Made by a program: the position numbers and the translations under genes | In this document: in pieces, positions 1 to 60,648 of the stretch | Layout: every line of letters begins with the position of its first letter | Numbering within the stretch: position 1 is the first letter of the stretch | Notes under the pieces: model-generated | What the model saw: only the letters and a program-made list of their open reading frames with translations | Told to the model about the DNA's origin: nothing | Database searches by the model: none | Source of the DNA: a virus | Lineage: Duplodnaviria; Caudoviricetes | DNA length: 60,648 bases | Virus record (IMG/VR): IMGVR_UViG_3300032266_000396 | Coordinates: 1 to 60,648 of that record | Direction: 5' to 3' (one strand)

Positions 1-123
1 AACATTGAACTCAAAACCTTTGAACTCTCCGTTAAATACCTCATCAGTCTTTTGGTTAAACCAATTTCTTTTTCTTTCATTCTCCTCTTCAATAGTCTTC
101 GCCTGCTTGGTGTATTGCTTATA
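1..123. repeat. Terminal direct repeat (circular-contig overlap), copy 1
   Basis: Bases 1-123 are identical to 60526-60648 and fall in the middle of a gene. Confidence 0.97.
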
Positions 124-765
124 GCTTTCATAGACTTCTTTTTCCTCATCAGAAACAAATGCGGTGCTTGACTCAAGCGGCACTTTATACTTTTCTTTTT
201 GATTATTAAAAAATTTCTTTGCTTCAGCAACAGCCTTTTTTCTTTCTAATTTTATTTTTCTAATAGTTGACTCTTCATCAATGTCTTCGTCATATCTATA
301 CGATTCCATTAATGTGTCAATATCTTCAGCATCAAGACCTTCTTGTGTTGCTGATAGATAATTTTCAAGTAAGTCATTAGGGTCCATTGAATCGTAATCT
401 TTTTTAAGACTCAAAAAATCCTCAAAACCTCTACCTGTTTCTTTTTTGTATTTCATATAAGCAGCGACATCTTCAGGCAAAGCCTCAGCTTCTTGTCTTT
501 CTGCCGTCAATTCATCTAATGAATTAATTTGCTTATTGTATCTTTTTCCAATATATGAAAGAACTTGCTCTTCGCTTAATTCTGTAGGCTCATCAATTAC
601 AGGTGTCTCAACTACAGGTATTTCAATTGTAGGAGTTTCCACCACTGGAATATCTTGACCGGGTATTCTAACATCTTGAAATTGTTGTTCGTGCTTGTCT
701 AGTAATTCTTGTTCTACTTGAGCTACACTTTTTTCTTCTGTTCCGTCTAATAATCTTACTTTCAT
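1..765 (-). CDS. Putative capsid scaffolding protein, 5' part; continues across the contig junction to 60175 (371 aa total)
   Basis: ATG at 765 (MKVRLLDGTEEKSVAQVEQELL...), acidic; in frame with ORF 60175..60378 after circularisation; lies between portal and major capsid genes. Confidence 0.75.
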   Translation of the reverse strand, partial: MKVRLLDGTEEKSVAQVEQELLDKHEQQFQDVRIPGQDIPVVETPTIEIPVVETPVIDEPTELSEEQVLSYIGKRYNKQINSLDELTAERQEAEALPEDVAAYMKYKKETGRGFEDFLSLKKDYDSMDPNDLLENYLSATQEGLDAEDIDTLMESYRYDEDIDEESTIRKIKLERKKAVAEAKKFFNNQKEKYKVPLESSTAFVSDEEKEVYESYKQYTKQAKTIEEENERKRNWFNQKTDEVFNGEFKGFEFNV

Positions 766-787
766 TTTGATTTGATTTAATTTTTTA

Positions 788-795
788 CAAAGCTA
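788..795 (-). promoter_or_regulatory. Bacteroidota-type -7 promoter element TAGCTTTG for scaffold/capsid genes
   Basis: Matches TAnnTTTG, intergenic, 23 nt upstream of the ATG at 765. Confidence 0.6.
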
Positions 796-813
796 TACAA
801 TTTTTTTGATATT

Positions 814-3249
814 TTAACGAGGCTCAAATTCTCCTAAATCAAACCCATCTAAACTGTCCTCATTTGATTCAAAATCTAATGGAGGTAAATTGTTTTTTCT
901 TTGATTTATAAGTTTAGACTGTTGACTATTTTGAAGACTAACTCGTTTATCTTTAGCGTCTTCCTTCAGTTGGTCTCTTTTGGATATTTTGTTGACCTCC
1001 ATATTATTTAGCTCTAAATTGTAATTAAACTCCTCAGCCATTAAGTGAGATTTTAATTCAGCTTCTACTTGCATAGTCTTAATATTGTACTCAGTTTCCA
1101 TCTGTTTTAATTGCATTTTCATCTGCAATTGACCTTGCATATTTTGCATAGCCGACTGTGCAGCTAATTGCTGAGCTTGCATTTGTTGCTGAGAAACCAT
1201 AGCTTGTTTTTGCATTTCCAACTTTTCTTCTCTATCTTGCTTCTTAACCCTTTTTTGTTTTAATAATTGATTTGCAAGTTTAAGATTTCTAAGCTCACGA
1301 ATATCAATAGCATCTTCAAGATTAATATCCCCTTTAGATAATGCCATTTGTACGTTAGCCTCAAGTTGTGCTTTTTGTTCTTCATCAGGAGCAACTTCAA
1401 TAAAAATACCAAAGTCATAAATGTAAAGGTCTGCAATATCTCCTAAAATAGAAACATTGTATTTACCTATCTGATTAATAAACTCATCTTTGAAGTCAGA
1501 GTATTCTAAAATATCTGCAATTCTATAAGTTAATGCTTCCGACATTGAGCGATAGATGTATAATCCACCATCAAGTATGTGTCGGGTAGCTGTATTTGAA
1601 TTAAGAGCTGCTAATTTTTGTAATCCAACTAATGAATTAGGGTCAGGAGTAGAACCATCTCTTGCTTCATTTAATCCTGTTACCGTTCTAATCATATCCA
1701 TATAATGATTGTAATTGGTAATAAGCATTTGAGTTTTACCTGTTCCGTTGTTTGAGTTCAATTGAGTAATTGGAACTTTAGCATTATTAAAGTCTCCATC
1801 TTGAGTAAAACTTCTACCTACAACAGAACCTGTTTGAAAGTACAGTCTTAAAGCATCTTCAGGATTGTAAGCTGCTCCATTACCTAAATCAACTTCGTTA
1901 AGACCATCGGCATCAATAAATACACCATCAGGAACAACACGATTTATTACTTGTTGTAATTTTAAATGAGTAAGTTGAATAAGGTCTGCAAAAGGTATCA
2001 TTCTACGAACCAAAGACTCTATAGCTCCCTTATACATTCTTGGTGCACAGGCTATATAGTTTGGCAATGCGTATTGTGATGCTGATTTTGGTCTAACCAT
2101 ATTCTCAGACATTTTCCACTGTAAAAGGATATTTGTTCCCATTACCATAATACCTTCATACCAAACATCAATAGTTTTTTCTATTTTCTCAAAATTACCT
2201 TCTTCCATCATTTGTGCAGGAGGATTAAAAGTATCATCCTTAGGTATTATTCGAGAACCACCATTGTCAAGAATTTTCTTCTTGTAAACTATTTTCTTTG
2301 TGGTTTTATAGTTGAAGTACATCAAAGTACAAGTGTCTCTTGAGAATACACTATTCTCATAGAATTGAGCTACATTATAATAGTCATACCAACCTTGACT
2401 GTATTGCGTTATTTCCTGTAAATCATCTTTGGTTAGTTTTTGGTCAATCTTCATTAATTCTGTAATTGCCATAGTTTTTATTTCTCCCCAATAGAAACAG
2501 TCTCTAAAGTAAGGGTCTTCGGTATAACTATAAACAATATTTGCAGGGTCAACATAAGATATTTTAACTCCTGCTCCTTGAAGAAATTCGTGCTTAGCTA
2601 TAGAGATACCAAGTACTGTAGCATCGTAATCAAGTCTTTTTCTAATGTCATCATAATGATTAACATCAAACATTGTATTTAGAGCTTCTTCTTCTGCAAT
2701 TTCAATAGCAGGTTTATAGTTTAGCTGCATATATAATGCTAACTCCTCATCAGTGTTTGGCAATTCTTCAGGGTCCATAACAAATGGGTCAACTCCTGAA
2801 AGGTCTTTAATCTTTGTTAAGATTTCTTTACCTGCCATTTGAGATTCCATCATCTCCTGATATTTATTCCTTTTAGATTGAGACATTGCATCTTGTGCGT
2901 ATGCTTTCACTTTAAACAATCTTTCAGACATTCCATTAACGACAATATCAACGAATTTTGGAATAACAGGAACCGGTGTCCAATCTAAGTTTAAATAAGA
3001 CAAATCTCCATCAATAGCTAATTCATTTTTATATTTACCAACGGATTGTTCTCCTCTTGCATACAATCTCAATCTATGAAACTCTCTCCATTGACTGTAG
3101 TATCTACAATTGTTTCCATCCTTTCTGAACCATTCGTATTGAATAGCTTGACCAACTTGTAGCCCAAATTGTTGAGATGCTTTTTCCGCATCAGTAGCTA
3201 ACTGACTTGGAAATGCTGATGATGTAATATCTATTGTTACGTTTTTCAT
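814..3249 (-). CDS. Portal protein
   Basis: 811 aa, downstream of terminase; YLNLDWTPVPVIPKFVDIVVNG and TGLNEARDGS motifs as recalled from Bacteroidota podovirus portals; Q-rich coiled-coil C-terminus. Confidence 0.85.
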   Translation of the reverse strand: MKNVTIDITSSAFPSQLATDAEKASQQFGLQVGQAIQYEWFRKDGNNCRYYSQWREFHRLRLYARGEQSVGKYKNELAIDGDLSYLNLDWTPVPVIPKFVDIVVNGMSERLFKVKAYAQDAMSQSKRNKYQEMMESQMAGKEILTKIKDLSGVDPFVMDPEELPNTDEELALYMQLNYKPAIEIAEEEALNTMFDVNHYDDIRKRLDYDATVLGISIAKHEFLQGAGVKISYVDPANIVYSYTEDPYFRDCFYWGEIKTMAITELMKIDQKLTKDDLQEITQYSQGWYDYYNVAQFYENSVFSRDTCTLMYFNYKTTKKIVYKKKILDNGGSRIIPKDDTFNPPAQMMEEGNFEKIEKTIDVWYEGIMVMGTNILLQWKMSENMVRPKSASQYALPNYIACAPRMYKGAIESLVRRMIPFADLIQLTHLKLQQVINRVVPDGVFIDADGLNEVDLGNGAAYNPEDALRLYFQTGSVVGRSFTQDGDFNNAKVPITQLNSNNGTGKTQMLITNYNHYMDMIRTVTGLNEARDGSTPDPNSLVGLQKLAALNSNTATRHILDGGLYIYRSMSEALTYRIADILEYSDFKDEFINQIGKYNVSILGDIADLYIYDFGIFIEVAPDEEQKAQLEANVQMALSKGDINLEDAIDIRELRNLKLANQLLKQKRVKKQDREEKLEMQKQAMVSQQQMQAQQLAAQSAMQNMQGQLQMKMQLKQMETEYNIKTMQVEAELKSHLMAEEFNYNLELNNMEVNKISKRDQLKEDAKDKRVSLQNSQQSKLINQRKNNLPPLDFESNEDSLDGFDLGEFEPR

Positions 3250-5540
3250 TTTATTAATTGACTTGTTGAACCATCATTAGAATACCTTGCGAAGTTAATA
3301 CTTATTTTTGAATTTTTTTTCTCAGGTGTATATAAGTGCTTTTGATTAGCCATTATAGCTAATCCTGAACTAATGGATGCATCAAATTTATTTCTATCGT
3401 CTATATCAAATTTAGCCCAATCTTCAAGAGTTCTAGTAAAAGGCATAGTACCCATATCTCCGCCATCTCTATAATCTCCTGTAAAATCTATTCCAATGTA
3501 TTTTTCTATATAAGACTCAATTGCCGATGCGTGAGATTGTTTAACATCTTCTGAAGAGTTAGGTATTCCTCCAAGTTCACGCTCTGTTTTTGTTAGTTTA
3601 TTGTATTGTTTATCAGGTCTATTCAAACAGTAATTCCTGTAACCTCTATTTTTAAAATGATAAAGCAAACGAGGTTTATTATTTTCAATTAGAATTGGCA
3701 TACCATAAAACACACAAGCCATAAGAACTTCCTCAAAAAATATCTCGGCAGTTTGTGGTCTAGCAACATACTCTAAAAAAAACTCATTTACAGGAGCCTC
3801 ATCCATATGAAATTTAGTAAGTCCGTGTAAAGCTCCATTAGAACCTCTACCTCCAACTACTGCAGATATATCATAACTATCGCACCCAAATGAGCCAATA
3901 TGTTCATTGCCGGGGTATTTCATTCCATTTTTTAAATGCACATTATTTTGAAGATATTTTGCAGGAGTCCAACTAACTTTAAACCTTCCTCTCGAATCAG
4001 GAGTAAATATAACTTTACTATCGTTCTCTCCATCTCTCCAATGAAAAAAACCTCTAGTTATAAAATGTTCTTTTATAAGGCTATCGTTGTAATCAATCTG
4101 TTGATATATTTTTGTAAGATTAAACAAAGACTGTTTACTCTCATCTCTAAATGCGTGTGATTCAGTTCTTGGAAACTGACGATAGAACTCATTTAAAGCA
4201 TCGGCATCATTTTTAAGAGAGTCAACCTCAGCTTGCCAATAATCTACAGCTCCATTTTTTATCATCATACCATCAACTCCCATAACAGGTTCCTCAGGCT
4301 TATAGAAAACAGGCATACCATATCTATCAATGAATCCCTCCATATTCCATTCCATAGGAATAAACAAAGCATACAATCCGCTTTTTGTTTGACCATTAGC
4401 ATTGCGACTTGCAACCGCTGAATCTTCAAACATATCTTTGTAATTCTGACCTCCTTTAGATAAAGCATTTGAGGTAGAACCCATCATACACTTTCCAATA
4501 ATTTTAGAACCTAATCTAAGACAAGTTTTAGTTACTCGCCAATTCTCTTTAATGTTGTTCGGCTTAGTCCATTTACCTGACTCATCGTGAGCTAAGAATA
4601 ATAACTTTTCTCCATCATAGGAGTTATCTTCTGTGTTTTTCCAATCTATTGATGTATCTAAACCTTCTATTATTTCATTTTCGGTTTCATACATATTTTT
4701 CTTAGTAATCTTAGTTGCAGGAACACGGAAAGCTAATTCTGTTTTTGGCTTGTCCATACCATCCATAATAGGTTTGAAGAAAAACGGAAGCCTGCTATTT
4801 ATCGGAACCACTTTATCAGTGAACATCTTCTTAGCATCAGAACCTGTCTTAGATAAAATTCCAATCCTTGAATCACGAGCAAGAGTACCAACATTTACAC
4901 ATTCTGATGAAGACATAAACGAGAATCCTGAACGCCTAATTTTTAAGTATATCATACCAAAACTTCTTGAGTCAGCTCTACAGGCTTCCCAAAAAATCCA
5001 ATAGATTCTATTTGCTTCACGAAAATCAGGATAGCCAACATCAATACTTGACCATTGAAGATACATATAGTGAGAACCTGTTATATAAGTTGGAGTTCCG
5101 TTATTCATAAACCACACACCATTCTCTCTGCAATCAAATTCATTTTCAATGTAATCAACCCATCTGTTCTTAAAGTCAGATGGCATTTCGTTCCATTGGA
5201 ATATTGATTGTATTCTTGAGAGTTGTTTTGGAAGAGGTTCTCTTTCCCAATACTGTTCAGATTTTGTAGAGTGTCTTTGAAGACACTTTTTTGGAACCGG
5301 AGGCAACGCAATATAAAGACCGGCTATTTTTACAACATCTCCTATCTCTCCTGTTTTAGAAATTATTATAACATCATATTGGTCATTATAGCCATATAGC
5401 CAAGACTTATTGCCATTCTTTTTAGTAATAGAATGGGCAGGTATGTAATCTTTGACTACGGTGTATAAACTATTTAGACCTTCTTTCTGCAAACCCTTGT
5501 TTTGTATCAGTTTTACTTCCTCCTTTTTCAGACATCTCAA
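3246..5540 (-). CDS. terL: Terminase large subunit (true start may be TTG near 5492)
   Basis: KIRRSGFS Walker A-like motif, LAHDESGK Walker B, GSTSN coupling motif, C-terminal nuclease with GCDSYD and ENNK. Confidence 0.9.
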   Translation of the reverse strand: MRCLKKEEVKLIQNKGLQKEGLNSLYTVVKDYIPAHSITKKNGNKSWLYGYNDQYDVIIISKTGEIGDVVKIAGLYIALPPVPKKCLQRHSTKSEQYWEREPLPKQLSRIQSIFQWNEMPSDFKNRWVDYIENEFDCRENGVWFMNNGTPTYITGSHYMYLQWSSIDVGYPDFREANRIYWIFWEACRADSRSFGMIYLKIRRSGFSFMSSSECVNVGTLARDSRIGILSKTGSDAKKMFTDKVVPINSRLPFFFKPIMDGMDKPKTELAFRVPATKITKKNMYETENEIIEGLDTSIDWKNTEDNSYDGEKLLFLAHDESGKWTKPNNIKENWRVTKTCLRLGSKIIGKCMMGSTSNALSKGGQNYKDMFEDSAVASRNANGQTKSGLYALFIPMEWNMEGFIDRYGMPVFYKPEEPVMGVDGMMIKNGAVDYWQAEVDSLKNDADALNEFYRQFPRTESHAFRDESKQSLFNLTKIYQQIDYNDSLIKEHFITRGFFHWRDGENDSKVIFTPDSRGRFKVSWTPAKYLQNNVHLKNGMKYPGNEHIGSFGCDSYDISAVVGGRGSNGALHGLTKFHMDEAPVNEFFLEYVARPQTAEIFFEEVLMACVFYGMPILIENNKPRLLYHFKNRGYRNYCLNRPDKQYNKLTKTERELGGIPNSSEDVKQSHASAIESYIEKYIGIDFTGDYRDGGDMGTMPFTRTLEDWAKFDIDDRNKFDASISSGLAIMANQKHLYTPEKKNSKISINFARYSNDGSTSQLIK
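5271..5286. repeat. 16-bp palindrome GTGTCTTTGAAGACAC inside terminase
   Basis: Exact reverse-orientation copy; encodes CLQRH. Confidence 0.9.
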
Positions 5541-5766
5541 TGCTTTCTCTTTCAGCTTCTATTCTATTTAGAATCTCGAATGCATCAAATATAGCTAACT
5601 TTTTTGTAGCCGCTGCATTTTTTAACTTGTCAGCAGCTAAATTTCCATTTTCCCCATCTGAATCATTATAGTTATTCAAAATAGGGTCTTCCGCAATTTT
5701 AATTAATTCTAATACCGCCTTATGACCGGCAGCAATTATTTTTAGTTTTGTTTCTTTAGTTGTCAT
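5470..5766 (-). CDS. Hypothetical protein, possible terminase small subunit
   Basis: 98 aa, helical, directly upstream of and overlapping terL. Confidence 0.5.
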   Translation of the reverse strand: MTTKETKLKIIAAGHKAVLELIKIAEDPILNNYNDSDGENGNLAADKLKNAAATKKLAIFDAFEILNRIEAERESIEMSEKGGSKTDTKQGFAERRSK

Positions 5767-5770
5767 ACGA

Positions 5771-6337
5771 TTATCTATAAAACATTACATACACCATTCG
5801 CCCTTCTTTCCAACCTGTGTTGGGATATTTACTATGAAAGTAATTAGAAGGGTACATAAGAGCACGATTGGGTCTATATCCTACTACAGAATGAAGTTCC
5901 CAACTTTCTAAGTTATTTTCTTCCTCTGAACGAAATTTATCTGTTTCTTTATCAGAAATATTTAAAGGCATTTCATATCCAAAATTTTTATGTTTCCAAA
6001 AAGCGGTTCCGTGGAGCCCTTCTTTTGTAGATGGAGATATATATAGCACAAGTGCTCTTTCAGGTCTAATATTACCTGTTTTTGAATCTGCGTGTATTCT
6101 CCAATCAGTATCAAACTCTTCAGTTGATACTCTAAAAAATCCTAATAAACATTCTCTTTGGATTCCATCAATAGCAGATAGCTTTTCTAAAACATATTTA
6201 TCAAAAACTTCGTTGCTATATTGCACCCAAAAATCTTTATCTCCAACTTTTATAGCTTGAAAATCATTTACTAATAATAGTTTGTAAATAGAATCGTAAA
6301 CTCCTTCTTCTAAAAAATCATCTACAATATTTATCAT
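5771..6337 (-). CDS. 2OG-Fe(II) oxygenase-like protein
   Basis: IHAD (HxD), LVLYI, GTAFW, NRALMY and FHS motifs plus a distal Arg. Confidence 0.7.
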   Translation of the reverse strand: MINIVDDFLEEGVYDSIYKLLLVNDFQAIKVGDKDFWVQYSNEVFDKYVLEKLSAIDGIQRECLLGFFRVSTEEFDTDWRIHADSKTGNIRPERALVLYISPSTKEGLHGTAFWKHKNFGYEMPLNISDKETDKFRSEEENNLESWELHSVVGYRPNRALMYPSNYFHSKYPNTGWKEGRMVYVMFYR

Positions 6338-6897
6338 AGCTTCACGGTTATTTGATGGTCATACATACGATATAATTTCTCTCCATCAACAGTAAATTCG
6401 TATTCACTATCGGGAGAGAAACAGATATAATCCCCTTGTTTTATGCCTTGACTTAATAGGTATTCATTTGGATAGACCATCTGCCCCATTAAAGGTTCTT
6501 CTTTTATGAATTTTTTTATGTAATAATCTGTAGCAGAAATTGGTCTAACAAAGCAATACTTATCATAAGCATTCCAAGTGTCGCCTTTTTTATACAAAAA
6601 GAATTGGTCTGTTTCTATAAAGAATAAGTCATCTTTGAAGAAACTCTTGCCGCTTTTTTGACGACCTCTCATATCATTATAATACTTAAAAGCATTATGA
6701 TGTACAAGAAGTATGTCTCCTATCGAGATAGGACCGCTGTAGCCTGCAGGTAGCTCGATAACTTTTGCATATCTATTAGAAAACTTGTGGTCTTCTTCTG
6801 AGGTACTAACTATAAAGTCAGTTCCTCCAATATCTTTTGTATTATCGTAACGCTTTCCATTTACAGGCTTTGCTATAAAGTAGAATGGAGATTTCAT
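6334..6897 (-). CDS. GroES-like protein with two tandem GroES-type repeats
   Basis: C-half (YCFVRP...GIKQGDYICF...EFTVDGEKLYRM) aligns by eye with the GroES at 14901; N-half has SIGDILLVHH. Confidence 0.5.
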   Translation of the reverse strand: MKSPFYFIAKPVNGKRYDNTKDIGGTDFIVSTSEEDHKFSNRYAKVIELPAGYSGPISIGDILLVHHNAFKYYNDMRGRQKSGKSFFKDDLFFIETDQFFLYKKGDTWNAYDKYCFVRPISATDYYIKKFIKEEPLMGQMVYPNEYLLSQGIKQGDYICFSPDSEYEFTVDGEKLYRMYDHQITVKL

Positions 6898-7124
6898 TAA
6901 AAGTCTATATTAAATTCGATTGAAATTGGAACCGTAAAGGTAAACTCTTTCCACAAAACTACCTCTTCTTTTTTGTTAATAATATAGATTTGTATTGATT
7001 GTGTAGATGAATTTCTTTTAATGTGATGAATTTCATTTGAATCTCCTAAAACTTTTTGACCAACTATGTAATGCATAGCACCACTTTTATAGTCAGGTCC
7101 TATTGATATTTTTCTTATGTCCAT
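6897..7124 (-). CDS. Hypothetical protein
   Basis: 75-aa ORF translationally coupled to its neighbours. Confidence 0.7.
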   Translation of the reverse strand: MDIRKISIGPDYKSGAMHYIVGQKVLGDSNEIHHIKRNSSTQSIQIYIINKKEEVVLWKEFTFTVPISIEFNIDF

Positions 7125-7249
7125 TATTCAATTGTTATTTCTTCTTCTACTATTATGTATTCATAACCTGAATTTTCAGCTTCCTCTAAAGATAGTGTTT
7201 CAGTATATGCCATATCTCCTAATAGTATTCTATATTTTGTTAGTATCAT
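7124..7249 (-). CDS. Small hypothetical protein (41 aa), possible fibre accessory
   Basis: MILTKYRILLGDMAYTETLSLEEAENSGYEYIIVEEEITIE; fills the gap, overlapping stop/start codons at both ends. Confidence 0.55.
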   Translation of the reverse strand: MILTKYRILLGDMAYTETLSLEEAENSGYEYIIVEEEITIE

Positions 7250-9468
7250 CGTGTTAGTGTTGGAATTGTTACTTGTACTAAATCTAAAATCGGAGAATCC
7301 TGTTGCGTTACACTACTACTTGTAAATACTATAGATGAATTTAAAACTGTTGTAGGTATATTAGCAGAAAGCGTTTGAGAAAATACTTGTGTATTTGAAT
7401 TATCATATAATTCAAAAGTAATTAATGATGTTGATGTACAAGTTATTATAGCTCTAAACCAATAAGAATTTGTTAAAACAGCTGCAATTGGATGACTGGT
7501 AAAAGTATATGCACTTGTTGAACTTCTAGTAGAAGCTGATGCTGTTTTTCCCACTATTGTATCAGTTGTTGCTCCTCCTACAAACTCAAAATAAACACCA
7601 TTTGTAGCATCAACAGAAGATGCAGGACCGTCATAAAATCCAAATCTCATTGTTGCTCCACTTGTTGCTAAGTATTGTAGTTGAAATAATAATTCAAATT
7701 TATAACCTGCCCCTACAACCATCATACCTGCTGATGTAGCTACAGGTGTATTTGTAGTTGAAATCCAAGCACCTGAATTTAATATTCCAGTATTTCTAAA
7801 ATATAAAATACCGGGATGATTTGCTGTAGATGCTTGAGCTCTAATTTGTCCTGAACTTATTAATCCACTTTGAAAATATCCTGTTGGTAAAACAGGAGAA
7901 AAGAAATCATTACTAAAAGCATAATTTCCTGTTCTAATATCAGCAGATTGTTTATTGTTAAACGTATTAAAATTTGAAGATGTCAAATATCCATCTACAG
8001 AAGCTGTAGCTGCAGGCATAGATATAACAGGAGTAGTTCCTCCTGTAGATGCAACTGGTGCAGTAGCTGTTACTGATGTAACTGTGCCTACTCCTGCTCC
8101 AATAGCTGTTCTAAATGAAGAAGCATCTAATGTTGATATTGAGTTATCTGCATTAACTCTTATAAATGTTATTGCTGATGGATTAACAAGCGTAAATAAA
8201 TTACTTCCTACTGTATTTGCTCCTAAAGATGCTCTTCCTGTAGAAGCAGTTAAGCCAGTTGCTCCTCCATCCCATTTATTTCTATCTGTATATGCTGTAT
8301 CCCAATTTGTGTTATTATAACTAGCTGTTGTTGGTATTAAATATCCTGATGTAAGACTAAATACACCTGTTGTATTTGTATATGTTAACCCTGTTGCTGA
8401 AGATGATAATGCCGTTAATCCTATACCTCCAAGTCCTGCAAGTGTATATGTAGGAACATTTAATACTCCTGATGACAATGTACTTGCTCCACTACTTCCT
8501 GTTACAGTTAATGATGTAAATACAGCTGTTGGAGGTGTTGGTATGTTTAAAACATTAGCTGCTAATGTTGCTGCTCCGCTACCTGTTGTAGTAAGAGATG
8601 TTATTCTATTCAAATATGCCTGATTCCAAAAACCGGCATTTGTTATCCTGCTATCGGCTAAAGTTCCAGTCCATCCTAATGTTAAAGATACTCCTTGTAA
8701 TAAAGCTGTAGAAGGAGAGCCTCCTAATGTCAATGTTATATTTGTATCATCAGTTTTAGTTAAAGCCGCAGGAGTGATTGTCGGACCTGTACTAACAGAC
8801 CCATCAGCCATTAAGTACTGCAAACTTGTTCCTCCTGTTTTTATGAATGAAGTTGCAGTAATATTACCTATAAGATTTATATTATTAGTAGCAGTATTAC
8901 CTACTAATAATACATCGTTCAATCCGGGTGTTGTTAAAATAGGAGTGTTTATCCATTTTATTCCTGTTGCTGTTTTGGAAAGTAATTGTCCTGTTGTTCC
9001 AATAGCAGAAGTTTCGTCTTGTATATTTCCCGGTATTACTTTAGTCAAAGTAATATTACCTGTAAGAATAATGTTTTTAGTAGCTGTGTTTCCTTTATCG
9101 AGTACCTGTTGTAAGTTATCTACAGGTAAATTAACCCAATTTATACCTAACAACCCTTTACTAAGAAATTGATAAACAGTTCCTTGATTTCCAAGTGAAT
9201 CTTCAATATTATCAGTTTTTATTAGTGTAGCGTCAATATTACCTATTAATGTAATATTTTGAGTAGCAATATTCCCTACATTAAGAACTTGTTGAAGTGA
9301 TGGAGTAGGGAAATTAGTTGAAAATAAATGCAACAATTCCCCTAACGAAAAGTTTTTTGTCGCAAGAGGAATTGGAGAAGGGATAGGTCTAAGAGCTTCT
9401 GTTCCTATTAGCCTATCGCTTAATTCCAAAGGAGTATCGGCTGATGGATAAGTAGCTATTTTTGACAT
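7246..9468 (-). CDS. Tail fibre / receptor-binding protein
   Basis: 740 aa, T/S/G/A-rich; three LQQVLxxGNxAT-type repeats; GYLTSSNFNTFNNKQ fibre motif; lectin-like C-terminus. Confidence 0.8.
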   Translation of the reverse strand: MSKIATYPSADTPLELSDRLIGTEALRPIPSPIPLATKNFSLGELLHLFSTNFPTPSLQQVLNVGNIATQNITLIGNIDATLIKTDNIEDSLGNQGTVYQFLSKGLLGINWVNLPVDNLQQVLDKGNTATKNIILTGNITLTKVIPGNIQDETSAIGTTGQLLSKTATGIKWINTPILTTPGLNDVLLVGNTATNNINLIGNITATSFIKTGGTSLQYLMADGSVSTGPTITPAALTKTDDTNITLTLGGSPSTALLQGVSLTLGWTGTLADSRITNAGFWNQAYLNRITSLTTTGSGAATLAANVLNIPTPPTAVFTSLTVTGSSGASTLSSGVLNVPTYTLAGLGGIGLTALSSSATGLTYTNTTGVFSLTSGYLIPTTASYNNTNWDTAYTDRNKWDGGATGLTASTGRASLGANTVGSNLFTLVNPSAITFIRVNADNSISTLDASSFRTAIGAGVGTVTSVTATAPVASTGGTTPVISMPAATASVDGYLTSSNFNTFNNKQSADIRTGNYAFSNDFFSPVLPTGYFQSGLISSGQIRAQASTANHPGILYFRNTGILNSGAWISTTNTPVATSAGMMVVGAGYKFELLFQLQYLATSGATMRFGFYDGPASSVDATNGVYFEFVGGATTDTIVGKTASASTRSSTSAYTFTSHPIAAVLTNSYWFRAIITCTSTSLITFELYDNSNTQVFSQTLSANIPTTVLNSSIVFTSSSVTQQDSPILDLVQVTIPTLTR

Positions 9469-9479
9469 TATGTATTTTA

Positions 9480-9935
9480 TTAAATGTAAACTCTAATCTC
9501 TAAATGTAAACTTAATCCATCAATACTGTCAATTCCATCGTTTTGCTCTATGATAACAGAGTTTCCTCCTGATGCAGTCATATTAATATTTCTTGTTCCT
9601 CCTTCAGAGTCGTAAACTTTACAAAATTGTTTGTTTGGGAAAAAAGTTTTTGAAACAGGGAAAGCACCAGTTAATGTTCCTGTAAAAACCCCTGCAGAAG
9701 TTCTTGCCCAAGAAATAGAACCTATTGAATTATATAGCGGAGTTATTGAAGGAGCTTCTCCTCTTTCTTGATTAAAAAACACTACGTATGCTTTATAGGC
9801 ATTTGAAGGAGCAAGAGCAAGTATATCTGAAATGACATAGTTCTTAGTCATTAACAAATCACTAATATCTGTTCCAAGAAGATAATCTCCTAATTGAGGA
9901 GGAGTTGGTTGTGGATATGTACTAATCTTTGCCAT
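9480..9935 (-). CDS. Tail-associated protein sharing its N-terminus with the fibre
   Basis: MAKISTYP...LGDYLLGTD versus MSKIATYP...LSDRLIGTE. Confidence 0.55.
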   Translation of the reverse strand: MAKISTYPQPTPPQLGDYLLGTDISDLLMTKNYVISDILALAPSNAYKAYVVFFNQERGEAPSITPLYNSIGSISWARTSAGVFTGTLTGAFPVSKTFFPNKQFCKVYDSEGGTRNINMTASGGNSVIIEQNDGIDSIDGLSLHLEIRVYI

Positions 9936-9936
9936 C

Positions 9937-10278
9937 TTAGTTTAAGGTTAACAAGTATAAAATCTTATCTATTAATCCAATCATTTCATCTATAATGTTT
10001 TGTAATTCTGATTGGTAGTTGTCTCTCTCGGTATCAAGAGTTGAACGTAACTCTTTTAAATGAGTAGTAGCGTCTAATACTTTTGACTCAGGAATTACAA
10101 TTTCACATCTTTTATTTCTACCAAAATATGCTTCAGTAAAAGTATCAGTTAAATCAAGTATTCCATCATAATATTCATTTAATGCTTTGTGTTCTGCAAA
10201 TGATGTTGTTTGAAGATGTGCAATGTGCATTGCATCTCTTGATTGAAACAATGCTCCTATTAATTTACCTGCTGTCAT
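9937..10278 (-). CDS. Ferritin/Dps-like four-helix phage protein
   Basis: HIAHLQT...FAEHKALNEYY...D...EAY.G pattern resembles Dps helices. Confidence 0.55.
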   Translation of the reverse strand: MTAGKLIGALFQSRDAMHIAHLQTTSFAEHKALNEYYDGILDLTDTFTEAYFGRNKRCEIVIPESKVLDATTHLKELRSTLDTERDNYQSELQNIIDEMIGLIDKILYLLTLN

Positions 10279-10280
10279 AG

Positions 10281-10511
10281 TTATTCTGTTTTATGAGTTA
10301 CCTCTCCTGTTTGAATATTGATTACTGCATCTGCACCATAAGTATCAATTAATGACTTTTCGTGTGCTGAAAATTCTATTTTTAACTCTTCAATATGACG
10401 TAATATTTGTTGCTTTTGTAGCTCCATATCTCCAATAGCCATCTTTGCTTTATTGAACTCTGAGTTTAATTCTTGAATTTTTGTTAATTCTGCTTGCGTT
10501 ACTTGTTGCAT
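10281..10511 (-). CDS. Coiled-coil hypothetical protein
   Basis: 76 aa, ends YGADAVINIQTGEV. Confidence 0.65.
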   Translation of the reverse strand: MQQVTQAELTKIQELNSEFNKAKMAIGDMELQKQQILRHIEELKIEFSAHEKSLIDTYGADAVINIQTGEVTHKTE

Positions 10512-10530
10512 TTTATTTAGATTTAATTTT

Positions 10531-10746
10531 TTATCGCATTGTTGATGCTGTCTTAGAAACTACAACACCTGTTGCTCCTATAGTAGCTAAATAACTACCA
10601 ACAGAAACTAATCCTGCAGGAAGACTAATAGGTGCTGTTGCAATTGCTGTACCTATTGCTCCTAATAGCAATGAAAATCTTAAAACTTTTTTAAAAAATT
10701 TTGGAGTAGGTTCTGATAATCTTTCTAGTAATTCCATTTTATTCAA
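10531..10746 (-). CDS. Putative holin
   Basis: 71 aa, TPKFFKK followed by two hydrophobic segments; adjacent to a peptidoglycan-enzyme candidate. Confidence 0.55.
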   Translation of the reverse strand: MNKMELLERLSEPTPKFFKKVLRFSLLLGAIGTAIATAPISLPAGLVSVGSYLATIGATGVVVSKTASTMR

Positions 10747-11122
10747 TTGTTAAAGTTATGTCTTTTGCAGTTTGCATTTTTTTAAATAATTTTTCAAAAG
10801 CTAATCTTGAGTTTCCAACAAAATCTTTTGAACGTGTAGTTCCTACCAAAATACAACCATCGGTATCGTGATTTGTATTACCGCTATGAATACGAACTCC
10901 TTCAAAGTTAGGAACTTGTAATAATAAAGGTAGTAATTTTTTCATTCTAACTGATTCGTTTATTATTACTTTATAAGTGCCTTTAGGAATTGCAGTTTCC
11001 GATTTTATTTTTACTTCACGCTCTACATCTTCTAAAGTATAACATTCAAACTTACCATCAATAGATAATTCTCCAATTGTTGACCTATCTGTTTTATGTA
11101 ATCTTTTTAAAGTAAGTATCAT
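10739..11122 (-). CDS. DUF5675-like protein, putative endolysin (L,D-transpeptidase-like)
   Basis: CYTLE...TAIPKGTY...VPNFEGVRIHSGN...DTDGCILVG. Confidence 0.7.
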   Translation of the reverse strand: MILTLKRLHKTDRSTIGELSIDGKFECYTLEDVEREVKIKSETAIPKGTYKVIINESVRMKKLLPLLLQVPNFEGVRIHSGNTNHDTDGCILVGTTRSKDFVGNSRLAFEKLFKKMQTAKDITLTIE

Positions 11123-11499
11123 TTGTTTAGTTTTTTATAGCTCTCAAATTCCCGTTTCAACTGCTCGTGGTCTTTTGCTAATTTATTATATTTTTCAGTT
11201 AATTCACGATGTAGTTTTTCCCAGTTTTGAGATTGTTCAACTTCTCTAGCATAAGATATTTGTACTTCGTTAAATTGGTTTTGGATACTTCTACAATCTA
11301 GTCTTAATTGTCTAACTTCTTCTTTTAGTGTTTCTCTTTCTGCTTTTAATTCATCAGCTAAACCACTATAAAGATTCTCAACTTTTGTCAAGAAATCAGC
11401 TTTTAAATTCTTTTTATTTGCAAAATAATTTGCTAAAGTGGTAAATGTACCCGCTCCAACTATTCCTTGCCAATTCTCTGTTAACCATTTGATAATCAT
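11119..11499 (-). CDS. Membrane-anchored coiled-coil protein (lysis accessory?)
   Basis: N-terminal hydrophobic segment followed by a long coiled coil; in the lysis cluster. Confidence 0.5.
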   Translation of the reverse strand: MIIKWLTENWQGIVGAGTFTTLANYFANKKNLKADFLTKVENLYSGLADELKAERETLKEEVRQLRLDCRSIQNQFNEVQISYAREVEQSQNWEKLHRELTEKYNKLAKDHEQLKREFESYKKLNK

Positions 11500-11630
11500 C
11501 GACCTTGCCCTTTATACGCTTTCACGTAATTCTTACTTGTTTTTAAAGTACTTGTTTTTGTCTTAGAAGCTACCCCTTTTGATTTGGATTTCTTTTCGTA
11601 AGAACCGTCTTGTTGCTTAACCTTTGCCAT
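11496..11630 (-). CDS. Small basic protein (44 aa)
   Basis: MAKVKQQDGSYEKKSKSKGVASKTKTSTLKTSKNYVKAYKGQGR. Confidence 0.6.
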   Translation of the reverse strand: MAKVKQQDGSYEKKSKSKGVASKTKTSTLKTSKNYVKAYKGQGR

Positions 11631-11631
11631 C

Positions 11632-12120
11632 TTACCAAAGAGCGTTTACAAGAGTTGCCGTTGTTCCTGTTGCTCTAAGTTTTAAAACTTGAATAGGAAG
11701 TGTTGTTCCTGCAGGTACACCATTAAATGTTATTTGGTCTCCACCAATTGTAATAACAGATACATTACCTGTTCCTCCAACATATAAAAAACAACCCGGA
11801 TTACCCTGACCTGCTTGTGAAGACATAGAGTATACAGTGTAAGTCTGTGCTGTTGCTGTAAAAATATTAGCATTTAATGTAATTTGAGTTTCACTATCTA
11901 CAGATACTACAGTAGCTGCCAACAAACCTGTATCATTATGAACTACATCTCCTATGTAAACAGGATTAGTTATAAAATTTGCAGCAGAATTAATTAATTT
12001 AAAAGCTGTTGCAGTTGTATTAGTTCCTAATGAATTTACTGCGCCCGGAAAAGCAATATCAGCATTATCTGATGGATGAGCTCTTAATGCTCTTGAGAAT
12101 GTTGTTTTAAATACTGACAT
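11632..12120 (-). CDS. Putative virion decoration/structural protein
   Basis: LYVGGTGNVSV...FNGVPAGTTLPIQVLKLRATGTTAT beta-rich motif. Confidence 0.55.
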   Translation of the reverse strand: MSVFKTTFSRALRAHPSDNADIAFPGAVNSLGTNTTATAFKLINSAANFITNPVYIGDVVHNDTGLLAATVVSVDSETQITLNANIFTATAQTYTVYSMSSQAGQGNPGCFLYVGGTGNVSVITIGGDQITFNGVPAGTTLPIQVLKLRATGTTATLVNALW

Positions 12121-12122
12121 AG

Positions 12123-12305
12123 TTATTTATTTTCTTTGTTATAAAATACTTTATTGACTAAAAGGTTAGGGTTGTTTAATGCTTGTTTTCTTTCAGCACA
12201 ACCACAAGGTTTTCCTGTAGCTTTTGAAACTGTATCTACTGCATTTTTAATTCCTGTAGCAGTAGTTATTTTTTCTATTGTATCTCCTAATCCTTTTGAT
12301 TTCAT
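12123..12305 (-). CDS. Hypothetical protein (GLGDTIEK...CGC)
   Basis: 60-aa ORF of a kind common in aquatic phages. Confidence 0.65.
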   Translation of the reverse strand: MKSKGLGDTIEKITTATGIKNAVDTVSKATGKPCGCAERKQALNNPNLLVNKVFYNKENK

Positions 12306-12327
12306 TTTGTAAAGATATTAAATTTTA

Positions 12328-12702
12328 TTAAACTTTTGAAACTCTATTTCCCATACCAACTCTTGACTTCTCTGCTTTCTTAGCAGCTAATTTTGAAGGG
12401 GATATTTGTGATATAGTCTTTGGTGTCGAATTTGACACCTTTACTTTTGGTCTGCAGTACTCATTACTTCCTCCTGCTCCACAAGCTTTACCTGTTCTAG
12501 TGTCGGTCCACTTCTCTTTTTCCCACCTTTTTAATGATGTACCTGCCTCAGTCTTCCTTACAACTCCTGAACCCTTACGGCATTTAGCAATCGCTTGAGA
12601 AGCTCTTGCGGATGGAAAGACATCATACTGAGCTTTTACTTTTGTATAACAAGCATCCTTTGGCATCTTATTTCTTTTTAGCAGGTATAACTCCGCTTGC
12701 AT
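12328..12702 (-). CDS. Basic Cys-containing hypothetical protein (true start likely MPKDACY near 12666)
   Basis: DACYTKVK...PSARAS...KCR...LKRWEKEKW...YCRP. Confidence 0.65.
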   Translation of the reverse strand: MQAELYLLKRNKMPKDACYTKVKAQYDVFPSARASQAIAKCRKGSGVVRKTEAGTSLKRWEKEKWTDTRTGKACGAGGSNEYCRPKVKVSNSTPKTISQISPSKLAAKKAEKSRVGMGNRVSKV

Positions 12703-12814
12703 CAGGGAATCCTTTTTTTGTAGTTTTACCTACATTCCCTTTTAACATTTTCATTTTACCATCTAATGATTTCTTAGACTCGTATTGCTTAGCTTTCTCA
12801 ATTACTTTTTTCAT
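12668..12814 (-). CDS. Small basic protein (48 aa)
   Basis: MKKVIEKAKQYESKKSLDGKMKMLKGNVGK...; fills the gap between its neighbours. Confidence 0.55.
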   Translation of the reverse strand: MKKVIEKAKQYESKKSLDGKMKMLKGNVGKTTKKGFPDASGVIPAKKK

Positions 12815-13104
12815 TAGTATTTTCCTTTTCTATTTGATGGATTTGGTGTGGTAGAACCTCCCGGTCCTGCCCATAAGTTTTTACACGCCCAATACCTTGG
12901 AGTTAATTTGTCATTGGCATTAGCGCAATCGTGTCTTGCTTTAAAACTCTTACGAGCAGCAGCACTGTAATTATTGCCATAACCTTTTGCTCCAAAATGG
13001 AGAAGTTTTTCTTCTCCATTGGAACAAGCTTTTACCATCTTCTTCTTTCCCGGTCTATCCGATGGAACAGGATGGTTGCATTTCATATTTGCTTTATTAG
13101 CCAT
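12814..13104 (-). CDS. Basic hypothetical protein
   Basis: KKMVKAC...HFGAKGY...ARKSFKARHDC...RYWACKNLW. Confidence 0.7.
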   Translation of the reverse strand: MANKANMKCNHPVPSDRPGKKKMVKACSNGEEKLLHFGAKGYGNNYSAAARKSFKARHDCANANDKLTPRYWACKNLWAGPGGSTTPNPSNRKGKY

Positions 13105-13105
13105 A

Positions 13106-13264
13106 TTATTCAGTAACTACTTCTTTAACATCAGTAAGGTCTCTACTGTGATGACCCGGGTCTATTCTTTCAGGAGGAGGTATGTTTAATACCACTTCTT
13201 GAACTTCTACTACTTCAGTTACTACTTCAGGAACTACTACTTCTTCTTTTAATTTCTTTGCCAT
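13106..13264 (-). CDS. Small Glu/Val-rich protein (52 aa)
   Basis: MAKKLKEEVVVPEVVTEVVEVQEVVLNIPPPERIDPGHHSRDLTDVKEVVTE. Confidence 0.55.
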   Translation of the reverse strand: MAKKLKEEVVVPEVVTEVVEVQEVVLNIPPPERIDPGHHSRDLTDVKEVVTE

Positions 13265-13282
13265 TTTTCTTAAAATTAATTG

Positions 13283-13465
13283 TTAGCAATAAGGATTAGT
13301 TCCCTTCATCCCTTTTTTAGATGCACCGCTAAGAACTTTTTTTGAAATCCCTTTGCTGCCGCCTTTCATACCACCGGTCTCTTTAATCATACTGTTTCCG
13401 CTTACGCTTGGCGGTTGTAAACGAGATGAACCCGGTAAATTCGGAGTGTCTTTTTCTTTAGCCAT
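13283..13465 (-). CDS. Small basic protein, TPxLPxSSR family
   Basis: MAKEKDTPNLPGSSRLQ. Confidence 0.65.
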   Translation of the reverse strand: MAKEKDTPNLPGSSRLQPPSVSGNSMIKETGGMKGGSKGISKKVLSGASKKGMKGTNPYC

Positions 13466-13629
13466 TATTTCTTTTTGATTGCTGTTTTAACCATTCCTTT
13501 TACTGCTCCTTTTACTGCCCCTTTGACAGCTCCTTTAAGTGCTCCTTTGATAGCAGGTTTTGCTGCTGCCATTGGCATCTGCATTCTTGATGATGCAGGT
13601 AATCCCGGTGTTGCTTTTGCTTTTGCCAT
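13465..13629 (-). CDS. Small basic protein, TPxLPxSSR family, with KGA(V/L) repeats (54 aa)
   Basis: MAKAKATPGLPASSRMQMPMAAAKPAIKGALKGAVKGAVKGAVKGMVKTAIKKK. Confidence 0.65.
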   Translation of the reverse strand: MAKAKATPGLPASSRMQMPMAAAKPAIKGALKGAVKGAVKGAVKGMVKTAIKKK

Positions 13630-13648
13630 TTTGTTTTAATTTAGTTGT

Positions 13649-13924
13649 TTATTGTTCTTTTTCTTTTAAATACTGAGTTCCCAAGGTGTTTTTTAAACCT
13701 GCCAAGCCTTGAAGTTTGCCTGAGCCGGTCTGTGTACGACCTTTATCCTTTGAAGCTCTTCGTGCTTCATTAAGTTTTTTCTGACCTTCATCAACAATTT
13801 TTTTTCTTGCATCTGCTCTTTTTTGAATATCAGCTAATGCAGTACCGACATCGGTAACTTTTGAATTTGTAGGAGTAGCTGCTAATGGAGTGTCGGGTCT
13901 GTTTGTTTTTTTAGGGTCCGGCAT
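13649..13924 (-). CDS. Small protein, RPDTPLA family
   Basis: NRPDTPLAATP near the N-terminus. Confidence 0.7.
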   Translation of the reverse strand: MPDPKKTNRPDTPLAATPTNSKVTDVGTALADIQKRADARKKIVDEGQKKLNEARRASKDKGRTQTGSGKLQGLAGLKNTLGTQYLKEKEQ

Positions 13925-13929
13925 AATTT

Positions 13930-14163
13930 CTATTGTTTAGGAGGTTGTGCTGCCTCGGGTTGTGGTTGTGCTGCTTGTGCTGTTTGAGCCATCTTCATTT
14001 GAGACATAGCATCAACTTGCTGTATAGCATTATTTGCAGTTTGCTCGTACTTGCTTGAAACTCTTTGTTGAGTCATACCTCCCATATTAGGAGCGGCTTG
14101 TAGTCCTGAGCTAACAGGTTGAGGTTCCGGAGTAGGTGCTAATGGTGTATCAGGTCTTGTCAT
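13930..14163 (-). CDS. Small protein, RPDTPLA family
   Basis: TRPDTPLAPTPEP at the N-terminus. Confidence 0.7.
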   Translation of the reverse strand: MTRPDTPLAPTPEPQPVSSGLQAAPNMGGMTQQRVSSKYEQTANNAIQQVDAMSQMKMAQTAQAAQPQPEAAQPPKQ

Positions 14164-14168
14164 TGTTA

Positions 14169-14432
14169 TTAAAAATCAGATGGTTTCATTCCTTTTAGTG
14201 CATTACCAGTATTATTCATTTCATTTTTTGATTGGTTTTCTTTTGCTGCTTTCAACGCCTTATCAGCATTATCTTTAACTCTTCTTTCTTCAATAAGTTT
14301 TTTCATACTTCCTTTCATTGATTCTGCAGCTTGTCTTTCTCTTTCTTGTTGCATACCGACAGGTTCAGGAGTTGGTGCTAAAGGAGTATCAGGTCGGTTG
14401 TGTTTACTCTTGTCTTTTTTAAGTTGGTCCAT
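14169..14432 (-). CDS. Small protein, RPDTPLA family
   Basis: NRPDTPLAPTPEP near the N-terminus. Confidence 0.7.
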   Translation of the reverse strand: MDQLKKDKSKHNRPDTPLAPTPEPVGMQQERERQAAESMKGSMKKLIEERRVKDNADKALKAAKENQSKNEMNNTGNALKGMKPSDF

Positions 14433-14452
14433 TGTAATTATTTTTTAATTAA

Positions 14453-14470
14453 TAACTTTGTACAAATGTA
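14453..14470. promoter_or_regulatory. Overlapping, oppositely oriented -7 promoter elements: TAACTTTG (+, 14453-14460) and TACATTTG (-, 14463-14470)
   Basis: Both match TAnnTTTG within a 53-bp gap between divergent genes. Confidence 0.55.
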
Positions 14471-14485
14471 ATAAAAAAAAATTAA

Positions 14486-14935
14486 ATGAAATCAAATCAA
14501 AATGATTACCTAAAATATTGGAGAGTTATAAGACAATTCGTAAAAATAAAATACGAACTAACTCAGGCTGATTTAGATATGTTGCTATTCTTATACTCTG
14601 AAAAATATTTTGACAAAGATAAATTTGAAGAATTTCATAGCCTCCTTGGTTGGGATAAAAACAGATTTGAAAGACTTAAACAACAAGGATGGATTCAGGT
14701 TTTTAGAAGTCCAATGACTCCCGGTGGAAGGAAAGCAATATATCAATTATCATTAAAATCTAATTCTATGATTCAGTCGATATATAGAAAACTAAACGGG
14801 GAAGAAATCCCCGTTAGTAGTTCAGGCAATAAAATGTTTCATAGAAACGTATCGTACTCAGATAAAGTTTATCGTGATATGATAATCGAAATGAACAAAA
14901 CTATAAAACAACAACGACATCGTTCTCACGAATAA
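14486..14935 (+). CDS. Winged-helix (MarR-like) DNA-binding protein
   Basis: LTQADLDMLLFL...FERLKQQGWIQVFR...KAIYQLS; the only plus-strand gene in the structural arm. Confidence 0.55.
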   Translation: MKSNQNDYLKYWRVIRQFVKIKYELTQADLDMLLFLYSEKYFDKDKFEEFHSLLGWDKNRFERLKQQGWIQVFRSPMTPGGRKAIYQLSLKSNSMIQSIYRKLNGEEIPVSSSGNKMFHRNVSYSDKVYRDMIIEMNKTIKQQRHRSHE

Positions 14936-15164
14936 TTGTGTACTGCTTGTCATCAATTATCATTGTGAATCCGTGTGCCTTATCATAGTATATGTCATCA
15001 TCTTTCTTGATGTGCGGAACATCAGTTCCTGCTTCTATTACTAAGCCACGTTTGTAACGCATCTGATTCATATCCTCTCCCGAGAGAAATAATCCTGATT
15101 CCGTTTTCAATTCTTCATCAATGGTCTTGATGACTATGTATTTACCGATTGGTTTAAGTGCCAT
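14901..15164 (-). CDS. groES: Co-chaperonin GroES
   Basis: LKPIGKYIVI...KTESGLFL...GLVIEAG...YTIIRENDVVVVL. Confidence 0.85.
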   Translation of the reverse strand: MALKPIGKYIVIKTIDEELKTESGLFLSGEDMNQMRYKRGLVIEAGTDVPHIKKDDDIYYDKAHGFTMIIDDKQYTIIRENDVVVVL

Positions 15165-15167
15165 AAT

Positions 15168-15404
15168 TTAATACTTAAATGTTAACACTTTAACCACATT
15201 CATCTGAGCATCCAAAATATCTCCGATGGTCTTATCAAACAACAACCTACACAAAGGTCTCTCTGAACTTGGGTCAGCATTATCGTTTAATAAATCTGCC
15301 AATTCTGCACAAAGCTCTTTTGCTCTTTGCACTTTTTCATCTCCTGAAGGATTGAATGTCAATCCAACTAATTTTTCTCCGAATGTTAATTCTTTTTCTG
15401 CCAT
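15168..15404 (-). CDS. Helical-hairpin protein, possibly Acb2/Tad1-like
   Basis: FNPSGDEKVQRAKELCAELADLL...RLLFDKTIGDILDAQMNVVKVLT. Confidence 0.4.
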   Translation of the reverse strand: MAEKELTFGEKLVGLTFNPSGDEKVQRAKELCAELADLLNDNADPSSERPLCRLLFDKTIGDILDAQMNVVKVLTFKY

Positions 15405-15415
15405 TTTAATTTAAT

Positions 15416-15643
15416 TTAATTGATTAATTTTATAAAAATAGGTGTTCGTTCCCCAACGTATGCACATTCAATATTGAACTCATAGAACTCAATAGCTTCT
15501 TGCTCGTTCATCTCTTGAGTCATTAGTATCTCGATAACCTTGTCAACAGAATACACAAGTCTTCCTTCGGACCATACTCCAATGATGGCATCATCTAATC
15601 CATCAGCTTTTAAGAATCCCTCTTCCGGGTACTCATCTAATAT
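15416..15643 (-). CDS. Hypothetical protein lacking a canonical start codon
   Basis: Open frame ILDEYPEEGFLKADGLDDAIIG...EAIEFYEFNIECAYVGERTPIFIKLIN; first in-frame GTG only at codon 30. Confidence 0.55.
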   Translation of the reverse strand: MLDEYPEEGFLKADGLDDAIIGVWSEGRLVYSVDKVIEILMTQEMNEQEAIEFYEFNIECAYVGERTPIFIKLIN

Positions 15644-15648
15644 TCTTT

Positions 15649-17265
15649 TTAGTCTTCAGCTTGCACATAAGTACGAGCTAACGTAATTATGGCGTTAGTG
15701 CTCAAGATTGTTACAGCTACACTCACTGCATTCTGTAATGCTGAACGTGTTACTTTCAATGGGTCAATTACTCCCATCTTTATCAGGTCTCCAAACTCTC
15801 TTGTCTTCAAGTTGTAACCTTGTCCTTGAGCAACTCCATCTTTATAAATGTCCGATGCTTTCAATCCTGCGTTGTCAAGTATCTGCAAGAACGGAGCCAT
15901 AAGTGCACCTTTCAAAATCATCACAGCCGCATTATACTCAGGGCTTTTGTCCTCATCTATGCACAAAGCTGCTGACTCTTCAAGTAAAGCCTTTCCTGCA
16001 CCCGGAAGAATCCCTTCCTCTAGTGCAGAACGCACTGCACAAACAGCATCATCAACTCTATCAAACAACTCTTTCTGCTCCAAATCGGTCTGTCCACCTA
16101 CGAAAATTACCCCAATTCCACCCGTTAAAGAGGCGATTCTCTCCAAAATAAAGTCCTTATCGTGCTTTTTTGTGGCTATTTTATGGGCATCCCATAGCTG
16201 ATTTACCCTTTCCTCAATAGCTTTTTGGTCTAATTTCAGGTCAGATTTGATGATAACAGTCTTGTCTTTGCTGACAATTACCTTAGCTGCGTGCCCAAGG
16301 TCTCCATAATTGATAATACTCAGGTCATCCCCGGTCTTCTCACTGAAGTATGTAGCCCCAACACTGATAGCAATGTCGTGCATTAACTCGTGCTGCTTGT
16401 ACCCGAAGCTCGGAGGAGCAACTGCACACACTTTGATATGACCCTTCATCACGTTTGCCGCCAAACTATTAATCAAGTTCTGACCACAAGGAGAAATGAT
16501 TAGCAACTTTTTACCTTCTGAAACAATTGGTTTCAATACGTTCTCAATCTGAAGGATATTTGTAATCTCCATATCAGCTACCATTACCATAGTGTCTTCA
16601 AAGACACACTCGTCTTTCTTTTGGTCATTGATAAACATAGGGCTCAAGTACCCTCTATCAAACTTCAACCCTAATGTGGTTTCAGCATAGGTCTCTGTAC
16701 TTTGGCTTTTCTCTACCGTAACAATCCCTGTCTTACCTACATCTTTGTACACCTCAGCGATTATCCTTCCAATCTCTCGGTCATTGTTTGCAGATATACT
16801 CGCCACATCTACTAACATTGTACTCGTAACTCTCTTGCTTCGTCTTCGTAACTTATCCACCACCTTGTCGCTTATCTCCACCATACTTCTCAGGACCTCA
16901 GTTCGGTTCATATCCTCACTGATAAGACCAAGCCCATTAATAACTAACCCTTCAGTTAGAACAATAGCTGTGGTTGTACCATCTCCTGCTGCGGTAGCAG
17001 TTCTGTCGGCAGCTTCCTTCATCATCTTAACCGCAAGGTTCTCACTCGGGTCCAATAAGTCAATTGATTTTGCAACTGTTACTCCATCTTTGGTAACAGT
17101 AATACCGTGGGTGTGGTTTGGGGATTCAATTAGTACAGGATTTCCTCCCGGACCCAATGTACTCTTTACAGCTTTGGACATTTTTGTAACGCCACTAACT
17201 AATTTCTTCCTGCCTGTGTCTCCAAAACACAAATCTTTAGGAGAATAACCTTGATTTTCTAACAT
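15649..17265 (-). CDS. groEL: Chaperonin GroEL
   Basis: TLGPGG, VTKDGVTVAK, AGDGTTTA, FDRGYLSP, ERIASL and GVIDPLKVTRSALQNA motifs. Confidence 0.97.
   Translation of the reverse strand: MLENQGYSPKDLCFGDTGRKKLVSGVTKMSKAVKSTLGPGGNPVLIESPNHTHGITVTKDGVTVAKSIDLLDPSENLAVKMMKEAADRTATAAGDGTTTAIVLTEGLVINGLGLISEDMNRTEVLRSMVEISDKVVDKLRRRSKRVTSTMLVDVASISANNDREIGRIIAEVYKDVGKTGIVTVEKSQSTETYAETTLGLKFDRGYLSPMFINDQKKDECVFEDTMVMVADMEITNILQIENVLKPIVSEGKKLLIISPCGQNLINSLAANVMKGHIKVCAVAPPSFGYKQHELMHDIAISVGATYFSEKTGDDLSIINYGDLGHAAKVIVSKDKTVIIKSDLKLDQKAIEERVNQLWDAHKIATKKHDKDFILERIASLTGGIGVIFVGGQTDLEQKELFDRVDDAVCAVRSALEEGILPGAGKALLEESAALCIDEDKSPEYNAAVMILKGALMAPFLQILDNAGLKASDIYKDGVAQGQGYNLKTREFGDLIKMGVIDPLKVTRSALQNAVSVAVTILSTNAIITLARTYVQAED
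16592..16607. repeat. 16-bp palindrome GTGTCTTCAAAGACAC inside groEL
   Basis: Exact copy; encodes CVFEDT. Confidence 0.9.
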
Positions 17266-17291
17266 TTGATTTGATTTTTAATTGTTACGTG

Positions 17292-17299
17292 CAAATATA
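17292..17299 (-). promoter_or_regulatory. -7 element TATATTTG for the groEL operon
   Basis: TAnnTTTG match upstream of the groEL ATG. Confidence 0.55.
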
Positions 17300-17389
17300 G
17301 TACAATAAAAGTTAATTAATACACCTTTTGAAAAAAATATGCGTTAGCAAAACAATATTATTGCTATGTTGTTGTTGTTCTCATCTTAT

Positions 17390-17590
17390 GTGTGTGTCGG
17401 AATGTCGATTTTAAGTTTTCCCTACTCTCTCTTAGAAAATACTATTATATATATATTTTTTCTGACTATAAAACTTATTCTTTTTTGACATTATCGACAT
17501 TAAAAGAATAAAGAGTTAATAATTAAGAAGTTACAAAAATTAAGTTGTCGCAAAAACAACATAAAATATAACCGGTTCTGTCGATTATAA
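17390..17590. other. Origin-like region A: TGTCG/CGACA inverted motifs flanking an AT-rich core
   Basis: gtgtcgg, atgtcga, AT-rich tract, ttgacat, tcgacat, ttgtcg, ctgtcga. Confidence 0.4.
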
Positions 17591-17592
17591 AT

Positions 17593-17620
17593 AAAAAAAC
17601 CCACATTTTAAAAATATGGG
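17593..17620 (-). terminator. Putative intrinsic terminator
   Basis: Imperfect hairpin CCCATATTT/AAATGTGGG followed by a T-run on the minus strand. Confidence 0.5.
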
Positions 17621-17642
17621 CTGTTTCATAAATGGAATTTTA

Positions 17643-17879
17643 CTAATCGCAACCGCAACTGTCTTCTTCCATCATCTCACTCATAGCATTTCCTCTTGCC
17701 ACAATAGAAATCTTTTCAGATACCTTCATAGCTTTCTTCATCTGAGCAAGTTGTGCAATACCCGTTTGTCCATCAGGTCGGTTGTTAATCAACATACCAT
17801 CTTTTACTGTTAAACCCGATTTACCTAAAGAACCATTCTGTTGGTAAATACTGTTTTTTAAATTTAAAGGTTGTTTCAT
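17643..17879 (-). CDS. Hypothetical protein (78 aa from MKQPLNLK)
   Basis: ATG at 17879 preceded by TATCTTTG at 17912-17905. Confidence 0.6.
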   Translation of the reverse strand: MKQPLNLKNSIYQQNGSLGKSGLTVKDGMLINNRPDGQTGIAQLAQMKKAMKVSEKISIVARGNAMSEMMEEDSCGCD

Positions 17880-18053
17880 TTTGCGAAATTTTAAAAGTTC
17901 ATTACAAAGATAGGTTTTTTTTCTTATCAGGTGTATATACTGTTTGGGTAGTATGGCGGTTTGGCGAGCCGACCCCTCGCAGGAAAGTGAGATTTTTTTA
18001 GAGGGGTGGGGGGGCAATTCCGAAAAAAGTCTCAGATTTTTTAGGCTTTTTGC

Positions 18054-18177
18054 TACAGCCTACAGCCTCCCGCTCCCGCTACAGCCTACATCTACAGCGA
18101 CCAATACAGCGACCGATACAGCCCCGCTACAGCGACCAATACAGCCCCGCTACAGCGACCCGCTACGCTCCGCTGTA
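18054..18177 (+). repeat. TACAGC short-repeat array (9 direct copies, 1 inverted)
   Basis: TACAGC at 18054, 18061, 18080, 18093, 18105, 18117, 18128, 18140, 18151; GCTGTA at 18172. Confidence 0.85.
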
Positions 18178-18189
18178 GCCCTCCGCTTT

Positions 18190-18205
18190 GTGTCTTTAAA
18201 GACAC
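18190..18205. repeat. 16-bp palindrome, perfectly symmetric variant GTGTCTTTAAAGACAC
   Basis: One mismatch to the consensus. Confidence 0.85.
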
Positions 18206-18349
18206 TTAAAAAACGTGCGAAGCCCCGCAAACAAAGGGTTCACGCCCTCCGATAAAAAAAACATCTTATAAAGTACAATAATTAGACCCTTGCGAAGCCC
18301 TATAAACATTGAGAAAATGAGATTTTTTTAAAAAAATATCAAAAAAAAC

Positions 18350-18380
18350 TTGCGTACTATGTAGCAATGAACTACTTTTG
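18350..18380 (+). promoter_or_regulatory. First early promoter (TTG-N20-TACTTTTG)
   Basis: Bacteroidota -33/-7 consensus with a 20-nt spacer and an upstream A-tract. Confidence 0.7.
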
Positions 18381-18462
18381 AACTCAGGATAGACGAAGAA
18401 TGAGGGTCATTTGGGAGCTAACTAACTGAAAATCAATTAATTAACATTAAATTTTAGAAATT

Positions 18463-19101
18463 ATGAGTACACTTTTAACAATCGAGGCGGCTTTTTTAAG
18501 CAATTCACAGGTAGCAACAGCAATCAATTTGCGAGAGATTAGAGGGCTTCAAAGAACTTTAGCCAACGGGCAAAAAAAGAAATTTCAACAGACTTTGGAA
18601 TTATCGGCTAAGGTGGTGGAGGCTGTAAATTGGTTTTCATCCGAAGAGGGCAAAACAGTAACAGCCGAAGCGGGCATTTATTGGACAAACGAGCAAATCG
18701 GAAACAAAGTTTTTGGATGGCAAAAAAGCTACTTTTACAAAGTAGTTAAGGCGGGCAAATTGGAGGCTACAAAGGTGGAGCAATTCAACAGCCTATGCGA
18801 TGAAGCCGAAGCGAGAGGCGAAGAGCCAAACAGAACTTTAGAGGGCTTATTGAAATTTGCCCGCTTAGGTGGTGGAGAGACCAACAGCGAAGCGGGTGGA
18901 GAAGAGAGCGGAGAAGAGGGCGAAGAGAGTGGCGAAATCGGGGTTGAAATTCGCATCCCGACAATTTTCACAATGACTTACAAAGGTGGCAACAAAAACG
19001 TATCAATTCGCATCAATGAGGCGGGTGCAATTGCGACCACAAACAGCACCGAAGAAATTTTGGAGGCTATAGCATTTTTAACTAATTCAATCAATCAATA
19101 A
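18463..19101 (+). CDS. Hypothetical early protein
   Basis: 212 aa, first plus-strand gene; possible HTH (FGWQKSYFYKVVK) and an acidic Gly/Glu linker. Confidence 0.75.
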   Translation: MSTLLTIEAAFLSNSQVATAINLREIRGLQRTLANGQKKKFQQTLELSAKVVEAVNWFSSEEGKTVTAEAGIYWTNEQIGNKVFGWQKSYFYKVVKAGKLEATKVEQFNSLCDEAEARGEEPNRTLEGLLKFARLGGGETNSEAGGEESGEEGEESGEIGVEIRIPTIFTMTYKGGNKNVSIRINEAGAIATTNSTEEILEAIAFLTNSINQ

Positions 19102-19104
19102 TTT

Positions 19105-19120
19105 GTGTCTTCAAAGACAC
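19105..19120. repeat. 16-bp palindrome upstream of the amidoligase gene
   Basis: Exact copy in the intergenic gap. Confidence 0.9.
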
Positions 19121-19138
19121 TTTAAAACCAATTTTTTT

Positions 19139-20059
19139 ATGAGAGCAACAGCACAAACAGGCGTAATTTACACGACTACAGGAGAAACAAGAAGAGGACA
19201 GGTAACAGGCTACCACAGTAAGCCACAGCCAAATTTTTTAAACAAAACAGCCCACAGGGTTGATGTTGCGGGGCTTAAAGCCATAGAGCAAAGAACAGCC
19301 ATCAAATTTGATGGTAGAGAGTACGAGAGCAAATTTACAATCGGGTTCGAGGTTGAAAAAAATCAACTAAGCCGTAATGCTGTGAGAGAGTACGAGCTTT
19401 TTTGCGGGTTCGAGACAGACAGCTCTTGCGGTTACGAGGCGGTTACTCACATTTTACCTTTGCTACCTGCGGGGCAATGGAGAACAAAAGTTTACGATAT
19501 GATGTATAAGGCGGAGCGTATCATAGACGACAGCCACAGCCCAAGCGACAGACGATGTGGCGGACATATCACAATCGGGGTCGATGGCTTGAATGGGGTT
19601 GAAATTAACGACTTAGTTCGAAAAAATGCGGGTATCGTTTTAGCCTTATTTCGCAAGCGTTTAAATAACACTTATTGCGGGTCTAATCGTAGAATGCAAC
19701 CCGAGTATGAGAGCCGATACAATTCAACTACAGGCTACCACTACAGCAACAGCGGATGGCATCACAAGTACCAAACAGCCCTTGTAAAAGGTCGCACTTT
19801 AGAGTTCCGAGTACCGAGCAAATTCGAGAGCGTGAAGCAAATGATGAGACGATACGAGTTGTTTTATGAGTTGGTAAACTACAGCGTAAACAACCCGAGA
19901 GGTACAAGCGAGAAGTTTCTTAAAACCATCAAGCCAATCATCAAGTCGATGTACAACGGAGACGACAGCAAGACAGAGGAAATTTTGAGACTTGCGAGAC
20001 TATTCCAAAAGTTCATCAATAAGGGCGAAATTCATCCCGATATTGCAATGTTCCTTTAG
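19139..20059 (+). CDS. Putative amidoligase (COOH-NH2 ligase fold)
   Basis: TIGFEVE, ETDSS, YEAV, CGGHI, KYQ and TLEFR motifs; ATG at 19139. Confidence 0.75.
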   Translation: MRATAQTGVIYTTTGETRRGQVTGYHSKPQPNFLNKTAHRVDVAGLKAIEQRTAIKFDGREYESKFTIGFEVEKNQLSRNAVREYELFCGFETDSSCGYEAVTHILPLLPAGQWRTKVYDMMYKAERIIDDSHSPSDRRCGGHITIGVDGLNGVEINDLVRKNAGIVLALFRKRLNNTYCGSNRRMQPEYESRYNSTTGYHYSNSGWHHKYQTALVKGRTLEFRVPSKFESVKQMMRRYELFYELVNYSVNNPRGTSEKFLKTIKPIIKSMYNGDDSKTEEILRLARLFQKFINKGEIHPDIAMFL

Positions 20060-20067
20060 CAAGCAAA

Positions 20068-20085
20068 GGGGCGGGAAACCGCCCC
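20068..20085 (+). promoter_or_regulatory. GC-rich GAAA-tetraloop hairpin abutting hammerhead 1
   Basis: GGGGCGG-GAAA-CCGCCCC with no U-tract. Confidence 0.75.
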
Positions 20086-20136
20086 GCTGTATGCGGATGA
20101 GTGTCCGCACTGATGAGCCCAAAAGGGCGAAACAGC
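20086..20136 (+). ncRNA. Hammerhead ribozyme type III (HHR1); predicted cleavage after 20091
   Basis: GCUG-UA^-UGCGGA-UGAGUG-UCCGCA-CUGAUGA-GCCC-AAAA-GGGC-GAAA-CAGC: full core and three perfect stems. Confidence 0.93.
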
Positions 20137-20155
20137 AACCTAAAATTTTTGAGTT

Positions 20156-20347
20156 ATGAAATTAGAAATTTGTTTAAAATCGTTTGCCTTAGCTGTAGTT
20201 TATTTGTCCTTAGCTGTAGCCCTTACAAGCGGGAAAGTTCAGGAGTTCATCAAATTCAATTCGGTAGATGCGGAGATGTTCGCCTTTATCCTTAGCAGTG
20301 GGATGGGTATTGCTTGCTTAGTTGCTTCACTAAAACTAAAACGATGA
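20156..20347 (+). CDS. Small two-TM membrane protein flanked by HHR1 and HHR2
   Basis: 63 aa with two hydrophobic segments. Confidence 0.7.
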   Translation: MKLEICLKSFALAVVYLSLAVALTSGKVQEFIKFNSVDAEMFAFILSSGMGIACLVASLKLKR

Positions 20348-20383
20348 TAGTGCGAGAGGCGGGCAAATTTTAAAGCGGGTGGA

Positions 20384-20399
20384 GTGTCTTCAAAGACAC
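20384..20399. repeat. 16-bp palindrome abutting HHR2
   Basis: Exact copy. Confidence 0.9.
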
Positions 20400-20400
20400 C

Positions 20401-20449
20401 CCGTACACCGATGAGTGTCGGTGCTGATGAGTTCAAAAGAACGAAACGG
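20401..20449 (+). ncRNA. Hammerhead ribozyme type III (HHR2); predicted cleavage after 20405
   Basis: CCG-UA^-CACCGA-UGAGUG-UCGGUG-CUGAUGA-GUUC-AAAA-GAAC-GAAA-CGG. Confidence 0.92.
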
Positions 20450-20467
20450 AAACCTAATCTAATCAAG

Positions 20468-20614
20468 ATGAACAAACAAGACAAGGCGAAAGCCAAAGAG
20501 CAACACCGTAGAGCGACAGCTTTTTATGAGTGGTTACAAAAAATGGGTAATGTTTATATGGCAGACACCCGCAGAATGGATAGAGCAATTTTAATCTTGA
20601 TTGAAAATGTGTAG
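20468..20614 (+). CDS. Small hypothetical protein (48 aa)
   Basis: ATG 18 nt after HHR2: MNKQDKAKAKEQHRRATAFYEWLQKMG. Confidence 0.6.
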   Translation: MNKQDKAKAKEQHRRATAFYEWLQKMGNVYMADTRRMDRAILILIENV

Positions 20615-20849
20615 CGTGGAGCAGATTCAGGAGGCAATACTTCGGGATGGGGTAGCCTTCATAAATGTGTGGTCGCAAGATTGCGATGGAGTTCAGGCAC
20701 AATACCACAAAGAGTTTCAATCGGTGGAGGAGTTTTTAGCGTGGGAGGTGAATTTTTACGAGTGGGCAGAGGGTCGCCAAGGCTATAGCCTAACAGACAA
20801 AGACAACCTCGATGAGGCAGTTACGTGGGGTGGATGGGGCGATTACTAA
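20601..20849 (+). CDS. Acidic hypothetical protein
   Basis: WSQDCDG...YEWAEG; ORF track. Confidence 0.65.
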   Translation: MKMCSVEQIQEAILRDGVAFINVWSQDCDGVQAQYHKEFQSVEEFLAWEVNFYEWAEGRQGYSLTDKDNLDEAVTWGGWGDY

Positions 20850-20900
20850 GCCCCGCCAAGCCCCATAAACAAAGGGATTTTAAAAATAATTGACATTTTA

Positions 20901-20932
20901 TTTGGTAGTGTCGAAATATCGTTCTACCTTTG
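20901..20932 (+). promoter_or_regulatory. Early promoter TTTG-N20-TACCTTTG
   Basis: Full Bacteroidota sigma-A consensus. Confidence 0.8.
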
Positions 20933-20963
20933 TCGAAATTTAGTTCAACAAATCAATTAATCA

Positions 20964-20979
20964 GTGTCTTCAAAGACAC
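20964..20979. repeat. 16-bp palindrome downstream of a promoter
   Basis: Exact copy. Confidence 0.9.
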
Positions 20980-20994
20980 AAAAAACCAAAACAA

Positions 20995-21555
20995 ATGAGA
21001 GTTACAACAGAAAAAATTTGCAGAGCTTTTGAAAGCAGAAGAGCGTTGACCTTAGGGAACAGCAAAACAGATGGAAACAGCCTTTGGCTATTCGGGAATG
21101 AAATTGCCCAATGGCGTGAAGATGGAATTTGGATTACCAATGCGGGGTGGAACAGCAAAACCACCAAGGAAAGGTTGAATGGATTAACGGGAGTTAGCAT
21201 CCAACAAAGAGAGGGCAATTTGTACTTGAATGGGAATTTTTGGCAAGGCGAGTGGACAAGCGTAAATGCTAACAACGGAATAGTATCGACCCCGCAAGAG
21301 GCAGTGCTATTTGACATCACAAGCGAGTGGAAAGGTAAGTACAGCAAGCCAATCTATGCTGTAGCCCACAAGTACACCGAGGCAGACCTATCCGCTTGCG
21401 AGTGCATATTGAATGCAAACGGAATAGTGCACAGAATTATCGAGAGCGACACCGAAGGAGAGTACAAGCCTAATTACTTCTTAGTAGTTCGCCCTCAGGA
21501 TTACGACTTAGCTTTAACTATTATTAATCAAAAAAATGTTACGCAGTGTATTTAG
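20995..21555 (+). CDS. Hypothetical early protein
   Basis: 186 aa; LFGNEIA...ITNAGWNSKTTKERLN motif. Confidence 0.75.
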   Translation: MRVTTEKICRAFESRRALTLGNSKTDGNSLWLFGNEIAQWREDGIWITNAGWNSKTTKERLNGLTGVSIQQREGNLYLNGNFWQGEWTSVNANNGIVSTPQEAVLFDITSEWKGKYSKPIYAVAHKYTEADLSACECILNANGIVHRIIESDTEGEYKPNYFLVVRPQDYDLALTIINQKNVTQCI

Positions 21556-21650
21556 TATTTTTTATCGTGTTAGTTTCAATGCTTGCTTCAAGTTGTGCAA
21601 GTAGATGCAAGCAACAGCGTAGATATTGGAGCAACCACAGATGCGTATAA
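21546..21650 (+). CDS. Possible small lipoprotein (34 aa)
   Basis: GTG start; hydrophobic stretch, LASSC lipobox, basic tail. Confidence 0.35.
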   Translation: MYLVFFIVLVSMLASSCASRCKQQRRYWSNHRCV

Positions 21651-21662
21651 ATTCATAGGGGA

Positions 21663-21678
21663 GTGTCTTCAAAGACAC
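21663..21678. repeat. 16-bp palindrome abutting HHR3 (extended stem GAGTGTCTT/AAGACACTC)
   Basis: Exact copy. Confidence 0.9.
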
Positions 21679-21682
21679 TCTC

Positions 21683-21733
21683 GCTGTCTCGGAGTGAGTG
21701 CTCCGACTGACGAGACCAAGAGGTCGAAACAGC
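21683..21733 (+). ncRNA. Hammerhead ribozyme type III (HHR3); predicted cleavage after 21688
   Basis: GCUG-UC^-UCGGAG-UGAGUG-CUCCGA-CUGACGA-GACC-AAGA-GGUC-GAAA-CAGC. Confidence 0.93.
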
Positions 21734-21752
21734 TAACTTAATACCTAAAAAA

Positions 21753-22061
21753 ATGAGCAGTAATGACATTTTAATTGCAGAATTTATGGGGTTTCAAAAA
21801 ACCTCAATCGGTTGGTTCGACTACAATGAACACCTTTGTTTACCAAACACATCAGACAATACTTTTGATGAGTTGAAATTTCAATCAGATTGGAATTGGA
21901 TGATGCCCGTAATTCAGAAGATATTAGATATATCTTTGAATTTAGATAGTATGGAAATGTACTATAACATAACAGACAGCATACCTAAAATTGACCAAAC
22001 ATACAAAGAGGTGGTAGAATTTATTATTAACTATAACACTACAGAAAATGAGCAGAATTAA
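21753..22061 (+). CDS. Hypothetical protein
   Basis: IAEFMG...LKFQSDWNWMMPVIQKI motif; ATG 19 nt after HHR3. Confidence 0.7.
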   Translation: MSSNDILIAEFMGFQKTSIGWFDYNEHLCLPNTSDNTFDELKFQSDWNWMMPVIQKILDISLNLDSMEMYYNITDSIPKIDQTYKEVVEFIINYNTTENEQN

Positions 22062-22437
22062 AATCACAAAACAAGATGAGTTCGTGTGGTTGTTGGTAAC
22101 AGACAAATCACGTGAGATTTTTATGAGCGGGTTGTTTGAGTTGTACATCCTTTACAAAGATGACAGCGAGACCCTAATCGAGGGCTACTCTCAATTGCTT
22201 GAGGCACTTGAGAACGGAATGGACATCGGCATCGAAGTAGGACATTTGAATGAAGATAAATTAAAAGATGACCAAGTGTTTCTACAGAAGCAAATCGTTG
22301 ACAAGGCGGGCATCAATATCGTATCGTGTGGAATGTGTGCCGAGGTAATTTTGCACAGACTTACGGATGAAACTATACTTTGCCCTCATTGTGAGTTCAA
22401 TTCAGACCCTTGCGATTTTCCCGACCTAAATTATTAA
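22048..22437 (+). CDS. Hypothetical protein with C-terminal zinc ribbon
   Basis: CGMC...CPHC...DPCDFPD. Confidence 0.65.
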   Translation: MSRIKITKQDEFVWLLVTDKSREIFMSGLFELYILYKDDSETLIEGYSQLLEALENGMDIGIEVGHLNEDKLKDDQVFLQKQIVDKAGINIVSCGMCAEVILHRLTDETILCPHCEFNSDPCDFPDLNY

Positions 22438-22441
22438 TCAG

Positions 22442-22597
22442 ATGGAGGCAACTAAATCGTTTAACGTGTATTACGATGGCGTATTCGTACAGACCATAAC
22501 AGCCCACAGCGGGTTCGAGGCAATAGACAAAGTTTTCTATTTGTACATAGAGAAACACCCGACCCTCGAGAGAAAAAAATTCAGTACTAAAAAATAA
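22442..22597 (+). CDS. Small hypothetical protein (51 aa)
   Basis: MEATKSFNVYYDGVFVQTITAHSGFEAIDKVF... Confidence 0.5.
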   Translation: MEATKSFNVYYDGVFVQTITAHSGFEAIDKVFYLYIEKHPTLERKKFSTKK

Positions 22598-22608
22598 TTC
22601 AAAATAAA

Positions 22609-22640
22609 TTTGGCAGTGTCGATTACTTGTCGTACCTTTG
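22609..22640 (+). promoter_or_regulatory. Early promoter TTTG-N20-TACCTTTG
   Basis: Full consensus; near-copy of the promoter at 20901. Confidence 0.8.
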
Positions 22641-22669
22641 TCCAATATTAGTTCATTAATCAGGATTCT

Positions 22670-22685
22670 GTGTCTTCAAAGACAC
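22670..22685. repeat. 16-bp palindrome downstream of a promoter
   Basis: Exact copy. Confidence 0.9.
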
Positions 22686-22707
22686 TATCCACAAATCAAA
22701 TCAAGTT

Positions 22708-23832
22708 ATGTGTGTTATCATTATCAAACAAAAAGGTTATCAAGTGTCTAAAGAAATTGCTCAAACATCCGCAAGGATTAACCCTCACGGATTAGGCATC
22801 GTGTGGCTCGACACATTCGAGGTTACTTACCACAAGTCAGCAGAATATAAATTGCTTGACACAGACCGCCCATTTATTGCTCATTTCAGATATGCTACTG
22901 TTGGGGCTATAGGCAGACAAAACACCCACCCATTTCAATGTGGCAATAACAAAAACGAGTACCTAATGATGAACGGCACAATCAAGGGGCTTGGCAATAT
23001 GAAGCAAAGCGATTCAAAAGTATTGGCGATTAAACTTGGAGACATACCACGCCCTCAGTGGAAGTTGGAGTTGGCTCAATACGATTGCCGATTCGTTACC
23101 ATCAATACCTACAGCAAATCGTTTCAGATTTACAACCGAGAGGATTGGATTCAGAAAGATGGCGTTTGGTACAGCAAGGAGAATGTACTTGAAGACAACT
23201 ATGTTGCAGTGTATGGCACACTAAAGAAAGGCTATTCAAACTATTGGCACTACCTATCAGGAAGCAATTTTGTAGGCAGTGGCACGACCACAGACAAGTA
23301 CCCGCTTGTAGTTAGCGGGCTACCTTACCTCATCGAAAACAAGGGCTTAGGACATAACGTGAATGTAGATGTGTTTAAGGTTACGGATTCAAAGCTAAAG
23401 AGTTTAGACCAACTTGAGGGGCATCCGAGATGGTATTGCAGAAAGCAAATCAATATCACAATCAAGGGCAAGCAAGTCCTTTGTTGGATTTACTTTAACC
23501 TCAAGGAGGTTGCAGATAACAAAGTATTCCACAAGTCCTACGTTCAGGCTAAGCCAAAGTATCAGAGTTTTGGAAACTACAAAAGTTTTAAAAGTTTCGG
23601 CACAGCATCGTACCCAAAAAAGTATGAGACCATACCCGCAAAAGTACAGCCACAGAAAATGTTTCAGGATTGGTTTTCAGATGTGGATGATACACCAGAG
23701 TTCGATGTGCAGAACGAAACCCCGATGTGTGTCGCTTGCTACAACGACTTAGTGTTTGATGGGTTCAATAACTACCATTGCAGTAGTTGTAACACGTGGC
23801 ACTCAGAGGCAGATGTATTGAGAAAATTTTAG
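22708..23832 (+). CDS. Class II glutamine amidotransferase + gamma-glutamylcyclotransferase (AIG2-like) + zinc-ribbon fusion
   Basis: N-terminal MC, NPHGLG, HFRYAT, NTHPF, NGTI, SDS; then VAVYGTLKKG and LDQLEGHPRWY; CVAC/CSSC. Confidence 0.85.
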   Translation: MCVIIIKQKGYQVSKEIAQTSARINPHGLGIVWLDTFEVTYHKSAEYKLLDTDRPFIAHFRYATVGAIGRQNTHPFQCGNNKNEYLMMNGTIKGLGNMKQSDSKVLAIKLGDIPRPQWKLELAQYDCRFVTINTYSKSFQIYNREDWIQKDGVWYSKENVLEDNYVAVYGTLKKGYSNYWHYLSGSNFVGSGTTTDKYPLVVSGLPYLIENKGLGHNVNVDVFKVTDSKLKSLDQLEGHPRWYCRKQINITIKGKQVLCWIYFNLKEVADNKVFHKSYVQAKPKYQSFGNYKSFKSFGTASYPKKYETIPAKVQPQKMFQDWFSDVDDTPEFDVQNETPMCVACYNDLVFDGFNNYHCSSCNTWHSEADVLRKF

Positions 23833-23843
23833 TACCTTAGGGA

Positions 23844-23859
23844 GTGTCTTCAAAGACAC
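23844..23859. repeat. 16-bp palindrome abutting HHR4
   Basis: Exact copy with extended stem. Confidence 0.9.
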
Positions 23860-23861
23860 TC

Positions 23862-23912
23862 TCCGTATCGAGATGAGTGTCTCGGCTGAAGATTCCAAAA
23901 GGATGAAACGGA
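23862..23912 (+). ncRNA. Hammerhead ribozyme type III (HHR4); predicted cleavage after 23867
   Basis: UCCG-UA^-UCGAGA-UGAGUG-UCUCGG-CUGAAGA-UUCC-AAAA-GGAU-GAAA-CGGA; U-U mismatch at the base of stem II. Confidence 0.85.
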
Positions 23913-23930
23913 AACTAAAATCAAAAGATT

Positions 23931-24212
23931 ATGAAAATCTATTTAAAATTTGACCACAGCAAAAAAGATTCCCTCGAGGCTATTGGTTGTGAGCACAATA
24001 AGAGAGAAGTTAATGACAGAGTATTTGAAGTCATCAAGTGGTACAGCGAAGATGATAGTTTGAACAAGAGGAGCCAACTATCCGAGTTGCTTCACAAAAA
24101 CCTCGAGTACGAGGAAATTTTATTCCTTGCCACTGAGTCCGTAGAGGAGAATATGGGAAGAATGATGATTGAAAAAATAAAAGATGATTTAAGAGACTTT
24201 TTAAATTTATAA
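23931..24212 (+). CDS. Hypothetical protein
   Basis: 93 aa; ATG 18 nt after HHR4. Confidence 0.7.
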   Translation: MKIYLKFDHSKKDSLEAIGCEHNKREVNDRVFEVIKWYSEDDSLNKRSQLSELLHKNLEYEEILFLATESVEENMGRMMIEKIKDDLRDFLNL

Positions 24213-24215
24213 ACT

Positions 24216-24440
24216 ATGCAAGTATTTAGAGTTAACACCACAGCGTACAAGGAGGAAGACTTTTACCTCCTTACGGAACTTACCGAACAAGATATTGTAG
24301 AGGTAGTAATGCCAATCGTAAATGCAGAGCGAGATGGCTATGAAGAGTATGACAATGAGTTGCTTTTAGATGCACTCAAAAAGCGTTACCCGAGAAAGAA
24401 AATTGACTTATACTCGGAGTTTGAACTAATCACGATTTAA
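24216..24440 (+). CDS. Hypothetical acidic protein
   Basis: ORF track, 74 aa. Confidence 0.65.
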   Translation: MQVFRVNTTAYKEEDFYLLTELTEQDIVEVVMPIVNAERDGYEEYDNELLLDALKKRYPRKKIDLYSEFELITI

Positions 24441-24441
24441 T

Positions 24442-24582
24442 AGGGTGGCACTCGGAAATCCTTACTTGTCGGTAATGTAGGCGGTTGCAATGCTAATGGT
24501 TAATTTGGTTGCCACCTTGCATCACTTGATGCACTCATAAAACTGAAATTGCAATAAGACTGACAGCTTGGAAAGACAAGCA
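24442..24582 (+). ncRNA. Candidate structured RNA of unknown class
   Basis: Stem AGGGUGGCA/UGCCACCUU, hairpins UGCAUC/GAUGCA and GCUUG-GAAAGA-CAAGC; no convincing ORF. Confidence 0.35.
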
Positions 24583-24585
24583 AAT

Positions 24586-24687
24586 GGGCAAGTGGCGAAA
24601 TGGTAAACGCAGGTATGGAGTAATTAACCATATTGAACTTACTCTCTTGGCGAGAGTGTTATGCAGGTTCGACCCCTGCCTTGCTCA
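24586..24687 (+). tRNA. tRNA-like RNA (class II, Leu-like body) with a non-canonical anticodon arm
   Basis: Acceptor GGGCAAG/CUUGCUC+A; D arm GCG-AAAUGGUAAA-CGC; T arm GCAGG-UUCGACC-CCUGC; anticodon arm 7 bp with a 9-nt loop; long variable arm. Confidence 0.7.
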
Positions 24688-24710
24688 CTAACTTTTAAAT
24701 TTAATTAAAA

Positions 24711-25007
24711 ATGGATGCAAATCAAATCAATGACATCGAGGTAAAAGACTTCGATGTAGTCAGCAGAGACTTCGATGCGGTAATCAGAAGACTTGACATC
24801 GAGAACGCAAAAGAATTATTAAAAAGAGAGGGCTACTTCGTGGACAATCTTTGGCAGACTTGTGATGTTACTATGAACCACGAGTGCACAGAAGAACAGG
24901 CACAGACCATTCTTAACAAAGCATTGACCAATGATGCTACCTATCAACAAATTTGGGAGGCTATCAGTTACGAAGCAGAGAGTATGAACCTAAAACGTAG
25001 AGACTAA
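24711..25007 (+). CDS. Hypothetical protein
   Basis: ORF track; GYFVDNLW. Confidence 0.65.
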   Translation: MDANQINDIEVKDFDVVSRDFDAVIRRLDIENAKELLKREGYFVDNLWQTCDVTMNHECTEEQAQTILNKALTNDATYQQIWEAISYEAESMNLKRRD

Positions 25008-25195
25008 TGTGTACAAATCTTAAACCAATTACAGAGAGACTAACTATTCAGCCCGTACAAAATGGGTTTGTAGTTTACCTAAATGACCACTATGCTCAAG
25101 GCACAGCAAGACCTATTCCATTCGTTTTTGAAACGATGGATAACTTATTAGAATTTGTAAAACTTAAATTTGAAGAAGATGGAAATAAAAATTGA
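25007..25195 (+). CDS. Hypothetical protein
   Basis: ORF track; coupled to its neighbours. Confidence 0.55.
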   Translation: MCTNLKPITERLTIQPVQNGFVVYLNDHYAQGTARPIPFVFETMDNLLEFVKLKFEEDGNKN

Positions 25196-25577
25196 GACAA
25201 TAGTACCGAGAGAGGTACTTGAGAATGTTTGTGTTACCGCCCTTGAGGGCGGTAGCAATTATTGGTACTACCTATCAGAGGGGGCTGTAAAGCTAATCAG
25301 GAAAGCAGTTCCAAAGAATGAAGACCCTTACCTAAGTACAGCAATACTCAAGGCGATACTTGACCACGATGTTGATGTGGCAATCAGCGATGCAGAAGAT
25401 GAGGATGAGGTGCTTGGTTACATAAGCAAGAAAACTATTCAGGAACGCATACAGAAGCTGTCTCAGGATGATGGTTCAAAGTGGGCGTTGGAAAAGGAAA
25501 TGAGAGGCGAAGGCGATGCAGATAGCAGTGATGTAGTTTTTCAATACCTTGCGATGGGGGAGGTCGTGTTCGGATAA
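25170..25577 (+). CDS. Hypothetical protein
   Basis: TALEGGSNYW...DADSSDVVFQ...GEVVFG. Confidence 0.7.
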   Translation: MKKMEIKIETIVPREVLENVCVTALEGGSNYWYYLSEGAVKLIRKAVPKNEDPYLSTAILKAILDHDVDVAISDAEDEDEVLGYISKKTIQERIQKLSQDDGSKWALEKEMRGEGDADSSDVVFQYLAMGEVVFG

Positions 25578-25999
25578 TGAACAGCGGATGCTTCAAGAAA
25601 GGAAATAAGCCTTGGAATGCGGGAGTTAAGGGAATACACCTTAATCCCGCAACCGAGTTCAAGAAAGGCGAGAGGGTTGGTAAAGAACACTATAGTTGGA
25701 AAGGTGGCGTTCAATTAATTAAGAACGATTGTGCGTATCTTTACGAGGGAATAAACAAGAGAGTTCGCAGACCAAAAAAAGTGTACGAGGATGCTAACGG
25801 AGAAGTTCCTAAGGGGTGGATAATCTACCATTTAGATGGAGACAAAGACAATGACCATTTGGACAATCTAATAGCAATCCCGAGAGCAGTCCTTGTAAGG
25901 ATAAATTCAGGTAGAATGAATGCAAATTATTATGAAATCAAAAAAGCAGTAGAAAATTATGAAGAATGTACACATATTACCAACGCCACAACCAAGTAG
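25577..25999 (+). CDS. HNH endonuclease (possibly degenerate)
   Basis: FKKGNKPWN repeat; IYHLDGDKDNDHLDNL. Confidence 0.7.
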   Translation: MNSGCFKKGNKPWNAGVKGIHLNPATEFKKGERVGKEHYSWKGGVQLIKNDCAYLYEGINKRVRRPKKVYEDANGEVPKGWIIYHLDGDKDNDHLDNLIAIPRAVLVRINSGRMNANYYEIKKAVENYEECTHITNATTK

Positions 26000-26747
26000 G
26001 TTAAGAATAACTTCTAAAGGTAAATTAATCTTATCTACAATAGCAGTAGGTAGTAAGGGAGAAAACCAAAACATCTACATCACTAATTCAGAAGAAATTA
26101 AAGAAGGGGATTGGGTTTACTATTTACATAATTCAGGTTTACATAAACCAAGAATAATGGAAGTTATAAAACCTAATTATTCTGATTATAAACCTTACAG
26201 TATTCATTTTAAAAGTGGATTTGGAGTACAAGAAGATTGTAAAAAAATAATCCTAACAACAGACCAAGACTTAATCAAAGATGGTGTACAAGCTATTGAT
26301 GATGAGTTTTTAGAATATTTTGTAAGTGTTCCATTTGGAGAAATTAAGGAAGTTGAGATTACAGAAGTAGCCGATTTAGATTTGTATTATAAAAATGGAA
26401 TTGGAGGTCAAAAACATAAAATCATCATTCCAAGTGAACAACCTAAAACATTCAAAGAATTGTTTGCCAACACAGGTATAGAACCAACAACAGATGAAAA
26501 TGGTAATGTTCATTATAACTTTAAAGCTACTATAAAAGAAGAAACACTTGAAGAATCAAATGAAACAACTGCTATTAGATTTTTAGAGTGGTACAGACTA
26601 AAAAGAGTTATCTATCAATTCACTTGTTACCATATTCCAAATGTTAGTGATAAGAATTGGCAAGAAACTGTATTCTTAGGTGAGAATAGTTACTTAAATT
26701 CACATCAATTATTTGAAATCTTTAAAAAAGAAAACTATGAAAAATAA
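25959..26747 (+). CDS. Modular hypothetical protein
   Basis: NIYITNSEEIKEGDW...CKKIILTTDQDLIKDGVQAIDDEFLE; AT-rich. Confidence 0.65.
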   Translation: MKNVHILPTPQPSRLRITSKGKLILSTIAVGSKGENQNIYITNSEEIKEGDWVYYLHNSGLHKPRIMEVIKPNYSDYKPYSIHFKSGFGVQEDCKKIILTTDQDLIKDGVQAIDDEFLEYFVSVPFGEIKEVEITEVADLDLYYKNGIGGQKHKIIIPSEQPKTFKELFANTGIEPTTDENGNVHYNFKATIKEETLEESNETTAIRFLEWYRLKRVIYQFTCYHIPNVSDKNWQETVFLGENSYLNSHQLFEIFKKENYEK

Positions 26748-26985
26748 AGAAACACTTGAAGAATCGTCTAAAGACTATATTGAAAACACAATGAAGTTTT
26801 CTTTTAACTCTTTAGAAACCAAGACACAAGCTAATAGAATGTTAAAATGTGCTGAATTTGGTGCTAAATGGCAACAAGAAAGAAGTTATACTGAGGAAGA
26901 TATGAGAAAGTATGCAAGTTATTTTTTTACACATTCAAAATATATAAGTCCAAAAGAATGGTTTGAACAATTTAAAAATAAGTAA
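26713..26985 (+). CDS. Hypothetical protein, QQERSY/WFEQFK family
   Basis: KETLEES...GAKWQQERSYTEE...WFEQFKNK. Confidence 0.6.
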   Translation: MKSLKKKTMKNKETLEESSKDYIENTMKFSFNSLETKTQANRMLKCAEFGAKWQQERSYTEEDMRKYASYFFTHSKYISPKEWFEQFKNK

Positions 26986-26987
26986 AT

Positions 26988-27335
26988 ATGGACACATTAA
27001 GTTTTTACGCCAACGAAGAGTCGAAGAGGGATAGACAAGACCCTATTGTAAAATCAGTAATTGAGAAGTATCAGGAGCGTTCAGAAGTTGGAATTGAGAA
27101 GTATGGAAAGACTTTAGGCAGACACGACTTGACATTTCTTCAATGGATGCAACACCTACAAGAGGAGTTAATGGATGCTACCCTTTATTTGGAAAAGTTG
27201 AAATCAGAATTGGAGCAGAATCCAAACTTCCCCGATGGGCACATTATAACAAAAGAGAGTTGGGATAACGCAGATAAAATAACCCACGATGGTTTTGTTT
27301 ATGTTAAATATACAGACCTTGTTGTTTATAAGTAA
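26988..27335 (+). CDS. Hypothetical phage protein (all-alpha)
   Basis: RSEVGIEKYG...WMQHLQEELMDATLYLEK. Confidence 0.7.
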   Translation: MDTLSFYANEESKRDRQDPIVKSVIEKYQERSEVGIEKYGKTLGRHDLTFLQWMQHLQEELMDATLYLEKLKSELEQNPNFPDGHIITKESWDNADKITHDGFVYVKYTDLVVYK

Positions 27336-27352
27336 AAATTGTACTATCTTTG
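27322..27352 (+). promoter_or_regulatory. Promoter TTG-N20-TATCTTTG
   Basis: Bacteroidota consensus. Confidence 0.6.
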
Positions 27353-27382
27353 TACGAGTATTAATCATTAATAAATAAAAAA

Positions 27383-27730
27383 ATGGTAACAATTCAAAAA
27401 CACTATGACATTGAGTTGGCTAAAGAAAAGCCGAATCAAGCACAATTATCTAAACTTTTAAAGGTATTAGACCAACAATCAATAACATTAAGTGAGTGGA
27501 GACTAACGGGTAAATTTACACCGAAGGATGAGTTTCTTGCCGATAACCCTACAGAAAAATTACTTAACACTTGCCGAGAGGTAATTGAGTATTTTGGCAA
27601 GGGGTATATTCAGGTATTAAAGTCAGGTACATTCAGGTATAATAGTTCAATCAAAAGCAAAGTACTCGATGATGTTGAGAACAAAATGTGGAATGAAGTA
27701 GTAGAAAAACTATGGTGCAGTGAATGTTAA
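27383..27730 (+). CDS. Hypothetical protein
   Basis: ORF track, 115 aa. Confidence 0.65.
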   Translation: MVTIQKHYDIELAKEKPNQAQLSKLLKVLDQQSITLSEWRLTGKFTPKDEFLADNPTEKLLNTCREVIEYFGKGYIQVLKSGTFRYNSSIKSKVLDDVENKMWNEVVEKLWCSEC

Positions 27731-27772
27731 TAAAAAAGTTAAAAAAAATGAACAACGTATAGACTTATTTAC

Positions 27773-27780
27773 TATCTTTG
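27773..27780 (+). promoter_or_regulatory. -7 element TATCTTTG for the recombination operon
   Basis: TAnnTTTG, intergenic. Confidence 0.55.
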
Positions 27781-27807
27781 TTTTTTAATTAATTAAAATC
27801 TAATAAA

Positions 27808-28110
27808 ATGAAATCAGATGTTTTCAATCAGTATGTTGACCGAGTGTCAGAGCTGTACAATATAGAAAAGAAAGACTTATTTTCTAAGTCAAAGAAGAGA
27901 GAACTTGTAGATGCTCGACACCTAATTTACTACCTATCTTCTAAGAGACCTATGCAGATTATCTACATTCAAAAGTTTATGGAAGATAACGGTTACAAGG
28001 TAGGGCATTCGTCAGTAATCCACGGAATCAACAGCATTCAGAATAAAGTAAACGATGACAGAGATTATCTATCAATAATCAAAGAAATCGACAAGGCAGT
28101 TTTTATATAA
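27808..28110 (+). CDS. DnaA C-terminal (domain IV)-like HTH protein
   Basis: DLFSKSKKRELVDARHLIYYL...HSSVIHGINSI. Confidence 0.7.
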   Translation: MKSDVFNQYVDRVSELYNIEKKDLFSKSKKRELVDARHLIYYLSSKRPMQIIYIQKFMEDNGYKVGHSSVIHGINSIQNKVNDDRDYLSIIKEIDKAVFI

Positions 28111-28131
28111 TCAAATTTTAAATCAAATCAA

Positions 28132-28806
28132 ATGGAATCAAAAAAGACAGTTTTTGAAAGGCTATCAGCCATCAATGTGAATGCTCACACTGAGAAAAAA
28201 AGCAACTTGACCTACCTATCTTGGGCTTGGGCTTGGAGCGAAACTAAAAAGGCTTGCCCCGATGCAACCTATAAAATCGGGCAAACAGACTACGATGAAG
28301 TCCTTGGGTTTATGTGCCACACCGAGGTAACAATCGAGGGAGAGACATTAGAGATGTGGCTTCCTGTAATGGATGGAGCAAACAAATCAATGCTCAAAAA
28401 ATCATACACCTACAAAGGGAATGCTTGGGAGGGTGGTAGAAAAGTTGTAGTTGAAAAAACCGTTGAAGCAGCGACATCATTCGACATCAACAAAACTATT
28501 ATGAGATGCTTGGTTAAGAACCTTGCTATGTTCGGTATGGGTATTTATATCTATGCAGGAGAAGACTTACCTGAAACTAAAGTAGAGACCGCACCTACAC
28601 CACCCCCATCAGCGACCAATCTTAAAAATGAAGCTACAGCCGAGTTACCTGACCTTAAAAAAGGTACAGAAAATTGGGATAAAGTTGTAGCCTACGTTAC
28701 AACTAACAAGGAGTTGGGAATGGAGAAAATTGGAAAGCAATTGAATCGTAAGTACAAAATCAGTCCGACACTTAAAAAAGAAATCGCTAAAATCATAACA
28801 GAATAA
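28132..28806 (+). CDS. Sak-like single-strand annealing protein (DUF1071)
   Basis: LTYLSWAWAW, MWLPVMDGANK, FDINKTIMRCLVKNLAMFGMGIYIYAGEDLP. Confidence 0.88.
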   Translation: MESKKTVFERLSAINVNAHTEKKSNLTYLSWAWAWSETKKACPDATYKIGQTDYDEVLGFMCHTEVTIEGETLEMWLPVMDGANKSMLKKSYTYKGNAWEGGRKVVVEKTVEAATSFDINKTIMRCLVKNLAMFGMGIYIYAGEDLPETKVETAPTPPPSATNLKNEATAELPDLKKGTENWDKVVAYVTTNKELGMEKIGKQLNRKYKISPTLKKEIAKIITE

Positions 28807-28807
28807 T

Positions 28808-29554
28808 ATGGCATCAGTAAACAATCAAGTACTTGAGTTATTAAAAGATGATAATCAGTACTACTCGGGAATAGGTAAAAATTATCTATCAAATTCAGAC
28901 ATCGGTACGTTATTGGAAAACCCTAAAGAGTTTGGAAAACAGCGTGAGGATAACAAGGCATTTGCAGAGGGCAGATACTTTCATCAGTCAATCCTTGAGC
29001 CTGAAAAAGTTAAGGATGTAAAATTTGTAGATGTGAGTACACGTACTACGAAGGAGTACAAAGCATTCTGTGAGGAGCACAAATTACCTTTCTGTTTGCT
29101 TAAAAAAGAAATTGACGAGGTTAAGAGCCTTGTTAAGATTATCAATAGCAATATCTTCTTCTTCGAGGAAATCTACAAAGATGGAAATCAGTATGAAGTT
29201 CCCGCTGTAGGAGAGATACAAGGGATGATGTGGAAAGGTAAGGCAGACATTGTAACGAAAGATGCAGTTATCGACTTGAAGACCACAAGCGACATTCAGA
29301 AGTTCAAATGGAACGCTAAGAAGTACAACTATGACTCTCAGTGTTACATATACCAAATCTTATTCGGTAAGCCTTTAGTATTCTATGTAATCGACAAAGT
29401 TACCGGAATCCTTGCGGTATTTAAACCTACTCAAGAGTTCGTGGATGGAGGAGCACAAAAGGTTGCGAGAGCTATTGATATGTATCAGAGATACTTCTCT
29501 GAGAATCCATCAGATGACATCGACAATTATTTCATTGACGAATTTTTATACTAA
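28808..29554 (+). CDS. PD-(D/E)XK exonuclease (RecE/DUF3799-like)
   Basis: LSNSDI, GRYFH, KGKADI...IDLKTT, YDSQCYIY. Confidence 0.8.
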   Translation: MASVNNQVLELLKDDNQYYSGIGKNYLSNSDIGTLLENPKEFGKQREDNKAFAEGRYFHQSILEPEKVKDVKFVDVSTRTTKEYKAFCEEHKLPFCLLKKEIDEVKSLVKIINSNIFFFEEIYKDGNQYEVPAVGEIQGMMWKGKADIVTKDAVIDLKTTSDIQKFKWNAKKYNYDSQCYIYQILFGKPLVFYVIDKVTGILAVFKPTQEFVDGGAQKVARAIDMYQRYFSENPSDDIDNYFIDEFLY

Positions 29555-29559
29555 GAGAT

Positions 29560-29841
29560 ATGGGAGATACAATAGACAGCTTTGATGAATTAACAGATTT
29601 TAGAGTTGGAGAAGATGATAAATATCTTGTCGAATATATATTAGCCGACAATGGAGGTTTTAACCACAGATGTTCGCCTTTTTTAATGCCTGTAGGAACA
29701 GTATTTGAACACAATTATGGAACATACAAAGTTATTTCTATTAATAGAAGAATAAAACATATTGTTGTTCATTGTGAATGGATTGAAAATAAAACACCAA
29801 TGTTTGATGTTTTATTTCAAATGATAAATCAATTTAATTAG
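29560..29841 (+). CDS. Hypothetical protein
   Basis: ORF track; AT-rich. Confidence 0.55.
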   Translation: MGDTIDSFDELTDFRVGEDDKYLVEYILADNGGFNHRCSPFLMPVGTVFEHNYGTYKVISINRRIKHIVVHCEWIENKTPMFDVLFQMINQFN

Positions 29842-29878
29842 TGTCTTCAAAGACACGAAACCGTGTTTTAAAAAACAC
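29841..29878. repeat. 16-bp palindrome (29841-29856) plus degenerate copy GTGTTTTAAAAAACAC (29863-29878)
   Basis: Exact and degenerate copies in tandem upstream of ssb. Confidence 0.85.
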
Positions 29879-29887
29879 GATATAATA

Positions 29888-29943
29888 AACCGAGTATCAG
29901 CCTTAGCCTCAGAGGGCTGTGCTCGGTTCAAATAGACTGAGGC
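29888..29943 (+). promoter_or_regulatory. Putative RNA pseudoknot in the ssb leader
   Basis: Stem AACCGAGUA-U-CAGCC/GGCUG-UGCUCGGUU; loop GCCUCAG is complementary to downstream CUGAGGC. Confidence 0.6.
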
Positions 29944-29963
29944 AAACTAAAAAATTATTTACA

Positions 29964-30323
29964 ATGGCAGACCAAGAAAAGATTTTCGCAGATGGTTTCT
30001 TATTCAAGAGAAACGAAAAAGCCCCTGACTTCGTGGTAGGGAGAGTTAGTATTAAAGTCGAAGAGGCTATCGCCTTTATGAGACAACACGAAAAAAATGG
30101 TTGGATTAACCTCGGAGTTAAGACAGCTCGTTCAGGAAACTTTTATATGGACTTAGATACATTCGAGGCAAAGAATGATAGTTCTAAAGAAAGTGCAGTG
30201 GATAAGTACGAAGCTAAAGCCAAGCCCCCACCATCAGTTCCGCAGATGAATGGCGATATGGCAAACCAATTCAATGAGGCTCAGCAGTCTCAAGAAGAAG
30301 AGGATGATGACTTACCGTTCTAA
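29964..30323 (+). CDS. Single-stranded DNA-binding protein
   Basis: MADQEKIFADG...KAPDFVVG...; acidic tail EEEDDDLPF; follows Sak and exonuclease genes. Confidence 0.7.
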   Translation: MADQEKIFADGFLFKRNEKAPDFVVGRVSIKVEEAIAFMRQHEKNGWINLGVKTARSGNFYMDLDTFEAKNDSSKESAVDKYEAKAKPPPSVPQMNGDMANQFNEAQQSQEEEDDDLPF

Positions 30324-30344
30324 TAACCCAAGGCTATATAAAAT

Positions 30345-30368
30345 GGGGGATTTATTCCCCCTTTTTTT
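30345..30368 (+). terminator. Intrinsic terminator
   Basis: GGGGGA-TTTAT-TCCCCC followed by T7. Confidence 0.8.
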
Positions 30369-30377
30369 ACCTTTAAA

Positions 30378-30545
30378 GCGTGTCGGAAACACCATTTTCA
30401 ACACTTCTATTACTACTATATGTATTTTCTATTATTATTATTTTTTTTATTTTAGTTTTTTAAGAAAATAATTGACATAAAAGACAGTAGTAATGATTAT
30501 CAAATAGTTAGATATTTAAAAACGACATAAAAACGACAGATAATG
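30378..30545. other. Origin-like region B upstream of the primase-helicase gene
   Basis: gtgtcgg, very AT-rich tract, then ttgacat, aagacag, acgacat, acgacag. Confidence 0.45.
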
Positions 30546-32966
30546 ACACATAACGTAACAATCTTTCAAAACATACGTGATACGGACACTCCGTTCTTCC
30601 GTGATGTACACGTTATCCTTGATAGGATTAAGGATGGAGCAGGAGCTACCAAAGACATTGTTAAACGTATCAGACAAGAGAAGAACAAAGCAGAGAGAAA
30701 CGAAATTAAGAAGCTATTACCCGCTATATGTTTCAGCGGTACTTTCAAGAAGAGATTAGATTCAGCACTCGACCAACACTCAGGACTTATTTGTTTAGAC
30801 TTTGATGGCTACCAAAAACAAAAAGAATTATTACAAGACAAGGAGACCATATCTAAAAACAAATATGTGTTTTCAGTATTTATTTCTCCATCAGGAAATG
30901 GATTAAAAGTATTGGTTAAGATTCCCGCAGATGAGGAGAACCATACAAACTACTTCAATAGCTTAGAAAAACACTTTAACAGCCCTTATTTCGATAAAAC
31001 GAGTAAGAACATCAGTAGAGTGTGTTATGAGTCTTACGACCCCTTAATTCACATTAACGAGAACTCATCAGTTTGGGATTTGATTGAAGAGCCTGAGTAC
31101 ACCGAAGTAAACAGAGTACGAGACCAAGCTACTATTCCAATTTCAGATGAGAATAAGATTGTTGAGATACTTGTTAAGTGGTGGGAAAAGAAATACCCGA
31201 TGCAAGAGGGTCAAAGAAACCACAATGCTTACATCCTTGCGATGGCATTTAATGACTTTGGAGTTAACAAAAGCCTTGCGGGTTATATCTTAAATCAGTT
31301 TGCTACTTCTGACTTCTCAATAAACGAGATAGCAACAACGATTGATTCAGCCTACAGACATACAGCAAACTTCGGAACTAAGTACTATGAAGACGAAGAG
31401 CGTATCAATCAGATTCGTGCCAAGCTAAGAAGAGGCGTATCAAAAAAAGAGATTCGCTACCAACTACAAGATTCCAATTTGGATAGTGAGACTATCGAAG
31501 CAGTCTTAAACAAAGTCGAAGATGAAAATTCTAAGATGACATTTTGGACTAAGAACGATAAAGGAGTCATCAAGATTGAGCATATTTTATTCAAACAATT
31601 CTTAGAGGATTCAGGATTCTATAAATTCTGTCCTGAGGGTAGCAGGAACTATGTGTTTGTAAAGGTTACAAATAACCTCATCGACCATACTTCTGAGAAA
31701 GAGATTAAGGACTTCGTGCTTACTCACTTGTTAGAGTTGGATGATTACAGCGTTTACAATTATTTCGCAGACAATACGAGATTCTTTAGAGATGATTTTC
31801 TTTCAATGATTTCAACCATTGAGATATACTTCATCGCAGACAGCAAAGATTCAGCGTACTTGTATTATAAAAATTGTGCTGTTAAGATTATGAGAGACAG
31901 CATCCTTACCATTGACTATTTGGATTTGGGAGGCTACGTTTGGAAAGACCACGTGATTGATAGAAACTTCAACATTTGTGAGGTTACGGGAGAATGTGAT
32001 TTCAGAAAGTTTATTGGTAATATCAATGGTGGAGATGAGAATAGAATTAAGACTATGGAGAGCACTCTCGGATTCCTTCAGCACGGATATAAGAACTTAT
32101 CTTTTTGCCCCGCTGTGATTCTAAACGATGAGGTTATCAGCGATAACCCTGAGGGAGGAACAGGAAAGGGATTAGTTATGAATGCCCTTAGCAATATGAA
32201 GAAGCTCGTAGTGATTGATGGTAAATCTTTCAACTTTGAAAAATCATTCCCTTATCAGTTAGTGTCAGCAGATACTCAGATACTTTGCTTTGATGATGTT
32301 AAGAAACATTTTGATTTCGAGAGATTATTCAGTGTGATTACAGAGGGTTTGACATTGGAAAAGAAAAACAAAGATGCTATCAAGATTCCTTTCAGCAAGT
32401 CTCCTAAGGTTACAATAACAACCAACTATGCTATCAAGGGAGCAGGTAATTCATTTGCTCGTAGAAAGTGGGAGCTTGAGCTTCATCAGTATTACAATAT
32501 GAATTTCACACCAAGAGATGATTTTGGTAAGATGATGTTCGGAGATTGGAACGATGATGAGTGGTGCGAGTTTGACAACTATATGATTGGATGTTTGAGA
32601 TTCTACCTTGCAAATGGATTAGTTAAATCTAAGTTCGTAAATTTAAAGATACGCCAATTATCAGCAGAAACTTGCCACGAATTTATCGAGTGGTGCGGAT
32701 TGGTTGACAGCAACGATAGAAGCACTGTATTACCTACAAACGTAAGACTTTATAAGAACGAGCTGTACAGCAATTTTGTTGATGAGTACCCTGACTACGG
32801 TGCAAGGGGCAGAATGAGTATCAGCCGAACTAAATTCTACAAATGGTTGGTAGCCTACGCTATTTACAAAGAGGGTATTATGCCTGAGGAAGACAGAGAC
32901 CACATAGGTAGATGGATAATCATAAAGAAGAGAGACGATAACGAAACACAAATTAAATTAAATTAA
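30543..32966 (+). CDS. Primase-helicase (BT4734/VirE-N-like primase, PriCT, SF3-type ATPase)
   Basis: LPAICFSG, SGLICLDFD, FISPSGNGLK, EGQRNHNAY, GGTGKG Walker A, FDDV, ITTN. Confidence 0.85.
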   Translation: MTHNVTIFQNIRDTDTPFFRDVHVILDRIKDGAGATKDIVKRIRQEKNKAERNEIKKLLPAICFSGTFKKRLDSALDQHSGLICLDFDGYQKQKELLQDKETISKNKYVFSVFISPSGNGLKVLVKIPADEENHTNYFNSLEKHFNSPYFDKTSKNISRVCYESYDPLIHINENSSVWDLIEEPEYTEVNRVRDQATIPISDENKIVEILVKWWEKKYPMQEGQRNHNAYILAMAFNDFGVNKSLAGYILNQFATSDFSINEIATTIDSAYRHTANFGTKYYEDEERINQIRAKLRRGVSKKEIRYQLQDSNLDSETIEAVLNKVEDENSKMTFWTKNDKGVIKIEHILFKQFLEDSGFYKFCPEGSRNYVFVKVTNNLIDHTSEKEIKDFVLTHLLELDDYSVYNYFADNTRFFRDDFLSMISTIEIYFIADSKDSAYLYYKNCAVKIMRDSILTIDYLDLGGYVWKDHVIDRNFNICEVTGECDFRKFIGNINGGDENRIKTMESTLGFLQHGYKNLSFCPAVILNDEVISDNPEGGTGKGLVMNALSNMKKLVVIDGKSFNFEKSFPYQLVSADTQILCFDDVKKHFDFERLFSVITEGLTLEKKNKDAIKIPFSKSPKVTITTNYAIKGAGNSFARRKWELELHQYYNMNFTPRDDFGKMMFGDWNDDEWCEFDNYMIGCLRFYLANGLVKSKFVNLKIRQLSAETCHEFIEWCGLVDSNDRSTVLPTNVRLYKNELYSNFVDEYPDYGARGRMSISRTKFYKWLVAYAIYKEGIMPEEDRDHIGRWIIIKKRDDNETQIKLN

Positions 32967-32968
32967 TA

Positions 32969-33157
32969 ATGAGAATAAAAATAGAGTGTGAGATAGAAGT
33001 GGATGAGAATATATGGGGAAGCCACGCTGATAAAGAAGAACACGAGTGGTTTAAGTCTATATTAGAAGATAAAGAAGACACTATGTTAATCCTTTGGAGC
33101 AATGAAGTGGGAGATGAAATAGGTCAAACATCTAATTTTAAATACGAGATACTATGA
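32969..33157 (+). CDS. Hypothetical protein
   Basis: ORF track. Confidence 0.5.
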   Translation: MRIKIECEIEVDENIWGSHADKEEHEWFKSILEDKEDTMLILWSNEVGDEIGQTSNFKYEIL

Positions 33158-33338
33158 AAAGAACAACATTTAACGTATTGCTAATAGCAATTTATTTTGC
33201 ATTAATAACATTAATATTAATATACACGCTATGACGATTAGACAATACATTCAATCAAAAATTCCTGATATACCATATAAGGATATACCTAAAGATTTAA
33301 AAAAATTTTGGAAAGAACAATATAAAAAGAAATAAGTT

Positions 33339-33596
33339 ATGGACTTTAGAACAGAATTAGCAAAGTGGGGTTATAACAAAGGTAACTCAATTGATGTTGA
33401 GATTTTGATTGATGAAATACTACCAAGTTTATTTTCTCAACAAGAAAGAAGTTATAGTGAGGAAGAAGTATTAGCTATATTAGTTAAAGCAATAAGAGAA
33501 GTAAAGACAAAAAGACTTACATTTTTTGATGGAGGTTCAGAATATCCAATATACAGTAACTTGAGTAAATGGTTTGAACAATTTAAAAAGAAATAA
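33339..33596 (+). CDS. Hypothetical protein, QQERSY/WFEQFK family
   Basis: QQERSYSEEE...WFEQFKKK. Confidence 0.6.
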   Translation: MDFRTELAKWGYNKGNSIDVEILIDEILPSLFSQQERSYSEEEVLAILVKAIREVKTKRLTFFDGGSEYPIYSNLSKWFEQFKKK

Positions 33597-33597
33597 G

Positions 33598-33834
33598 ATG
33601 AAAAAAGTATTAGTATTATTAGCAATTGTAATGGTTAGTTGTTCTACACCATCTGAACAAAGTGAAACATCAGTAGATTGTAAATGTGGTGTTGTAATTG
33701 ATTCACAAAGTTTTAATGTATTGGGAGCAAATTTTTTCTCAGTAATTAAAGTTAAAAACAATTGCACAGGAGAAATAAAACAATTTCAAAAAGATGGTAT
33801 AATAACCATTGGAACTCAATTATGTAATTATTAA
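33598..33834 (+). CDS. Lipoprotein
   Basis: MKKVLVLLAIVMVSC signal with lipobox; CKCG...NNCTG...C. Confidence 0.7.
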   Translation: MKKVLVLLAIVMVSCSTPSEQSETSVDCKCGVVIDSQSFNVLGANFFSVIKVKNNCTGEIKQFQKDGIITIGTQLCNY

Positions 33835-33846
33835 AAATTTAATAGG

Positions 33847-34062
33847 ATGAAAAAACAAACAAGAGTACAGTCAGCACTTGAAAGCATAGCGCAAACAATG
33901 GTAGGACTTGCAATAAGTTTTGGAATACAAGTTATTCTTTATCCACTTCTTAAAATTCCTGTAACATTTGAGCAAAACATTTTGATTACATCAGTGTTTT
34001 TTTGTGCCTCACTAATAAGACAATATTTTATAAGAAGATTTTTTAATAAATGTAAGAAATGA
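33847..34062 (+). CDS. Small two-TM membrane protein
   Basis: QSALESIAQTMVG...SLIRQYFIRRFFN. Confidence 0.7.
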   Translation: MKKQTRVQSALESIAQTMVGLAISFGIQVILYPLLKIPVTFEQNILITSVFFCASLIRQYFIRRFFNKCKK

Positions 34063-34394
34063 AGAACACGCAAATGACTCACATAGGAATGTTAAATTCA
34101 TTCAACGTGATAACAGAAAAGGTATCTGTAGATGATGTTATCAGGTCAGGTATAGGGGTGTTCGCACACATACCTGACGAAGAACCTTCTATAGAAGTTA
34201 TTGATTTTATGATATTCTACTTCAAAGAAATGGAGATGTATGATAAGTGCGCAGCTCTAAAGAAATACATTGAATGTAATTACAATGAAGATGGTAAACC
34301 AAAAGAAGAAAGGTGCAAGTGCGAGTACCCCGACATAATAGAATACGTTCCTAAAATAAAATGTGCTGTATGCAATCTGAGAATCAAACGATAG
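34059..34394 (+). CDS. Hypothetical protein with Cys-rich C-terminus
   Basis: EMEMYDKCAALK; CKC...CAVC. Confidence 0.6.
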   Translation: MKNTQMTHIGMLNSFNVITEKVSVDDVIRSGIGVFAHIPDEEPSIEVIDFMIFYFKEMEMYDKCAALKKYIECNYNEDGKPKEERCKCEYPDIIEYVPKIKCAVCNLRIKR

Positions 34395-35851
34395 ACATAC
34401 TTGAAAGAAACCCCGGGTTCAGTAACAAAGAGATGTGGAAACAATGCGAGTTACTACGAAGCGTTATCTTTCAAACCGTAGAGACTAAGGTTGGAAGAGG
34501 TAAAAATGTTAGAGTTGTTCAAAATTTCAAGCACGATACACCTAAAGAAGTTAGAGAACGAATAGCTAATAGCTGTGAGTATTATAAACAATTACACCTA
34601 AAAGATATGGAAAGAAATAATCAAATTAAATTTAGAGATTATCAGTTCGACATCATAAGGAAAGGTACAGAGATACTAAACAAAAGTGGATTTGTTTACC
34701 TCGCTATGGAAGTTCGTACAGGTAAGACATTAACGAGCCTTGGAATAGCAGAAAGAATTAATAGCAGTAATGTATTATTTTTAACAAAAAAGAAAGCTGT
34801 GTCAAGTATTCAGAAGGATTACGAGCTACTCAACCCTCCGTATCATTTAACAGTTACCAACTACGAGAGTTTACATAAAATAGAAAATACCGATTGGGAT
34901 TTAATCATTTGTGATGAAGCTCACTCGATGGGTGCGTTTGCTAAGCCGAGCAAGAGGGCGGTTCAGGTAAAAGACTTGATAGCTATTACAAAAGCAAAGG
35001 TCATATTGCTATCGGGAACACCAACTCCTGAATCGTATTCTCAGATGTACCATCAGGTTTATGGAATACCAAATAACCCTTTCAAAGAGTATAAGAATTT
35101 TTATAAATTTTGTAGTAAATTTGTAGTTGTTAAGACCAAAATAATCAATGGTTTATCAATGAATGACTATTCTAACGGGATGTACACTATCCTTGAAGAA
35201 ATGGAACCTTTTATGATAAACTACACTCAAGCAGAGGCAGGCTTCATAGCCGAGACTATTGAAGAAGTATTTGAAGTCGAGCTAAAAGAATCAACCTATA
35301 AGTTGATTAAGAAGCTAAGCAGAGATTTAATTGTACAAGGAAAGGAAGAGGTTATCTTAGGAGATACTCCCGTAAAGTTGATGAGTAAAATACATCAGTT
35401 ATACTCAGGAACCGTAAAGTTTGAAAGCGGAAATTCTATGGTAATAGATACCACTAAAGCAGAGTTCATAAAAGAGCAATGGATGGGATGCCAAATTGGA
35501 ATCTTTTATAAGTTCAAAGAAGAGCTTGAGGCTTTGAAGCAAGTGTTCGGAGATGAGCTTACAACAGAGCTTAGTGTCTTTGAAGACACTTACAAGAACA
35601 TAGCATTGCAGATTGTATCAGGGCGTGAGGGTATATCGTTAAAGAAAGCAGAGTATCTCGTGTATTACAATATTGATTTTAGTGCTACGAGTTATTGGCA
35701 ATCAAAGGATAGAATGACCACCAAGGACAGACCAAAGAACGAAGTGTTTTGGATTTTCGCCAAGGGAGGTATTGAAGAACAGATTTATAAAGCAGTAACA
35801 AAAAAAAAAGACTATACATTAGCACACTTTAAAAAAGATTTTTACTTATGA
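34361..35851 (+). CDS. SF2 (SNF2-like) helicase
   Basis: FRDYQ, EVRTGKT, ICDEAH, LSGTPTPE, GREGISL, QSKDRM; start uncertain. Confidence 0.88.
   Translation: MCCMQSENQTIDILERNPGFSNKEMWKQCELLRSVIFQTVETKVGRGKNVRVVQNFKHDTPKEVRERIANSCEYYKQLHLKDMERNNQIKFRDYQFDIIRKGTEILNKSGFVYLAMEVRTGKTLTSLGIAERINSSNVLFLTKKKAVSSIQKDYELLNPPYHLTVTNYESLHKIENTDWDLIICDEAHSMGAFAKPSKRAVQVKDLIAITKAKVILLSGTPTPESYSQMYHQVYGIPNNPFKEYKNFYKFCSKFVVVKTKIINGLSMNDYSNGMYTILEEMEPFMINYTQAEAGFIAETIEEVFEVELKESTYKLIKKLSRDLIVQGKEEVILGDTPVKLMSKIHQLYSGTVKFESGNSMVIDTTKAEFIKEQWMGCQIGIFYKFKEELEALKQVFGDELTTELSVFEDTYKNIALQIVSGREGISLKKAEYLVYYNIDFSATSYWQSKDRMTTKDRPKNEVFWIFAKGGIEEQIYKAVTKKKDYTLAHFKKDFYL
35574..35589. repeat. 16-bp palindrome GTGTCTTTGAAGACAC inside the helicase gene
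   Basis: Exact reverse copy; encodes SVFEDT. Confidence 0.9.
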
Positions 35852-36072
35852 CACTAAAAGAAAAGTTTAGAAAATTAAATTTATCAACGTGGATAAATGA
35901 AAATGATACAGAAAAAATAGAACAAATAGCTGATGAATTTGCTATTGGATTTGGATGTTGGTTACATCAAAATCTTACTCATATTTCAAAAGATAGTTGG
36001 GGAGTTTATAATGGTGAGTGGTTAACAGTAAATGAAAGTTTAGAAATCTATAAAAAAGAAAAAGGATTATGA
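35848..36072 (+). CDS. Hypothetical protein, ADEFAI family
   Basis: IADEFAIGFGCW...LEIYKKEKGL. Confidence 0.6.
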   Translation: MTLKEKFRKLNLSTWINENDTEKIEQIADEFAIGFGCWLHQNLTHISKDSWGVYNGEWLTVNESLEIYKKEKGL

Positions 36073-36299
36073 CAGAAAATAAATTGATTAATAAATATTT
36101 AGATATAATAAAAAAACCTTTTAAAGATAAAGGATTTTATTATGACCTTAATACTGCAGAAGAATGTTCAGAAGTCGCAGATGAATTTGCTATTGACTTT
36201 CATCAATGGATGAGAGTAAATGATACCAAAGAAAACGCAGATAAATACTTCCACTTTACGGATAAGGATATGTTGAACGAATTTAAAAAATCATTATGA
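36069..36299 (+). CDS. Hypothetical protein, ADEFAI family
   Basis: VADEFAIDFHQW...LNEFKKSL. Confidence 0.6.
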   Translation: MTENKLINKYLDIIKKPFKDKGFYYDLNTAEECSEVADEFAIDFHQWMRVNDTKENADKYFHFTDKDMLNEFKKSL

Positions 36300-36539
36300 A
36301 AAAAATATATTTAAACAAGAAAGAGTTTCGATACAATAAAATCATTGACAAACTATTTTGGGTAGCAGTTTTTGCTATATTGTACGGTTGCTTATTATTA
36401 ATTTTAAACTAAACAATTATGAATTGGGATTATCCACCTGAAGAAAAAGAGTGTACTTGTAGATATTGCGGAGAGGACTCAGAAAAAGAATTTTGTAACA
36501 GAGAGTGTGCCAAAGCATACGAAGCAGATAATTAAAGAT

Positions 36540-36827
36540 ATGGCAAGTAAAAGAAACAAGATGGCGGGAGAGCATCCATCATACGATAAACTAAATATGT
36601 CTCCTGAAAGAAGAGCTAAAAAGTTAGCTTACGATAAAAAGTATGAGGCTTCTCCCAAGAGGGTAAACTATCGAGAAGACCTCAACCAAGCAAACCGAAA
36701 AGCGAAGACTTACGGAAATGGAGATAACTTAGATATGAGCCATACTAAAGCAGGAAGTATGGTTCCTGAGAATCTAAAGTCTAACAGAGCAAGAAATGGT
36801 CATAACGGTAAATCAACTAAGAAATGA
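36540..36827 (+). CDS. Basic protein with HNH-like motif
   Basis: GDNLDMSH...ENLKSNRARNG; ATG at 36540. Confidence 0.55.
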   Translation: MASKRNKMAGEHPSYDKLNMSPERRAKKLAYDKKYEASPKRVNYREDLNQANRKAKTYGNGDNLDMSHTKAGSMVPENLKSNRARNGHNGKSTKK

Positions 36828-37156
36828 TAAAGTGTTTATGTATTGATGACAGAAACAAACCAACACAAATCCCACAAGAAAAGTGGATAGAAGTTGGTAA
36901 AGAATACACTATTCTTTTTAGTATGACTGTGCTTCCTCAGAAACAATTGGCTTTTCAATTATATGAAATTGACCTTGATGATAGTTGTTCTCCATACACG
37001 TGGTTCCTCGCAAACAGGTTTTCTTTCAGAAGGGAAGACCTTGAGGAGTTAATAGCTTTTATCCAAGAATGCAATCGAATCAACTTTACAATAAATGAGT
37101 TGAAAAAAACTATAAACATAGATGAAAGAGAGCCAAATACAATCGAAAAAGATTAA
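36824..37156 (+). CDS. Hypothetical protein
   Basis: CLCIDDRNKP...WIEVGKEY...FLANRF. Confidence 0.65.
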   Translation: MIKCLCIDDRNKPTQIPQEKWIEVGKEYTILFSMTVLPQKQLAFQLYEIDLDDSCSPYTWFLANRFSFRREDLEELIAFIQECNRINFTINELKKTINIDEREPNTIEKD

Positions 37157-37364
37157 GGAACTCGAGGCTCAGGGGTATTACGTTTTAAAGTTGATTAAAA
37201 CTAACAAGAATGGTATTCCTGACCTTATAGCTATTCCTCCTAATTCAGATGTTGAGTTCTTTGAGGTTAAAGCCCCAAATGGGAAATTATCTCCCCTACA
37301 AGAGTGGAGGATAAAAGAACTAACTGAGCACGGAGTAAAAGCAGAGGTATATAAACCACTATAA
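37122..37364 (+). CDS. VRR-NUC domain nuclease
   Basis: ESQIQ, GIPDLI, FFEVK, GKLSPLQ. Confidence 0.85.
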   Translation: MKESQIQSKKIKELEAQGYYVLKLIKTNKNGIPDLIAIPPNSDVEFFEVKAPNGKLSPLQEWRIKELTEHGVKAEVYKPL

Positions 37365-37374
37365 ATTAAATCAA

Positions 37375-37851
37375 ATGCAATCAAGACAAGAAGGAATAAA
37401 AGAACTCAAGAAAATAGTAAATGATATTTTTTTAGTTGACATAGATTCTAAGAATAGTAAAAGGGGAGTAGTTGATGCTCGTAAAGTTTATTCTAAAATT
37501 TTAAGGGATAGTGGGTATAGCTATAAATTAATAGGCGAGACGATAGATAAAAATCACGCAACTATAATTCACTATATAAAAAACATAGAGTATCTATTAT
37601 CTTATGACCAAAATTTAAAAAAAAAGTATGTTGCTTGTAAAAATGTTTTTATTAAAGACCAAGATAAAAAAGATGTAGATATATATGTAACTGTGATAAG
37701 ACTGTCAAACGAACTTAAAGAAGCTATAGCTTTTAAAGAAAAACTTTTAGATGAGTTTTTGGATTATATTCAAGACTACGAAAAAAGAACAGGGCGTTTA
37801 CCAAATTCTTATGAATGCAAACATCATATACTACAATTGTTTAACAATTAA
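37375..37851 (+). CDS. DnaA C-terminal-like HTH protein (second copy)
   Basis: SKRGVVDARKVY...SYKLIGETIDKNHATIIHY. Confidence 0.7.
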   Translation: MQSRQEGIKELKKIVNDIFLVDIDSKNSKRGVVDARKVYSKILRDSGYSYKLIGETIDKNHATIIHYIKNIEYLLSYDQNLKKKYVACKNVFIKDQDKKDVDIYVTVIRLSNELKEAIAFKEKLLDEFLDYIQDYEKRTGRLPNSYECKHHILQLFNN

Positions 37852-37860
37852 TAGTAATGT

Positions 37861-38055
37861 ATGAACCAAGAGAAGGATAGCGAAGACGAAAGAGCTTCCC
37901 GGATTGCGTATCGAACAAACGAATACCATTCGCTATTAGATAGTATCTATGAAGGCTTGGTTGACCGTGATTTTAAATTAGTTAGAAAAGAAGCACAGTT
38001 TCTAATTATGGAATTAAGGTGCATACTAAAATCAACAGAAGAAGATGACTTTTGA
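37861..38055 (+). CDS. Hypothetical protein
   Basis: ORF track. Confidence 0.55.
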   Translation: MNQEKDSEDERASRIAYRTNEYHSLLDSIYEGLVDRDFKLVRKEAQFLIMELRCILKSTEEDDF

Positions 38056-38458
38056 AACAGAGCAAGACTTAAAAAGAGAGCAGAAAGCTATAGAGACATT
38101 CGTAAATACTTTTGGAGGTTCATTTCAAAAACTTGACCCATACGACATTGACTACAAAGTGTTTGATAAAAGCGGTAAATTAATTGCCTACGCTGAGGTA
38201 AAAGGCAGAATAAAAACTATGTACAACGCATATCCTTTACTTATAGCTGCAAGAAAAATTGTTAAGCTAACAGATAAAAGACTTAATCCTGTATTAATAT
38301 GGGCTTGCGAAGATGGTATAATTTACGGTAAGGTTGATAAATTAAAAGGAGAAATCAAGTGGGGTGGAAGACCCCAACGTGATAACTCCTTTAATGATGA
38401 TGAGCTTATGGTTTATTACGATAAACAAAAAGCTCTAAAGTATGTTAGGTTTGTTTAA
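38045..38458 (+). CDS. PD-(D/E)XK nuclease-like protein
   Basis: YDIDY...YAEVKGR. Confidence 0.55.
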   Translation: MTFETEQDLKREQKAIETFVNTFGGSFQKLDPYDIDYKVFDKSGKLIAYAEVKGRIKTMYNAYPLLIAARKIVKLTDKRLNPVLIWACEDGIIYGKVDKLKGEIKWGGRPQRDNSFNDDELMVYYDKQKALKYVRFV

Positions 38459-41400
38459 TTATTGACCAAACTTCTTACTCCCAAAACTACTCTTTGATGA
38501 TTTACTTTCTCCAAGTCCTTTATCTCCAAATTCTTTTGAGCCAAATCCTTTTTTATCTTTTGGAACGTAATTATTCATATCATCCTTAGCATCTCTTTCC
38601 TTGGCTTTTTCTATAGCTTTAGCTTCTTTTTCGTCAATATGATTTTCATACCAATCCGATTTTTCTCCAAAAGTTTCTTCGTAAAGTTTAGGGTCGTATC
38701 GTTTCATATCTTCTCTATTCTCATACCCTTGAAGTAGCTCCTTGCCTAATTCTCTATCTTCCTTGGCTAATTTCTCATCTCTTGATGTTTGTTTCTTCTT
38801 AGCCATTTTTATAGAACCTCTTATAGCACCTGCTATTTCAGGAGGGAATACACCAATATTGGTCAAGAAAGCAGGACCTAATAAAACACCTAATGCTTTT
38901 CTATCTCTTTCAGATATTTCGTGTTCTTTGTTGAAATCATCTTTGTATTTTCCTGTAGCCCATAATTTTACCATTCCAAACAATTGCATAGCTCTATCAG
39001 GAGCTATACCATACATCCCAAGAAATTTTACAAACTCCTCAGGTTTTGTTGAGTATAAAGACAGTCTATCTTCCTCATCCATATCTAAAGCATCTTGAAC
39101 TCCTGCTAAGAAATTTGCAGCTCCTGTTTGAACAATTTTATCAAGAATAGGTAATGGAGAAAAAACATCCGTAACTACAGATGTAGCTTGACCTTTTAAT
39201 ACTCCATCTCTTCTTTTCTTTTCTTCATCATCAGTCTCTCCTTTGCCCATCATAGATGCAGCAGCATATCCTGTTAGTATAGCAATACCGGCAGACATAG
39301 CTCTAAAAGTAGCCATCTCCGCTGCATAACCCGCCAAAGACCTTGCGGCAACAATTTTGTCCTCTTTAGTTGAAACATTCCAATATCCTAATGTTGAAAG
39401 GTCAGCACCTAATCTTGACGATTGGTTCATTCTGAAACTTGCAAAAGCCATAAATATCTTAGTAAGCACTTGCTTACCTGTTTCTTTAGAAGAAAATAAA
39501 CTTCCTGCTAAATCGTGGTCAGATACGTTTTGCTGTCTATCTACCATCCTTTGAGCATAGTTTGCCGCTGTCTCATTTAGTGGATGGTCAGAGTAATCAA
39601 TATTCTTATAGTCTTTACCTTGTTGTTTCAAAGACTTCTCATAGTAAGCCTTGAAGGAAGCTCTTGCTACAGCAACATCGGGTCTAACCAAGAATGTTTT
39701 TAACCATTTTCTATTTGCTTCTTCAATAAGCTCCATCGCTCTTTTTGCGTTTGAGTTTGCTGCTTCTTCAATTAATTTATTAATTGATTCAACTTCTGCT
39801 TGAGACTCTATACCTCTATTAGCAATGGCATATCCTGACTGTGAAATCCAATTATTAAAATCAGAATTGAAAGATGCTGTTAAGCTAAAAGTTCCTGCAT
39901 TTACCCACGTATTTACAGCTACCGGAACAAACTGTTTGAAAACTTGAGTCGGTCCTCCTAATGCTTGTCCAACACCAAGAGTTGCTATTTTATTCAGTTT
40001 TCTAACTGCCTTAGAAAGCTCGTCATTTGAATATGGATTCTTGTTTCTTGTGTTGGCAACATATAATTGAACTCTATTAGTAAGTAGCTTTGCATCCTCA
40101 GGATTTGGAACTATTTTACTAAAATTCTCAGAATTTAAAAACGCCTGAACCTGTCTTATTGGAGCTGCTGTCTCAATATCCACAAGTGCATCATACATAG
40201 AGTTAGAGTTGTTTCTATCAAATGATAAATCAATATAACTCAATACGTTTTTATTTCCATTCATAGGAAGCGTGTTTGTTCCTGTTGTGTCCATCAAAAC
40301 GCCTGTTTTTTTGTTGTACAACACACCATTGGTATTATTGATAAATGCAGAATCGCTATTAGTCAAGTCAACATCTTGAGGAGCACTCTCTAATCTAACA
40401 TACTTATCAGGAGAATAATTCAAGTCTCTATCTAAGTTTTTGTTGTAAACATTAAGAGCTACATCCGCTAATCTGTCAAATTGATTATCCCATTGTTTAT
40501 GCCAAAAGTAAATAGCCTCTAAATTTTTAGGGTCAGTATTGTCTTTTATTCCCTGAATATCATTTGCATCTGCGATTACTTTGTCATATACCTTTTGGTA
40601 CAATTCTGCTTTCTTTTGCTCTTGTTCGTTACCTTTTCTTAAAGCTGCAATAGATTGGTCTATTAAACCTTTTCTTCTTCCAAACTCTATTTGCATTTCT
40701 TGCTCAGTTCCAATAACATTTCTAATCATAAACGCAGCCATACCTCTTTCAGTATTATTTTCTGCTGTATTAAACTTCTGCCCATTTGGTCTTACATCTT
40801 TATTGTAAAACTGTTTAACGTAGTCGTTAATGATATTATTTGACTGAGTTTGTGCGTATGCCTTTCTGTTAATCAATTTTGTCAATCCCATTAAGTCCTG
40901 AACCACACCACCACGGTTAAACCCCTTGAACATTTTTTCAAAAAGAATATTTAAGTTGGTAGTTTGCTCCCCAAAAGTTCTACCAAGTTGTTTGAAGAAG
41001 AACTTTCTTAATGCGATAGCTTTGATTCCTTTTCTTAAAACAATTTTTGTGTTATTATTTCCTTCGTATATAGAAGTAACAGCATCCATAGAAGCTGTTG
41101 ATTTATTCTCTATGAAGTTGGCAAGTGCATCAACTGCGGCAAGAGCATTTTTAGTAGTCATATTTTTAGGGTCCATAGCCATAAATTTAGAGATGATTTC
41201 TTTTTCTCTTTTAGTATATTCTACTTCTTCTCCCGTAAACGCATCTACTCCGGTATCTATACTGTTCTGTATCATTGCAGAATAAATCTCAAATGCTGTG
41301 TTGATGGTATCTCTTACTATACCCTCGTTTTTATCTGTCATTGGTTTATCTTCCTCTAACAGAGCCATCATCTCAGCCTCAGTAAAAGTAGAAGCATCTA

Positions 41401-44400
41401 CACCCATTAAACTTTGTATGTCAGCTATTCTTTCATCACGAATTATATTTGCTTGAGATTTCTCTTCTACATTGATATACTCAGTGGCATCTTGAATATT
41501 TACTGTGTTTGCAAACCTAACTTTCTGACCGCTTATTTTAGAGCCATCTACAGCCTCTTTTATTTTAGCTGCCATATCATTATAAACTTCGATATTTTTT
41601 GCAAGAGAGGGGTCTAATTTTCCAAATTTAGCGGCTAAATCACGTAGGTTAGCATCTTTAGTTTTATCACGAGACAAACTTCTTATTTTCTTTCTTAATT
41701 TTTGAGCATCAGTTAACCTTTGAGCGTAGTCGGCATTATTGTACACCTTGGTTACATAGTCAATAAGTCTTCTTGTAGATTTTTCACTAAGAACATTTGT
41801 GTTTCCTAATCTATTTAAAATAGCTTGCTCTTGAATTTTGTTTATTTTACCTAACTTTCTTAAATCTCTTATCTCTTTTATTAATGTCTGAGTAGCTTCT
41901 TTTACAGCTTTTACAGCATATTTACCACCTCTAATTTGGTCTTTGAACTGTTTATTAAGTGCAACTCTTTCAGTCATTATTACTTTTCTGATGTCTCTTA
42001 ATCTTCCAAGTATTCTTGCTACTGATGGAGCAGACTTTTCTTTGATACCAAACTGTTTACGCAATTGACGAACTAACGCCTCTCTCTGAACATCTGTAGC
42101 ATTCTCATAAACTTTAGAGTCTTGTTGAAGATAATCAAGAGCTGCTTGAAATGCTCTTTCATTTGTTCCTCCTCTTTCTTTAAGTACCTTTTGAGTTATA
42201 CCATCAACTATACTCATCATTCGGTCATATCCCGGGAGTTCAACTTCAGATAATCCTTGTGTACCTAATTCTTCAGATGTAGTTTCTTCTACTTTTGTGG
42301 TTGGTTCTTCAGATGTAGTTTCTTCTACTTTTGTGGTTGGTTCTTGGAACGCTTCAAGAACATTACTTCTATCGTATTGTCTTGTTTGGTCTTCGGTTCC
42401 TTCGTTGATTGCTCCTTGGTAAGAAGATTTTTTGATAATAACATTGTGTCCATCCAACGCATTACTTCCGAGTGTTTGCCCGATTGCATTTGCGGTTGCA
42501 CTTGATTTTGATTGGAAGTCTTTAAGTTTTTCATTGTATTGCTCATCTTTAGTTAGATTATTATTTTCAGGTAAAAAGGTAATTACTGATACTTCAACTT
42601 GATTATTATTGATGCTAAATGCATCAACTCCCTCATTTTCTAACGATACAGATAAGTCTGCTACTTGTTCGTCAGTTATTGGTTCAGCAAAGGTATAAAT
42701 AATTTTTGGATAATGCATTAAATCATTATCATAAAATTCAGTAAGAGGCATATCTACGTTACCATTAATCCATTCATCGTGTAATTCAGATTCAGTTTCT
42801 AATATAAATGCATCTTGAGAGTATTTTTCAGAAAAATCATAAAGCATATCACTAACCTTTTGAGTATCTGCATCAGGGCTAATAGACAAGTTCATATTAA
42901 AAGATGGCTCAAATTTACCATCCCATAATCCACGATTGGTATCTTTAAATGTAACTTCTACTCCTTTTATGTCTGCTACTGCATCAATAATCTCTTGTTT
43001 TGCTACATCAGTTATTTGTGATTCAGTTTTCTTTATTTGTTCAAGAACTTTTGGGTTTTTGTCTTTTGAAAATTGCTTTACTAATTTGTCATATTTTAAT
43101 GATAATGCCTTAATTTTTTTAGTAATTGGATTAAACCCACGCACTGTAGCAGGAGTTATAAGAACAGACACATCTTTAACAGATGTAGTTTTTGGTGCTT
43201 CAACATTTACTGTTTCTGTTGGTTGTCCATTTTCTTTTATTTTTTGAGCTTGTTTTAAATTTTTTCTAAGTTCTATCTTTAAAGAATTAGCTTCCTCATT
43301 TGTTATTTCGTTATCTCTAACTAAAACAGTTATTTCTTTATTTTTATCTCTAAACTGTTTAATCATAGTATTATAATCATCTACAACATCAATAGATGTG
43401 TTTGGGTCAGAACCAATAGTTTGAGTTGTTGGTTGTGTCTTTGAAGACACTATTTCATCTAATTTAGCTTCTGCTTCTTCTCTTGTAGCATAAGATGGTG
43501 CAATTCCTCGTTCATCTGTTCCTTCTTCGTAAAGATTAGTTTTATCATTAAAAATTTTAAATCCATCTTCACTTTCTACTATTGTTAAGTCTTCTTGCGG
43601 TTTCGCATTAGTGATAGTTTCTTCGGTAATTGCTTGAGGTTGGGTGTTTCCTTCGACCACTCCTTGCAATCCCACCCCGGCTTCTTTTGTGCGTAGCACG
43701 CTTTCATTTGTTGTTGGCTCTTGAATGGCATCTTCTTCTTCGTTTAAAAGGTTACTTAATTCGTCTTCTGTTAATTGAGAGTTTGTTTTTTCTTTTATAA
43801 TCTCTTGTATTTTTACTCCTGTTTCTTGGTCGTTTTTTACGCCAAGAGCTGAACGCAAAAGTCTTCTTGCTGTCATACCCTCAGTCTTCTCAATAAATTG
43901 TTCCTTGGTATATCTTACACCATCAATCATATATTCAGCAACTCCTTTCTTAGTAGTTCCTAAAGTTTTACTAAGGTCAACTGAAGATTCTTCAGGAGCC
44001 AATTCTTTTGTATCAGCAATAACTGCTAACTCTTGATTTATCTCTTTTATCTTATCTGAATAGATTTCTCTCCTGTTAGTTGAGGAGGTAAGCTCTTCTT
44101 TGGCAGACATCAATTCCATAGTCCTTACCAATACAGCAGGCTTAATTTTGTTTTTGTTTTCTCCTACAGATAAAGCCTCTCTTGCATCTCTTTTTAATCC
44201 TACGTTCTCTTGTATTCTTTGATTGGTATCAGCATCAATTTTACCAAGTTGGTGCATATTGTTAGCCCAAGATGATATTCTTGAATCAGAAGCAGATTCT
44301 GTACCTACAAAGCTAGCATCGGTAAGTTTGTTTGCTATTTCTAAATTAGAATTATTTTTAATACCCCTGTAGGTATTGATAGCCATATTAGAACTATTAT

Positions 44401-46954
44401 TCCCTAAACCTCCTAAAGCCTCAGCAGAGATTTCTTTCCAATCAACTTTTTGTCCTGCCGATACCTGTGCCGCAAGTTCTCCTGTGGCTTCTGCCAAGGG
44501 GTCAAATATAGCACGTTCTGCTACTTGAGTACCTACTTTTGCAGCTCTGCTTGCAAGTATGCTTGTTGGCTTAAATACTTTACCGGCAAGGTTTCCTGAT
44601 AAGTAATCCACTACAGCAATTGGAATACCTCTTTTTATTCCTCTTTCACTTCCTTGTGCCCAAACAGCATCATCACTAAGACCTTCCGCTACTTGGTTCG
44701 GGTCATTTACATCATAACCTTTTTCTCTCATCACATCAAGTACAGAATTGGTATATTCCATAGCTAAACTCGTAGCCGCCATACCTGTTCTAAATCCTTG
44801 AACTGCTCCCGCAATAGCTCCACCCGGAGTAGATACTATCCCTGTTGGACCCGCAAGAAACCCTGTTGACCCAATAGCTGCTCCTGTTCCCGCTCCAACC
44901 GCTGTACTACCGGCTACTATCTTCATACCGTAAGGTAAGATTTGACTAAGACTTGTACCTGCCATAGTCAAAGCCAATTCAAAAGGATTATCTAAGAACA
45001 CATCAAATCCTTCGGCAGCCCCTGAGGCTTGTTGCCAACGAGACATTACTCTACTTTGTTTTCCTGACTGATTAGTTAGATTATCTACAATGATTCTTGC
45101 AGCCTCTTCTTTATCTGTTTTGCTATTCACATCCTTTATTCCTAATGTAAATGCCAATATCTGCTGTGCTGCATTTCCATTCTTATAAGCATCGCTTACA
45201 GCATTAGAAAATCCTGACCAATTGTCCTCAAACTCTCCTTGGATTTGTTTGTTTGCTTTTGCATCAAAATATGTTTTTGCATTCTCATATTTTTTTGCAG
45301 CATAATCCTGAGTTAGTTTTAAATCTTGGTAATTTTTAACCAACTCATCCTTCAAAGCCGCATCCTCAGAATTTTTAGGAACCACTGTATTTATTTTGTC
45401 AATAGATACACCAAAGCTATTTAAAGATTTTACATCAATATCAGCCTTCTGTTTCTTGGCATCTGCGTTAATTTTAGCAGCTTCTTGTGCTACTAAATTT
45501 GACTTCTTATCTAAGTACAGGTCAAAATCTTCTCTTGCTTTTTCAACTTTTCCCTCAGTAATAAAACCTGAATCAAAAACTTGACCTCGCAATGCTTCTT
45601 CTTGTTTTTTGTACTTTTCTATTAATTTGTCAGTATCTGAACGCATTTTACCATTAATAACAAGGTTAGGATATTTTTTTGCCTCAGGACCGCCTGCATA
45701 TCCTTTTTCCAAGAAGTCAACCATATCTCTAACTTTGATATACTCATCGTATGTTTTTTTATTGGACATATAGTCAATACCACGGGCTTTATAAAATTTG
45801 TCAGCTTCCAAATCTACAGGGCTAACATCTTTCCAAGAACCTTTAGCAAAAGCCTTGGCTTCTTTATCTGTATTGAAGTCAAATACCTCTCCTCTTTCTC
45901 TTGCTCTTTTTACAGCTTCTTTAAATGGAAGCTCCTCCCAAGTTTTTGGGTCCGAAGAATAGTTGTTTGGGTCTTTAGGGAATAGAGTAGGAACCACTTT
46001 ATATTTACCATCTTCTTCAAAAGAAGTAAACTTTACAGTAGATATAGTTCCATCAGGATTTAGCCTTCCGTTTTTACGAAGTTTTTGTGCTTGAACAGAT
46101 TTAGACAATAAGTCGCCTGTAATAGGTGCGGCTATAGGAACAGCGTTTTCGCTTATAAATGATTTTAATTTATTTGATGCTTCTACATCTCCTCCTGAAG
46201 TCCAATTATCTAAGTCAATCTCTATAGATTTTTTACCATCTAAAGTTTTTGCAATAATCTTATCAGTACCAAAGCCTGTTTCTTCAAAGTTAATTCCAAA
46301 CTTAGAAAATTTTTGTCTCAATGTAACTATGGCATCTTCCTCAGTTTTTGCTATAAGATTAGAATCTATTGCATTAAGAGATTTTAAAAACTCAGGAGCT
46401 GACTTTAAACTTTTATTTAAAGCCTTAGACTCTTTTTGTTGCCTAACTTCTTCTTCAGCCTCTAATCCTTGTCTTCTTTTGGTTTCCTGACTAATTGCAA
46501 CAGACTCTTTAAATTTCTTCTGTTGATTTTCAATGAATCTTTCTTGGTCTGTTTTATGAAAGTTAATTTTCTTTAAATCAGCCGCAGTAAAATTTTTCAT
46601 TTCAGGCATTGCCTGTTTTACCTCATCTCCAAAAGTTGAGGCTGTTCTTTTAGTAGGAGTAGTAGCCGATGAACCATCTTCCGAAGACGAATCCATAGTA
46701 GTTTTTTGGTCCTTTCGAGGCGTGTCTGATACCGAAAAAACTTTTTTTTTTGAAGCAACAGGTTGCCCACTAACCCCCATTAAAGTTTTATATTCGTCAA
46801 TGGTTTTAGTATATCCATCGCTTACAAAAGCATCATAAGAATCTTTTAGTGCGTTTGGATTAGTGGCTAATAATTTTTTATATTCTTCAAGGCTTTTTGT
46901 ATATCCTTGAGCAACGAATAAATCATACGAATCTTGGATTGCTTCTTCGTTCAT
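38459..46954 (-). CDS. Giant (2831 aa) internal virion / ejection protein
   Basis: Last gene of the structural arm; mostly helical, Gly/Ala-rich hydrophobic segment near aa 680-730. Confidence 0.65.
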   Translation of the reverse strand: MNEEAIQDSYDLFVAQGYTKSLEEYKKLLATNPNALKDSYDAFVSDGYTKTIDEYKTLMGVSGQPVASKKKVFSVSDTPRKDQKTTMDSSSEDGSSATTPTKRTASTFGDEVKQAMPEMKNFTAADLKKINFHKTDQERFIENQQKKFKESVAISQETKRRQGLEAEEEVRQQKESKALNKSLKSAPEFLKSLNAIDSNLIAKTEEDAIVTLRQKFSKFGINFEETGFGTDKIIAKTLDGKKSIEIDLDNWTSGGDVEASNKLKSFISENAVPIAAPITGDLLSKSVQAQKLRKNGRLNPDGTISTVKFTSFEEDGKYKVVPTLFPKDPNNYSSDPKTWEELPFKEAVKRARERGEVFDFNTDKEAKAFAKGSWKDVSPVDLEADKFYKARGIDYMSNKKTYDEYIKVRDMVDFLEKGYAGGPEAKKYPNLVINGKMRSDTDKLIEKYKKQEEALRGQVFDSGFITEGKVEKAREDFDLYLDKKSNLVAQEAAKINADAKKQKADIDVKSLNSFGVSIDKINTVVPKNSEDAALKDELVKNYQDLKLTQDYAAKKYENAKTYFDAKANKQIQGEFEDNWSGFSNAVSDAYKNGNAAQQILAFTLGIKDVNSKTDKEEAARIIVDNLTNQSGKQSRVMSRWQQASGAAEGFDVFLDNPFELALTMAGTSLSQILPYGMKIVAGSTAVGAGTGAAIGSTGFLAGPTGIVSTPGGAIAGAVQGFRTGMAATSLAMEYTNSVLDVMREKGYDVNDPNQVAEGLSDDAVWAQGSERGIKRGIPIAVVDYLSGNLAGKVFKPTSILASRAAKVGTQVAERAIFDPLAEATGELAAQVSAGQKVDWKEISAEALGGLGNNSSNMAINTYRGIKNNSNLEIANKLTDASFVGTESASDSRISSWANNMHQLGKIDADTNQRIQENVGLKRDAREALSVGENKNKIKPAVLVRTMELMSAKEELTSSTNRREIYSDKIKEINQELAVIADTKELAPEESSVDLSKTLGTTKKGVAEYMIDGVRYTKEQFIEKTEGMTARRLLRSALGVKNDQETGVKIQEIIKEKTNSQLTEDELSNLLNEEEDAIQEPTTNESVLRTKEAGVGLQGVVEGNTQPQAITEETITNAKPQEDLTIVESEDGFKIFNDKTNLYEEGTDERGIAPSYATREEAEAKLDEIVSSKTQPTTQTIGSDPNTSIDVVDDYNTMIKQFRDKNKEITVLVRDNEITNEEANSLKIELRKNLKQAQKIKENGQPTETVNVEAPKTTSVKDVSVLITPATVRGFNPITKKIKALSLKYDKLVKQFSKDKNPKVLEQIKKTESQITDVAKQEIIDAVADIKGVEVTFKDTNRGLWDGKFEPSFNMNLSISPDADTQKVSDMLYDFSEKYSQDAFILETESELHDEWINGNVDMPLTEFYDNDLMHYPKIIYTFAEPITDEQVADLSVSLENEGVDAFSINNNQVEVSVITFLPENNNLTKDEQYNEKLKDFQSKSSATANAIGQTLGSNALDGHNVIIKKSSYQGAINEGTEDQTRQYDRSNVLEAFQEPTTKVEETTSEEPTTKVEETTSEELGTQGLSEVELPGYDRMMSIVDGITQKVLKERGGTNERAFQAALDYLQQDSKVYENATDVQREALVRQLRKQFGIKEKSAPSVARILGRLRDIRKVIMTERVALNKQFKDQIRGGKYAVKAVKEATQTLIKEIRDLRKLGKINKIQEQAILNRLGNTNVLSEKSTRRLIDYVTKVYNNADYAQRLTDAQKLRKKIRSLSRDKTKDANLRDLAAKFGKLDPSLAKNIEVYNDMAAKIKEAVDGSKISGQKVRFANTVNIQDATEYINVEEKSQANIIRDERIADIQSLMGVDASTFTEAEMMALLEEDKPMTDKNEGIVRDTINTAFEIYSAMIQNSIDTGVDAFTGEEVEYTKREKEIISKFMAMDPKNMTTKNALAAVDALANFIENKSTASMDAVTSIYEGNNNTKIVLRKGIKAIALRKFFFKQLGRTFGEQTTNLNILFEKMFKGFNRGGVVQDLMGLTKLINRKAYAQTQSNNIINDYVKQFYNKDVRPNGQKFNTAENNTERGMAAFMIRNVIGTEQEMQIEFGRRKGLIDQSIAALRKGNEQEQKKAELYQKVYDKVIADANDIQGIKDNTDPKNLEAIYFWHKQWDNQFDRLADVALNVYNKNLDRDLNYSPDKYVRLESAPQDVDLTNSDSAFINNTNGVLYNKKTGVLMDTTGTNTLPMNGNKNVLSYIDLSFDRNNSNSMYDALVDIETAAPIRQVQAFLNSENFSKIVPNPEDAKLLTNRVQLYVANTRNKNPYSNDELSKAVRKLNKIATLGVGQALGGPTQVFKQFVPVAVNTWVNAGTFSLTASFNSDFNNWISQSGYAIANRGIESQAEVESINKLIEEAANSNAKRAMELIEEANRKWLKTFLVRPDVAVARASFKAYYEKSLKQQGKDYKNIDYSDHPLNETAANYAQRMVDRQQNVSDHDLAGSLFSSKETGKQVLTKIFMAFASFRMNQSSRLGADLSTLGYWNVSTKEDKIVAARSLAGYAAEMATFRAMSAGIAILTGYAAASMMGKGETDDEEKKRRDGVLKGQATSVVTDVFSPLPILDKIVQTGAANFLAGVQDALDMDEEDRLSLYSTKPEEFVKFLGMYGIAPDRAMQLFGMVKLWATGKYKDDFNKEHEISERDRKALGVLLGPAFLTNIGVFPPEIAGAIRGSIKMAKKKQTSRDEKLAKEDRELGKELLQGYENREDMKRYDPKLYEETFGEKSDWYENHIDEKEAKAIEKAKERDAKDDMNNYVPKDKKGFGSKEFGDKGLGESKSSKSSFGSKKFGQ
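42269..42340. repeat. 36-bp tandem duplication (EPTTKVEETTSE x2)
   Basis: 42269-42304 is identical to 42305-42340. Confidence 0.9.
43435..43450. repeat. 16-bp palindrome inside the giant protein gene
   Basis: Exact copy GTGTCTTTGAAGACAC; encodes VSSKT. Confidence 0.9.
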
Positions 46955-46959
46955 TTTTT

Positions 46960-48801
46960 TTAGTATTTAGCTGCGTTACCTGATTTTGTTAAAATTGTTT
47001 TTTTAGTGGCTGCCGGTGTATTTTTTTCTATCCACTCAATTACGTTAGCCATAGATGTATTGGCTTCATCCACTTCATCTGTATCATATCCTGTTTCAAA
47101 TTCATACTCTGCATCTCCTATTTTTAAGTTTACAGTATTATAAGGATTTGCACCTGAATTAGGCACAATTACAATTCCTGTTCCTTTGATTATTTTAGCA
47201 AGTTCGGCAGAAGCCTGTTTATCTTTCATATAAGCTAATCCAACTCCCGGTTTCCCGCTACCTTTTATTTTAGCTACTTTATTACTAAATTCAACTTCAG
47301 GGTCTTTAACTTCTGTTCTTCCGGCTTTTACATTTGAGAAATCTTTTTGAGAACCTTTCATTATCATATTAGGGTCTCCGCCTTTATTACGTTTCATTAC
47401 TTCTGCTACGTTATCAATACCGTGAACCTCATTACCAAGTTCATTCCATTGTCTTAATGTAATGGTATCAGGGTCGTAATCTACTGTACGGTTTTTAACA
47501 GCATCAGCATACTTGAATGTTAGTTTGCCCGGAACAGTTGTGTCAATATCTAATAATCCTCTTTCTTGAGCTATTTTAGTACCAAGTATTGTTTCAAATG
47601 CAGCTTTTTTACCCGCAGCAGTAGGCGATTTAAACGCATCTCCCCAAACTCCAAGTGCATTATCTTTTTCTTTTTGGTCGTCTTTTCTTTTCTTAGAGTC
47701 TTCAGACTCTTCATCTCTTGACACAGCACCTACAGCACTTGCTTCTTCTTTATAATCGTATTGTGCTCTCATTTGACCTCTAATGAAGTCGGCAGCATCT
47801 TTATCTTGCTCCTTAGTAAACTGCATAGCTCCCTGACCTGTGTTCGGGTCAATTACCTCTAATACCAAGTTTTGATTAGCGGCAGCTTCTTTAGGGTCAT
47901 TTGTTATATCATAAGGCTTTCCGTTAGGAGCTACTTTTGCGTGGTCTAAAAGTACAGATAATTTATCAAAAGGAGTACCTAAAACTGCTTGAATAGCATC
48001 ATTTTCTGCTGTTATAAATCTAAACAACTCTTGTTTTGTAGTAGGGTCTATATCGACTCTACTTGTAATATCTTCAACACTTTCTATTTTACCTTGTCTT
48101 GTAATACCTCCAAGTTTAATAGCAGTTTTCTTTTCTTCTCCCAAGTTATCTACAAAAGTTTTTACAGGAGCAGTATAGTCATACTTATCCCATTCTCCAA
48201 TAAGCATACCGTTTACCCAATCAACACTTGCTGTTTTTCCGGGTGCATCATCCATAGTAAATACTTTTTGCCCATTGATTATTTTTTCAGTCTTCATCCC
48301 GGACATTACCTTACCGTTTGGTGCAATAAATAAACCTGCTTTATTCCAATTACCAAATCCTTCTCCTTGTTCTCTTTTACGAGTCTCATACAAAGATGCT
48401 TTACCATCTCTATATCTCTGCATTGTATTGGCGTAATTTTCTTGATAAACTTTAAGTGCATTGAAAGCCAAGTCAGTACCATCATTAATATTTTGTCTAT
48501 TAATGGTGTACTCTTTTAAACTTATCTGACCTCTTTTTAAAAGGTTTTCTTGTATTCTAACATAGTTTGATGCTTGGTCTGCATATTCTAACGCTGCTGT
48601 TCTTGCACCTTTATGTTCTCCGTTTGGAGATTTAGCCAATTCGTTTAATGTTTCACGAGTAGCTTGGTCTATTGCGGCTTTCTTTTCTTCCCGAACACGA
48701 TTAGTTTCGGCAAGCATATCGCTCAGGTTTTTACCAACCTCAGCGTAATTTACCTGTGAATCTAATTCCCGTTCTGCATATTTATAGTAAGTTCCTGCCA
48801 T
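46960..48801 (-). CDS. Putative internal virion protein
   Basis: 613 aa, between the small ejection-like protein and the giant protein. Confidence 0.55.
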   Translation of the reverse strand: MAGTYYKYAERELDSQVNYAEVGKNLSDMLAETNRVREEKKAAIDQATRETLNELAKSPNGEHKGARTAALEYADQASNYVRIQENLLKRGQISLKEYTINRQNINDGTDLAFNALKVYQENYANTMQRYRDGKASLYETRKREQGEGFGNWNKAGLFIAPNGKVMSGMKTEKIINGQKVFTMDDAPGKTASVDWVNGMLIGEWDKYDYTAPVKTFVDNLGEEKKTAIKLGGITRQGKIESVEDITSRVDIDPTTKQELFRFITAENDAIQAVLGTPFDKLSVLLDHAKVAPNGKPYDITNDPKEAAANQNLVLEVIDPNTGQGAMQFTKEQDKDAADFIRGQMRAQYDYKEEASAVGAVSRDEESEDSKKRKDDQKEKDNALGVWGDAFKSPTAAGKKAAFETILGTKIAQERGLLDIDTTVPGKLTFKYADAVKNRTVDYDPDTITLRQWNELGNEVHGIDNVAEVMKRNKGGDPNMIMKGSQKDFSNVKAGRTEVKDPEVEFSNKVAKIKGSGKPGVGLAYMKDKQASAELAKIIKGTGIVIVPNSGANPYNTVNLKIGDAEYEFETGYDTDEVDEANTSMANVIEWIEKNTPAATKKTILTKSGNAAKY

Positions 48802-48809
48802 TTTTTATT

Positions 48810-49583
48810 TTATTTAGGGAATAATTGACTGTAGATGTCGTTCAATTGTGATTTTGGAAGTCCTGACATATAATCAGTAAATGCATCTCCTTTAAGTCCT
48901 CCAACACTTGATAGGTTTCCATATCCTGACTGAGAAGATAAACCTTGAACTTTATTTTGAAAATCAGCTTGAGATAAGCCTCCTGCTTTAGCACTTTCTT
49001 CAATTTTACCAAATGCTTTTGCTGAGCCTGATTTAGCAAACAATGGAACCATTGCCAATCCTTGTTGAAGCGTTGACGATACTCCTTGAAATCCTTCGCT
49101 TGTTGCTTGAGCTGATGCTCTTTCGGCATCTGCTGCTGCTTGTTGAGCACCTTCGACTTCTCCTAAATCTAATTGCACTCCTAAATCTCTTAAACGACTT
49201 TGTTCTGCTATTTGCTTATTTTCGATGTCTGTCATTTCAGCACCCATAGCTGTACGAATACCTGCTTGAGCTTCGTTCTGAGCCATTTGAACTTTACCTG
49301 CTGTAGTGGCTGCACCTCTTTCTGATTCAACTCCGGCTTGAATAGCCTGAGCACCTGCCGAGAGCATTGCTTCTCTTTGAAGTTCGTAAGGCTCTTTCTT
49401 AACAGCTAATTCGTCAGTATAGTTTATTTGAAGTTTTTTACGTGCTTCTGCCATTGCCTGTGCTGCTTTAGCCTCTGCATCTCTTTGTTTACCTTTTTGT
49501 TCTGCTGCTTGAGAAAAAGACATTGCTGTTGTTGTAGCTGATATTGCTAAACCTCCAATTGCTACTGCTGTTGCTACTCCCAT
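48810..49583 (-). CDS. Putative internal virion (pilot/ejection) protein
   Basis: Hydrophobic G/A N-terminus followed by A/Q-rich coiled coil. Confidence 0.55.
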   Translation of the reverse strand: MGVATAVAIGGLAISATTTAMSFSQAAEQKGKQRDAEAKAAQAMAEARKKLQINYTDELAVKKEPYELQREAMLSAGAQAIQAGVESERGAATTAGKVQMAQNEAQAGIRTAMGAEMTDIENKQIAEQSRLRDLGVQLDLGEVEGAQQAAADAERASAQATSEGFQGVSSTLQQGLAMVPLFAKSGSAKAFGKIEESAKAGGLSQADFQNKVQGLSSQSGYGNLSSVGGLKGDAFTDYMSGLPKSQLNDIYSQLFPK

Positions 49584-49584
49584 A

Positions 49585-49989
49585 TTATAATATTTTTATC
49601 ATTTCACTTGTATATCCTTCTCCTTTTGACCAACCTAAATCCTCATAGGTTTTTATAAGGCTTCTGTTTTTAATCAAAGCATATCCATATTTACTTCCTG
49701 TGTTCTTACAAATATTTGTAAGAGACTCTATCAATAATTTTATAGCTTCTCTTCTTTTATCTTTTATCCTGTACTCTTTATTGGATATAATCCAATCTAC
49801 CCAAGCCACTTTTGAATTTGTAATGTATATGAATCCTGCGCATATAGGCGTATCTCCATCGTAAACTATCACTCCTCCTTTACCATCATCGGGTAAAAAA
49901 TCTTTAGCAGGCGGTTCCCAATTCCATTGCTTCCACCATTCTACAAGAATATTTTCGTAATCAGTATCGTAAAGGTTTCTAATTTCCAT
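49585..49989 (-). CDS. GNAT-fold acetyltransferase-like protein
   Basis: IRNL..TDY..LVEWW...PICAGFIY...AWVDWIIS...LIKTYEDLGW; position comparable to T7 gp13. Confidence 0.55.
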   Translation of the reverse strand: MEIRNLYDTDYENILVEWWKQWNWEPPAKDFLPDDGKGGVIVYDGDTPICAGFIYITNSKVAWVDWIISNKEYRIKDKRREAIKLLIESLTNICKNTGSKYGYALIKNRSLIKTYEDLGWSKGEGYTSEMIKIL

Positions 49990-49996
49990 ATTGATA

Positions 49997-50004
49997 CAAA
50001 GATA
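49997..50004 (-). promoter_or_regulatory. -7 element TATCTTTG
   Basis: TAnnTTTG in a 21-bp gap, implying a very short leader. Confidence 0.45.
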
Positions 50005-50010
50005 TTAAAT

Positions 50011-50826
50011 TTAAGGGAAACTTTTCATTACATTCGATTCAGCTGCAAATAATTCTATTTTACTCGTATAATCGTTCTGAAGTGTAAATGTACAATAGTG
50101 TCCTAAAACTCCGTGAGATTCTGCAACTGAATTTTTGATATATAAGAAATAAGAAGTTTGTTCGGTTATAGGCGTTGTTCCCGGAATAGATGTGTTTATT
50201 GTTAATTGGTTTAATCCGTTTGGATAGTCAATTGAAATAGCCGTTACCTTACCTGCAAGTAAAGGTACAGTTGAAGGAGAATCAAAAAAATAAAGTAAAT
50301 CTCCAATACTAATTATATTACCTACAGCTACTAATGGTTCAATAGAGAATTTAATCACATTACCTCCTGTAACTTGATAACTTCTTCCGATACCATTTAA
50401 ACTCCTTAGTGCTAATTGTCCTATATCGTTATTCCTAACAAATGCAAAATAAGATTGTTCTTTTTTGCTAAACCAACCTTGCTCGATAAATCCTGAGAAT
50501 TGCAAATCAGTTTCTAAAGTAACACCCCAAGGCGCATCTCCTTGTATATTAATGGTTTTAAATAACTTGTTTTCAAGTACAGAGTTGTTGAATACACTCG
50601 TAATCAAAGATGGTGTATAAGCCCTTGGAGAGGGATTAAGTTCATCTACTTGATTCCACCAAGGTTGATAGAATGTATTTCTATTTTCATTTACATTGTG
50701 TTTATAAATATTTCCTCCTTTAAAAGTGTAGAAATAATTATTCATTCCAATCATCCAATCAGGATTATAAGAATAGTAAGATACCCAACCGGCAACTCCT
50801 TCGCTATATGATAAAGTATAATTCAT
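50011..50826 (-). CDS. Tail structural protein
   Basis: TLSYSE...GWVSYYSY.PDWMIG...YTFKGG; beta-rich. Confidence 0.6.
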   Translation of the reverse strand: MNYTLSYSEGVAGWVSYYSYNPDWMIGMNNYFYTFKGGNIYKHNVNENRNTFYQPWWNQVDELNPSPRAYTPSLITSVFNNSVLENKLFKTINIQGDAPWGVTLETDLQFSGFIEQGWFSKKEQSYFAFVRNNDIGQLALRSLNGIGRSYQVTGGNVIKFSIEPLVAVGNIISIGDLLYFFDSPSTVPLLAGKVTAISIDYPNGLNQLTINTSIPGTTPITEQTSYFLYIKNSVAESHGVLGHYCTFTLQNDYTSKIELFAAESNVMKSFP

Positions 50827-50829
50827 TTT

Positions 50830-51198
50830 TTATAAAATACAACTTGTTGAAATTAAACTAACGGTAACTCCGCCTGTTATAGATGTAATACTGCCTTGTT
50901 TAGCACAAAAATCTATTGTTTCTCCTGCCAAAACATTTATGAATGTTGACGCTCCTATACAGTCAGTATAATAAACAACACCTCCTGTGCCTCCTGCTAC
51001 AGCTTCATAAGTAACACAAGGACAGGTAGAAGAACAGGCTACTGAAGTTAAAAGAAACCCACCTACTTGTTGTCTTGATATTATTCCATCTGAATAAAAT
51101 CCATCAGGAGCTAATGTTAATAATGATGAATCCGAATATACTGATATAGCACTAGCAAAATCAGGTACGCTCATATAAAAAGTTGAACTTATTGCCAT
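50830..51198 (-). CDS. Small Cys-rich tail protein
   Basis: APDGFYSDGIISRQ...C repeat also present at the C-terminus of the 1558-aa protein. Confidence 0.55.
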   Translation of the reverse strand: MAISSTFYMSVPDFASAISVYSDSSLLTLAPDGFYSDGIISRQQVGGFLLTSVACSSTCPCVTYEAVAGGTGGVVYYTDCIGASTFINVLAGETIDFCAKQGSITSITGGVTVSLISTSCIL

Positions 51199-51209
51199 AT
51201 TTTTTTTAA

Positions 51210-54200
51210 TTAAATTGTATCACAATTACAACACACATCCAAAGCACTTTCTCCATAACATAAAGTTATTGCATAAAAACAAGGTTCGCAAGATTGCTGT
51301 GGTAATAAAACTCCATCTCTTAATTCTCTTACTATACCTCCTTGAGAATAAAATCCATTAGCAGATGGATAAATTAAATTTGCATCTTGAAATATACCTG
51401 TAGCTTCGCTAAAATTAGCTCCATTTAAGTAATAATTACCTAAAGCACAATCGCAACAAGGATTTCTATCATTATTTTCAACAAAACATAATTCAGTTAA
51501 TGTAGCTATTCTTAAATCCCAAATCAAATAAAGATATGTACTGCCTGTATAAGGAACTATAAAGTCTGTGTAATACAAAGGAGTTGAACCCGAATTAGGA
51601 GTAGCTACCGTAGAAAGACCTAATAAAGTATTTATATCTCCACTTGTATTATCATAAAATCTTCCGCTTTTTAAATATCTAAATTTATTTTTAGTTATAT
51701 TAAACACAAAATCATCAGGAAAAATAGCATTTGTAAATAATCTCATAGTACTAAAATTAGGAGGGAATCCTCCTGTTCCTACAGGTCCTGAAGTTATATT
51801 ATATCTCGATACAATAGGACTTACTGTTCCACTTGATAGCTGTACTAAATTGGATAAAAGAGGACCTATAAATGTATCATTTGTATATCTATACTGAGTA
51901 TGTATTGTTTGACCTGCCTCTGAATTGTTATTTACCACAACTTCAACTATATACAAAGTATCAGCAAGAGGACAACTTAATACTACTGAAACTACCATAT
52001 CTCCGGTATATCTTAAAGTAATAGTAGCTGTTTCTACAGATATGTTATCTTTATTAAAATTTCCACTTCCATTACTATTTACTAATCCTGAAGAAGTTGA
52101 ACTTCCATTATACTCAGTTAATATCTCAAGAGTCGCTCCTTCTTGAATATTTGTAAATATCCAATTTATAGCTGTTTGTCCAACAGAAGAGCCTAAATTA
52201 ACACAATAAACCAAATCTTTAATAGATTCAGAACCTATAGATAAATTAAAAGTTTGAGATGTTCCACAAGATATACATTGAGGAGTTACAGGTAATGGTT
52301 GGTCATTCATAGATAACACATACTCATTCATATAAGGGTCAAATCCTCCAAGCTTTTGATAATTGAATGATTCATTGAATTTATCTCTAAACCAAGTTCT
52401 CATATTTTGGTTTGATATAGCTGTCAACTGTTCATTTTGGTCTTCTCCTCCTTTGAGTTGAATAACGGCTCCACGTTTAGCATCTGTAAAAAATCTATCG
52501 TAACCCCACTGAACATAACTCTCAGGATTAAAACTAATACCATACTTTTCAGTACGTGCTATTTGCGTTCCTAATACTGCAGGAGTAGCTGTAATTATAC
52601 CTCCGGCACTTGCATCCGATAATAAGTTTTTCTCCGCTAAAACGTAAGATATTTTATCTTCTTGTAAAGTAAGTACATCGGTATTTCTACCATCCAATAA
52701 CATTATATCTCCGAATGATGCTTCGCAATGTTTGAAGTTTGATAACCCCATATTAAACTCGTTGAGTTTATTTATATTACTCTCTCCGTTATAAATTCCG
52801 CTATAAGTAATATCAGAGAATCTATCAGCTTCTTTATAGTCTTGAGCAGCAACAGTAGTAACTCTTTCTCCAAAATTAAAAGACCTGCCTATAATTGAAT
52901 CACGTATCTTATAACTTTCTGCTCCATTTCCAAAAGCAAAACAATTGTAAAACCCTGTATCTATAATTGCAGCTTGTCCTATATTAATATCTTGATTTTG
53001 AATATTTCCTTCGTGATTACCATTGGCATCAATAGGAAGAGATAAATTGTTTTCAAAAAACACATCAGGCAAAGCATCAGATGGTTGAGTTTCAAATATA
53101 ATAGTACTTATAGCTCTATAAACTGTAAATTGCATATCAACAAACCATCTTCTATTATCAGCAGAAGCTCCTGAACAAGCCCACCCTGTAGTACAATTAA
53201 GCCAAAGTCTATTAGTAACAGGGTCTCTCTCAAATCTAAGATACATTGTATTAAAACTACATAACCCCGGAGCTCCCAAACCCGGTATGTATTCAAAAGC
53301 AGCTCCTCCACATACGGTATTAGAAGGACTTTCTAATGTAACAGATACATTATCTCCATTCCACCAATCATACATATTATCATAATCTCTTGAGGCGATA
53401 AATTGAGTACTAAATACGGCTTGTTGACATTCACAACTACTTCCAGTTCCTAATCTATTACCGTCTATAAAAATTTTTATTCTACTTCCTGCAGGAATAG
53501 AATAGTCTTCATATTCCCAAAGTGGATGCAAAGGGTCATATCCTACAGTTCTTTTAAGATTCATAGGATATTGCCCTAAAGGGCAACTATGGTCTCCAAT
53601 ACCTGCATAAACAAGAGGTCTTTCTAACCCCGGAGATACAATTGCATCAGGGTCTATAACAAGATTAAAAGAACTAGGGTTTAGTTTTATATAAAGTCCT
53701 GCTATTACAGTTACATTCTCTTTTGGAGTTATAAAATTATCCGCTTGAGATGTTTTCTCAAGAACAGTTGTGTATGTACAATTTATAGTAGGACCTGATG
53801 TGTCAGACTTAACCACTAATCTATCTCCGGTCTCAACTTTTCTCATATTCTCTCCCTCAATAAGAAACCAAACATTATTAGTATTAGGGTCTGTAAAAAA
53901 AATATTTGAGTAAATTGTTTCGTAATTCTCGTTATCAGGTTTGATTACAAATTTATACCTTGTAGCCCAAACAGGAGCCCTTTGAGTAGCAGGTATTGTA
54001 ACTTGTATTGAGTTCTTGTTTGCAGAATTACCACAAGGTACAAATACTGTGTTGTTAAGACTCACTAATGCTGTAGTAGAACGATTAAATTCATCCATAT
54101 ATACGATACCAACCTCATATCCTCTATTGCTATGCAAACTTGAAGGATTAGCTATTTCTTGATATACAGCTTTTGCAAACGTAAAAGAATAATACTCATA

Positions 54201-55886
54201 AACTCTTTGAGTAGGAGTAGTTAGATTATCAACATACTCCATAGCAGGAATTTGCAATCCAATAATATTACTTGAAGGAGTTGAAATTATTTTAACAGGT
54301 TGTAGTATTGCATTTATACCGCTTCCATATTTATAAAATGCATCTAAATTATTTGGTAAAAAACAATTTATTTGGTCTGTAAAAGTAGTACCATCGCAAG
54401 ATGTTAAAGTTCCCGGAATAGAACTATAAACAGGTTTAATATTTGTTATTGTACCTATAGCTTGTTGAAACTCAAGACTTGTAGATAAAGCATATACTGA
54501 CGGATAATCAACACTTAAGTTAAAAACAAAGTTTAAATCAGTAAAATTTGTTGTTTCTGCAGGAGGAGTAGCACCGCTAAAATCAGCGTGGTCTATAGTC
54601 ATACTTATTGTTATAGACGAACCTGCTTTTAAACTCAATCCTGTTAAATCAAAAGTTACAATAGACGCATTAATTGTTTTATTTAATGCTGTTGGGTCTA
54701 TATTATAATCCCCATTTCCTGAACCATCAACAATACTTGTTTGTCCTATAGGTTCAGATATTAAAGATGTAAAATAATCAAATTTTACAGGCACTCCATT
54801 TTTGTCAATTAAGTCATAACCTTCAACATAATTACCATACATCAACCTATTGCCCATAATAGTTTGAGCTTTAGCAAAACGAGGAACATTATCGTAAAGT
54901 CTTAAAATTTCAGCTTCATTTAATACTGTAAATATTTTACTATTATTAAATGAATATTGCTGTATTTGATTATCTCCAATACCTAAATTGGCTTTGTCAA
55001 GTTTCTCAATAATTTTAATTATATTCTTGTTTGATTCTTTAAACAACAAATCAATTCCAACTACAAGAGGACCTCCTGAGTTATAATTAATTATTGCTGC
55101 ATTACAATAATTAACCATTCCTTCATTAAGCATACTATTCTTGCTAAACTCAAAAGGCTGAGGAACAAATGCAGGTTCTGACCATTGAGATGTAGCAGAA
55201 TACTCTCCATCTACATATTTGTATCTGTAAGCAAAACATATAAATCTTGTTTCTAAGAAATTCTCTTGCCCATTTGTTTTTATAGGAGTTACAGACGGAG
55301 ATTCAGTAGGCGGTTTTTTTATTACAAGCAAAACCTCTGCTGAAAATTGGTCAATATTTCCAATCGGGTCAGGATACCTATTAGTGGTAGGTCTTATATT
55401 TATAAATCTTGGAGGGTTATAATCATCAGTAAAGAATATTAAATTCTCAATAAGACTAATTCCTGTAATAAGATATTTAGGATTAAAATTTAATGTAGTA
55501 TTTCTACCACCACCATCATCTATACTAATAACGTGATATGTTAATCTGTTTGTTAATACATTAAAAGAAACTATTAAATCTAACCTAGCTGTGGCTCCAA
55601 CATAATAAAACGTAGGGTCGTGAACAAACCAATAGATTGTTTCATTAGCACTATCTTCAATAGCACCAATACATCTTGCATCAATGCTTAAAGGATTTCC
55701 ATCTATATATGTTAATGCAGTCAAAGGTAAATTTCCCTTAGTATTTGTAATGACTCCTACTTCGGCATTTTCCGTTGACCCCATTCTTACATTCATAGCA
55801 TCAACATATTCACCATCAGGCAATAGTCGTTGGTCAACAACTTTGTTCATTCTACCTGCAATAAAATTCCTTGTTATGTTTGCCAT
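51210..55886 (-). CDS. Tail stabilization (nozzle) protein
   Basis: NFIAGRMNK..DQRLLPDGEYVDAMN; FFTDDYNPPRFIN; GNRLMYGNY; FTDAKRGAV. Confidence 0.8.
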   Translation of the reverse strand: MANITRNFIAGRMNKVVDQRLLPDGEYVDAMNVRMGSTENAEVGVITNTKGNLPLTALTYIDGNPLSIDARCIGAIEDSANETIYWFVHDPTFYYVGATARLDLIVSFNVLTNRLTYHVISIDDGGGRNTTLNFNPKYLITGISLIENLIFFTDDYNPPRFINIRPTTNRYPDPIGNIDQFSAEVLLVIKKPPTESPSVTPIKTNGQENFLETRFICFAYRYKYVDGEYSATSQWSEPAFVPQPFEFSKNSMLNEGMVNYCNAAIINYNSGGPLVVGIDLLFKESNKNIIKIIEKLDKANLGIGDNQIQQYSFNNSKIFTVLNEAEILRLYDNVPRFAKAQTIMGNRLMYGNYVEGYDLIDKNGVPVKFDYFTSLISEPIGQTSIVDGSGNGDYNIDPTALNKTINASIVTFDLTGLSLKAGSSITISMTIDHADFSGATPPAETTNFTDLNFVFNLSVDYPSVYALSTSLEFQQAIGTITNIKPVYSSIPGTLTSCDGTTFTDQINCFLPNNLDAFYKYGSGINAILQPVKIISTPSSNIIGLQIPAMEYVDNLTTPTQRVYEYYSFTFAKAVYQEIANPSSLHSNRGYEVGIVYMDEFNRSTTALVSLNNTVFVPCGNSANKNSIQVTIPATQRAPVWATRYKFVIKPDNENYETIYSNIFFTDPNTNNVWFLIEGENMRKVETGDRLVVKSDTSGPTINCTYTTVLEKTSQADNFITPKENVTVIAGLYIKLNPSSFNLVIDPDAIVSPGLERPLVYAGIGDHSCPLGQYPMNLKRTVGYDPLHPLWEYEDYSIPAGSRIKIFIDGNRLGTGSSCECQQAVFSTQFIASRDYDNMYDWWNGDNVSVTLESPSNTVCGGAAFEYIPGLGAPGLCSFNTMYLRFERDPVTNRLWLNCTTGWACSGASADNRRWFVDMQFTVYRAISTIIFETQPSDALPDVFFENNLSLPIDANGNHEGNIQNQDINIGQAAIIDTGFYNCFAFGNGAESYKIRDSIIGRSFNFGERVTTVAAQDYKEADRFSDITYSGIYNGESNINKLNEFNMGLSNFKHCEASFGDIMLLDGRNTDVLTLQEDKISYVLAEKNLLSDASAGGIITATPAVLGTQIARTEKYGISFNPESYVQWGYDRFFTDAKRGAVIQLKGGEDQNEQLTAISNQNMRTWFRDKFNESFNYQKLGGFDPYMNEYVLSMNDQPLPVTPQCISCGTSQTFNLSIGSESIKDLVYCVNLGSSVGQTAINWIFTNIQEGATLEILTEYNGSSTSSGLVNSNGSGNFNKDNISVETATITLRYTGDMVVSVVLSCPLADTLYIVEVVVNNNSEAGQTIHTQYRYTNDTFIGPLLSNLVQLSSGTVSPIVSRYNITSGPVGTGGFPPNFSTMRLFTNAIFPDDFVFNITKNKFRYLKSGRFYDNTSGDINTLLGLSTVATPNSGSTPLYYTDFIVPYTGSTYLYLIWDLRIATLTELCFVENNDRNPCCDCALGNYYLNGANFSEATGIFQDANLIYPSANGFYSQGGIVRELRDGVLLPQQSCEPCFYAITLCYGESALDVCCNCDTI

Positions 55887-55887
55887 A

Positions 55888-56811
55888 TTATTTTATTATC
55901 TTGTCCATACCTCTTAAATTCATTAAGAGTCTTCCCGGATGAATGTTACTGATTCTTATTTTTGCATTTCTTAGCAATGCCGTTCTATCTTTTCTTGCTC
56001 TTGCTATAACATATTCTTGAACATTAAACTTAGAGTTTAATATCTCATACTTGATAGCAGCGTAGATATATTGTTCAAACAACTTATTTACAGTAATAAG
56101 TGAGTTATCTCCTCCTTCCATACCATCAGATATATACTCAACAATACAAGTTTGTCCTGACATACTTGAATCAAAATTAATAACTCCTGCTTTTTTATCA
56201 ATTTTAAAAGTAGGATTAAAATTTGCTGTCTCTGTATTTAAACCAAATGCAGTATTAAAACCATAATCAAAATACCACATACCATCCATATACCAACCCT
56301 CTTGACCGTGGAATTGATTGCCTTGGTTTAAGTAAATGCTTTTTTTTAACTTCATTAACCTATCGTAGTCAATATCAGAGTATTGAGGTCTAAGGATATT
56401 ACCATTTTGGTCAAACAATATATTTGCTTGTTGGTCTTGTAAATAAGCATTAGACGATATAGCTTGAATGTTTTCTGTTAATGGTCTCAACCAACCGTCT
56501 TTGTACAAAGAAATGCGAACCCAGTTCACATAGTCCGAAGGAAGAATATATCTTAAAGAATCTGCAACACTTAACTCTAACACTTTAATTTCTTTAAAAG
56601 CATCATAATTAAGCTCCTGTATAGCTCTTTTTGCGTGAAAGATTACTTTATATCGTTCTTCATTATTTACTAATGAATGGTTTCCCGAATACATCAACAG
56701 GAAATTGTTAACTACATCATCTAAGCTGACATATTGATAAGACCCCCAATTTGCATCTTGAGGGTTATTTCCATTATTGTCATAGTATTCGTATTGAGAT
56801 ATATATGCCAT
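55888..56811 (-). CDS. Tail ring / tubular protein
   Basis: HAKRAIQELNYD, LPSDYVNWVRIS, VEYISDG. Confidence 0.65.
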   Translation of the reverse strand: MAYISQYEYYDNNGNNPQDANWGSYQYVSLDDVVNNFLLMYSGNHSLVNNEERYKVIFHAKRAIQELNYDAFKEIKVLELSVADSLRYILPSDYVNWVRISLYKDGWLRPLTENIQAISSNAYLQDQQANILFDQNGNILRPQYSDIDYDRLMKLKKSIYLNQGNQFHGQEGWYMDGMWYFDYGFNTAFGLNTETANFNPTFKIDKKAGVINFDSSMSGQTCIVEYISDGMEGGDNSLITVNKLFEQYIYAAIKYEILNSKFNVQEYVIARARKDRTALLRNAKIRISNIHPGRLLMNLRGMDKIIK

Positions 56812-56823
56812 TTCTTTTTATTT

Positions 56824-57795
56824 TTATTGTTGCATACTGAATGTAGGTTGTTCGTGTTGTTGTTGAGCAGTACCAAATGCAGATACTTCAAACTCTCTAA
56901 TTTCAACTCCAAAGTACTCTAACATTTTTGTTACTATTTTGTAACCATCTTCATTTGGTAATTCAAAGTCTTGATAATCAAGTTGTGATTGGTCAAATAC
57001 AGGTTCTCCACTTGTTAATGTTATATAGGTCCATTTTGGAGTTTTAGGGTATCTAAAATAAACTGCTTGTACTTGACCTACACTACTTATAGTATTTGGA
57101 TATATTTTAATTGATTGACCTTCAAGAGTATATGATGGATAGAAATTTGATGGCTTTGTTAACGTAGAAGCATTAAGCATTGTTATTTTGCCAACACTAA
57201 CTTTATCTGCTTCTTTAAATTCAGATGATTTTAATATTGTATAACCGTAAGAACTATTATTAGTTGGATTTATATTTGATGCTAAAAGTAATTTGGTATT
57301 TGATACTATTGATGAAATAGTAGTAGAAAGTCCAATATTTCTATCGATAACAATGTCTCCTACCGATAAGCCATCAGATAAAAAAGTAGCTGAAGAATCT
57401 AATAATTCTAAACCAAATGACATAAGTGCTGCGCCTTCTGCAAGTTTATTAGTATAGCATATTATTTTAAGTATATAATATGCATCATTACCTACAGTAG
57501 CAAGCGTAGGTACAGAGAAAATATTATTTTGTACATTTCTATCAAAATTTCTTAAATAATCAGTAACTAAAAATGATTCTAATGTTTCCGCAATAGGTTG
57601 CTCTACATCTGCATAATCTGTTCCTGATACACGTTGATTTTCAGCATTTATAACTTTATTATAACTACTAAAATATTCTTCATATATCTCCATTTGAGCA
57701 TTAGCAGCCACTAAGTTGAAATCTGAAGGAGATATATATCCATAATTATTTTTATTTAATATGGATAATACTGTGTTTCTAACTTCGTTTATCAT
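56824..57795 (-). CDS. Head-tail adaptor / ring protein
   Basis: INEVRNTVLSILNKNNYGYISPSDFN...YFRYPKTPKW. Confidence 0.65.
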   Translation of the reverse strand: MINEVRNTVLSILNKNNYGYISPSDFNLVAANAQMEIYEEYFSSYNKVINAENQRVSGTDYADVEQPIAETLESFLVTDYLRNFDRNVQNNIFSVPTLATVGNDAYYILKIICYTNKLAEGAALMSFGLELLDSSATFLSDGLSVGDIVIDRNIGLSTTISSIVSNTKLLLASNINPTNNSSYGYTILKSSEFKEADKVSVGKITMLNASTLTKPSNFYPSYTLEGQSIKIYPNTISSVGQVQAVYFRYPKTPKWTYITLTSGEPVFDQSQLDYQDFELPNEDGYKIVTKMLEYFGVEIREFEVSAFGTAQQQHEQPTFSMQQ

Positions 57796-57811
57796 TTTTT
57801 AAATCTTTTTA

Positions 57812-57819
57812 CAAATATA
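57812..57819 (-). promoter_or_regulatory. -7 element TATATTTG for the tail operon
   Basis: TAnnTTTG immediately after a terminator. Confidence 0.5.
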
Positions 57820-57822
57820 CAT

Positions 57823-57850
57823 AAAAAAAAGCACAGAAATAATTCTGTGC
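57823..57850 (-). terminator. Intrinsic terminator
   Basis: GCACAGAA/TTCTGTGC hairpin plus T8 on the minus strand. Confidence 0.8.
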
Positions 57851-57878
57851 TAATTTTTGAACTGCTGATACAGCAACC

Positions 57879-58628
57879 TTATTTTTGCAAACTTGCTTCT
57901 AACATTTTAAGCGCATCTAAACCATCATCGCTAGTTAAGAAATATCCTGCTATATCATAAGGGTCTTCTCCAAAAGGAACTGATACCATCTTCTTTCTGT
58001 TAGTCGGTGTGTTGAACCAAATCTCTTTATCGTTGTTTCGCAATGCTAATAACTTCTCTTCAAAGAACAAACGAACTTTAGCTTGAAACTGTAGCTCAGG
58101 GTCATTCAATGTAGCCAAGAATGATTTTGGGTCATTTTTAGCAAATACCAATATATCTCTTTTTAATTCTGATGTAGAAATAGTAGAAGGGTCTTTACCA
58201 AACATTACTCTTGTGAGTATTTCAAGTTGTTCTAATGAAAGTTTTCTTGCTTCAACTAATGCATCAATCTCAAGGTCTAAATCTTGAACCTCTCCTACTG
58301 CATCTTTCTCTTTATCTACTTCAACGAAAACTCTTCCGTTTAAAGGATGGTAATGTAGAAATGCTTGTAATACAGGATTTTCTCTAGGAACTACTAATAG
58401 TCCATCTTCAAACATAATTGGCTCAATGATTGCATTTCCATCTTGTTCGTCTTCAAATGGAGACTTTTGGTTTATTGCATATCTAAGAGCTCTGTTTTGA
58501 TTTTTATCTTCATCAAACCACATTAGTGGGAATCTAGGATGATTTCTTGATGCTAAACTATAGGAAAGTGGATTACCTATTGTTAATTTGTAAACTTTGT
58601 TTACTGGAATTATTTTTACTGCTGACAT
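57879..58628 (-). CDS. Conserved protein downstream of the major capsid gene
   Basis: RALRYAINQKSPFEDEQ...IMFEDG. Confidence 0.7.
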   Translation of the reverse strand: MSAVKIIPVNKVYKLTIGNPLSYSLASRNHPRFPLMWFDEDKNQNRALRYAINQKSPFEDEQDGNAIIEPIMFEDGLLVVPRENPVLQAFLHYHPLNGRVFVEVDKEKDAVGEVQDLDLEIDALVEARKLSLEQLEILTRVMFGKDPSTISTSELKRDILVFAKNDPKSFLATLNDPELQFQAKVRLFFEEKLLALRNNDKEIWFNTPTNRKKMVSVPFGEDPYDIAGYFLTSDDGLDALKMLEASLQK

Positions 58629-58661
58629 TTTATTTATGATTTAATTTGATTTAATAATTTT

Positions 58662-58694
58662 AAAAAATACAGAGCCCCACTAATGAGGCTCTGT
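58662..58694 (-). terminator. Intrinsic terminator after the major capsid gene
   Basis: ACAGAGCC/GGCTCTGT hairpin followed by a T-run on the minus strand. Confidence 0.75.
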
Positions 58695-58709
58695 TATTTA
58701 AACTATATA

Positions 58710-60155
58710 CTATCCGAAACGGAATAATACGAAGTTGTTTGCACCTAAAGTACATACACATCTTTCAGACAAGAAGTTAACCTCCATTGCATCTAAATCA
58801 GATGTTTGAGCACCACCGGCAGAACCAGTAATCCACGTTTTGTAACGTCTATCCTCAGCTTCAGAAGCACGGTATCTTACGTGTAAGAATGGTCTCTTAG
58901 CGTTTTTACCCATAATTTGGTCATACACTGAAGTAGAACCTGCAGGAACTAAAAGCCCTGTAATTGTACCTGTAGCAGTAGATTTAGTTTGATTTAAACC
59001 ACCTCTCATTGTTGGGTCGTTCAAATATTTCCAATCAGACTTGTAGAAATCATAACCTCTACGGAATCCTGTGAAACCTAAGTTTAACGCCATTGCAACA
59101 TCATTGTCAAACAAACCAAATGAAGCACCTTGAGCAGGGGCAGTACCACCTGTTCCTGCAGTACCTAAACCATTCAATCCTGCTAACATATTGTCGATGT
59201 CAAAAGACAATCCACGATTTACAAACAATACATTTTCTTCGATAGCACCTTGTTTATCTAAACGAGAAACAATTGTATCCCAATCAGCTAAAGTAGTTGG
59301 TGTACCACCACCCCAAACATTTCCTCTTTTGTTTACAACATAGAAGATACCTTCAGAACCACCTTGTCCTGTACCTCCAAGGTAAGTAGATGCGCCTGAA
59401 CTTGTTTCAGCAGGAACTGCTTCAATCATTGCAGTTTCAATATAGTCTTCAAAACGTAAACGAGTTTCGTGTTCTGATTTCAAATACCACAAGTAACCTG
59501 TAGCACCGTTTTCAGTAGTAACTTCAACCCATCCGATTTGAGCCATATCAGAACCATTAACAGAATATTTATCTTTTAAGATAATAGGCTTGTTAGAGAA
59601 GATTTCGTCTTCTGCTTCTAATGAACCTGACATTCCTGAAGTTCCTTTTTTAAACTCAGAACCATAAATAAATACAGTACAAGTACTATTAAGTGCAAAA
59701 GCCTGTCCTCCTGCTTCGTAGAAAGCTACTGTAAAAGTAGTTGCAGAATCAACAGTTTTAACGATTGCTTTGTTGTAAACACCTGTAGAGTTGTTTTGAA
59801 TCAATACAGTTTGATTTGGTCTAATTGCGATGTAAGCAACACCTGAATCAGCTACAGTAAACTGAGCACTAGATGCTGCTGCTGCTCCTTCCGCATTTAC
59901 GCTTGTGTATTTGATATGAAGACGACCTTGTTCTGCCCATTTGATTTGGTCAGAATTAGAAGGCATCTCTGCGCCAACCATTCTTAAGAACGATGCGATT
60001 GTACGATTTCCATAACGCTCAAATTCTTTTTCATAAGTATCAGGAAGATACTGAGTTAAGAAGTTGAAGTTAGTAATGTAATTTGTAATTGTAGCTACTT
60101 GCTCCGCTGCCGGTTGCAATTGATAAGTAGGCGAATTTAATAAAGCACTTGCCAT
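58710..60155 (-). CDS. Major capsid protein
   Basis: 481 aa; QYLPDTYEKEFERYGNR, WAEQGRLH, YGSEFKKG, LGFTGFRRGYDFYKSDWKYLND; follows the scaffold gene and has its own terminator. Confidence 0.85.
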   Translation of the reverse strand: MASALLNSPTYQLQPAAEQVATITNYITNFNFLTQYLPDTYEKEFERYGNRTIASFLRMVGAEMPSNSDQIKWAEQGRLHIKYTSVNAEGAAAASSAQFTVADSGVAYIAIRPNQTVLIQNNSTGVYNKAIVKTVDSATTFTVAFYEAGGQAFALNSTCTVFIYGSEFKKGTSGMSGSLEAEDEIFSNKPIILKDKYSVNGSDMAQIGWVEVTTENGATGYLWYLKSEHETRLRFEDYIETAMIEAVPAETSSGASTYLGGTGQGGSEGIFYVVNKRGNVWGGGTPTTLADWDTIVSRLDKQGAIEENVLFVNRGLSFDIDNMLAGLNGLGTAGTGGTAPAQGASFGLFDNDVAMALNLGFTGFRRGYDFYKSDWKYLNDPTMRGGLNQTKSTATGTITGLLVPAGSTSVYDQIMGKNAKRPFLHVRYRASEAEDRRYKTWITGSAGGAQTSDLDAMEVNFLSERCVCTLGANNFVLFRFG

Positions 60156-60174
60156 TTTTTTTTAATTTAAAAGT

Positions 60175-60648
60175 TTATATTCGTTTTATACTGCGGATTT
60201 TTAGACCTTTACCTGAATCAGGATTTACCGCTTTTACCTGCATTCCATCCATCATTTTTGTAACTTGAGGAACTCTGTTTTCAGACATTTGAATATTTTT
60301 AATGCCTTTCATTGTTCCATCAATTGCATCTGCTTGTCCTTGTTCGTAAAAGAACTTTGCAAATCTTTCAGGATTCATAGCAACAGCTAATGACCTATGA
60401 TAACCTGCTGCATCCTTAACTAAACCTTGCTCATCTAAAAACTTATTTATAAAGTTGTTAGGGGTAGCCTGTGCTTTTTTAAGTTCGTTAGCATCTCCGG
60501 GATTGAAAGTGATTCGCTTATCATTAACATTGAACTCAAAACCTTTGAACTCTCCGTTAAATACCTCATCAGTCTTTTGGTTAAACCAATTTCTTTTTCT
60601 TTCATTCTCCTCTTCAATAGTCTTCGCCTGCTTGGTGTATTGCTTATA
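60175..60648 (-). CDS. Putative scaffolding protein, 3' part
   Basis: ...GYHRSLAVAMNPERFAKFFYEQGQADA...; frame continuous with 1..765. Confidence 0.75.
   Translation of the reverse strand, partial: YKQYTKQAKTIEEENERKRNWFNQKTDEVFNGEFKGFEFNVNDKRITFNPGDANELKKAQATPNNFINKFLDEQGLVKDAAGYHRSLAVAMNPERFAKFFYEQGQADAIDGTMKGIKNIQMSENRVPQVTKMMDGMQVKAVNPDSGKGLKIRSIKRI
60526..60648. repeat. Terminal direct repeat, copy 2
   Basis: Identical to 1-123. Confidence 0.97.

Follow-up and report, generated by a model that had tools for sequence, protein, structure and literature searches.

A 16-bp near-palindrome, GTGTCTTCAAAGACAC, is dispersed through the window analyzed here, the whole 60,648-nucleotide stretch of DNA, and its dispersal is not a chance feature. 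This stretch represents a phage genome in its entirety and encodes homologues of crAss-type muzzle proteins. The motif is conserved in relatives, and in some lineages all copies have changed symmetrically and in concert. We give an even chance to the reading that it constitutes a set of operators for a dimeric regulator acting on double-stranded DNA; comparisons between relatives point to the first early gene (18463-19098), which encodes a protein of a new, unnamed family, as the most likely source of that regulator.

Eleven exact copies of GTGTCTTCAAAGACAC were found, with none expected, each at the position originally predicted (Table 1). As that prediction had proposed, the count was set against a background, and none of 100 dinucleotide-preserving shuffles contained even one match to the 16-mer. 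Allowing up to three mismatches returned 25 matches, representing 13 places (0.64 matches expected), and the pattern GTGTC-N6-GACAC was matched 13 times in the window versus 0.01 expected. Both imperfect copies were present as claimed, one at 18190 with a single mismatch (GTGTCTTTAAAGACAC) and a degenerate one at 29863 with three mismatches against the 16-mer (GTGTTTTAAAAAACAC), and no match with three or fewer mismatches occurred beyond position 43450, in agreement with the absence reported between 43.5 and 60.5 kb. All of the copies on the original list of 12 are real, but a 13th site, at 12423-12438, had been missed. The term palindrome holds for the 7-bp arms, which are inverted, but not for the CA centre, which is asymmetric, giving each copy of the 16-mer an orientation. 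CA lies on the + (sense) strand in all seven intergenic copies; among copies internal to genes, those at 5271 and 43435 are sense and those at 16592 and 35574 are antisense. No matches were found in the window for arms separated by 0 to 5 or 7 to 12 bases, only for a spacer of 6, and none were found for arms in direct, everted, or reversed arrangement.

Table 1. Motif copies, putative promoters, hammerhead ribozymes, and the candidate binder gene in the window
Feature	Coordinates	Strand	Motif match	Remarks
Motif copy in large terminase (TerL) gene 3249-5540 (-)	5271..5286	-	exact	sense; read x-C-L-Q-R-H
13th site, in DUF5872 gene 12331-12702 (-)	12423..12438	-	GTGTCGAATTTGACAC	arms as in other copies; inner six bases diverged
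Motif copy in GroEL gene 15652-17265 (-)	16592..16607	+	exact	antisense to GroEL
Perfect-palindrome copy (centre TA), divergent control region	18190..18205	.	one mismatch	160 bp upstream of promoter P1
Putative host-type promoter P1 (TTG-N20-TAnnTTTG), first early gene	18350..18380	+		sequence reading and regex match
First early gene, candidate motif binder	18463..19098	+		212 aa; no known family
Bare copy, first/second early gene junction	19105..19120	+	exact	18 nt before ATG at 19139
Type III hammerhead, different hairpin before (GGGGCGG GAAA CCGCCCC)	20084..20138	+		46.1 bits (gathering score, 48.5)
Motif copy with flank-extended stem, directly before hammerhead	20384..20399	+	exact
Type III hammerhead	20401..20450	+		limits by eye; core CUGAUGA..GAAAC; partial match 20416-20452, 19.6 bits; fold
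Putative host-type promoter P2	20902..20932	+		sequence reading
Bare copy	20964..20979	+	exact	31 nt past P2 -7 box; 15 nt before ATG at 20995
Motif copy topping 10-bp hairpin, directly before hammerhead	21663..21678	+	exact
Type III hammerhead	21681..21735	+		41.8 bits; minimum-energy fold is a three-way junction
Putative host-type promoter P3	22610..22640	+		sequence reading
Bare copy	22670..22685	+	exact	29 nt past P3 -7 box; 22 nt before ATG at 22708
Motif copy topping extended hairpin, directly before hammerhead	23844..23859	+	exact
Type III hammerhead	23863..23911	+		limits by eye; fold
Bare copy over stop codon of gene 29560-29841	29841..29856	+	exact
Second hairpin	29863..29878	+	three mismatches	both members of one arm pair altered (C5/G12 to T5/A12)
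Motif copy in SNF2-type helicase gene 34361-35848 (+)	35574..35589	-	exact	antisense
Motif copy in 2,831-aa gene 38462-46954 (-)	43435..43450	-	exact	sense; read V-S-S-K-T

A search of relatives, likewise foreseen in the original prediction, located the motif in many of them at matching places, namely, early junctions and the TerL, GroEL, helicase, and DUF5872 genes, read in differing frames and on both strands. The exact 16-mer was present at the TerL position in 25 of 69 anchored TerL relatives, with flanks that were 62 to 67% identical, and the exact motif occurred in 23 distinct TerL sequences, among which the flanking third codon positions were variable. In relatives, the place orthologous to the diverged DUF5872 site holds the exact motif, read V-S-S-K-T; the helicase place also holds the motif in diverged relatives, and the copy in the giant gene has an orthologous copy in relative L143. 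Selection acts on the nucleotides: one and the same 16-base sequence encodes CLQRH in TerL and VSSKT in both DUF5872 and the giant protein, and it runs antisense to the GroEL and helicase genes.

Lineage-wide symmetric variants, present in all copies, were of three types: GTCTC..GAGAC, GTGTCGTTAACGACAC, and GTGCACTCGRGTGCAC. GTCTC-N6-GAGAC occupied 12 of 12 sites in genome G006 and four of four in L399, and the TerL site of contig L249 carried the same arm change at a cost of two residue changes. GenBank entry MW202828.1 contained 12 copies of GTGTCGTTAACGACAC within 7 kb, and L309 contained four copies of GTGCACTCGRGTGCAC. The branching of a quick tree was compatible with either one or two origins of the GTCTC lineages. 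Inner half-site positions varied independently (CTCAAA, TTCAAG, and the series in L286, L352, and L414), with a pyrimidine at position 8 in 229 of 238 sites and a purine at position 9 in 228 of 238. The fixed 6-bp spacing and the concerted symmetric changes fit the part of the original prediction that described a dimeric-protein site in a stoperator-like layout.

It is improbable that no specific protein is involved and that the copies are structural hairpins (insulators or terminators), or cassette borders like the promoter-early stem-loops (PeSL) of T4-type phages, homogenized by recombination between copies. Early-region gene content does differ between relatives, copies are located at cassette junctions, genes for a Sak annealing protein and an exonuclease are present, and one ribozyme follows an unrelated hairpin. 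However, recombination between copies without flanking homology cannot write the site, in different frames, into TerL, GroEL, DUF5872, and helicase codons, the TerL site of L249 matches the arm type of its lineage despite the two residue changes, and structural stems would differ from copy to copy, whereas all 12 were alike in one genome. PeSL are repeated stem-loops that border small early genes in a variable region and form a unit with a promoter; here, only two of 13 copies adjoin a promoter, downstream of it. In addition, copies are found within conserved genes, and their sequences change together with a protein.

The consensus of putative promoters P1, P2, and P3 is one that we take to be of the Bacteroidota sigma-A type. 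Where a full promoter was found ahead of a site, 10 of 14 sites lay 26 to 31 nt after the -7 box. Motif orientation at the junction at 19105 was flipped in relatives L293 and L329. The site in the divergent control region was, in relatives, mostly 205 to 285 nt upstream of the start of the 18463 homologue, with centres of CA (n = 16), TG (n = 12), TA (n = 11), and CG (n = 2), and a search of 41 non-redundant loci gave no promoter that reads through it. Lying approximately 160 bp before the P1 -33 box and having a centre without preferred orientation, this upstream site argues for action on DNA.

The original prediction had overlooked that the copies at 20384, 21663, and 23844 each have a hammerhead ribozyme directly after them. 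A 47-nt stretch of the last of these ribozymes (23863..23911) is 91.5% identical to mostly unannotated PaP4/PaP3-like Pseudomonas phage DNA. Arrays of hammerheads between genes of one transcript in prophages and phages, including an intergenic one in phage PaP3, were described by Perreault et al. in 2011, who proposed that they cut long phage RNAs into gene-length messages (PMC3088659). Here too several hammerheads lie between genes; the available part of that paper does not mention any constant hairpin partner doubling as a genome-wide repeated palindrome. Flank-extended pairing, an RNA-level signature, was present in 76 of 259 non-redundant copies of the phage group, such that about three in 10 copies top a longer hairpin before a hammerhead or forming a terminator, a side of the motif that the original reading lacked.

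These hairpins bear on an alternative that we consider unlikely, in which the motif acts as a transcribed junction RNA hairpin that an RNA-binding protein, perhaps the early protein itself, recognizes, and in which it labels or shields the termini of processed early messages together with hammerheads and terminators. Alone, the hairpin has a folding energy of -6.8 to -7.1 kcal/mol, and before ribozymes it reaches 10 bp; mean flank pairing was 3.58 bp in 48 ribozyme-linked copies versus 0.95 in the control, and 28 more copies were terminator-like, with at least three extra pairs and a T run. Ribozyme-linked copies in relatives were strongly sense biased (CA, 57; TG, 5), sites in MW202828.1 lie 4 to 11 nt past stop codons and mostly 17 to 24 nt (one 40 nt) from the next ATG, and the capsid-gene terminator of the window is an ordinary hairpin where relatives have the motif. 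Against this, 183 of 259 copies had no flank pairing (mean, 0.67), and inner pairs are not preserved, being broken by CTCAAA (nine times) and in the L286 and L414 series. It is the arms, not the loop, that are conserved and change symmetrically, as is usual for a DNA dimer site, and the site upstream of P1 is apparently untranscribed and randomly oriented. Binding to double-stranded DNA is the reading that we prefer, although the strand bias, both in the intergenic copies of the window and in the ribozyme-linked copies of relatives, is not readily accounted for by a symmetric DNA site on its own.

Co-occurrence with the first early gene was examined in the 44 loci anchored on GroEL that covered 3 kb or more of the early side. 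Eighteen had an 18463 homologue, of which 15 carried the motif and three carried variants at the same junctions, and 25 of the 26 loci without a homologue had no motif; these counts come from related genomes, and the events are not independent. L331 has one motif copy despite the absence of a homologue; L411 has a partial homologue, yet the 5 kb downstream of it contain no sites. Neither homologue nor motif is present in the complete relatives G001 and G005. The GroEL-embedded site was found in eight of 22 loci with a homologue and none of 27 without, and of 61 loci anchored on the homologue, 55 had GTGTC as their most frequent class of inverted arm. Variant motifs were paired with diverged homologues (32% identity in G006 and L338 and 29% in MW202828), that of L309 being recognized at an hhalign probability of 80.5%. 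The enzyme genes at 19139 and 22708 showed nearly the same pattern of co-occurrence. Among the three kinds of binder originally proposed, the first early protein tracks the motif across relatives, but the others do not: the wHTH gene at 14486 is present in motif-free G001 and G005, the DnaA-C-like genes at 27808 and 37375 are both present in motif-free G001, and 27808 is also present in motif-free G005.

The 18463 protein had no Pfam match, sequence searches found no solved relatives, and no relation to known repressors was detectable. Its structure, predicted with confidence (pLDDT, 84.5), consists of a helical N-domain rich in conserved lysines, followed by an acidic linker and a small C-domain; weak fold matches were to the CHD1 C-terminal DNA-binding domain (Z, 6.4), Spo0J (4.6), and KorB (4.1), all under the tool's meaningful level for helical proteins. 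KorB, at its OB sites on plasmid RK2, and ParB, at parS, exemplify a dimeric helix-turn-helix protein that binds about a dozen dispersed palindromic sites near promoters, far upstream, and inside genes. The original prediction had likened the motif to parS/matS, which would make the copies centromere or genome-organizing sites for a ParB-like protein with a role in segregation, compaction, or packaging. Such a role would suit a 16-bp dyad with dispersed copies, some inside genes, and the presence of Spo0J and KorB among the fold matches, but we regard it as very improbable. Z values of 4.1 to 4.6 are in the noise range, a scan of 59 ORFs detected neither a ParB N-terminal domain nor a ParA gene, and the bacterial and archaeal species genomes that were scanned yielded no 18463 homologue. 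The element is a phage, not a plasmid, whose annotation includes no integrase, lysogeny, or plasmid-maintenance genes, and site density is highest at early junctions and at fixed promoter distances.

Most improbable of all is that the phage exploits the sites of a host transcription factor or that the motifs are N4-like hairpin promoters for a virion RNA polymerase. Five-base-pair arms with a 6-bp spacer resemble many bacterial dimer sites, a 2,831-aa virion-type gene is present, and the virion-polymerase early promoters of crAss-like phage phi14:2 are described as still unknown in the available text of a preprint (bioRxiv 10.1101/2020.03.07.982082). However, close relatives, presumably with similar hosts, have no motif or different palindromes, the giant protein has neither a Pfam match nor a DFDxD motif, host-type promoters precede the early genes, and the motif lies downstream of two promoters and far upstream of the third.

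In Cluster A mycobacteriophages (L5 gp71 type), one repressor binds many stoperators and halts elongation, the stoperators being asymmetric, monomer bound, and found in temperate phages, according to the available text of PMC9283540; the term is used 75 times in the available text of a study of Cluster A immunity evolution (PMC6550527). The operators proposed here share with stoperators, as described there, many copies of a short site genome-wide, mostly at gene junctions but also away from promoters. They differ in that the site is a dyad, the annotation contains no lysogeny genes, and certain copies lie within codons, while others belong to ribozyme-linked RNA hairpins. Repressor and stoperator specificities in Cluster A phages reportedly co-evolve between lineages. 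Phage P1 resembles the arrangement predicted here in that one regulator, the C1 repressor, serves numerous operators dispersed across the genome, but P1 is a temperate phage-plasmid, and its operators, asymmetric 17-mers, have no sequence relation to the motif.

From these patterns, we infer that the recognition site would consist of two abutting GTGTCTTY half-sites in dyad symmetry, bound by a symmetric dimer. The 18463 protein would be made first, from host-type promoter P1, and would then sit on approximately 13 sites of the double-stranded genome: one approximately 160 bp upstream of P1, others at nearly every early-operon junction, including approximately +20 to +40 of internal promoters P2 and P3, and a few within codons of late and replication genes. 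As a plain roadblock, it would also block late transcription at the late-gene sites, which counts against so simple an action. At some junctions, paired flanks may give the motif a second, RNA-level use as a longer hairpin, placed a few bases ahead of a type III hammerhead or, in relatives, serving as an intrinsic terminator after the capsid gene; the upstream RNA fragment would keep this hairpin at its 3' end. The most likely effect of the occupied sites would be control of early transcription, through autoregulation and a stoperator-like block of the elongating polymerase.

The repetition of a 16-bp motif noted in the original prediction was confirmed: an exact search of the window recovered all 11 copies of GTGTCTTCAAAGACAC at the positions it had listed, and not one copy occurred in any of 100 dinucleotide-preserving shuffles. 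When up to three mismatches were allowed, the only further places in the window were 18190 (GTGTCTTTAAAGACAC) and 29863 (GTGTTTTAAAAAACAC), and no copy lay beyond 43450, in agreement with what had been judged by eye for the region past 43.5 kb. The motif had been called a palindrome; its symmetry is not perfect, but 7-bp inverted arms do surround an asymmetric CA center, and because of this asymmetry each copy has an orientation. A search for GTGTC-N6-GACAC returned 13 places in the window, compared with 0.01 expected, and added a site at 12423-12438 (GTGTCGAATTTGACAC). The arms were spaced by 6 bp only, with zero matches in the window at spacers of 0 to 5 and 7 to 12 or in direct, everted, or reversed arrangements, and the site is a dyad with inverted arms of 5 to 7 bp. 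Seven of the 13 sites are intergenic within the early operon, one precedes the operon and falls in the divergent control region, and five are intragenic. The CA reads on the + (sense) strand in all seven intergenic copies (19105, 20384, 20964, 21663, 22670, 23844, and 29841); among the intragenic copies, those at 5271 and 43435 are sense and those at 16592 and 35574 antisense. The only copies adjoining promoters are 20964 and 22670, both downstream of the -7 box. Three spellings of the motif string gave no occurrence in the literature searched, where no paper on the element was found either.

The 60,648-bp window is a complete virus record and carries direct terminal repeats; 59 ORFs were scanned for gene families with Pfam and PHROG, and two gene sets diverge at 17266-18462. 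None of the 59 scanned ORFs matched an integrase or repressor family. Chaperonin genes (GroES-like and GroEL) are encoded by the phage itself, and the GroEL shares 72 to 87% identity with those of all five complete relatives compared. The 2831-aa protein has a single motif copy and extended low-complexity linkers, and its translation showed no DFDxD motif; in a relative (L143), a second motif copy is present approximately 50 residues upstream.

Coordinates of the genes, promoters, ribozymes, and motif copies discussed in the text
Feature	Position	Strand	Setting	Basis
Portal	817-3249	-		family scan
Large terminase (TerL)	3249-5540	-		family scan
GroES-like gene	6337-6897			family scan
GroEL	15652-17265	-		family scan
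Motif copy	18190		divergent control region, 160 bp before -33 box of P1	
P1, promoter-like TTG-N20-TAnnTTTG	18350-18380			sequence read
Small early genes, then Sak annealing protein, exonuclease, primase-helicase, SNF2-type helicase	18463-38455	+		family scan
Motif copy	19105		3 nt past stop of first early gene, 18 nt ahead of next ATG	
Type III hammerhead ribozyme	20084-20138		between early genes	
Type III hammerhead ribozyme	20401-20450		between early genes	
P2, promoter-like TTG-N20-TAnnTTTG	20902-20932			sequence read
Motif copy	20964		31 nt after -7 box of P2, 15 nt ahead of start codon	
Type III hammerhead ribozyme	21681-21735		between early genes	
P3, promoter-like TTG-N20-TAnnTTTG	22610-22640			sequence read
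Motif copy	22670		29 nt after -7 box of P3, 22 nt ahead of start codon	
Type III hammerhead ribozyme	23863-23911		between early genes	
2831-aa protein	38462-46954	-		no Pfam/PHROG match
crAss-type muzzle protein homologue	50014-50826			family scan
crAss-type muzzle protein homologue	51213-55886			family scan
Capsid-type structural gene	58713-60155			family scan

The sequence shared by P1, P2, and P3 is one that we take to be the Bacteroidota sigma-A consensus, and from it we infer that the host is probably a member of the Bacteroidota. Several other repeats were seen around these promoters. Immediately to the left of copy 18190, still within the divergent control region, a G+C-rich 23-nt unit (TACAGCGACCAATACAGCCCCGC type) is repeated four times in tandem at 18093-18173, in a genome with a G+C content of 35%; these units could be iterons or the sites of another regulator. 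An 18-nt direct repeat, TGCGAAGCCCnnnAAACA, is found between copy 18190 and P1 at 18216-18233 and 18291-18308, and a similar string, read by eye, precedes P2 near 20848. Another short repeat, TGTCGA, which takes the form AATGTCGATTTTA in L286 and L352 (two relatives), is present in the control region at 17380-17600 and again at 20905-20925 and 22613-22632, where it sits in the interval separating the -33 box from the -7 box of P2 and of P3. Further downstream, 24586-24687 matched the Rfam tRNA family at 39.1 bits (gathering score, 29), with a 45-nt insert replacing the anticodon arm region; ARAGORN called no tRNA in the window despite this match.

The motif recurs in relatives, many copies occupying positions equivalent to those in the window, and the exact 16-mer was identified in at least 162 stretches of a viral contig collection. 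Within TerL it is read as C-L-Q-R-H, and within the DUF5872 gene of relatives it is read as V-S-S-K-T, as is also the copy in the giant gene for the 2831-aa protein; the window site at 12423 is the DUF5872 site with decayed inner bases. The helicase and GroEL genes carry the motif antisense. In a motif-independent sample of 80 TerL loci, 69 could be anchored, a few of them probably at the wrong YWE site, and the TerL place held the exact motif in 25 loci, one mismatch in 6, and two mismatches in 2. In both two-mismatch cases a base pair was altered on both sides, with both changes synonymous in GTGCCTTCAAAGGCAC and at the cost of two residue changes in GTCTCTTCAAAGAGAC. The remaining loci encode C-x-[QK]-R-[HSD] by unrelated codons. 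Across 23 distinct TerL sequences with the exact motif, the 36-nt flanks were 62% and 67% identical, and flanking third codon positions held between 1 and 4 different bases, in most cases 3 or 4; as this sample was picked for the exact motif, the contrast between motif and flanks serves as an illustration rather than as a formal test.

The site varied between lineages. Of the complete relatives, G002, G003, and G004 carried 9, 7, and 3 exact copies, respectively, plus near copies, with CA, TA, and CG centers, and G001 and G005 had no copy within two mismatches. All 12 sites in genome G006 and all 4 in relative L399 are GTCTC-N6-GAGAC. GenBank record MW202828.1 has a perfect palindrome, GTGTCGTTAACGACAC, 12 times within 7 kb; seven of these copies are 4 to 11 nt past a stop codon and 17 to 40 nt ahead of the next annotated start, six of them at 17 to 24 nt. 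Relative L309, in which the window motif is missing, carries GTGCACTCGRGTGCAC four times at early junctions with a spacing of 0.7 to 1 kb (up-side positions 1248, 1969, 2694, and 3661). In L286, L352, and L414 the arms are constant and the inner six bases vary from copy to copy without compensation. Of 238 nonredundant sites, 229 had a pyrimidine at position 8 and 228 had a purine at position 9. Three loci without the window motif (L277, L291, and L336) carry three to four copies of a near-palindrome, (T)TTACAAATGTAA(A), at early junctions, adjoining a first early ORF of approximately 120 aa with no detectable relation to the first early gene of the window. The arms, then, are constant within a genome and shift symmetrically between lineages, and the inner positions of the half-sites vary independently, as a symmetric dimer on double-stranded DNA would predict; a stem conserved for pairing alone would not give this combination. 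The proposal that the motif is a binding site for a dimeric protein is supported by the inverted arms, their fixed spacing, and the concerted symmetric variants.

The original prediction named several candidate binders, and of these the product of the first early gene (18463-19098, +, 212 aa; here the 18463 gene) tracks the motif, but the wHTH protein (14486) and a DnaA-C-like protein (27808) are encoded in both motif-free genomes. A second DnaA-C-like protein (37375) is encoded in motif-free G001 but not in G005. Among six complete genomes, the 18463 gene was the sole gene found in all three of the other motif-bearing genomes and in neither of the two motif-free ones, with the caveat that all co-occurrence counts given here come from related, nonindependent genomes. 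The second early gene (19139) and a GGACT-domain gene (22708) had a near-identical pattern, with weak homologues in G001 (23% and 28% identity). Using GroEL as an anchor, 80 loci were sampled, 44 of which had at least 3 kb of early side. The 18463 gene was present in 18 of the 44, of which 15 hold GTGTCTTYRAAGACAC and 3 hold variants at the same junctions, and it was absent in 26, of which 25 lack any motif copy. When 61 loci were anchored on the gene itself, GTGTC was the most frequent inverted arm class in 55 (plus one tie) and GTCTC in 2, with none in 3. Of 22 loci that carry the gene, 8 have a site embedded in GroEL, compared with 0 of 27 loci lacking the gene. Lineages with altered sites carry diverged homologues, sharing 32% identity in the GTCTC lineage of G006 and 29% in MW202828.1; the first early ORF of L309 was matched by the family profile (E value of 1.8e-7) and at full length by hhalign (80.5% probability). 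A conserved G-W is followed by N or E in both GTCTC lineages and by Q in most GTGTC lineages, with G or K in a few of the latter. A possible residue-base rule would pair Q with G at position 3 of the site and N or E with C, with at most two events in support, because the two GTCTC lineages were not resolved by a quick tree. On this comparative evidence, the 18463 product is favored as the putative motif binder.

The 18463 family comprises 602 members in a large protein collection, none of them named or having a Pfam domain. No Pfam match was obtained with 29 members at E values up to 10, no PHROG matched the 18463 protein, a PDB sequence profile search gave no matches, and a scan of species genomes of bacteria and archaea identified no homologue. 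The structural model (pLDDT, 84.5) consists of a helical domain (residues 1 to 134), a disordered acidic linker (137 to 158), and a small strand-strand-helix domain, and the conserved residues of the family are lysine-rich. Foldseek found nothing in the PDB at an E value of ≤0.001, and against viral models it found only four unnamed members of the same family. The best match in a wide fold search was the C-terminal DNA-binding domain of CHD1 (Z score of 6.4, below the tool's meaningful level); Spo0J (4.6) and KorB (4.1), both within the noise range, and TetR-type regulators (approximately 4.2) were found below that level among many unrelated helical proteins. A DUF3102-like identity, indicated by ESM Atlas clusters (0.90 to 0.91), was not confirmed by Pfam.

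Some motif copies are joined to ribozymes. The CUGANGA...GAAA core could be read in all four hammerheads, and stems I and II fold in each; the minimum-energy fold was a full three-way junction with stem III closed only for 21656-21738, where a 10-bp hairpin is followed by the junction. Rfam RF00008 matched the first, the third, and part of the second at 46.1, 41.8, and 19.6 bits, respectively, all under the gathering threshold of 48.5, and the fourth was unlisted. At copies 20384, 21663, and 23844 the hammerhead begins within a few bases, with the ribozyme stem 1 to 5 nt after the motif; the first hammerhead is preceded by an unrelated G+C-rich hairpin and not by the motif. Flanks lengthen the palindrome at the three ribozyme junctions (e.g., GGGGA...UCUC), and bare copies form a hairpin of only 6 bp (-6.8 to -7.1 kcal/mol). 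The next start codon is 16 to 19 nt past the end of each of the four hammerheads. The predicted ribozymes would cut the early transcript 8 to 10 nt after the hairpin, so that the upstream fragment would end in the hairpin and the downstream message would start with the folded ribozyme, a picture matching the RNA cutting proposed for hammerhead arrays in prophages (PMC3088659). A 47-nt portion of the fourth hammerhead shared 91.5% identity with 65 PaP4/PaP3-like Pseudomonas phage records, mostly in unannotated DNA. In relatives without the motif, a crude pattern identified three hammerhead-like cores (L331 at 2110 and 2683 and L292 at 1470, early-side coordinates), which differ in topology (closed stem III, open stem I) and are not preceded by a hairpin.

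Whether the motif acts as DNA or as RNA was weighed over nonredundant sets from the relatives. In most of 41 loci, a site upstream of the 18463 homologue preceded the start codon by 205 to 285 nt; a full promoter stands between this site and the gene in 19 of the 41, and in none of them was a promoter found that reads through the site. Its centers were CA in 16, TG in 12, TA in 11, and CG in 2, and thus it has no preferred orientation. Of the 14 motif sites with a full promoter ahead of them, 10 were 26 to 31 nt after the -7 box. The pattern of variation, the upstream site, and the fixed promoter distance count for DNA as the target. Counting for RNA are flank pairing, the orientation of ribozyme-linked copies, and terminators following the capsid gene. 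The 48 of 259 copies that precede a hammerhead pattern had a mean of 3.58 extra flanking pairs versus 0.95 in a flank-mixing control; a further class of 28, defined by the pairing itself, had at least three extra pairs and then a T run, and 183 had no flank extension (mean, 0.67). Ribozyme-linked copies in relatives were strongly oriented (CA in 57 versus TG in 5), and bare operon copies were CA in 45, TG in 20, and TA in 18. After the capsid gene, the motif tops a terminator in relatives, and an ordinary hairpin is found in the window. We read the motif as one putative DNA recognition site that would have been co-opted as ready-made hairpin material at some junctions, and the same early protein may also bind RNA.

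The 18463 product would fill its sites soon after infection. The location of these sites past P2 and P3, at almost all early junctions, and upstream of the gene's own promoter suggests that they may serve autoregulation and a stop to early transcription, by analogy with stoperator systems, in which the bound protein halts elongating RNA polymerase. A plain roadblock does not fit the sites inside late and replication genes; we speculate that these are weak or are titrated out during genome replication.

The nearest known systems include KorB operators of RK2, P1 C1 operators, and PeSL cassettes of T4-type phages. Mycobacteriophage stoperators are a further one (PMC9283540, PMC6550527). Like the site studied here, Cluster A stoperators occur in many copies across the genome and are mainly intergenic. 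However, they are reported to be asymmetric and bound by a monomer (PMC9283540), with a length of 13 to 14 bp, whereas the site here is a dyad. Stoperators also share one orientation relative to transcription; here all seven intergenic copies are sense in the window, and orientation is mixed among bare copies in relatives and random at the upstream site. Stoperators belong to temperate phages with an immunity repressor and integrase, whereas no lysogeny genes were found here. ParB/parS and KorB/OB systems depend on a ParB N-terminal (CTPase) domain and a helix-turn-helix, and no such domain was found for the 18463 family; with no ParA-type partner ATPase among the 59 ORFs scanned, the suggested resemblance to parS sites is without support. 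A PeSL cassette unites a stem-loop and an early promoter at ORF borders, whereas most copies here are not joined to promoters and five are intragenic. None of these systems, whether stoperators, KorB/OB, P1 C1, or PeSL, fits the motif system as a family. A promoter for an N4-type virion RNA polymerase, which the 2831-aa gene had brought to mind, was set aside, as no polymerase family (Pfam and PHROG) or DFDxD motif was identified in that protein and host-type promoters were seen; such a hairpin promoter precedes early starts in one orientation, whereas P2 and P3 are upstream of the motif, and a start downstream of it would cut into the ribozyme, whose stem begins so soon after it.

To our knowledge, almost nothing is known of how crAss-related phages, or uncultured phages more widely, control their genes. 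For phi14:2, a crAss-like model phage, one study reports no common motif upstream of early transcripts (bioRxiv 10.1101/2020.03.07.982082). A comprehensive scheme, which we regard as rather unlikely to be correct in full, would have an undescribed family of early proteins that has repeatedly retuned its specificity for the dyad (four protein subtypes matched by at least four types of site), with sites in codons of essential genes and with the same 16-mer serving as an RNA hairpin partner of hammerheads and terminators, punctuating the early genome at the DNA and RNA levels. The system offers a palindrome shared by a putative DNA site and a ribozyme-linked RNA hairpin, and regulatory sites that appear to be maintained within conserved coding genes through codon choice. 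Because the cis element is defined, a candidate gene can be named, and variants of specificity occur naturally, a direct test of binding is possible, and if the residue-base rule holds, the family could give orthogonal operator-regulator pairs.

What the first reader, a model, noticed from the sequence alone, without database searches (positions are those of the whole stretch)
20060..23931. Stereotyped cassette: stop codon - hairpin - ribozyme - A-rich start region - ATG
Seen: every ribozyme is preceded within 0-4 nt by a hairpin lacking a U-tract (GGGGCGG-GAAA-CCGCCCC once, the GTGTCTTCAAAGACAC palindrome three times). Each is followed 18-19 nt later by an ATG (20156, 20468, 21753, 23931). 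Inference: cleavage leaves the upstream mRNA with a protective 3' hairpin and the downstream mRNA with a 5'-OH, structured end and a uniform leader. This would be a natural counterpart of synthetic ribozyme insulators such as RiboJ. Replacement of the palindrome by an unrelated hairpin at HHR1 suggests RNA structure matters at that position.
Basis: partly seen in the sequence, partly recalled or inferred. Interest (0 to 1): 0.8.

Follow-up and report, generated by a model that had tools for sequence, protein, structure and literature searches.

The report
Hairpin–hammerhead punctuation between phage genes
Four self-cutting hammerhead RNAs sit between early genes of a 60-kb phage, each directly behind a stable hairpin and about 19 bases ahead of the next start codon, a layout that recurs in many related phages and probably cuts long messages into separately protected pieces.

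Summary
The window is a complete 60,648-bp phage genome with exactly four type III hammerheads, at 20086-20136, 20401-20449, 21683-21733 and 23863-23911. Each abuts an upstream hairpin (gap 0-1 nt) and lies 18-19 nt before an ATG.

The layout is not peculiar to this phage. Of 164 distinct hammerhead cassettes from viral contigs, 136 have a stable hairpin ending within 6 nt upstream. An ORF starts a median of 22 nt downstream, behind an A-rich leader. Behind orthologues of one conserved gene, 36 of 41 relatives carry a hammerhead. Its hairpin is the palindrome type in 23 and an unrelated sequence in 13, so structure matters there, not sequence.

- The 16-nt palindrome is a genome-wide repeat with 12 copies, 9 of them without a ribozyme. 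In other phages it forms ordinary terminators.
- The 18-19 nt spacing is not conserved in relatives (range 8-60 nt).
- RiboJ has its hairpin downstream of the ribozyme, not upstream.

Best reading: co-transcriptional cleavage creates a 3' end at a terminator-like hairpin without stopping the polymerase. Cleavage and any stability effects are untested; no RNA data were available. Clustered phage hammerheads are already known, so this is a new variant of a known kind.

The parts
20068..20085 (+). Hairpin 1: GC-rich, 7 bp, GAAA loop, no T-run. It starts 8 nt after the stop at 20057-59 and abuts HHR1.
   Evidence: (-16.1 kcal/mol). A compensatory G-C to A-U change is seen in relative L096.
20086..20136 (+). 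HHR1, a type III hammerhead. Predicted cleavage between 20091 and 20092 (after GCUGUA).
   Evidence: Rfam RF00008 46.1 bits, E 5e-8; own model 78.7 bits; covariation.
20137..20155 (+). 19-nt A/U-rich leader before ATG 20156 (63-aa ORF, 20156-20347).
20384..20399 (+). Palindrome core hairpin before HHR2. No flanking extension; 1-nt gap to the ribozyme.
   Evidence: -5.8 kcal/mol.
20401..20449 (+). HHR2, a type III hammerhead. Predicted cleavage between 20405 and 20406. An 18-nt leader follows, then ATG 20468.
   Evidence: Own model 74.2 bits. Rfam gives only a partial match, 19.6 bits. Stem I changes are compensatory against L096.
21659..21682 (+). Extended palindrome hairpin before HHR3 (core 21663-21678 plus 4 flanking pairs, one of them G.U).
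   Evidence: (-13.7 kcal/mol).
21683..21733 (+). HHR3, a type III hammerhead. Predicted cleavage between 21688 and 21689. A 19-nt leader follows, then ATG 21753.
   Evidence: Rfam 41.8 bits; own model 72.2 bits; stems I and II compensatory against L096.
23841..23862 (+). Extended palindrome hairpin before HHR4 (core 23844-23859).
   Evidence: (-10.1 kcal/mol).
23863..23911 (+). HHR4, a type III hammerhead variant with core CUGAAGA and U opposite U at positions 10.1/11.1. Predicted cleavage between 23867 and 23868. A 19-nt leader follows, then ATG 23931.
   Evidence: Own model 76.1 bits; no Rfam match. It is 89-91.5% identical over 47 nt to a hammerhead of Pseudomonas Bruynoghevirus phages. The same U/U variant occurs in 29 of 164 cassettes.
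19105..19120 (+). Bare palindrome between genes: 3 nt after the stop at 19099-19101 and 18 nt before ATG 19139. No ribozyme.
   Evidence: Two of 21 relatives have a hammerhead at this junction.
20964..20979 (+). Bare palindrome in a 5' UTR, 15 nt before ATG 20995 and downstream of the promoter-like block at 20901-20932.
22670..22685 (+). Bare palindrome in a 5' UTR, 22 nt before ATG 22708 (GGACT-domain protein) and downstream of the promoter-like block at 22609-22640.
   Evidence: Conserved in relative L153.
29841..29856 (+). Bare intergenic palindrome directly after the ORF 29560-29841.
5271..5286 (-). Bare intergenic palindrome on the minus strand, co-oriented with the minus-strand genes.

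Best explanation
The region is a run of intercistronic 'punctuation marks' in the early, plus-strand transcription unit of a roughly 60-kb phage. The host is probably in the Bacteroidota.

Each mark has four parts in order: the stop codon of the upstream gene, a stable RNA hairpin without a U-tract, a type III hammerhead that begins 0-1 nt after the hairpin, and an 18-19-nt unstructured A/U-rich leader ending at the next ATG.

Proposed mechanism:
1. Once the polymerase has transcribed the 3' strand of stem III, the hammerhead cuts itself 5-6 nt after the hairpin.
2. The upstream RNA then ends in hairpin + 5-6 nt + 2',3'-cyclic phosphate. This is the kind of 3' end an intrinsic terminator leaves, but transcription continues.
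3. The short stem III (4-5 bp) lets the two products separate.
4. The downstream RNA starts with a 5'-OH whose first base is paired in stem I. Stem II and a free leader follow, suited to start-codon selection without a Shine-Dalgarno sequence.

What is shown: the anatomy, structural conservation with covariation, recurrence of the cassette in relatives, interchangeability of hairpin sequences, and use of the same hairpin core with a U-tract as a terminator in other phages.

What is inferred: that cleavage occurs in vivo, that the hairpin protects the upstream 3' end, and that the products differ in stability or translation.
For: Ribozymes:
- The core CUGANGA...GAAA is present with H17 = A, A, C, A.
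- There are three helices with 95.9% of cells paired. 11 of 15 pairs change on both sides, and 0 of 500 shuffles reach this.
- Exactly four matches at 72-79 bits in 60.6 kb.
- Changes in stems I and II are compensatory against a relative with 87-92% protein identity.

Cassette generality:
- My descriptor found 179 hammerheads, 164 of them distinct, in the loci from two viral-contig scans.
- 136 of 164 have a hairpin of at least 5 bp and at most -5 kcal/mol ending within 6 nt upstream. The controls give 104 of 492 random windows and 45 of 164 shuffles. Mean energy of the 40 nt upstream is -13.8 against -5.0 kcal/mol. The gap is 0 nt in 111 and 1 nt in 19.
- In the subset not selected for the palindrome (n = 142): 114 have the hairpin, 130 have an ATG-ORF within 80 nt (median 22 nt), and 136 have an upstream ORF stop within 150 nt (median 32 nt). 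Leaders are 47.5% A and 9.3% G, against a background of 29.8% and 19.7%.

RNA-level structure:
- The sense strand folds better than the antisense in 104 cases against 59 (p = 6e-9), and 130 of 1405 pairs are G.U.
- The flank pair at positions 5-24 is paired in 47 of 54, against a shuffled mean of 25 and a maximum of 38.

Order and terminator likeness:
- The hairpin lies upstream of the ribozyme in 136 of 164 cassettes, but a hairpin sits in the leader of only 14 of 151.
- 23 of 76 intergenic ribozyme-free palindrome copies carry at least 3 extra stem pairs plus a T-tract, making them canonical terminators.
- 19 of 27 ribozyme-linked copies carry at least 3 extra pairs, and none of the 27 has a T-tract.
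- Of the 53 bare, non-terminator copies, only 8 are extended. This count is derived by subtraction from the output.

Orthologous junctions switch between hairpin alone, hairpin + hammerhead and hairpin + T-tract.

Literature (passages read): clustered hammerheads that flank genes in prophages cleave in vitro, and one set cleaves in E. coli (PMC3088659).
Against: - No RNA run holds this sequence, so cleavage and product fates are unobserved.
- Stable structure is also common in ribozyme-free gaps of 25-220 nt in the same loci: 74% of 423 are at or below -8 kcal/mol, against 94% of 72. The hairpin may therefore be general punctuation rather than part of a ribozyme device.
- The hairpin before HHR2 is only the weak core (-5.8 kcal/mol).
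- 28 of 164 cassettes fail the hairpin criterion.
- A 5'-OH is not always protective. From memory, not from any call: the glmS ribozyme product in Bacillus subtilis is degraded by RNase J1.
- The cassettes are not phylogenetically independent; 42 loci share one orthologous gene.
Confidence: 0.55

Rival explanations
1. The hairpin is generic intercistronic punctuation in these phages, and the hammerhead is an optional, possibly self-spreading, insert that lands between a pre-existing hairpin and the next leader. The two do not work as a unit.
For: - 9 of 12 palindromes in the window have no ribozyme.
- 74% of 423 ribozyme-free gaps are strongly structured.
- Ribozyme presence toggles at orthologous junctions while the hairpin stays: 2 of 21, 14 of 29, 6 of 12 and 36 of 41.
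- Relative MW202828.1 has a variant palindrome at the same junctions and no hammerhead in the 12.3 kb examined.
- Within the window, HHR2 and HHR4 share one stem III sequence and HHR1 and HHR3 share another, which suggests duplication inside the genome.
Against: - The abutment is precise: gap 0-1 nt in 130 of 164.
- Ribozyme-linked palindromes carry extra flanking pairs (mean 3.7 bp, 19 of 27 with at least 3) that bare copies mostly lack.
- The hammerhead behind the g19139 orthologue is kept in 36 of 41 relatives down to about 40% protein identity. That points to selection rather than drift.
Confidence: 0.2
2. The hairpin mainly helps the ribozyme fold. It shields the hammerhead from the upstream coding sequence and stacks coaxially on the short stem III. 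Protecting the upstream RNA is not its main role.
For: - The hairpin abuts stem III with a gap of 0 nt in 111 of 164.
- Stem III is shorter when a hairpin is present: 5.07 against 5.86 bp, p = 0.0013.
- Any stable sequence serves, with 64 distinct non-core hairpins.
Against: - In nearest-neighbour thermodynamics, the probability of the native hammerhead helices does not change when the hairpin is deleted or shuffled. It is higher with the hairpin in 66 and lower in 69 of 135. That model ignores coaxial stacking, kinetics and ribosomes.
- The stem III difference is under 1 bp, and the hairpin-less set may contain false ribozymes.
Confidence: 0.12
3. The 16-nt palindrome is a sequence-specific binding site for a phage or host protein, either a DNA operator or an RNA-binding or RNA-cutting factor. 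Its position next to three ribozymes is incidental.
For: - The exact 16-mer is conserved across many viral contigs, while flanks and other hairpins vary freely.
- The interior is often self-complementary to the centre, which an RNA loop does not need.
- Copies lie inside genes: 121 of 224 contexts.
- Two copies sit just downstream of promoter-like blocks that themselves contain a GTGTC half-site.
- It is not a multi-copy host repeat. Genome hits are mostly single and scattered over many phyla.
Against: - Intergenic copies are co-oriented with transcription in 46 against 15, and ribozyme-linked ones in 18 against 0.
- Flanking pairs covary with G.U pairs on the sense strand.
- At the HHR1 junction the palindrome is replaced by unrelated hairpins in 13 of 36 relatives.
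- Ribozyme-free, U-tract-free hairpins are not preferentially of the core type (odds ratio 0.97).
Confidence: 0.1
4. Cleavage is used to switch genes off or to re-join RNA. Either the 5'-OH marks the downstream message for decay, or segments flanked by two ribozymes are ligated or circularised by an RtcB-type ligase.
For: - The gene at 20156-20347 is flanked by HHR1 and HHR2, so its RNA would carry a 5'-OH and a 2',3'-cyclic phosphate.
- Perreault et al. raise splicing or circles as a possibility (PMC3088659, passage read).
Against: - The same paper reports that neither product was detected (passage read).
- 151 of 164 cassettes keep an intact A-rich leader and an ORF start right after the ribozyme. 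This argues that the downstream RNA is meant to be translated.
Confidence: 0.05

Closest known systems
Clustered hammerhead ribozymes flanking genes in prophages and phages (Perreault et al. 2011, PMC3088659; passages read)
   Same: Several hammerheads lie within a few kb between small phage genes. That paper proposed that long phage transcripts are processed into single-gene mRNAs, and it showed cleavage in vitro and in E. coli for other examples.
   Different: In the passages found, the paper does not mention an adjacent upstream hairpin ('terminator' occurs 0 times; 'hairpin' only for ribozyme loops). The stop-hairpin-ribozyme-leader-ATG order, its frequency and the exchange with terminators are added here. 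Its supplements could not be seen.
RiboJ synthetic insulator (75-nt sTRSV hammerhead plus 23-nt hairpin; described in PMC8794103, passages read)
   Same: A hammerhead in a 5' UTR cuts off whatever lies upstream and leaves a defined, structured 5' end before the coding sequence.
   Different: RiboJ's hairpin is downstream of the ribozyme and stays with the insulated gene. Here the hairpin is upstream and leaves with the 5' product. Only 14 of 151 natural leaders have a hairpin after the ribozyme. RiboJ removes promoter leaders; here the cut separates cistrons.
Intrinsic (Rho-independent) terminators
   Same: A GC-rich hairpin follows a stop codon at close range. The same palindrome core with GGGG/CCCC-type extensions plus a T-tract forms canonical terminators in 23 of 76 intergenic copies in other viral contigs.
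   Different: No U-tract follows the hairpin in the window's four cassettes. A ribozyme follows instead, so a 3' end would be made by cleavage while transcription goes on.
RNase III processing sites between phage T7 early genes
   Same: Intercistronic cuts in a polycistronic early phage transcript leave a stem-loop at the 3' end of the upstream message.
   Different: T7 relies on a host protein enzyme and long double-stranded stems. Here the stems are 6-11 bp and the cut would be made by the RNA itself, giving 5'-OH and cyclic phosphate ends.
Hammerhead of Pseudomonas Bruynoghevirus phages (PaP3 group; PaP4 record KC294142.1 fetched)
   Same: HHR4 is 89-91.5% identical over 47 nt to it and shares the U/U pair at positions 10.1/11.1. 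The PaP3 ribozyme is listed among active core variants in the legend of Figure S6 of PMC3088659; only the legend was read.
   Different: In PaP4 the ribozyme ends directly at the ATG, and an AAGGA lies in loop/stem II. In the window, 19 nt of A-rich leader intervene.

Membership tests
Hammerhead ribozyme, type III (Rfam RF00008) | Conserved core: C3 U4 G5 A6 N7 G8 A9 ... G12 A13 A14, the A15.1-U16.1 pair, and H17 not G | tested here: met
   All four carry CUGANGA and GAAA in register, a U-A closing pair in stem III, and H17 = A, A, C, A.
Hammerhead ribozyme, type III (Rfam RF00008) | Three helices around the core, with stems I and II closed by loops and stem III open (type III topology) | tested here: met
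   95.9% of cells are paired; 11 of 15 pairs show changes on both sides; 0 of 500 shuffles reach this; slid controls give 30-52% paired.
Hammerhead ribozyme, type III (Rfam RF00008) | G10.1-C11.1 pair next to the core | tested here: inconclusive
   Met in HHR1-3. HHR4 has U opposite U, as do 29 of 164 cassettes and the PaP4 hammerhead. A PaP3 ribozyme is reported active, but the figure showing its variation was not visible.
Hammerhead ribozyme, type III (Rfam RF00008) | Score at or above Rfam's curated gathering cut-off (48.5 bits) | tested here: not met
   Scores are 46.1, 41.8 and 19.6 bits, with no match for HHR4. This is a curated threshold, not a structural feature. In 12 related loci only 1 hammerhead passes it, although the dedicated model finds, for example, 4 in L096.
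Hammerhead ribozyme, type III (Rfam RF00008) | Self-cleavage at the H17 site | not testable with these tools
   No RNA run holds the sequence. A bench assay is needed.
Intrinsic terminator | Stable GC-rich hairpin | tested here: met
   -16.1, -13.7 and -10.1 kcal/mol for hairpins 1, 3 and 4. Hairpin 2 is weak at -5.8 kcal/mol.
Intrinsic terminator | U-tract directly after the hairpin | tested here: not met
   Stem III of the ribozyme follows directly. None of the 27 ribozyme-linked palindromes has at least 6 T in the next 9 nt. The plus-strand hairpins are absent from the terminator scan.
RiboJ-type ribozyme insulator | Hammerhead that removes upstream RNA, followed by a hairpin retained on the insulated mRNA | tested here: not met
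   The ribozyme part is met. The hairpin is upstream in all four window cassettes, and the leaders are unstructured. The downstream-hairpin order is seen in 14 of 151 relatives' leaders.
RNase III processing site | Long double-stranded stem of about two helical turns | tested here: not met
   Stems are 6-11 bp. The length requirement is recalled, not taken from any call.

The most novel reading that the evidence does not exclude
A large group of phages that probably infect Bacteroidota uses one hairpin module as a universal mark for the end of a message. It is coupled to one of several devices that make the 3' end: a U-tract for termination, a type III hammerhead for cleavage with read-through, or possibly a tRNA-like element. 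On this reading the hammerhead is a natural 'terminator that does not terminate'. It gives each early cistron its own hairpin-capped 3' end and its own 5'-OH, base-paired 5' end, so message stability and translation are set gene by gene. The invariant 16-nt core would additionally be read by a protein.
Probability: 0.3. Interest if true: 0.75.

Novelty: new variant of a known kind. Interest (0 to 1): 0.6.

Why it matters
What hammerheads in bacteria and phages are for remains open. A 2019 review says only that processing of polycistronic transcripts 'has been suggested' and that more work is needed (PMC6765202, passage read).

This cassette gives that question a concrete, testable form. It has a fixed order of parts and precise predicted ends. 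It also offers natural controls at the same junction in relatives: hairpin alone, hairpin + U-tract, and hairpin + ribozyme.

It would also supply natural, compact parts for separating genes in operons in Bacteroidota, where Shine-Dalgarno-based design rules do not apply.

Finally, Rfam's cut-off misses most of this phage hammerhead subfamily.

Tried and rejected
1. RNA evidence. The look-up of sequencing runs listed no RNA holder. One DNA run holds 99% of the sampled words and may be the source sample. Read laying was not used, because DNA contigs cannot show RNA ends.

2. Folding-insulator test. Deleting or shuffling the hairpin did not change the modelled probability of the native hammerhead helices. 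It was higher with the hairpin in 66 and lower in 69 of 135, p = 0.26 and 0.14. This gives no support for the idea, but the model is limited.

3. The idea that ribozyme-free hairpins must be of the conserved core type, so that the core would be a protein-read processing signal equivalent to the ribozyme. Rejected. In ribozyme-free gaps there are 271 non-core and 22 core hairpins without a T-tract, against 24 and 2 with one (odds ratio 0.97, p = 1). Some 'core, no T' rows are hammerheads that my descriptor missed.

4. The idea that the palindrome is a host genome repeat. Multi-copy hits occur only on a 56-kb contig of a Cytophagales MAG (5 copies) and a contig of a Flavobacteriaceae MAG (2 copies), and these are probably phage DNA.

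5. The idea that the palindrome is a hairpin promoter for a virion RNA polymerase. PHROG and Pfam searches of ten large proteins and ten cassette-region proteins found no RNA polymerase. The 2831-aa protein has no match at all. Not pursued.

6. Bacteroidota-type promoter motif TTTG-N17-21-TANNTTTG. It gives 6 matches against 3.3 expected, and 11 of 100 shuffles reach 6, so it is not enriched overall. The two blocks at 20901-20932 and 22609-22640 are called promoter-like only because they are homologous to each other and sit in gaps. The motif itself is recalled.

7. Near-identity search of 6 kb against the phage collection found no match. Rfam at its gathering threshold found nothing in the window. 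ARAGORN found no tRNA in the window.

8. Literature. Seven searches turned up no paper describing a hairpin directly upstream of phage hammerheads. Jimenez et al. 2011 (JBC) is cited by other papers but is not held in the library, and subscription papers are missing. 'Not found' is therefore not proof of absence. Supplements were not opened because they are closed. Figures S1-S7 and Dataset S1 of PMC3088659 may show the PaP3 variant and the flanking sequence.

Full report
WHAT THE WINDOW IS. The window is a complete virus record of 60,648 bp with direct terminal repeats. A simple ORF map shows minus-strand structural and packaging genes at 814-17879 and 38459-60605. PHROG searches identify portal, large terminase and virion proteins. 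A plus-strand block at 18463-38458 encodes small proteins of unknown function followed by replication genes: primase, helicase, and a protein with a GGACT domain. The finding lies in the first 5.5 kb of that plus-strand block. The only related annotated phage is an uncultured podovirus of 60,850 bp, MW202828.1. The host is not known. A/U-rich leaders without Shine-Dalgarno sequences point to Bacteroidota. So do two promoter-like blocks of the recalled Bacteroidota type, and multi-copy palindrome hits on contigs binned with Cytophagales and Flavobacteriaceae. This host assignment is inference.

All four elements carry the hammerhead core in register, with stems I and II closed by loops and stem III open, which is the type III topology. 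The cleavage site therefore lies near the 5' end of each element: after GCUGUA (20091), CCGUA (20405), GCUGUC (21688) and CCGUA (23867).

An alignment of the four with a Pseudomonas phage hammerhead has 95.9% of helix cells paired. Both sides change at 11 of 15 pairs, 0 of 500 shuffles reach this, and slid controls give 30-52% paired. A covariance model built from that alignment finds only these four in both strands of the window (72-79 bits, next best 13.4 bits, filters off). Because the model was built from these same sequences, independent support matters:
- Rfam's Hammerhead_3 model gives 46.1 bits for HHR1 and 41.8 bits for HHR3, just below its 48.5-bit cut-off. HHR2 gets a partial 19.6 bits and HHR4 gets nothing.
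- HHR4 matches a hammerhead of Pseudomonas Bruynoghevirus phages at 89-91.5% identity over 47 nt, in 65 records.
- Against the closest relative (L096, 87-92% protein identity), changes in stem I of HHR2 and HHR3, stem II of HHR3 and hairpin 1 are all compensatory.

Hairpins end 0, 1, 0 and 0 nt before stem III. Leaders are 19, 18, 19 and 19 nt. After cleavage the 5' UTRs would be 64, 62, 64 and 63 nt.

THE CASSETTE IS WIDESPREAD. I scanned the viral contig collection twice, once for the palindrome and once for a degenerate hammerhead pattern that does not involve the hairpin. The model found 8, 112 and 91 matches in the three batches of loci. My own descriptor found 179 hammerheads, 164 of them distinct, counting the four of the window and the PaP4 one.
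- 136 of 164 have a hairpin of at least 5 bp and at most -5 kcal/mol ending within 6 nt of the ribozyme. Controls give 104 of 492 random windows from the same loci and 45 of 164 shuffles. The gap is 0 nt in 111 and 1 nt in 19.
- In the 142 cassettes from loci not chosen for the palindrome, 114 have the hairpin and only 47 have the GTGTC...GACAC core.
- 130 of these 142 have an ATG-ORF within 80 nt (median 22, interquartile range 20-28, range 8-60).
- 136 of the 142 have an upstream ORF stop within 150 nt, a median of 32 nt before the ribozyme.
- Leaders are 47.5% A and 9.3% G.

The order and the short, unstructured A-rich leader are conserved. The exact 18-19 nt is not.

STRUCTURE, NOT SEQUENCE, AT THE HAIRPIN POSITION. 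Using conserved neighbouring genes as anchors, I compared orthologous junctions.
- Behind orthologues of the 306-aa gene (the HHR1 position), 36 of 41 distinct relatives have a hammerhead by my descriptor. A further one, L183, is visibly a variant that the descriptor missed.
- 35 of those 36 spacers fold at -5 kcal/mol or better. 23 carry the palindrome-type core and 13 carry unrelated hairpins.
- Among all cassettes there are 64 distinct non-core hairpin sequences, typically GGGG...CCCC stems with UUCG- or GNRA-like loops.
- The sense strand folds better than the antisense (104 against 59, p = 6e-9), and 130 of 1405 pairs are G.U.
- The pairs flanking the palindrome core covary. Positions 5-24 are paired in 47 of 54, with five pair types, against a shuffled mean of 25 and a maximum of 38.

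These results show an RNA-level hairpin on the transcribed strand.

THE PALINDROME IS NOT A RIBOZYME ACCESSORY. It occurs at 12 places in the window.
- Eight are intergenic copies, all co-oriented with transcription: 5271 on the minus strand, and 19105, 20384, 20964, 21663, 22670, 23844 and 29841 on the plus strand.
- One is a symmetric variant at 18190, in the divergent control region beside tandem repeats.
- Three lie inside genes, at 16592, 35574 and 43435.

Only three copies adjoin ribozymes. Across 224 distinct contexts in viral contigs, 121 are inside open frames, 76 are intergenic without a ribozyme and 27 are intergenic with one. Intergenic ribozyme-free copies are co-oriented with genes in 46 against 15.

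Of the 76 ribozyme-free intergenic copies, 23 have at least 3 extra stem pairs followed by a T-tract, which makes them ordinary intrinsic terminators. Of the 27 ribozyme-linked copies, 19 have at least 3 extra pairs and none has a T-tract. Copies inside genes extend by only about 1 pair, close to chance. So the hairpin is lengthened where a 3' end is made, whether by termination or by cleavage. It stays short where no 3' end is made.

At the junction behind the GGACT-domain gene, relatives show several forms. There are 14 of 29 with palindrome + hammerhead. L196 and L207 have palindrome + T-tract. L081 and L204 have a palindrome followed by a tRNA-like T-arm and acceptor sequence, which ARAGORN did not call as a tRNA at that spot. 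MW202828.1 and L028 have the palindrome alone.

MECHANISM. Hammerhead cleavage gives a 2',3'-cyclic phosphate and a 5'-OH; this is established chemistry, restated in PMC8782182 (passage read). Given the anatomy, the upstream RNA keeps the hairpin plus a 5-6-nt tail. The downstream RNA begins with its first base paired in stem I, followed by stem II and then a free A-rich leader.

I read this as making a 3' end at a terminator-like hairpin without stopping the polymerase, combined with a defined 5' end for the next cistron. The asymmetry of the layout favours a role for the hairpin on the upstream product: it lies upstream in 136 of 164, but a hairpin sits in only 14 of 151 leaders. Few leaders are shorter than about 16 nt (19 of 151). 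That fits the need to keep the folded ribozyme outside the region an initiating ribosome occupies, though this is inference.

LIMITS AND COUNTER-EVIDENCE.
- No RNA data exist for this phage in the runs searched.
- Ribozyme-free gaps in these phages are also mostly structured: 74% of 423 against 94% of 72. Hairpins are general punctuation, and the ribozyme looks like an optional module added 3' of them.
- A thermodynamic test gave no support for a folding-insulator role.
- The hairpin before HHR2 is weak.
- A 5'-OH can destabilise RNA in organisms with RNase J (recalled glmS precedent).
- The cassettes are related by descent, so the counts overstate independent support.

COMPARISON WITH WHAT IS KNOWN. 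Clustered hammerheads flanking phage genes, and the proposal that they cut long transcripts into gene-length mRNAs, were published in 2011 (PMC3088659, passages read). A 2019 review still calls the role only suggested (PMC6765202, passage read). Neither source, in the passages found, mentions an abutting upstream hairpin, and seven literature searches found no description of one. RiboJ is a useful functional analogy, but its hairpin is on the other side of the ribozyme (PMC8794103).

VERDICT. The feature is real and conserved. The ribozyme class and its phage context are known. The fixed hairpin-ribozyme-leader architecture and its interchange with terminators appear to be new. I rate it a new variant of a known kind, interest 0.6.

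Noticed in passing
window 23864-23910; L002 (KC294142.1) 238-284: HHR4 is 89-91.5% identical over 47 nt to a hammerhead at the left end of 65 Pseudomonas Bruynoghevirus genomes, although the phages are otherwise unrelated. Both have U opposite U at positions 10.1/11.1, as do 29 of 164 cassettes. In PaP4 the ribozyme ends directly at the ATG of gene 1, and an AAGGA lies in loop/stem II, so the ribosome-binding site may be embedded in the ribozyme.
   Followed up: partly
window 16592-16607, 35574-35589, 43435-43450: Exact copies of the 16-nt palindrome lie inside genes: the GroEL-like gene, a helicase gene and the 2831-aa gene. In relatives one coding context recurs in many loci with the exact 16-mer despite diverged flanks. 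This hints at selection on the DNA or RNA sequence inside a gene.
   Followed up: partly
window 18053-18205: Tandem repeats with periods of 7, 11-12, 23 and 35 nt (unit TACAGCGACC-like) are followed by a perfectly symmetric palindrome variant (TTTAAA centre) at 18190. They sit in the gap between the divergent minus- and plus-strand gene blocks and may be an origin or control region.
   Followed up: partly
window 20880-20963 and 22598-22669: Two homologous blocks of about 80 nt contain a TTTG-N20-TACCTTTG promoter-like motif (Bacteroidota type, recalled consensus) and a GTGTC half-site. Each is followed by a bare palindrome and a gene start. The second block is conserved in relative L153.
   Followed up: partly
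L081 and L204, junction behind the GGACT-domain gene orthologue: In two relatives the palindrome is followed by a sequence with a tRNA-like T-arm and acceptor end instead of a hammerhead. ARAGORN did not call a tRNA there. It could be an alternative processing signal, for example for RNase P.
   Followed up: partly
L096, L153 and other related loci: Rfam's Hammerhead_3 gathering cut-off reports only 1 hammerhead in 12 related loci (135 kb), and none in L096, where the dedicated model finds 4. Standard annotation therefore largely misses this phage subfamily.
   Followed up: yes
window 21525-21650: A small open frame with a lipoprotein-like signal (…LASSC…) ends 8 nt before hairpin 3 but has no upstream ATG in this phage. 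Relative L096 has an ATG-started version.
   Followed up: no
L001 (MW202828.1) junctions behind the g19139 and GGACT-gene orthologues: This relative uses a different perfect palindrome (same GTGTC/GACAC arms, GTTAAC centre) at the same junctions. No hammerhead was found in the 12.3 kb examined.
   Followed up: partly
window ~18222-18240 and ~20852-20876: A short motif (AAGCCCC-N-AAACAAAGGG-like) recurs just upstream of promoter-like regions. Its function is unknown.
   Followed up: no

What the first reader, a model, noticed from the sequence alone, without database searches (positions are those of the whole stretch)
20068..23930. Four type III hammerhead ribozymes punctuate the early operons
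Seen: hammerheads at 20086, 20401, 21683 and 23862, all on the sense strand, each with CUGANGA, GAAA and a GUH site. Stems I and II differ in sequence yet stay paired across copies (stem I UGCGGA, CACCGA, UCGGAG, UCGAGA; stem II GCCC, GUUC, GACC, UUCC). Loop I is always UGAGUG and loop II is AARA. Known: this is the type III hammerhead fold, loop I-II contacts speed cleavage, and single hammerheads have been reported in phages. Inference: the phage uses a dispersed ribozyme family to cut polycistronic early RNA into separate mRNAs without protein, analogous to RNase III sites in the T7 early region.
Basis: partly seen in the sequence, partly recalled or inferred. Interest (0 to 1): 0.93.

Follow-up and report, generated by a model that had tools for sequence, protein, structure and literature searches.

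The report
Four hammerhead ribozymes between phage genes
Four genuine self-cutting hammerhead RNA motifs sit between early genes of a 60-kb Flavobacterium-type phage, each wedged between a hairpin and the next gene's start; this arrangement has been described before, and its purpose is still untested.

Summary
Four complete type III hammerheads lie at 20086-20136, 20401-20449, 21683-21733 and 23862-23912, all on the + (coding) strand. A structural descriptor finds 4 in the window, against a mean of 0.02 in 200 shuffles. A clade-specific covariance model scores them 70.7-78 bits, and the next best hit scores 12.6. None reaches Rfam's RF00008 cut-off of 48.5 bits (46.1, 41.8, 19.6, no match).

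The same ribozyme type is common in IMG/VR phages. Of 63 unique hits to a pattern with no pairing requirement, 62 have a perfect stem I. Eleven checked ~60-kb genomes carry 1-4 copies, clustered on one strand.

Each copy belongs to a fixed module: a strong hairpin, the hammerhead, an 18-19-nt A-rich, G-poor Bacteroidia-type leader, then ATG.

Self-cleavage that sets gene-start RNA ends is the best reading. It is inferred, not shown, and it is not new: Perreault et al. 2011 described clustered prophage hammerheads and proposed the same idea.

The less expected element is a 16-nt hairpin, GTGTC-N6-GACAC. It marks gene starts with or without a hammerhead, and it is the only such mark at these junctions in a hammerhead-free relative.

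The parts
20068..20085 (+). GC-rich hairpin (GGGGCGG-GAAA-CCGCCCC) directly upstream of hammerhead 1. It starts 9 nt after the stop of ORF 19139-20059.
   Evidence: Sequence. Folded as a 7-bp hairpin in the MFE.
20086..20136 (+). Hammerhead 1, type III. Stem III GCUGU/ACAGC, GUA, stem I UGCGGA(U)/(G)UCCGCA, CUGAUGA, stem II GCCC/GGGC, loop AAAA. Predicted cut between 20091 and 20092.
   Evidence: Rfam RF00008 46.1 bits, E 6.1e-07 over the whole window. Model R1 78 bits.
20137..20347 (+). 19-nt A-rich leader, then ORF 20156-20347 (63 aa, no family match).
20384..20399 (+). Conserved hairpin GTGTCTTCAAAGACAC directly upstream of hammerhead 2.
20401..20449 (+). Hammerhead 2, type III. Stem III CCGU/ACGG, GUA, stem I CACCGA/UCGGUG, CUGAUGA, stem II GUUC/GAAC, loop AAAA. 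Predicted cut between 20405 and 20406. ATG at 20468 follows after 18 nt.
   Evidence: R1 73.6 bits. Rfam gives only 19.6 bits in an alignment that skips stem I.
21659..21682 (+). Conserved hairpin (core 21663-21678) extended by 4 flanking pairs (GGGA/UCUC), directly upstream of hammerhead 3.
21683..21733 (+). Hammerhead 3, type III. Stem III GCUGU/ACAGC, GUC, stem I UCGGAG/CUCCGA, CUGACGA, stem II GACC/GGUC, loop AAGA. Predicted cut between 21688 and 21689. ATG at 21753 follows after 19 nt.
   Evidence: Rfam 41.8 bits. R1 70.7 bits.
23840..23863 (+). Conserved hairpin (core 23844-23859) extended by GGGA/UCUC. It overlaps the first 2 nt of hammerhead 4.
23862..23912 (+). Hammerhead 4, type III variant. 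Stem III UCCGU/ACGGA, GUA, stem I UCGAGA/UCUCGG (U-G at its base), CUGAAGA, stem II UUCC/GGAU with U10.1/U11.1, loop AAAA. Predicted cut between 23867 and 23868. ATG at 23931 follows after 18 nt.
   Evidence: R1 72.2 bits. No Rfam match. About 91% identical over 47 nt to the hammerhead of Pseudomonas Bruynoghevirus phages.
19105..19120 (+). The same hairpin without a hammerhead, 18 nt before the ATG of ORF 19139-20059 (amidoligase-like lead).
20901..20979 (+). Bacteroidota-type promoter-like site (TTTG-N20-TACCTTTG, 20901-20932), followed by the hairpin (20964-20979) and the ATG at 20995.
   Evidence: The promoter consensus is recalled, not tested.
22609..22685 (+). Second promoter-like site (22609-22640), followed by the hairpin (22670-22685) and the ATG at 22708 (GATase/GGACT-domain protein).

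Best explanation
These are four functional type III hammerhead ribozymes, transcribed as part of rightward mRNAs of a Flavobacteriia-type podophage.

Proposed mechanism. Each ribozyme folds just after an upstream hairpin has formed. It then cuts itself 3' of H17, at 20091/92, 20405/06, 21688/89 and 23867/68.
- The upstream RNA is left ending in a 2',3'-cyclic phosphate, 5-6 nt past a strong hairpin.
- The downstream RNA starts with a 5'-OH and the folded ribozyme body. An unstructured A-rich, Shine-Dalgarno-free leader of 18-19 nt and the start codon follow at once.

The module therefore acts as built-in, protein-free gene-start punctuation. It uncouples a translation unit from whatever RNA lies upstream, and it gives each product a structured, exonuclease-resistant end.

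Shown here: the motifs themselves, their selection (covariation), their fixed position relative to the hairpin and the start codon, and their clustering in one variable gene block.

Inferred: cleavage itself, its efficiency (least certain for copy 4), 'early' timing, and any effect on stability or translation.
For: 1. All core positions and the three-helix topology are present in all four copies. There are 4 hits against 0.02 expected, all on the coding strand and all in 96-120-nt intergenic spacers that the module almost fills.

2. The family is under structural selection.
- An IMG/VR scan with a pattern that demands no pairing found 64 loci. Of its 63 unique matches, 62 have 6/6 stem I pairs, 51 have 4/4 and 12 have 3/4 stem II pairs, 62 have at least 4/5 stem III pairs, and H is C (32) or A (31), never G.
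- On the 108-sequence alignment the covariation score is 0.698, against 0.224 when shuffled (0 of 500 shuffles reach it) and at most 0.128 when the partners are slid. Caveat: the rows were picked by a pairing descriptor.

3. Orthologous copies in the 86%-identical genome G001/L008 keep the fold through double changes (rows, synteny).
- Hammerhead 2, stem I: CACCGA/UCGGUG becomes CAAGGA/UCCUUG.
- Hammerhead 3, stem I: UCGGAG/CUCCGA becomes UCAAGG/CCUUGA.
- Hammerhead 3, stem II: GACC/GGUC becomes GCCU/AGGC.

4. The module is constant.
- Of 122 hammerheads, 117 have an ATG-ORF of at least 30 aa within 120 nt, and 105 of them at 12-32 nt (median 21).
- 105 of 122 have an upstream 36-mer that folds at -8 kcal/mol or better, against 6.8% of 600 random 36-mers.

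5. The leaders match a Bacteroidia translation initiation region. They are 53% A and 2.7% G, with A at -12 in 90%, and 3 of 99 hold a Shine-Dalgarno-like word. This matches the F. johnsoniae region described in PMC6847099 (section 15 read).

6. The hairpin is reinforced only where a hammerhead follows. It has at least 3 extra flanking pairs in 79% of 53 such cases, against 19% of 57 before a bare ATG and 15% of 67 elsewhere.

7. Precedent.
- Clustered prophage hammerheads cleave in vitro and, for one arrangement, in E. coli. The HF1/HF2 halovirus hammerhead lies 13 nt before a start codon, with a mapped 5' end within 3 nt of the cut (PMC3088659, passages).
- PaP3's hammerhead is named in that paper's legend of 'active' variants. 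It carries the same U10.1/U11.1 stem II as copy 4.
Against: - No RNA evidence of any kind bears on this phage.
- No copy reaches Rfam's RF00008 gathering score.
- Copy 4 has a U/U mismatch next to the core. Its predicted MFE is a competing fold, in which the 3' arm of the hairpin pairs with the loop I/stem I segment.
- For copies 1-3 the MFE shows the hairpin, stem I and stem II, but not stem III. Nearest-neighbour models ignore the tertiary core.
- The ribozymes are dispensable on evolutionary scales. MW202828 (primase 75% identical in protein) has none. At the orthologous junction after the GGACT gene it has only the hairpin.
- Some relatives place the ribozyme before the first gene of an operon. 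There it cannot be separating cistrons.
Confidence: 0.75

Rival explanations
1. The selected effect is on the downstream gene only. On this view the hammerhead is a natural 5'-UTR insulator, like the synthetic RiboJ part. It trims any upstream RNA, whether a promoter leader or a preceding cistron, so that the mRNA starts with a 5'-OH, a compact fold and a standard Bacteroidia initiation region. Separating cistrons would be incidental.
For: - The ribozyme-to-ATG spacing is tight: 18-19 nt in the window, and 12-32 nt in 105 of 117 family members.
- The leaders carry the A(-11 to -13), A-3 and A-6 signature.
- Some family members precede the first gene of an operon: elemoE at 17 nt before the ATG at a divergent region, and phiIBB-PAA2/PaP3 directly before orf01/orf71 and downstream of annotated promoters.
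- RiboJ is described as a hammerhead plus a hairpin that normalises the 5'-UTR, and uncleaved mRNA is modelled as decaying faster (PMC7536230, passages).
Against: - This view does not explain why the hairpin upstream of the cut is reinforced specifically when a hammerhead follows. That points to a role for the upstream product too.
- All four window copies lie between co-oriented ORFs, not after promoters.
Confidence: 0.35
2. The hammerheads are passengers. They would be parts of small gene cassettes (hairpin, ribozyme, leader, small ORF) that shuffle among phages by recombination at the repeated hairpin/ribozyme sequences. They would persist because they are harmless, not because cleavage matters.
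For: - All of hammerheads 1-3 lie in a 2.65-kb block (20060-22707) that is absent from MW202828. There the amidoligase-like and GGACT genes are adjacent.
- The ORF right after hammerhead 3 (21753-22061) is missing in the 86%-identical G001.
- Downstream genes are diverse: 117 proteins fall in 66 clusters.
- Copy number varies from 0 to 4 among related genomes.
- Near-identical ribozyme sequence sits in front of unrelated genes in Flavobacteriia-type and Pseudomonas phages.
Against: A neutral passenger would decay, yet:
- stems covary while the core stays invariant in 108 distinct sequences;
- orthologous copies show only compensatory changes;
- H is never G;
- spacing to the ATG is tightly kept.
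Confidence: 0.12
3. Cleavage is regulated. The upstream hairpin, or a protein bound to its conserved GUGUC/GACAC stem, would switch the ribozyme on or off through an alternative pairing with the loop I/stem I segment.
For: - For copy 4 the MFE is exactly such an alternative fold.
- The hairpin core is sequence-conserved beyond what pairing needs.
Against: - Across the family, the 2 nt after GACAC do not covary with loop I. For example, TC occurs with GAG 14 times and with GUG 5 times, and GAG occurs with TC 14, TG 8 and TA 6 times.
- Loop I is the same in phages whose upstream hairpin has a different sequence.
- Copies 1-3 fold with the hairpin and stems I and II intact.
Confidence: 0.08
4. 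Segments flanked by two hammerheads (314, 1283 and 2179 nt) are excised with 5'-OH and cyclic-phosphate ends and are then ligated into circular, translatable RNAs.
For: Stem III is nearly constant (C-Y-G-U/A-C-R-G) across copies. The ends of one excised segment could therefore pair with at most one mismatch.
Against: - No data bear on this phage.
- Perreault et al. looked for spliced or circular products in their tandem arrangements and report finding none ('data not shown').
- Many family members are single copies per genome.
Confidence: 0.03

Closest known systems
Clustered hammerhead ribozymes flanking genes in prophages (Perreault et al. 2011, PMC3088659; passages read, supplements not visible)
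   Same: Several hammerheads lie within a few kb, in sense orientation between small, non-constant genes. The same hypothesis was proposed (long phage RNAs cut into gene- or operon-length mRNAs). Three such arrangements were shown to cleave in vitro.
   Different: - Those examples are prophages of Clostridium, Azorhizobium and Agrobacterium, and mix hammerhead types I, II and III. Here the host phage is a ~60-kb virion-type genome with terminal repeats and Bacteroidota signals, and all copies are type III with 4-6-nt loops.
- The fixed hairpin, ribozyme, 20-nt leader, ATG module and the GTGTC-N6-GACAC partner are not mentioned in the passages I read.
- Their Dataset S1 alignments, which I could not open, may already hold members of this clade.
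Hammerhead of Pseudomonas phage PaP3 and other Bruynoghevirus phages
   Same: It is type III, with U10.1/U11.1 (stem II UUCC/GGAU), U-G at the base of stem I, H = A, and loops UGYGUG and WAAA. It lies immediately before a start codon. It is about 91% identical to window copy 4 over 47 nt. PaP3 is named in the legend of the paper's figure of active core variants.
   Different: There is one strong copy per genome (plus one weak 19.3-bit hit in phiIBB-PAA2). It lies before the first ORF after the terminal repeat and annotated promoters. The host is a gammaproteobacterium, and the downstream protein is unrelated. It has no GTGTC hairpin upstream.
RNase III processing sites of the T7 early region (recalled textbook knowledge; not checked in a paper here)
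   Same: Both are intercistronic signals that cut a polycistronic early transcript, and both leave a hairpin at the 3' end of the upstream message.
   Different: T7 needs the host protein RNase III and long imperfect duplexes. Here catalysis would be by the RNA itself, giving 5'-OH and 2',3'-cyclic-phosphate ends.
RiboJ-type synthetic ribozyme insulators (as described in PMC7536230, passages read)
   Same: Both are a hammerhead plus an added hairpin placed in the 5'-UTR, so that the mRNA 5' end is independent of upstream context.
   Different: RiboJ is engineered from a plant satellite-RNA ribozyme. As I recall, its hairpin lies downstream of the ribozyme; in the natural module the hairpin lies upstream of the cut.
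Rfam RF00008 Hammerhead_3
   Same: The consensus core and topology are the same. Copies 1 and 3 align end to end with E about 1e-7.
   Different: All four copies fall below the gathering score of 48.5 bits, so standard annotation pipelines would not report them. Loop I is longer and loop II shorter than in the model consensus (alignments).

Membership tests
Hammerhead ribozyme, type III | Conserved core: C3 U4 G5 A6 N7 G8 A9, G12 A13 A14, A15.1-U16.1, and H17 not G. | tested here: met
   All four copies carry CUGA(U/U/C/A)GA, GAA, the A15.1-U16.1 pair and GUA/GUA/GUC/GUA.
Hammerhead ribozyme, type III | Three helices around the core, with stems I and II closed by loops and stem III open (type III topology). 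| tested here: met
   Stem I is 6-7 bp, stem II 4 bp and stem III 4-5 bp in each copy. Stem I and II hairpins appear in the MFE of copies 1-3.
Hammerhead ribozyme, type III | Helices supported by covariation in homologues. | tested here: met
   One search is not circular: 62 of 63 unique pattern hits have a perfect stem I; covariation 0.698 against 0.224 shuffled, and 13 of 17 pairs show changes on both sides. Orthologous compensatory changes against G001.
Hammerhead ribozyme, type III | Watson-Crick pair at 10.1-11.1, adjacent to the core. | tested here: inconclusive
   It is G-C in copies 1-3 and U/U in copy 4. The U/U class makes up 30 of the 108 family sequences and includes PaP3, whose ribozyme is listed as active in PMC3088659. 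I could not see that figure.
Hammerhead ribozyme, type III | Loop I-loop II tertiary contact that allows fast cleavage at low Mg2+. | not testable with these tools
   Loops are strongly conserved (UGAGUG/UGUGUG and AAAA/GAAA/AAGA). That is compatible with a contact but does not show one.
Hammerhead ribozyme, type III | Site-specific self-cleavage giving 2',3'-cyclic-phosphate and 5'-OH ends. | not testable with these tools
   No RNA run was listed, and no bench assay was possible.
Rfam RF00008 (Hammerhead_3) | Score at or above the curated gathering threshold of 48.5 bits. | tested here: not met
   46.1, 19.6, 41.8 bits and no match for copies 1-4. This is an annotation threshold of one model, not a biochemical criterion.
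Clustered phage/prophage hammerheads (Perreault 2011) | Two or more hammerheads within a few kb, co-oriented with and flanking short genes of a phage. | tested here: met
   Four copies lie in 3.8 kb on the coding strand. Eleven related genomes have 1-4 copies, those with more than one keeping them within about 5 kb on one strand.

The most novel reading that the evidence does not exclude
The real punctuation mark of these early operons is the 16-nt hairpin GUGUC-N6-GACAC, not the ribozyme.

On this reading the hairpin is a sequence-specific RNA signal, placed about 15-23 nt before start codons and read by an as yet unknown phage or host protein. That protein could be a processing nuclease or a translational regulator acting on many early genes at once.

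Hammerheads would then have been recruited repeatedly next to this signal, as a hard-wired, protein-independent way to make the same cut. That would leave natural ribozyme-plus and ribozyme-minus versions of the same junction. The clade would be a ready-made system for finally measuring what phage hammerheads are for.
Probability: 0.25. Interest if true: 0.7.

Novelty: new member of a known kind. Interest (0 to 1): 0.45.

Why it matters
What bacterial and phage hammerheads do is still called an open question in the 2019 review PMC6765202 (passage).

This phage clade offers a clean test bed:
- Cultured relatives on Flavobacterium carry one copy (elemoE/F).
- The host group's translation signals are well characterised (PMC6847099).
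- Nature provides junctions with hairpin only, hairpin plus ribozyme, and promoter plus hairpin in otherwise related genomes.

There is also a practical point. Rfam's threshold misses all four copies, so such ribozymes are probably under-annotated in Bacteroidota phage genomes.

Tried and rejected
- Chance: rejected.

- Extra or degenerate copies, or other ribozyme classes, in the window: none. Rfam at E up to 10 over the whole window gave only copy 1, a tRNA-like hit and noise. Model R1 with filters off gave nothing above 12.6 bits apart from the four.

- The 3' tail of the upstream cleavage product tucked into an extended hairpin: not supported. A mean of 2.58 of the last 6 nt are paired, the same as in controls with a shuffled 5' flank (Wilcoxon p = 0.53, 118 products).

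- A hairpin-arm/loop-I alternative pairing acting as a conserved switch: no covariation.

- The ribozyme travelling with one gene family: no. The ORF after copy 4 and phiIBB-PAA2 orf01 share no similarity, and the 117 downstream proteins fall in 66 clusters.

- The U/U class being an unusually sequence-conserved allele: only weakly. Stem I strand identity is 0.52, against 0.48 in the G-C class, although 14 of 30 share A-UC(G/A)(A/G)GA-U.

- Host assignment from bacterial genomes: the pattern hit 6 contigs, of which 4 are titled Saccharibacteria, Patescibacteria group or Wolfebacteria, 1 Zixiibacteriota and 1 only 'uncultured bacterium'. This was not informative and I did not follow it.

- RNA evidence: no RNA holder was listed for window 19000-25000.

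- A candidate hairpin-binding protein: the two conserved upstream ORFs gave no RNA-related lead. ORF 19139-20059 has an amidoligase-like lead (PF12224 on 12-15% of members of the nearest clusters), and ORF 18463-19101 gave nothing.

- Literature:
  - 'hammerhead' + 'LUZ24': 0 papers.
  - The 16-mer as a string: 0 papers.
  - 'hammerhead ribozyme' + 'Flavobacterium' + 'phage': 2 papers, judged unrelated from their titles and the starts of their abstracts only.
  - These searches cover only the held library. The supplements of PMC3088659 (Dataset S1, Figures S1-S7) were not visible and may already list this clade and show which PaP3 position is variant.

Full report
THE WINDOW
The window is a whole IMG/VR virus record of 60,648 bp with direct terminal repeats and 35% G+C.
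- ORFs run leftward from about 17.3 kb to 0.8 kb.
- They run rightward from about 17.9 to 38.4 kb: small ORFs first, then replication genes such as an 807-aa primase/helicase.
- They run leftward again from 60.6 to 38.5 kb, with large structural ORFs.

By protein, the primase is closest to MW202828 (75% identity, an uncultured 60.8-kb podovirus). Next come the Flavobacterium phages vB_FspP_elemoE/F, at 43% over the first third. Polaribacter, Maribacter, Tenacibaculum, Cellulophaga and Bacteroides phages follow further down the list. Two promoter-like sites of the Bacteroidota type (TTTG-N20-TAnnTTTG; the consensus is recalled) lie at 20901-20932 and 22609-22640. The host is therefore most likely a member of the Flavobacteriia. 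That is an inference.

THE OBSERVATION
Copy 1, as an example, reads: GCUGU-A / UGCGGA-UGAGUG-UCCGCA / CUGAUGA / GCCC-AAAA-GGGC / GAA / ACAGC. Copies 2 to 4 have the same layout with different stems.
- A descriptor of my own finds exactly these four on the + strand and none on the - strand. In 200 dinucleotide-preserving shuffles the mean was 0.02 hits and the maximum 1.
- Rfam's Hammerhead_3 model aligns copy 1 (46.1 bits, E 6.1e-07 for the whole window) and copy 3 (41.8 bits) end to end. It gives copy 2 only 19.6 bits in an alignment that drops stem I, and it misses copy 4. None reaches the gathering score of 48.5, so the default Rfam search returns nothing.
- A covariance model built from 108 relatives scores the four at 70.7-78 bits. 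The best other place in the window, on either strand with filters off, scores 12.6 bits. The window copies were part of that model, so their own scores are by construction. The informative result is that there is no fifth copy.
- Copy 4 differs from the other three. It has U/U at 10.1/11.1 and a U-G pair at the base of stem I.

IS THE FOLD SELECTED?
I scanned IMG/VR with a pattern that fixes only loop I, the core, loop II and GAAAC, and leaves all stem positions free. It found 64 loci. Among the 63 unique matches:
- stem I pairs at 6 of 6 positions in 62;
- stem II pairs at 4 of 4 in 51 and at 3 of 4 in 12;
- stem III pairs at 4 or more of 5 in 62;
- the cleavage-site nucleotide is C (32) or A (31), never G.

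This test is not circular.

Applied to the fetched loci, the descriptor found 118 hammerheads in 65 of 66 loci. After removing duplicates I aligned 108 sequences.
- The covariation score is 0.698, against 0.224 in shuffles (0 of 500 reach it) and at most 0.128 when the partners are slid.
- 13 of 17 pairs change on both sides.
- These rows had been chosen by a pairing descriptor, so the percentage paired is not evidence. The diversity of stems is.

The genome G001 (locus L008) is 86% identical in DNA and carries four syntenic copies. They differ from the window's by compensatory double changes:
- hammerhead 2, stem I: CACCGA/UCGGUG against CAAGGA/UCCUUG;
- hammerhead 3, stem I: UCGGAG/CUCCGA against UCAAGG/CCUUGA;
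- hammerhead 3, stem II: GACC/GGUC against GCCU/AGGC.

None of the differences is disruptive.

THE MODULE
The four intergenic spacers (20060-20155, 20348-20467, 21651-21752, 23833-23930) are 96-120 nt long. Three parts almost fill them.

1. A hairpin directly 5' of the ribozyme. Before copy 1 it is GGGGCGG-GAAA-CCGCCCC. Before copies 2, 3 and 4 it is the exact 16-mer GTGTCTTCAAAGACAC.

2. The ribozyme itself.

3. An 18-19-nt leader and the ATG of the next ORF.

This layout is a family property.
- Of 122 hammerheads (4 from the window and 118 from loci), 117 have an ATG-ORF of at least 30 aa within 120 nt. In 105 of them it lies at 12-32 nt, with a median of 21.
- 105 of 122 have an upstream 36-mer that folds at -8 kcal/mol or better, against 6.8% of 600 random 36-mers.
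- 65 of 122 carry GTGTC...GACAC upstream.
- The 99 unique leaders are 53% A and 2.7% G, against a background of 31% and 19%. A occupies -12 in 90%, -11 and -13 in about 70%, and -3 and -6 in about 60%. Only 3 of 99 hold a Shine-Dalgarno-like word.
- This is the initiation-region signature measured in Flavobacterium johnsoniae: A at -14 to -11, especially -12 and -13, plus A-3 and A-6, with no Shine-Dalgarno use (PMC6847099; abstract and section 15 read).

Each ribozyme is thus placed so that its 3' product begins with the folded ribozyme and continues straight into an optimal, unstructured start region.

THE HAIRPIN IS AN ELEMENT IN ITS OWN RIGHT
The 16-mer occurs 12 times in the window (11 exact and 1 with TTTAAA in the centre), against 0.02 expected. 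Nine of the 12 lie between 16.6 and 23.9 kb.
- Three precede hammerheads.
- Three sit 15-22 nt before an ATG without a hammerhead. Two of those follow the promoter-like sites.
- Three lie inside long ORFs, two of them antisense.

In the 64 IMG/VR loci (583 kb) there are 190 GTGTC-N6-GACAC motifs.
- Read on the hammerhead strand, the centre is TTCAAA 97 times and its complement TTTGAA 16 times.
- 58 directly precede a hammerhead, 69 precede an ATG-ORF within 45 nt (mode 17-23 nt), and 63 lie elsewhere.
- The stem is lengthened by 3 or more flanking pairs in 79% of 53 unique hammerhead-linked copies. The figure is only 19% of 57 before a bare ATG and 15% of 67 elsewhere.

MW202828, which has no hammerhead, carries GTGTCGTTAACGACAC 13 times in 13.6 kb. 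Seven of its 11 early-gene junctions longer than 20 nt hold one. That includes the junction after the GGACT gene, where the window has hairpin plus hammerhead 4.

I conclude that the hairpin is the common mark of gene starts in this clade. The hammerhead is an addition at some of them, and where it is added the hairpin is strengthened. The strand bias and the flank covariation favour an RNA-level role. However, copies inside ORFs, the palindromic half-sites and possible copy-paste spread leave a DNA-level role open. I found no paper that holds the 16-mer (held library only).

DISTRIBUTION AND TURNOVER
Model R1 was run on whole records:

| Record | Hammerhead matches |
|---|---|
| G001 | 4 |
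| Ten further ~60-kb IMG/VR genomes | 2, 1, 3, 4, 2, 1, 2, 3, 2, 4 |
| elemoE, elemoF | 1 each |
| phiIBB-PAA2 | 1 strong, plus 1 weak (19.3 bits) |
| MW202828 | 0 |

The ten further genomes were chosen because they already had a pattern hit, so their minimum of 1 is by design. Where a genome has more than one copy, they lie within about 5 kb on one strand.

The elemoE copy lies 17 nt before the ATG of the first gene of a leftward block, at a divergent region. The Pseudomonas copies lie directly before the first ORF.

In the window, hammerheads 1-3, both promoter-like sites and eight small ORFs form a 2.65-kb block (20060-22707). That block is absent from MW202828, where the amidoligase-like and GGACT genes are neighbours. 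The ORF after hammerhead 3 is absent from G001. Genes downstream of hammerheads are diverse, with 117 proteins in 66 clusters. Even so, each of the window's four downstream ORFs has relatives that are also preceded by a hammerhead in other phages.

COPY 4
Its U10.1/U11.1 form is not a one-off defect. Of the 108 aligned sequences, 30 have U/U, 3 have A/A and 2 have G/U at this pair.

The same form, about 91% identical over 47 nt, is found in 65 Pseudomonas phage records. These include PaP3. [quoted passage not shown] I could not see the figure, so the identity of the variant position there is my inference.

The predicted MFE of copy 4 with its flanks is a competing fold. The family shows no covariation for that alternative. 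I rate copy 4 as probably active but the least certain of the four.

MECHANISM AND RIVALS
The best reading is self-cleavage at the four GUH sites during or just after transcription.
- The upstream product ends in a reinforced hairpin.
- The downstream product starts with a 5'-OH and a compact fold, followed by a standard start region.

This is both 'processing of polycistronic RNA' and '5'-UTR insulation', and the data here cannot rank the two. The reinforced hairpin speaks for a role of the upstream product. The first-gene copies in elemo and PaP3-type phages speak for a role of the downstream product.

The remaining rivals are weaker, for the reasons given in their entries: passenger elements of shuffling cassettes, a regulated switch, and RNA circles.

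No RNA data exist for this phage in what I could reach. No RNA holder was listed.

COMPARISON WITH WHAT IS KNOWN
Clustered hammerheads in prophages, the mRNA-processing hypothesis, in vitro and in-E. coli cleavage of tandem arrangements, and a halovirus hammerhead 13 nt before a start codon with a matching mapped 5' end were all published in 2011 (PMC3088659).

Later literature still calls the function unresolved. This comes from a passage of the 2019 review PMC6765202 and a passage of the introduction of PMC13725137.

The finding is therefore a new member of a known kind. The report adds four things:
- a well-populated Bacteroidota-phage clade that Rfam's threshold misses;
- the fixed hairpin, ribozyme, leader module;
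- the GTGTC-N6-GACAC hairpin as an independent gene-start mark;
- natural junction variants with and without the ribozyme.

VERDICT
Interest is moderate.

Noticed in passing
window 5271, 16592, 18190, 19105, 20384, 20964, 21663, 22670, 23844, 29841, 35574, 43435 (each 16 nt): The near-palindromic hairpin GTGTCTTCAAAGACAC occurs 12 times against 0.02 expected. Most copies lie 15-22 nt before start codons or directly before hammerheads. Three lie inside long ORFs (16592 and 35574 antisense, 43435 sense). Related phages hold 190 copies in 583 kb, and a hammerhead-free relative uses it at 7 of 11 early junctions. Its function is unknown.
   Followed up: partly
window 24586-24687 (+): A tRNA-like gene. 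Rfam tRNA scores 39.1 bits (above the cut-off of 29, but seen only in the E-value search), with 45 nt where the model has 17. The fold shows a cloverleaf with a long variable arm and a 9-nt anticodon loop. ARAGORN reports no tRNA in the window.
   Followed up: partly
window 18053-18174: Imperfect tandem repeats (units of 7-35 nt around CTACAGCGACC) in the region between the divergent gene blocks, next to a hairpin copy at 18190. They may be iterons or a regulatory array.
   Followed up: no
window 19139-20059 and 22708-23832 (+): An amidoligase-like protein (lead only: PF12224 on 12-15% of members of the nearest Atlas clusters) and a protein with a weak class-II glutamine amidotransferase match plus a clear GGACT gamma-glutamyl cyclotransferase domain (E 8.9e-23). 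The two are adjacent in MW202828. In the window the 2.65-kb block that holds three of the hammerheads separates them.
   Followed up: partly
window 20060-22707 versus L002 6860-6917: A hyperplastic block of eight small ORFs, two promoter-like sites and three hammerheads, absent from the relative MW202828. ORF 21753-22061 is also absent from the 86%-identical genome G001.
   Followed up: yes
window 15649-17265 (-): A 538-aa ORF syntenic with the gene annotated 'groeL' in MW202828, with a 'chaperonin 10 kd subunit' gene next to it there. This looks like a phage-encoded chaperonin pair.
   Followed up: no
window 38459-46954 (-): A very long ORF of 2831 aa, with an internal sense copy of the hairpin at 43435.
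   Followed up: no
L070-L075 (genome collection): The loop/core pattern also hits six MAG contigs. Four are titled Saccharibacteria, Patescibacteria group or Wolfebacteria, one Zixiibacteriota, and one only 'uncultured bacterium'. They could be mis-binned phage contigs or phages of those lineages.
   Followed up: no
L086 1013-1069 (- strand) = MT497078.1 28912-28968: The cultured Flavobacterium phages elemoE/F carry one unannotated hammerhead (44.9 bits with R1), 17 nt before the first gene of a leftward block. This gives a tractable system for experiments.
   Followed up: partly
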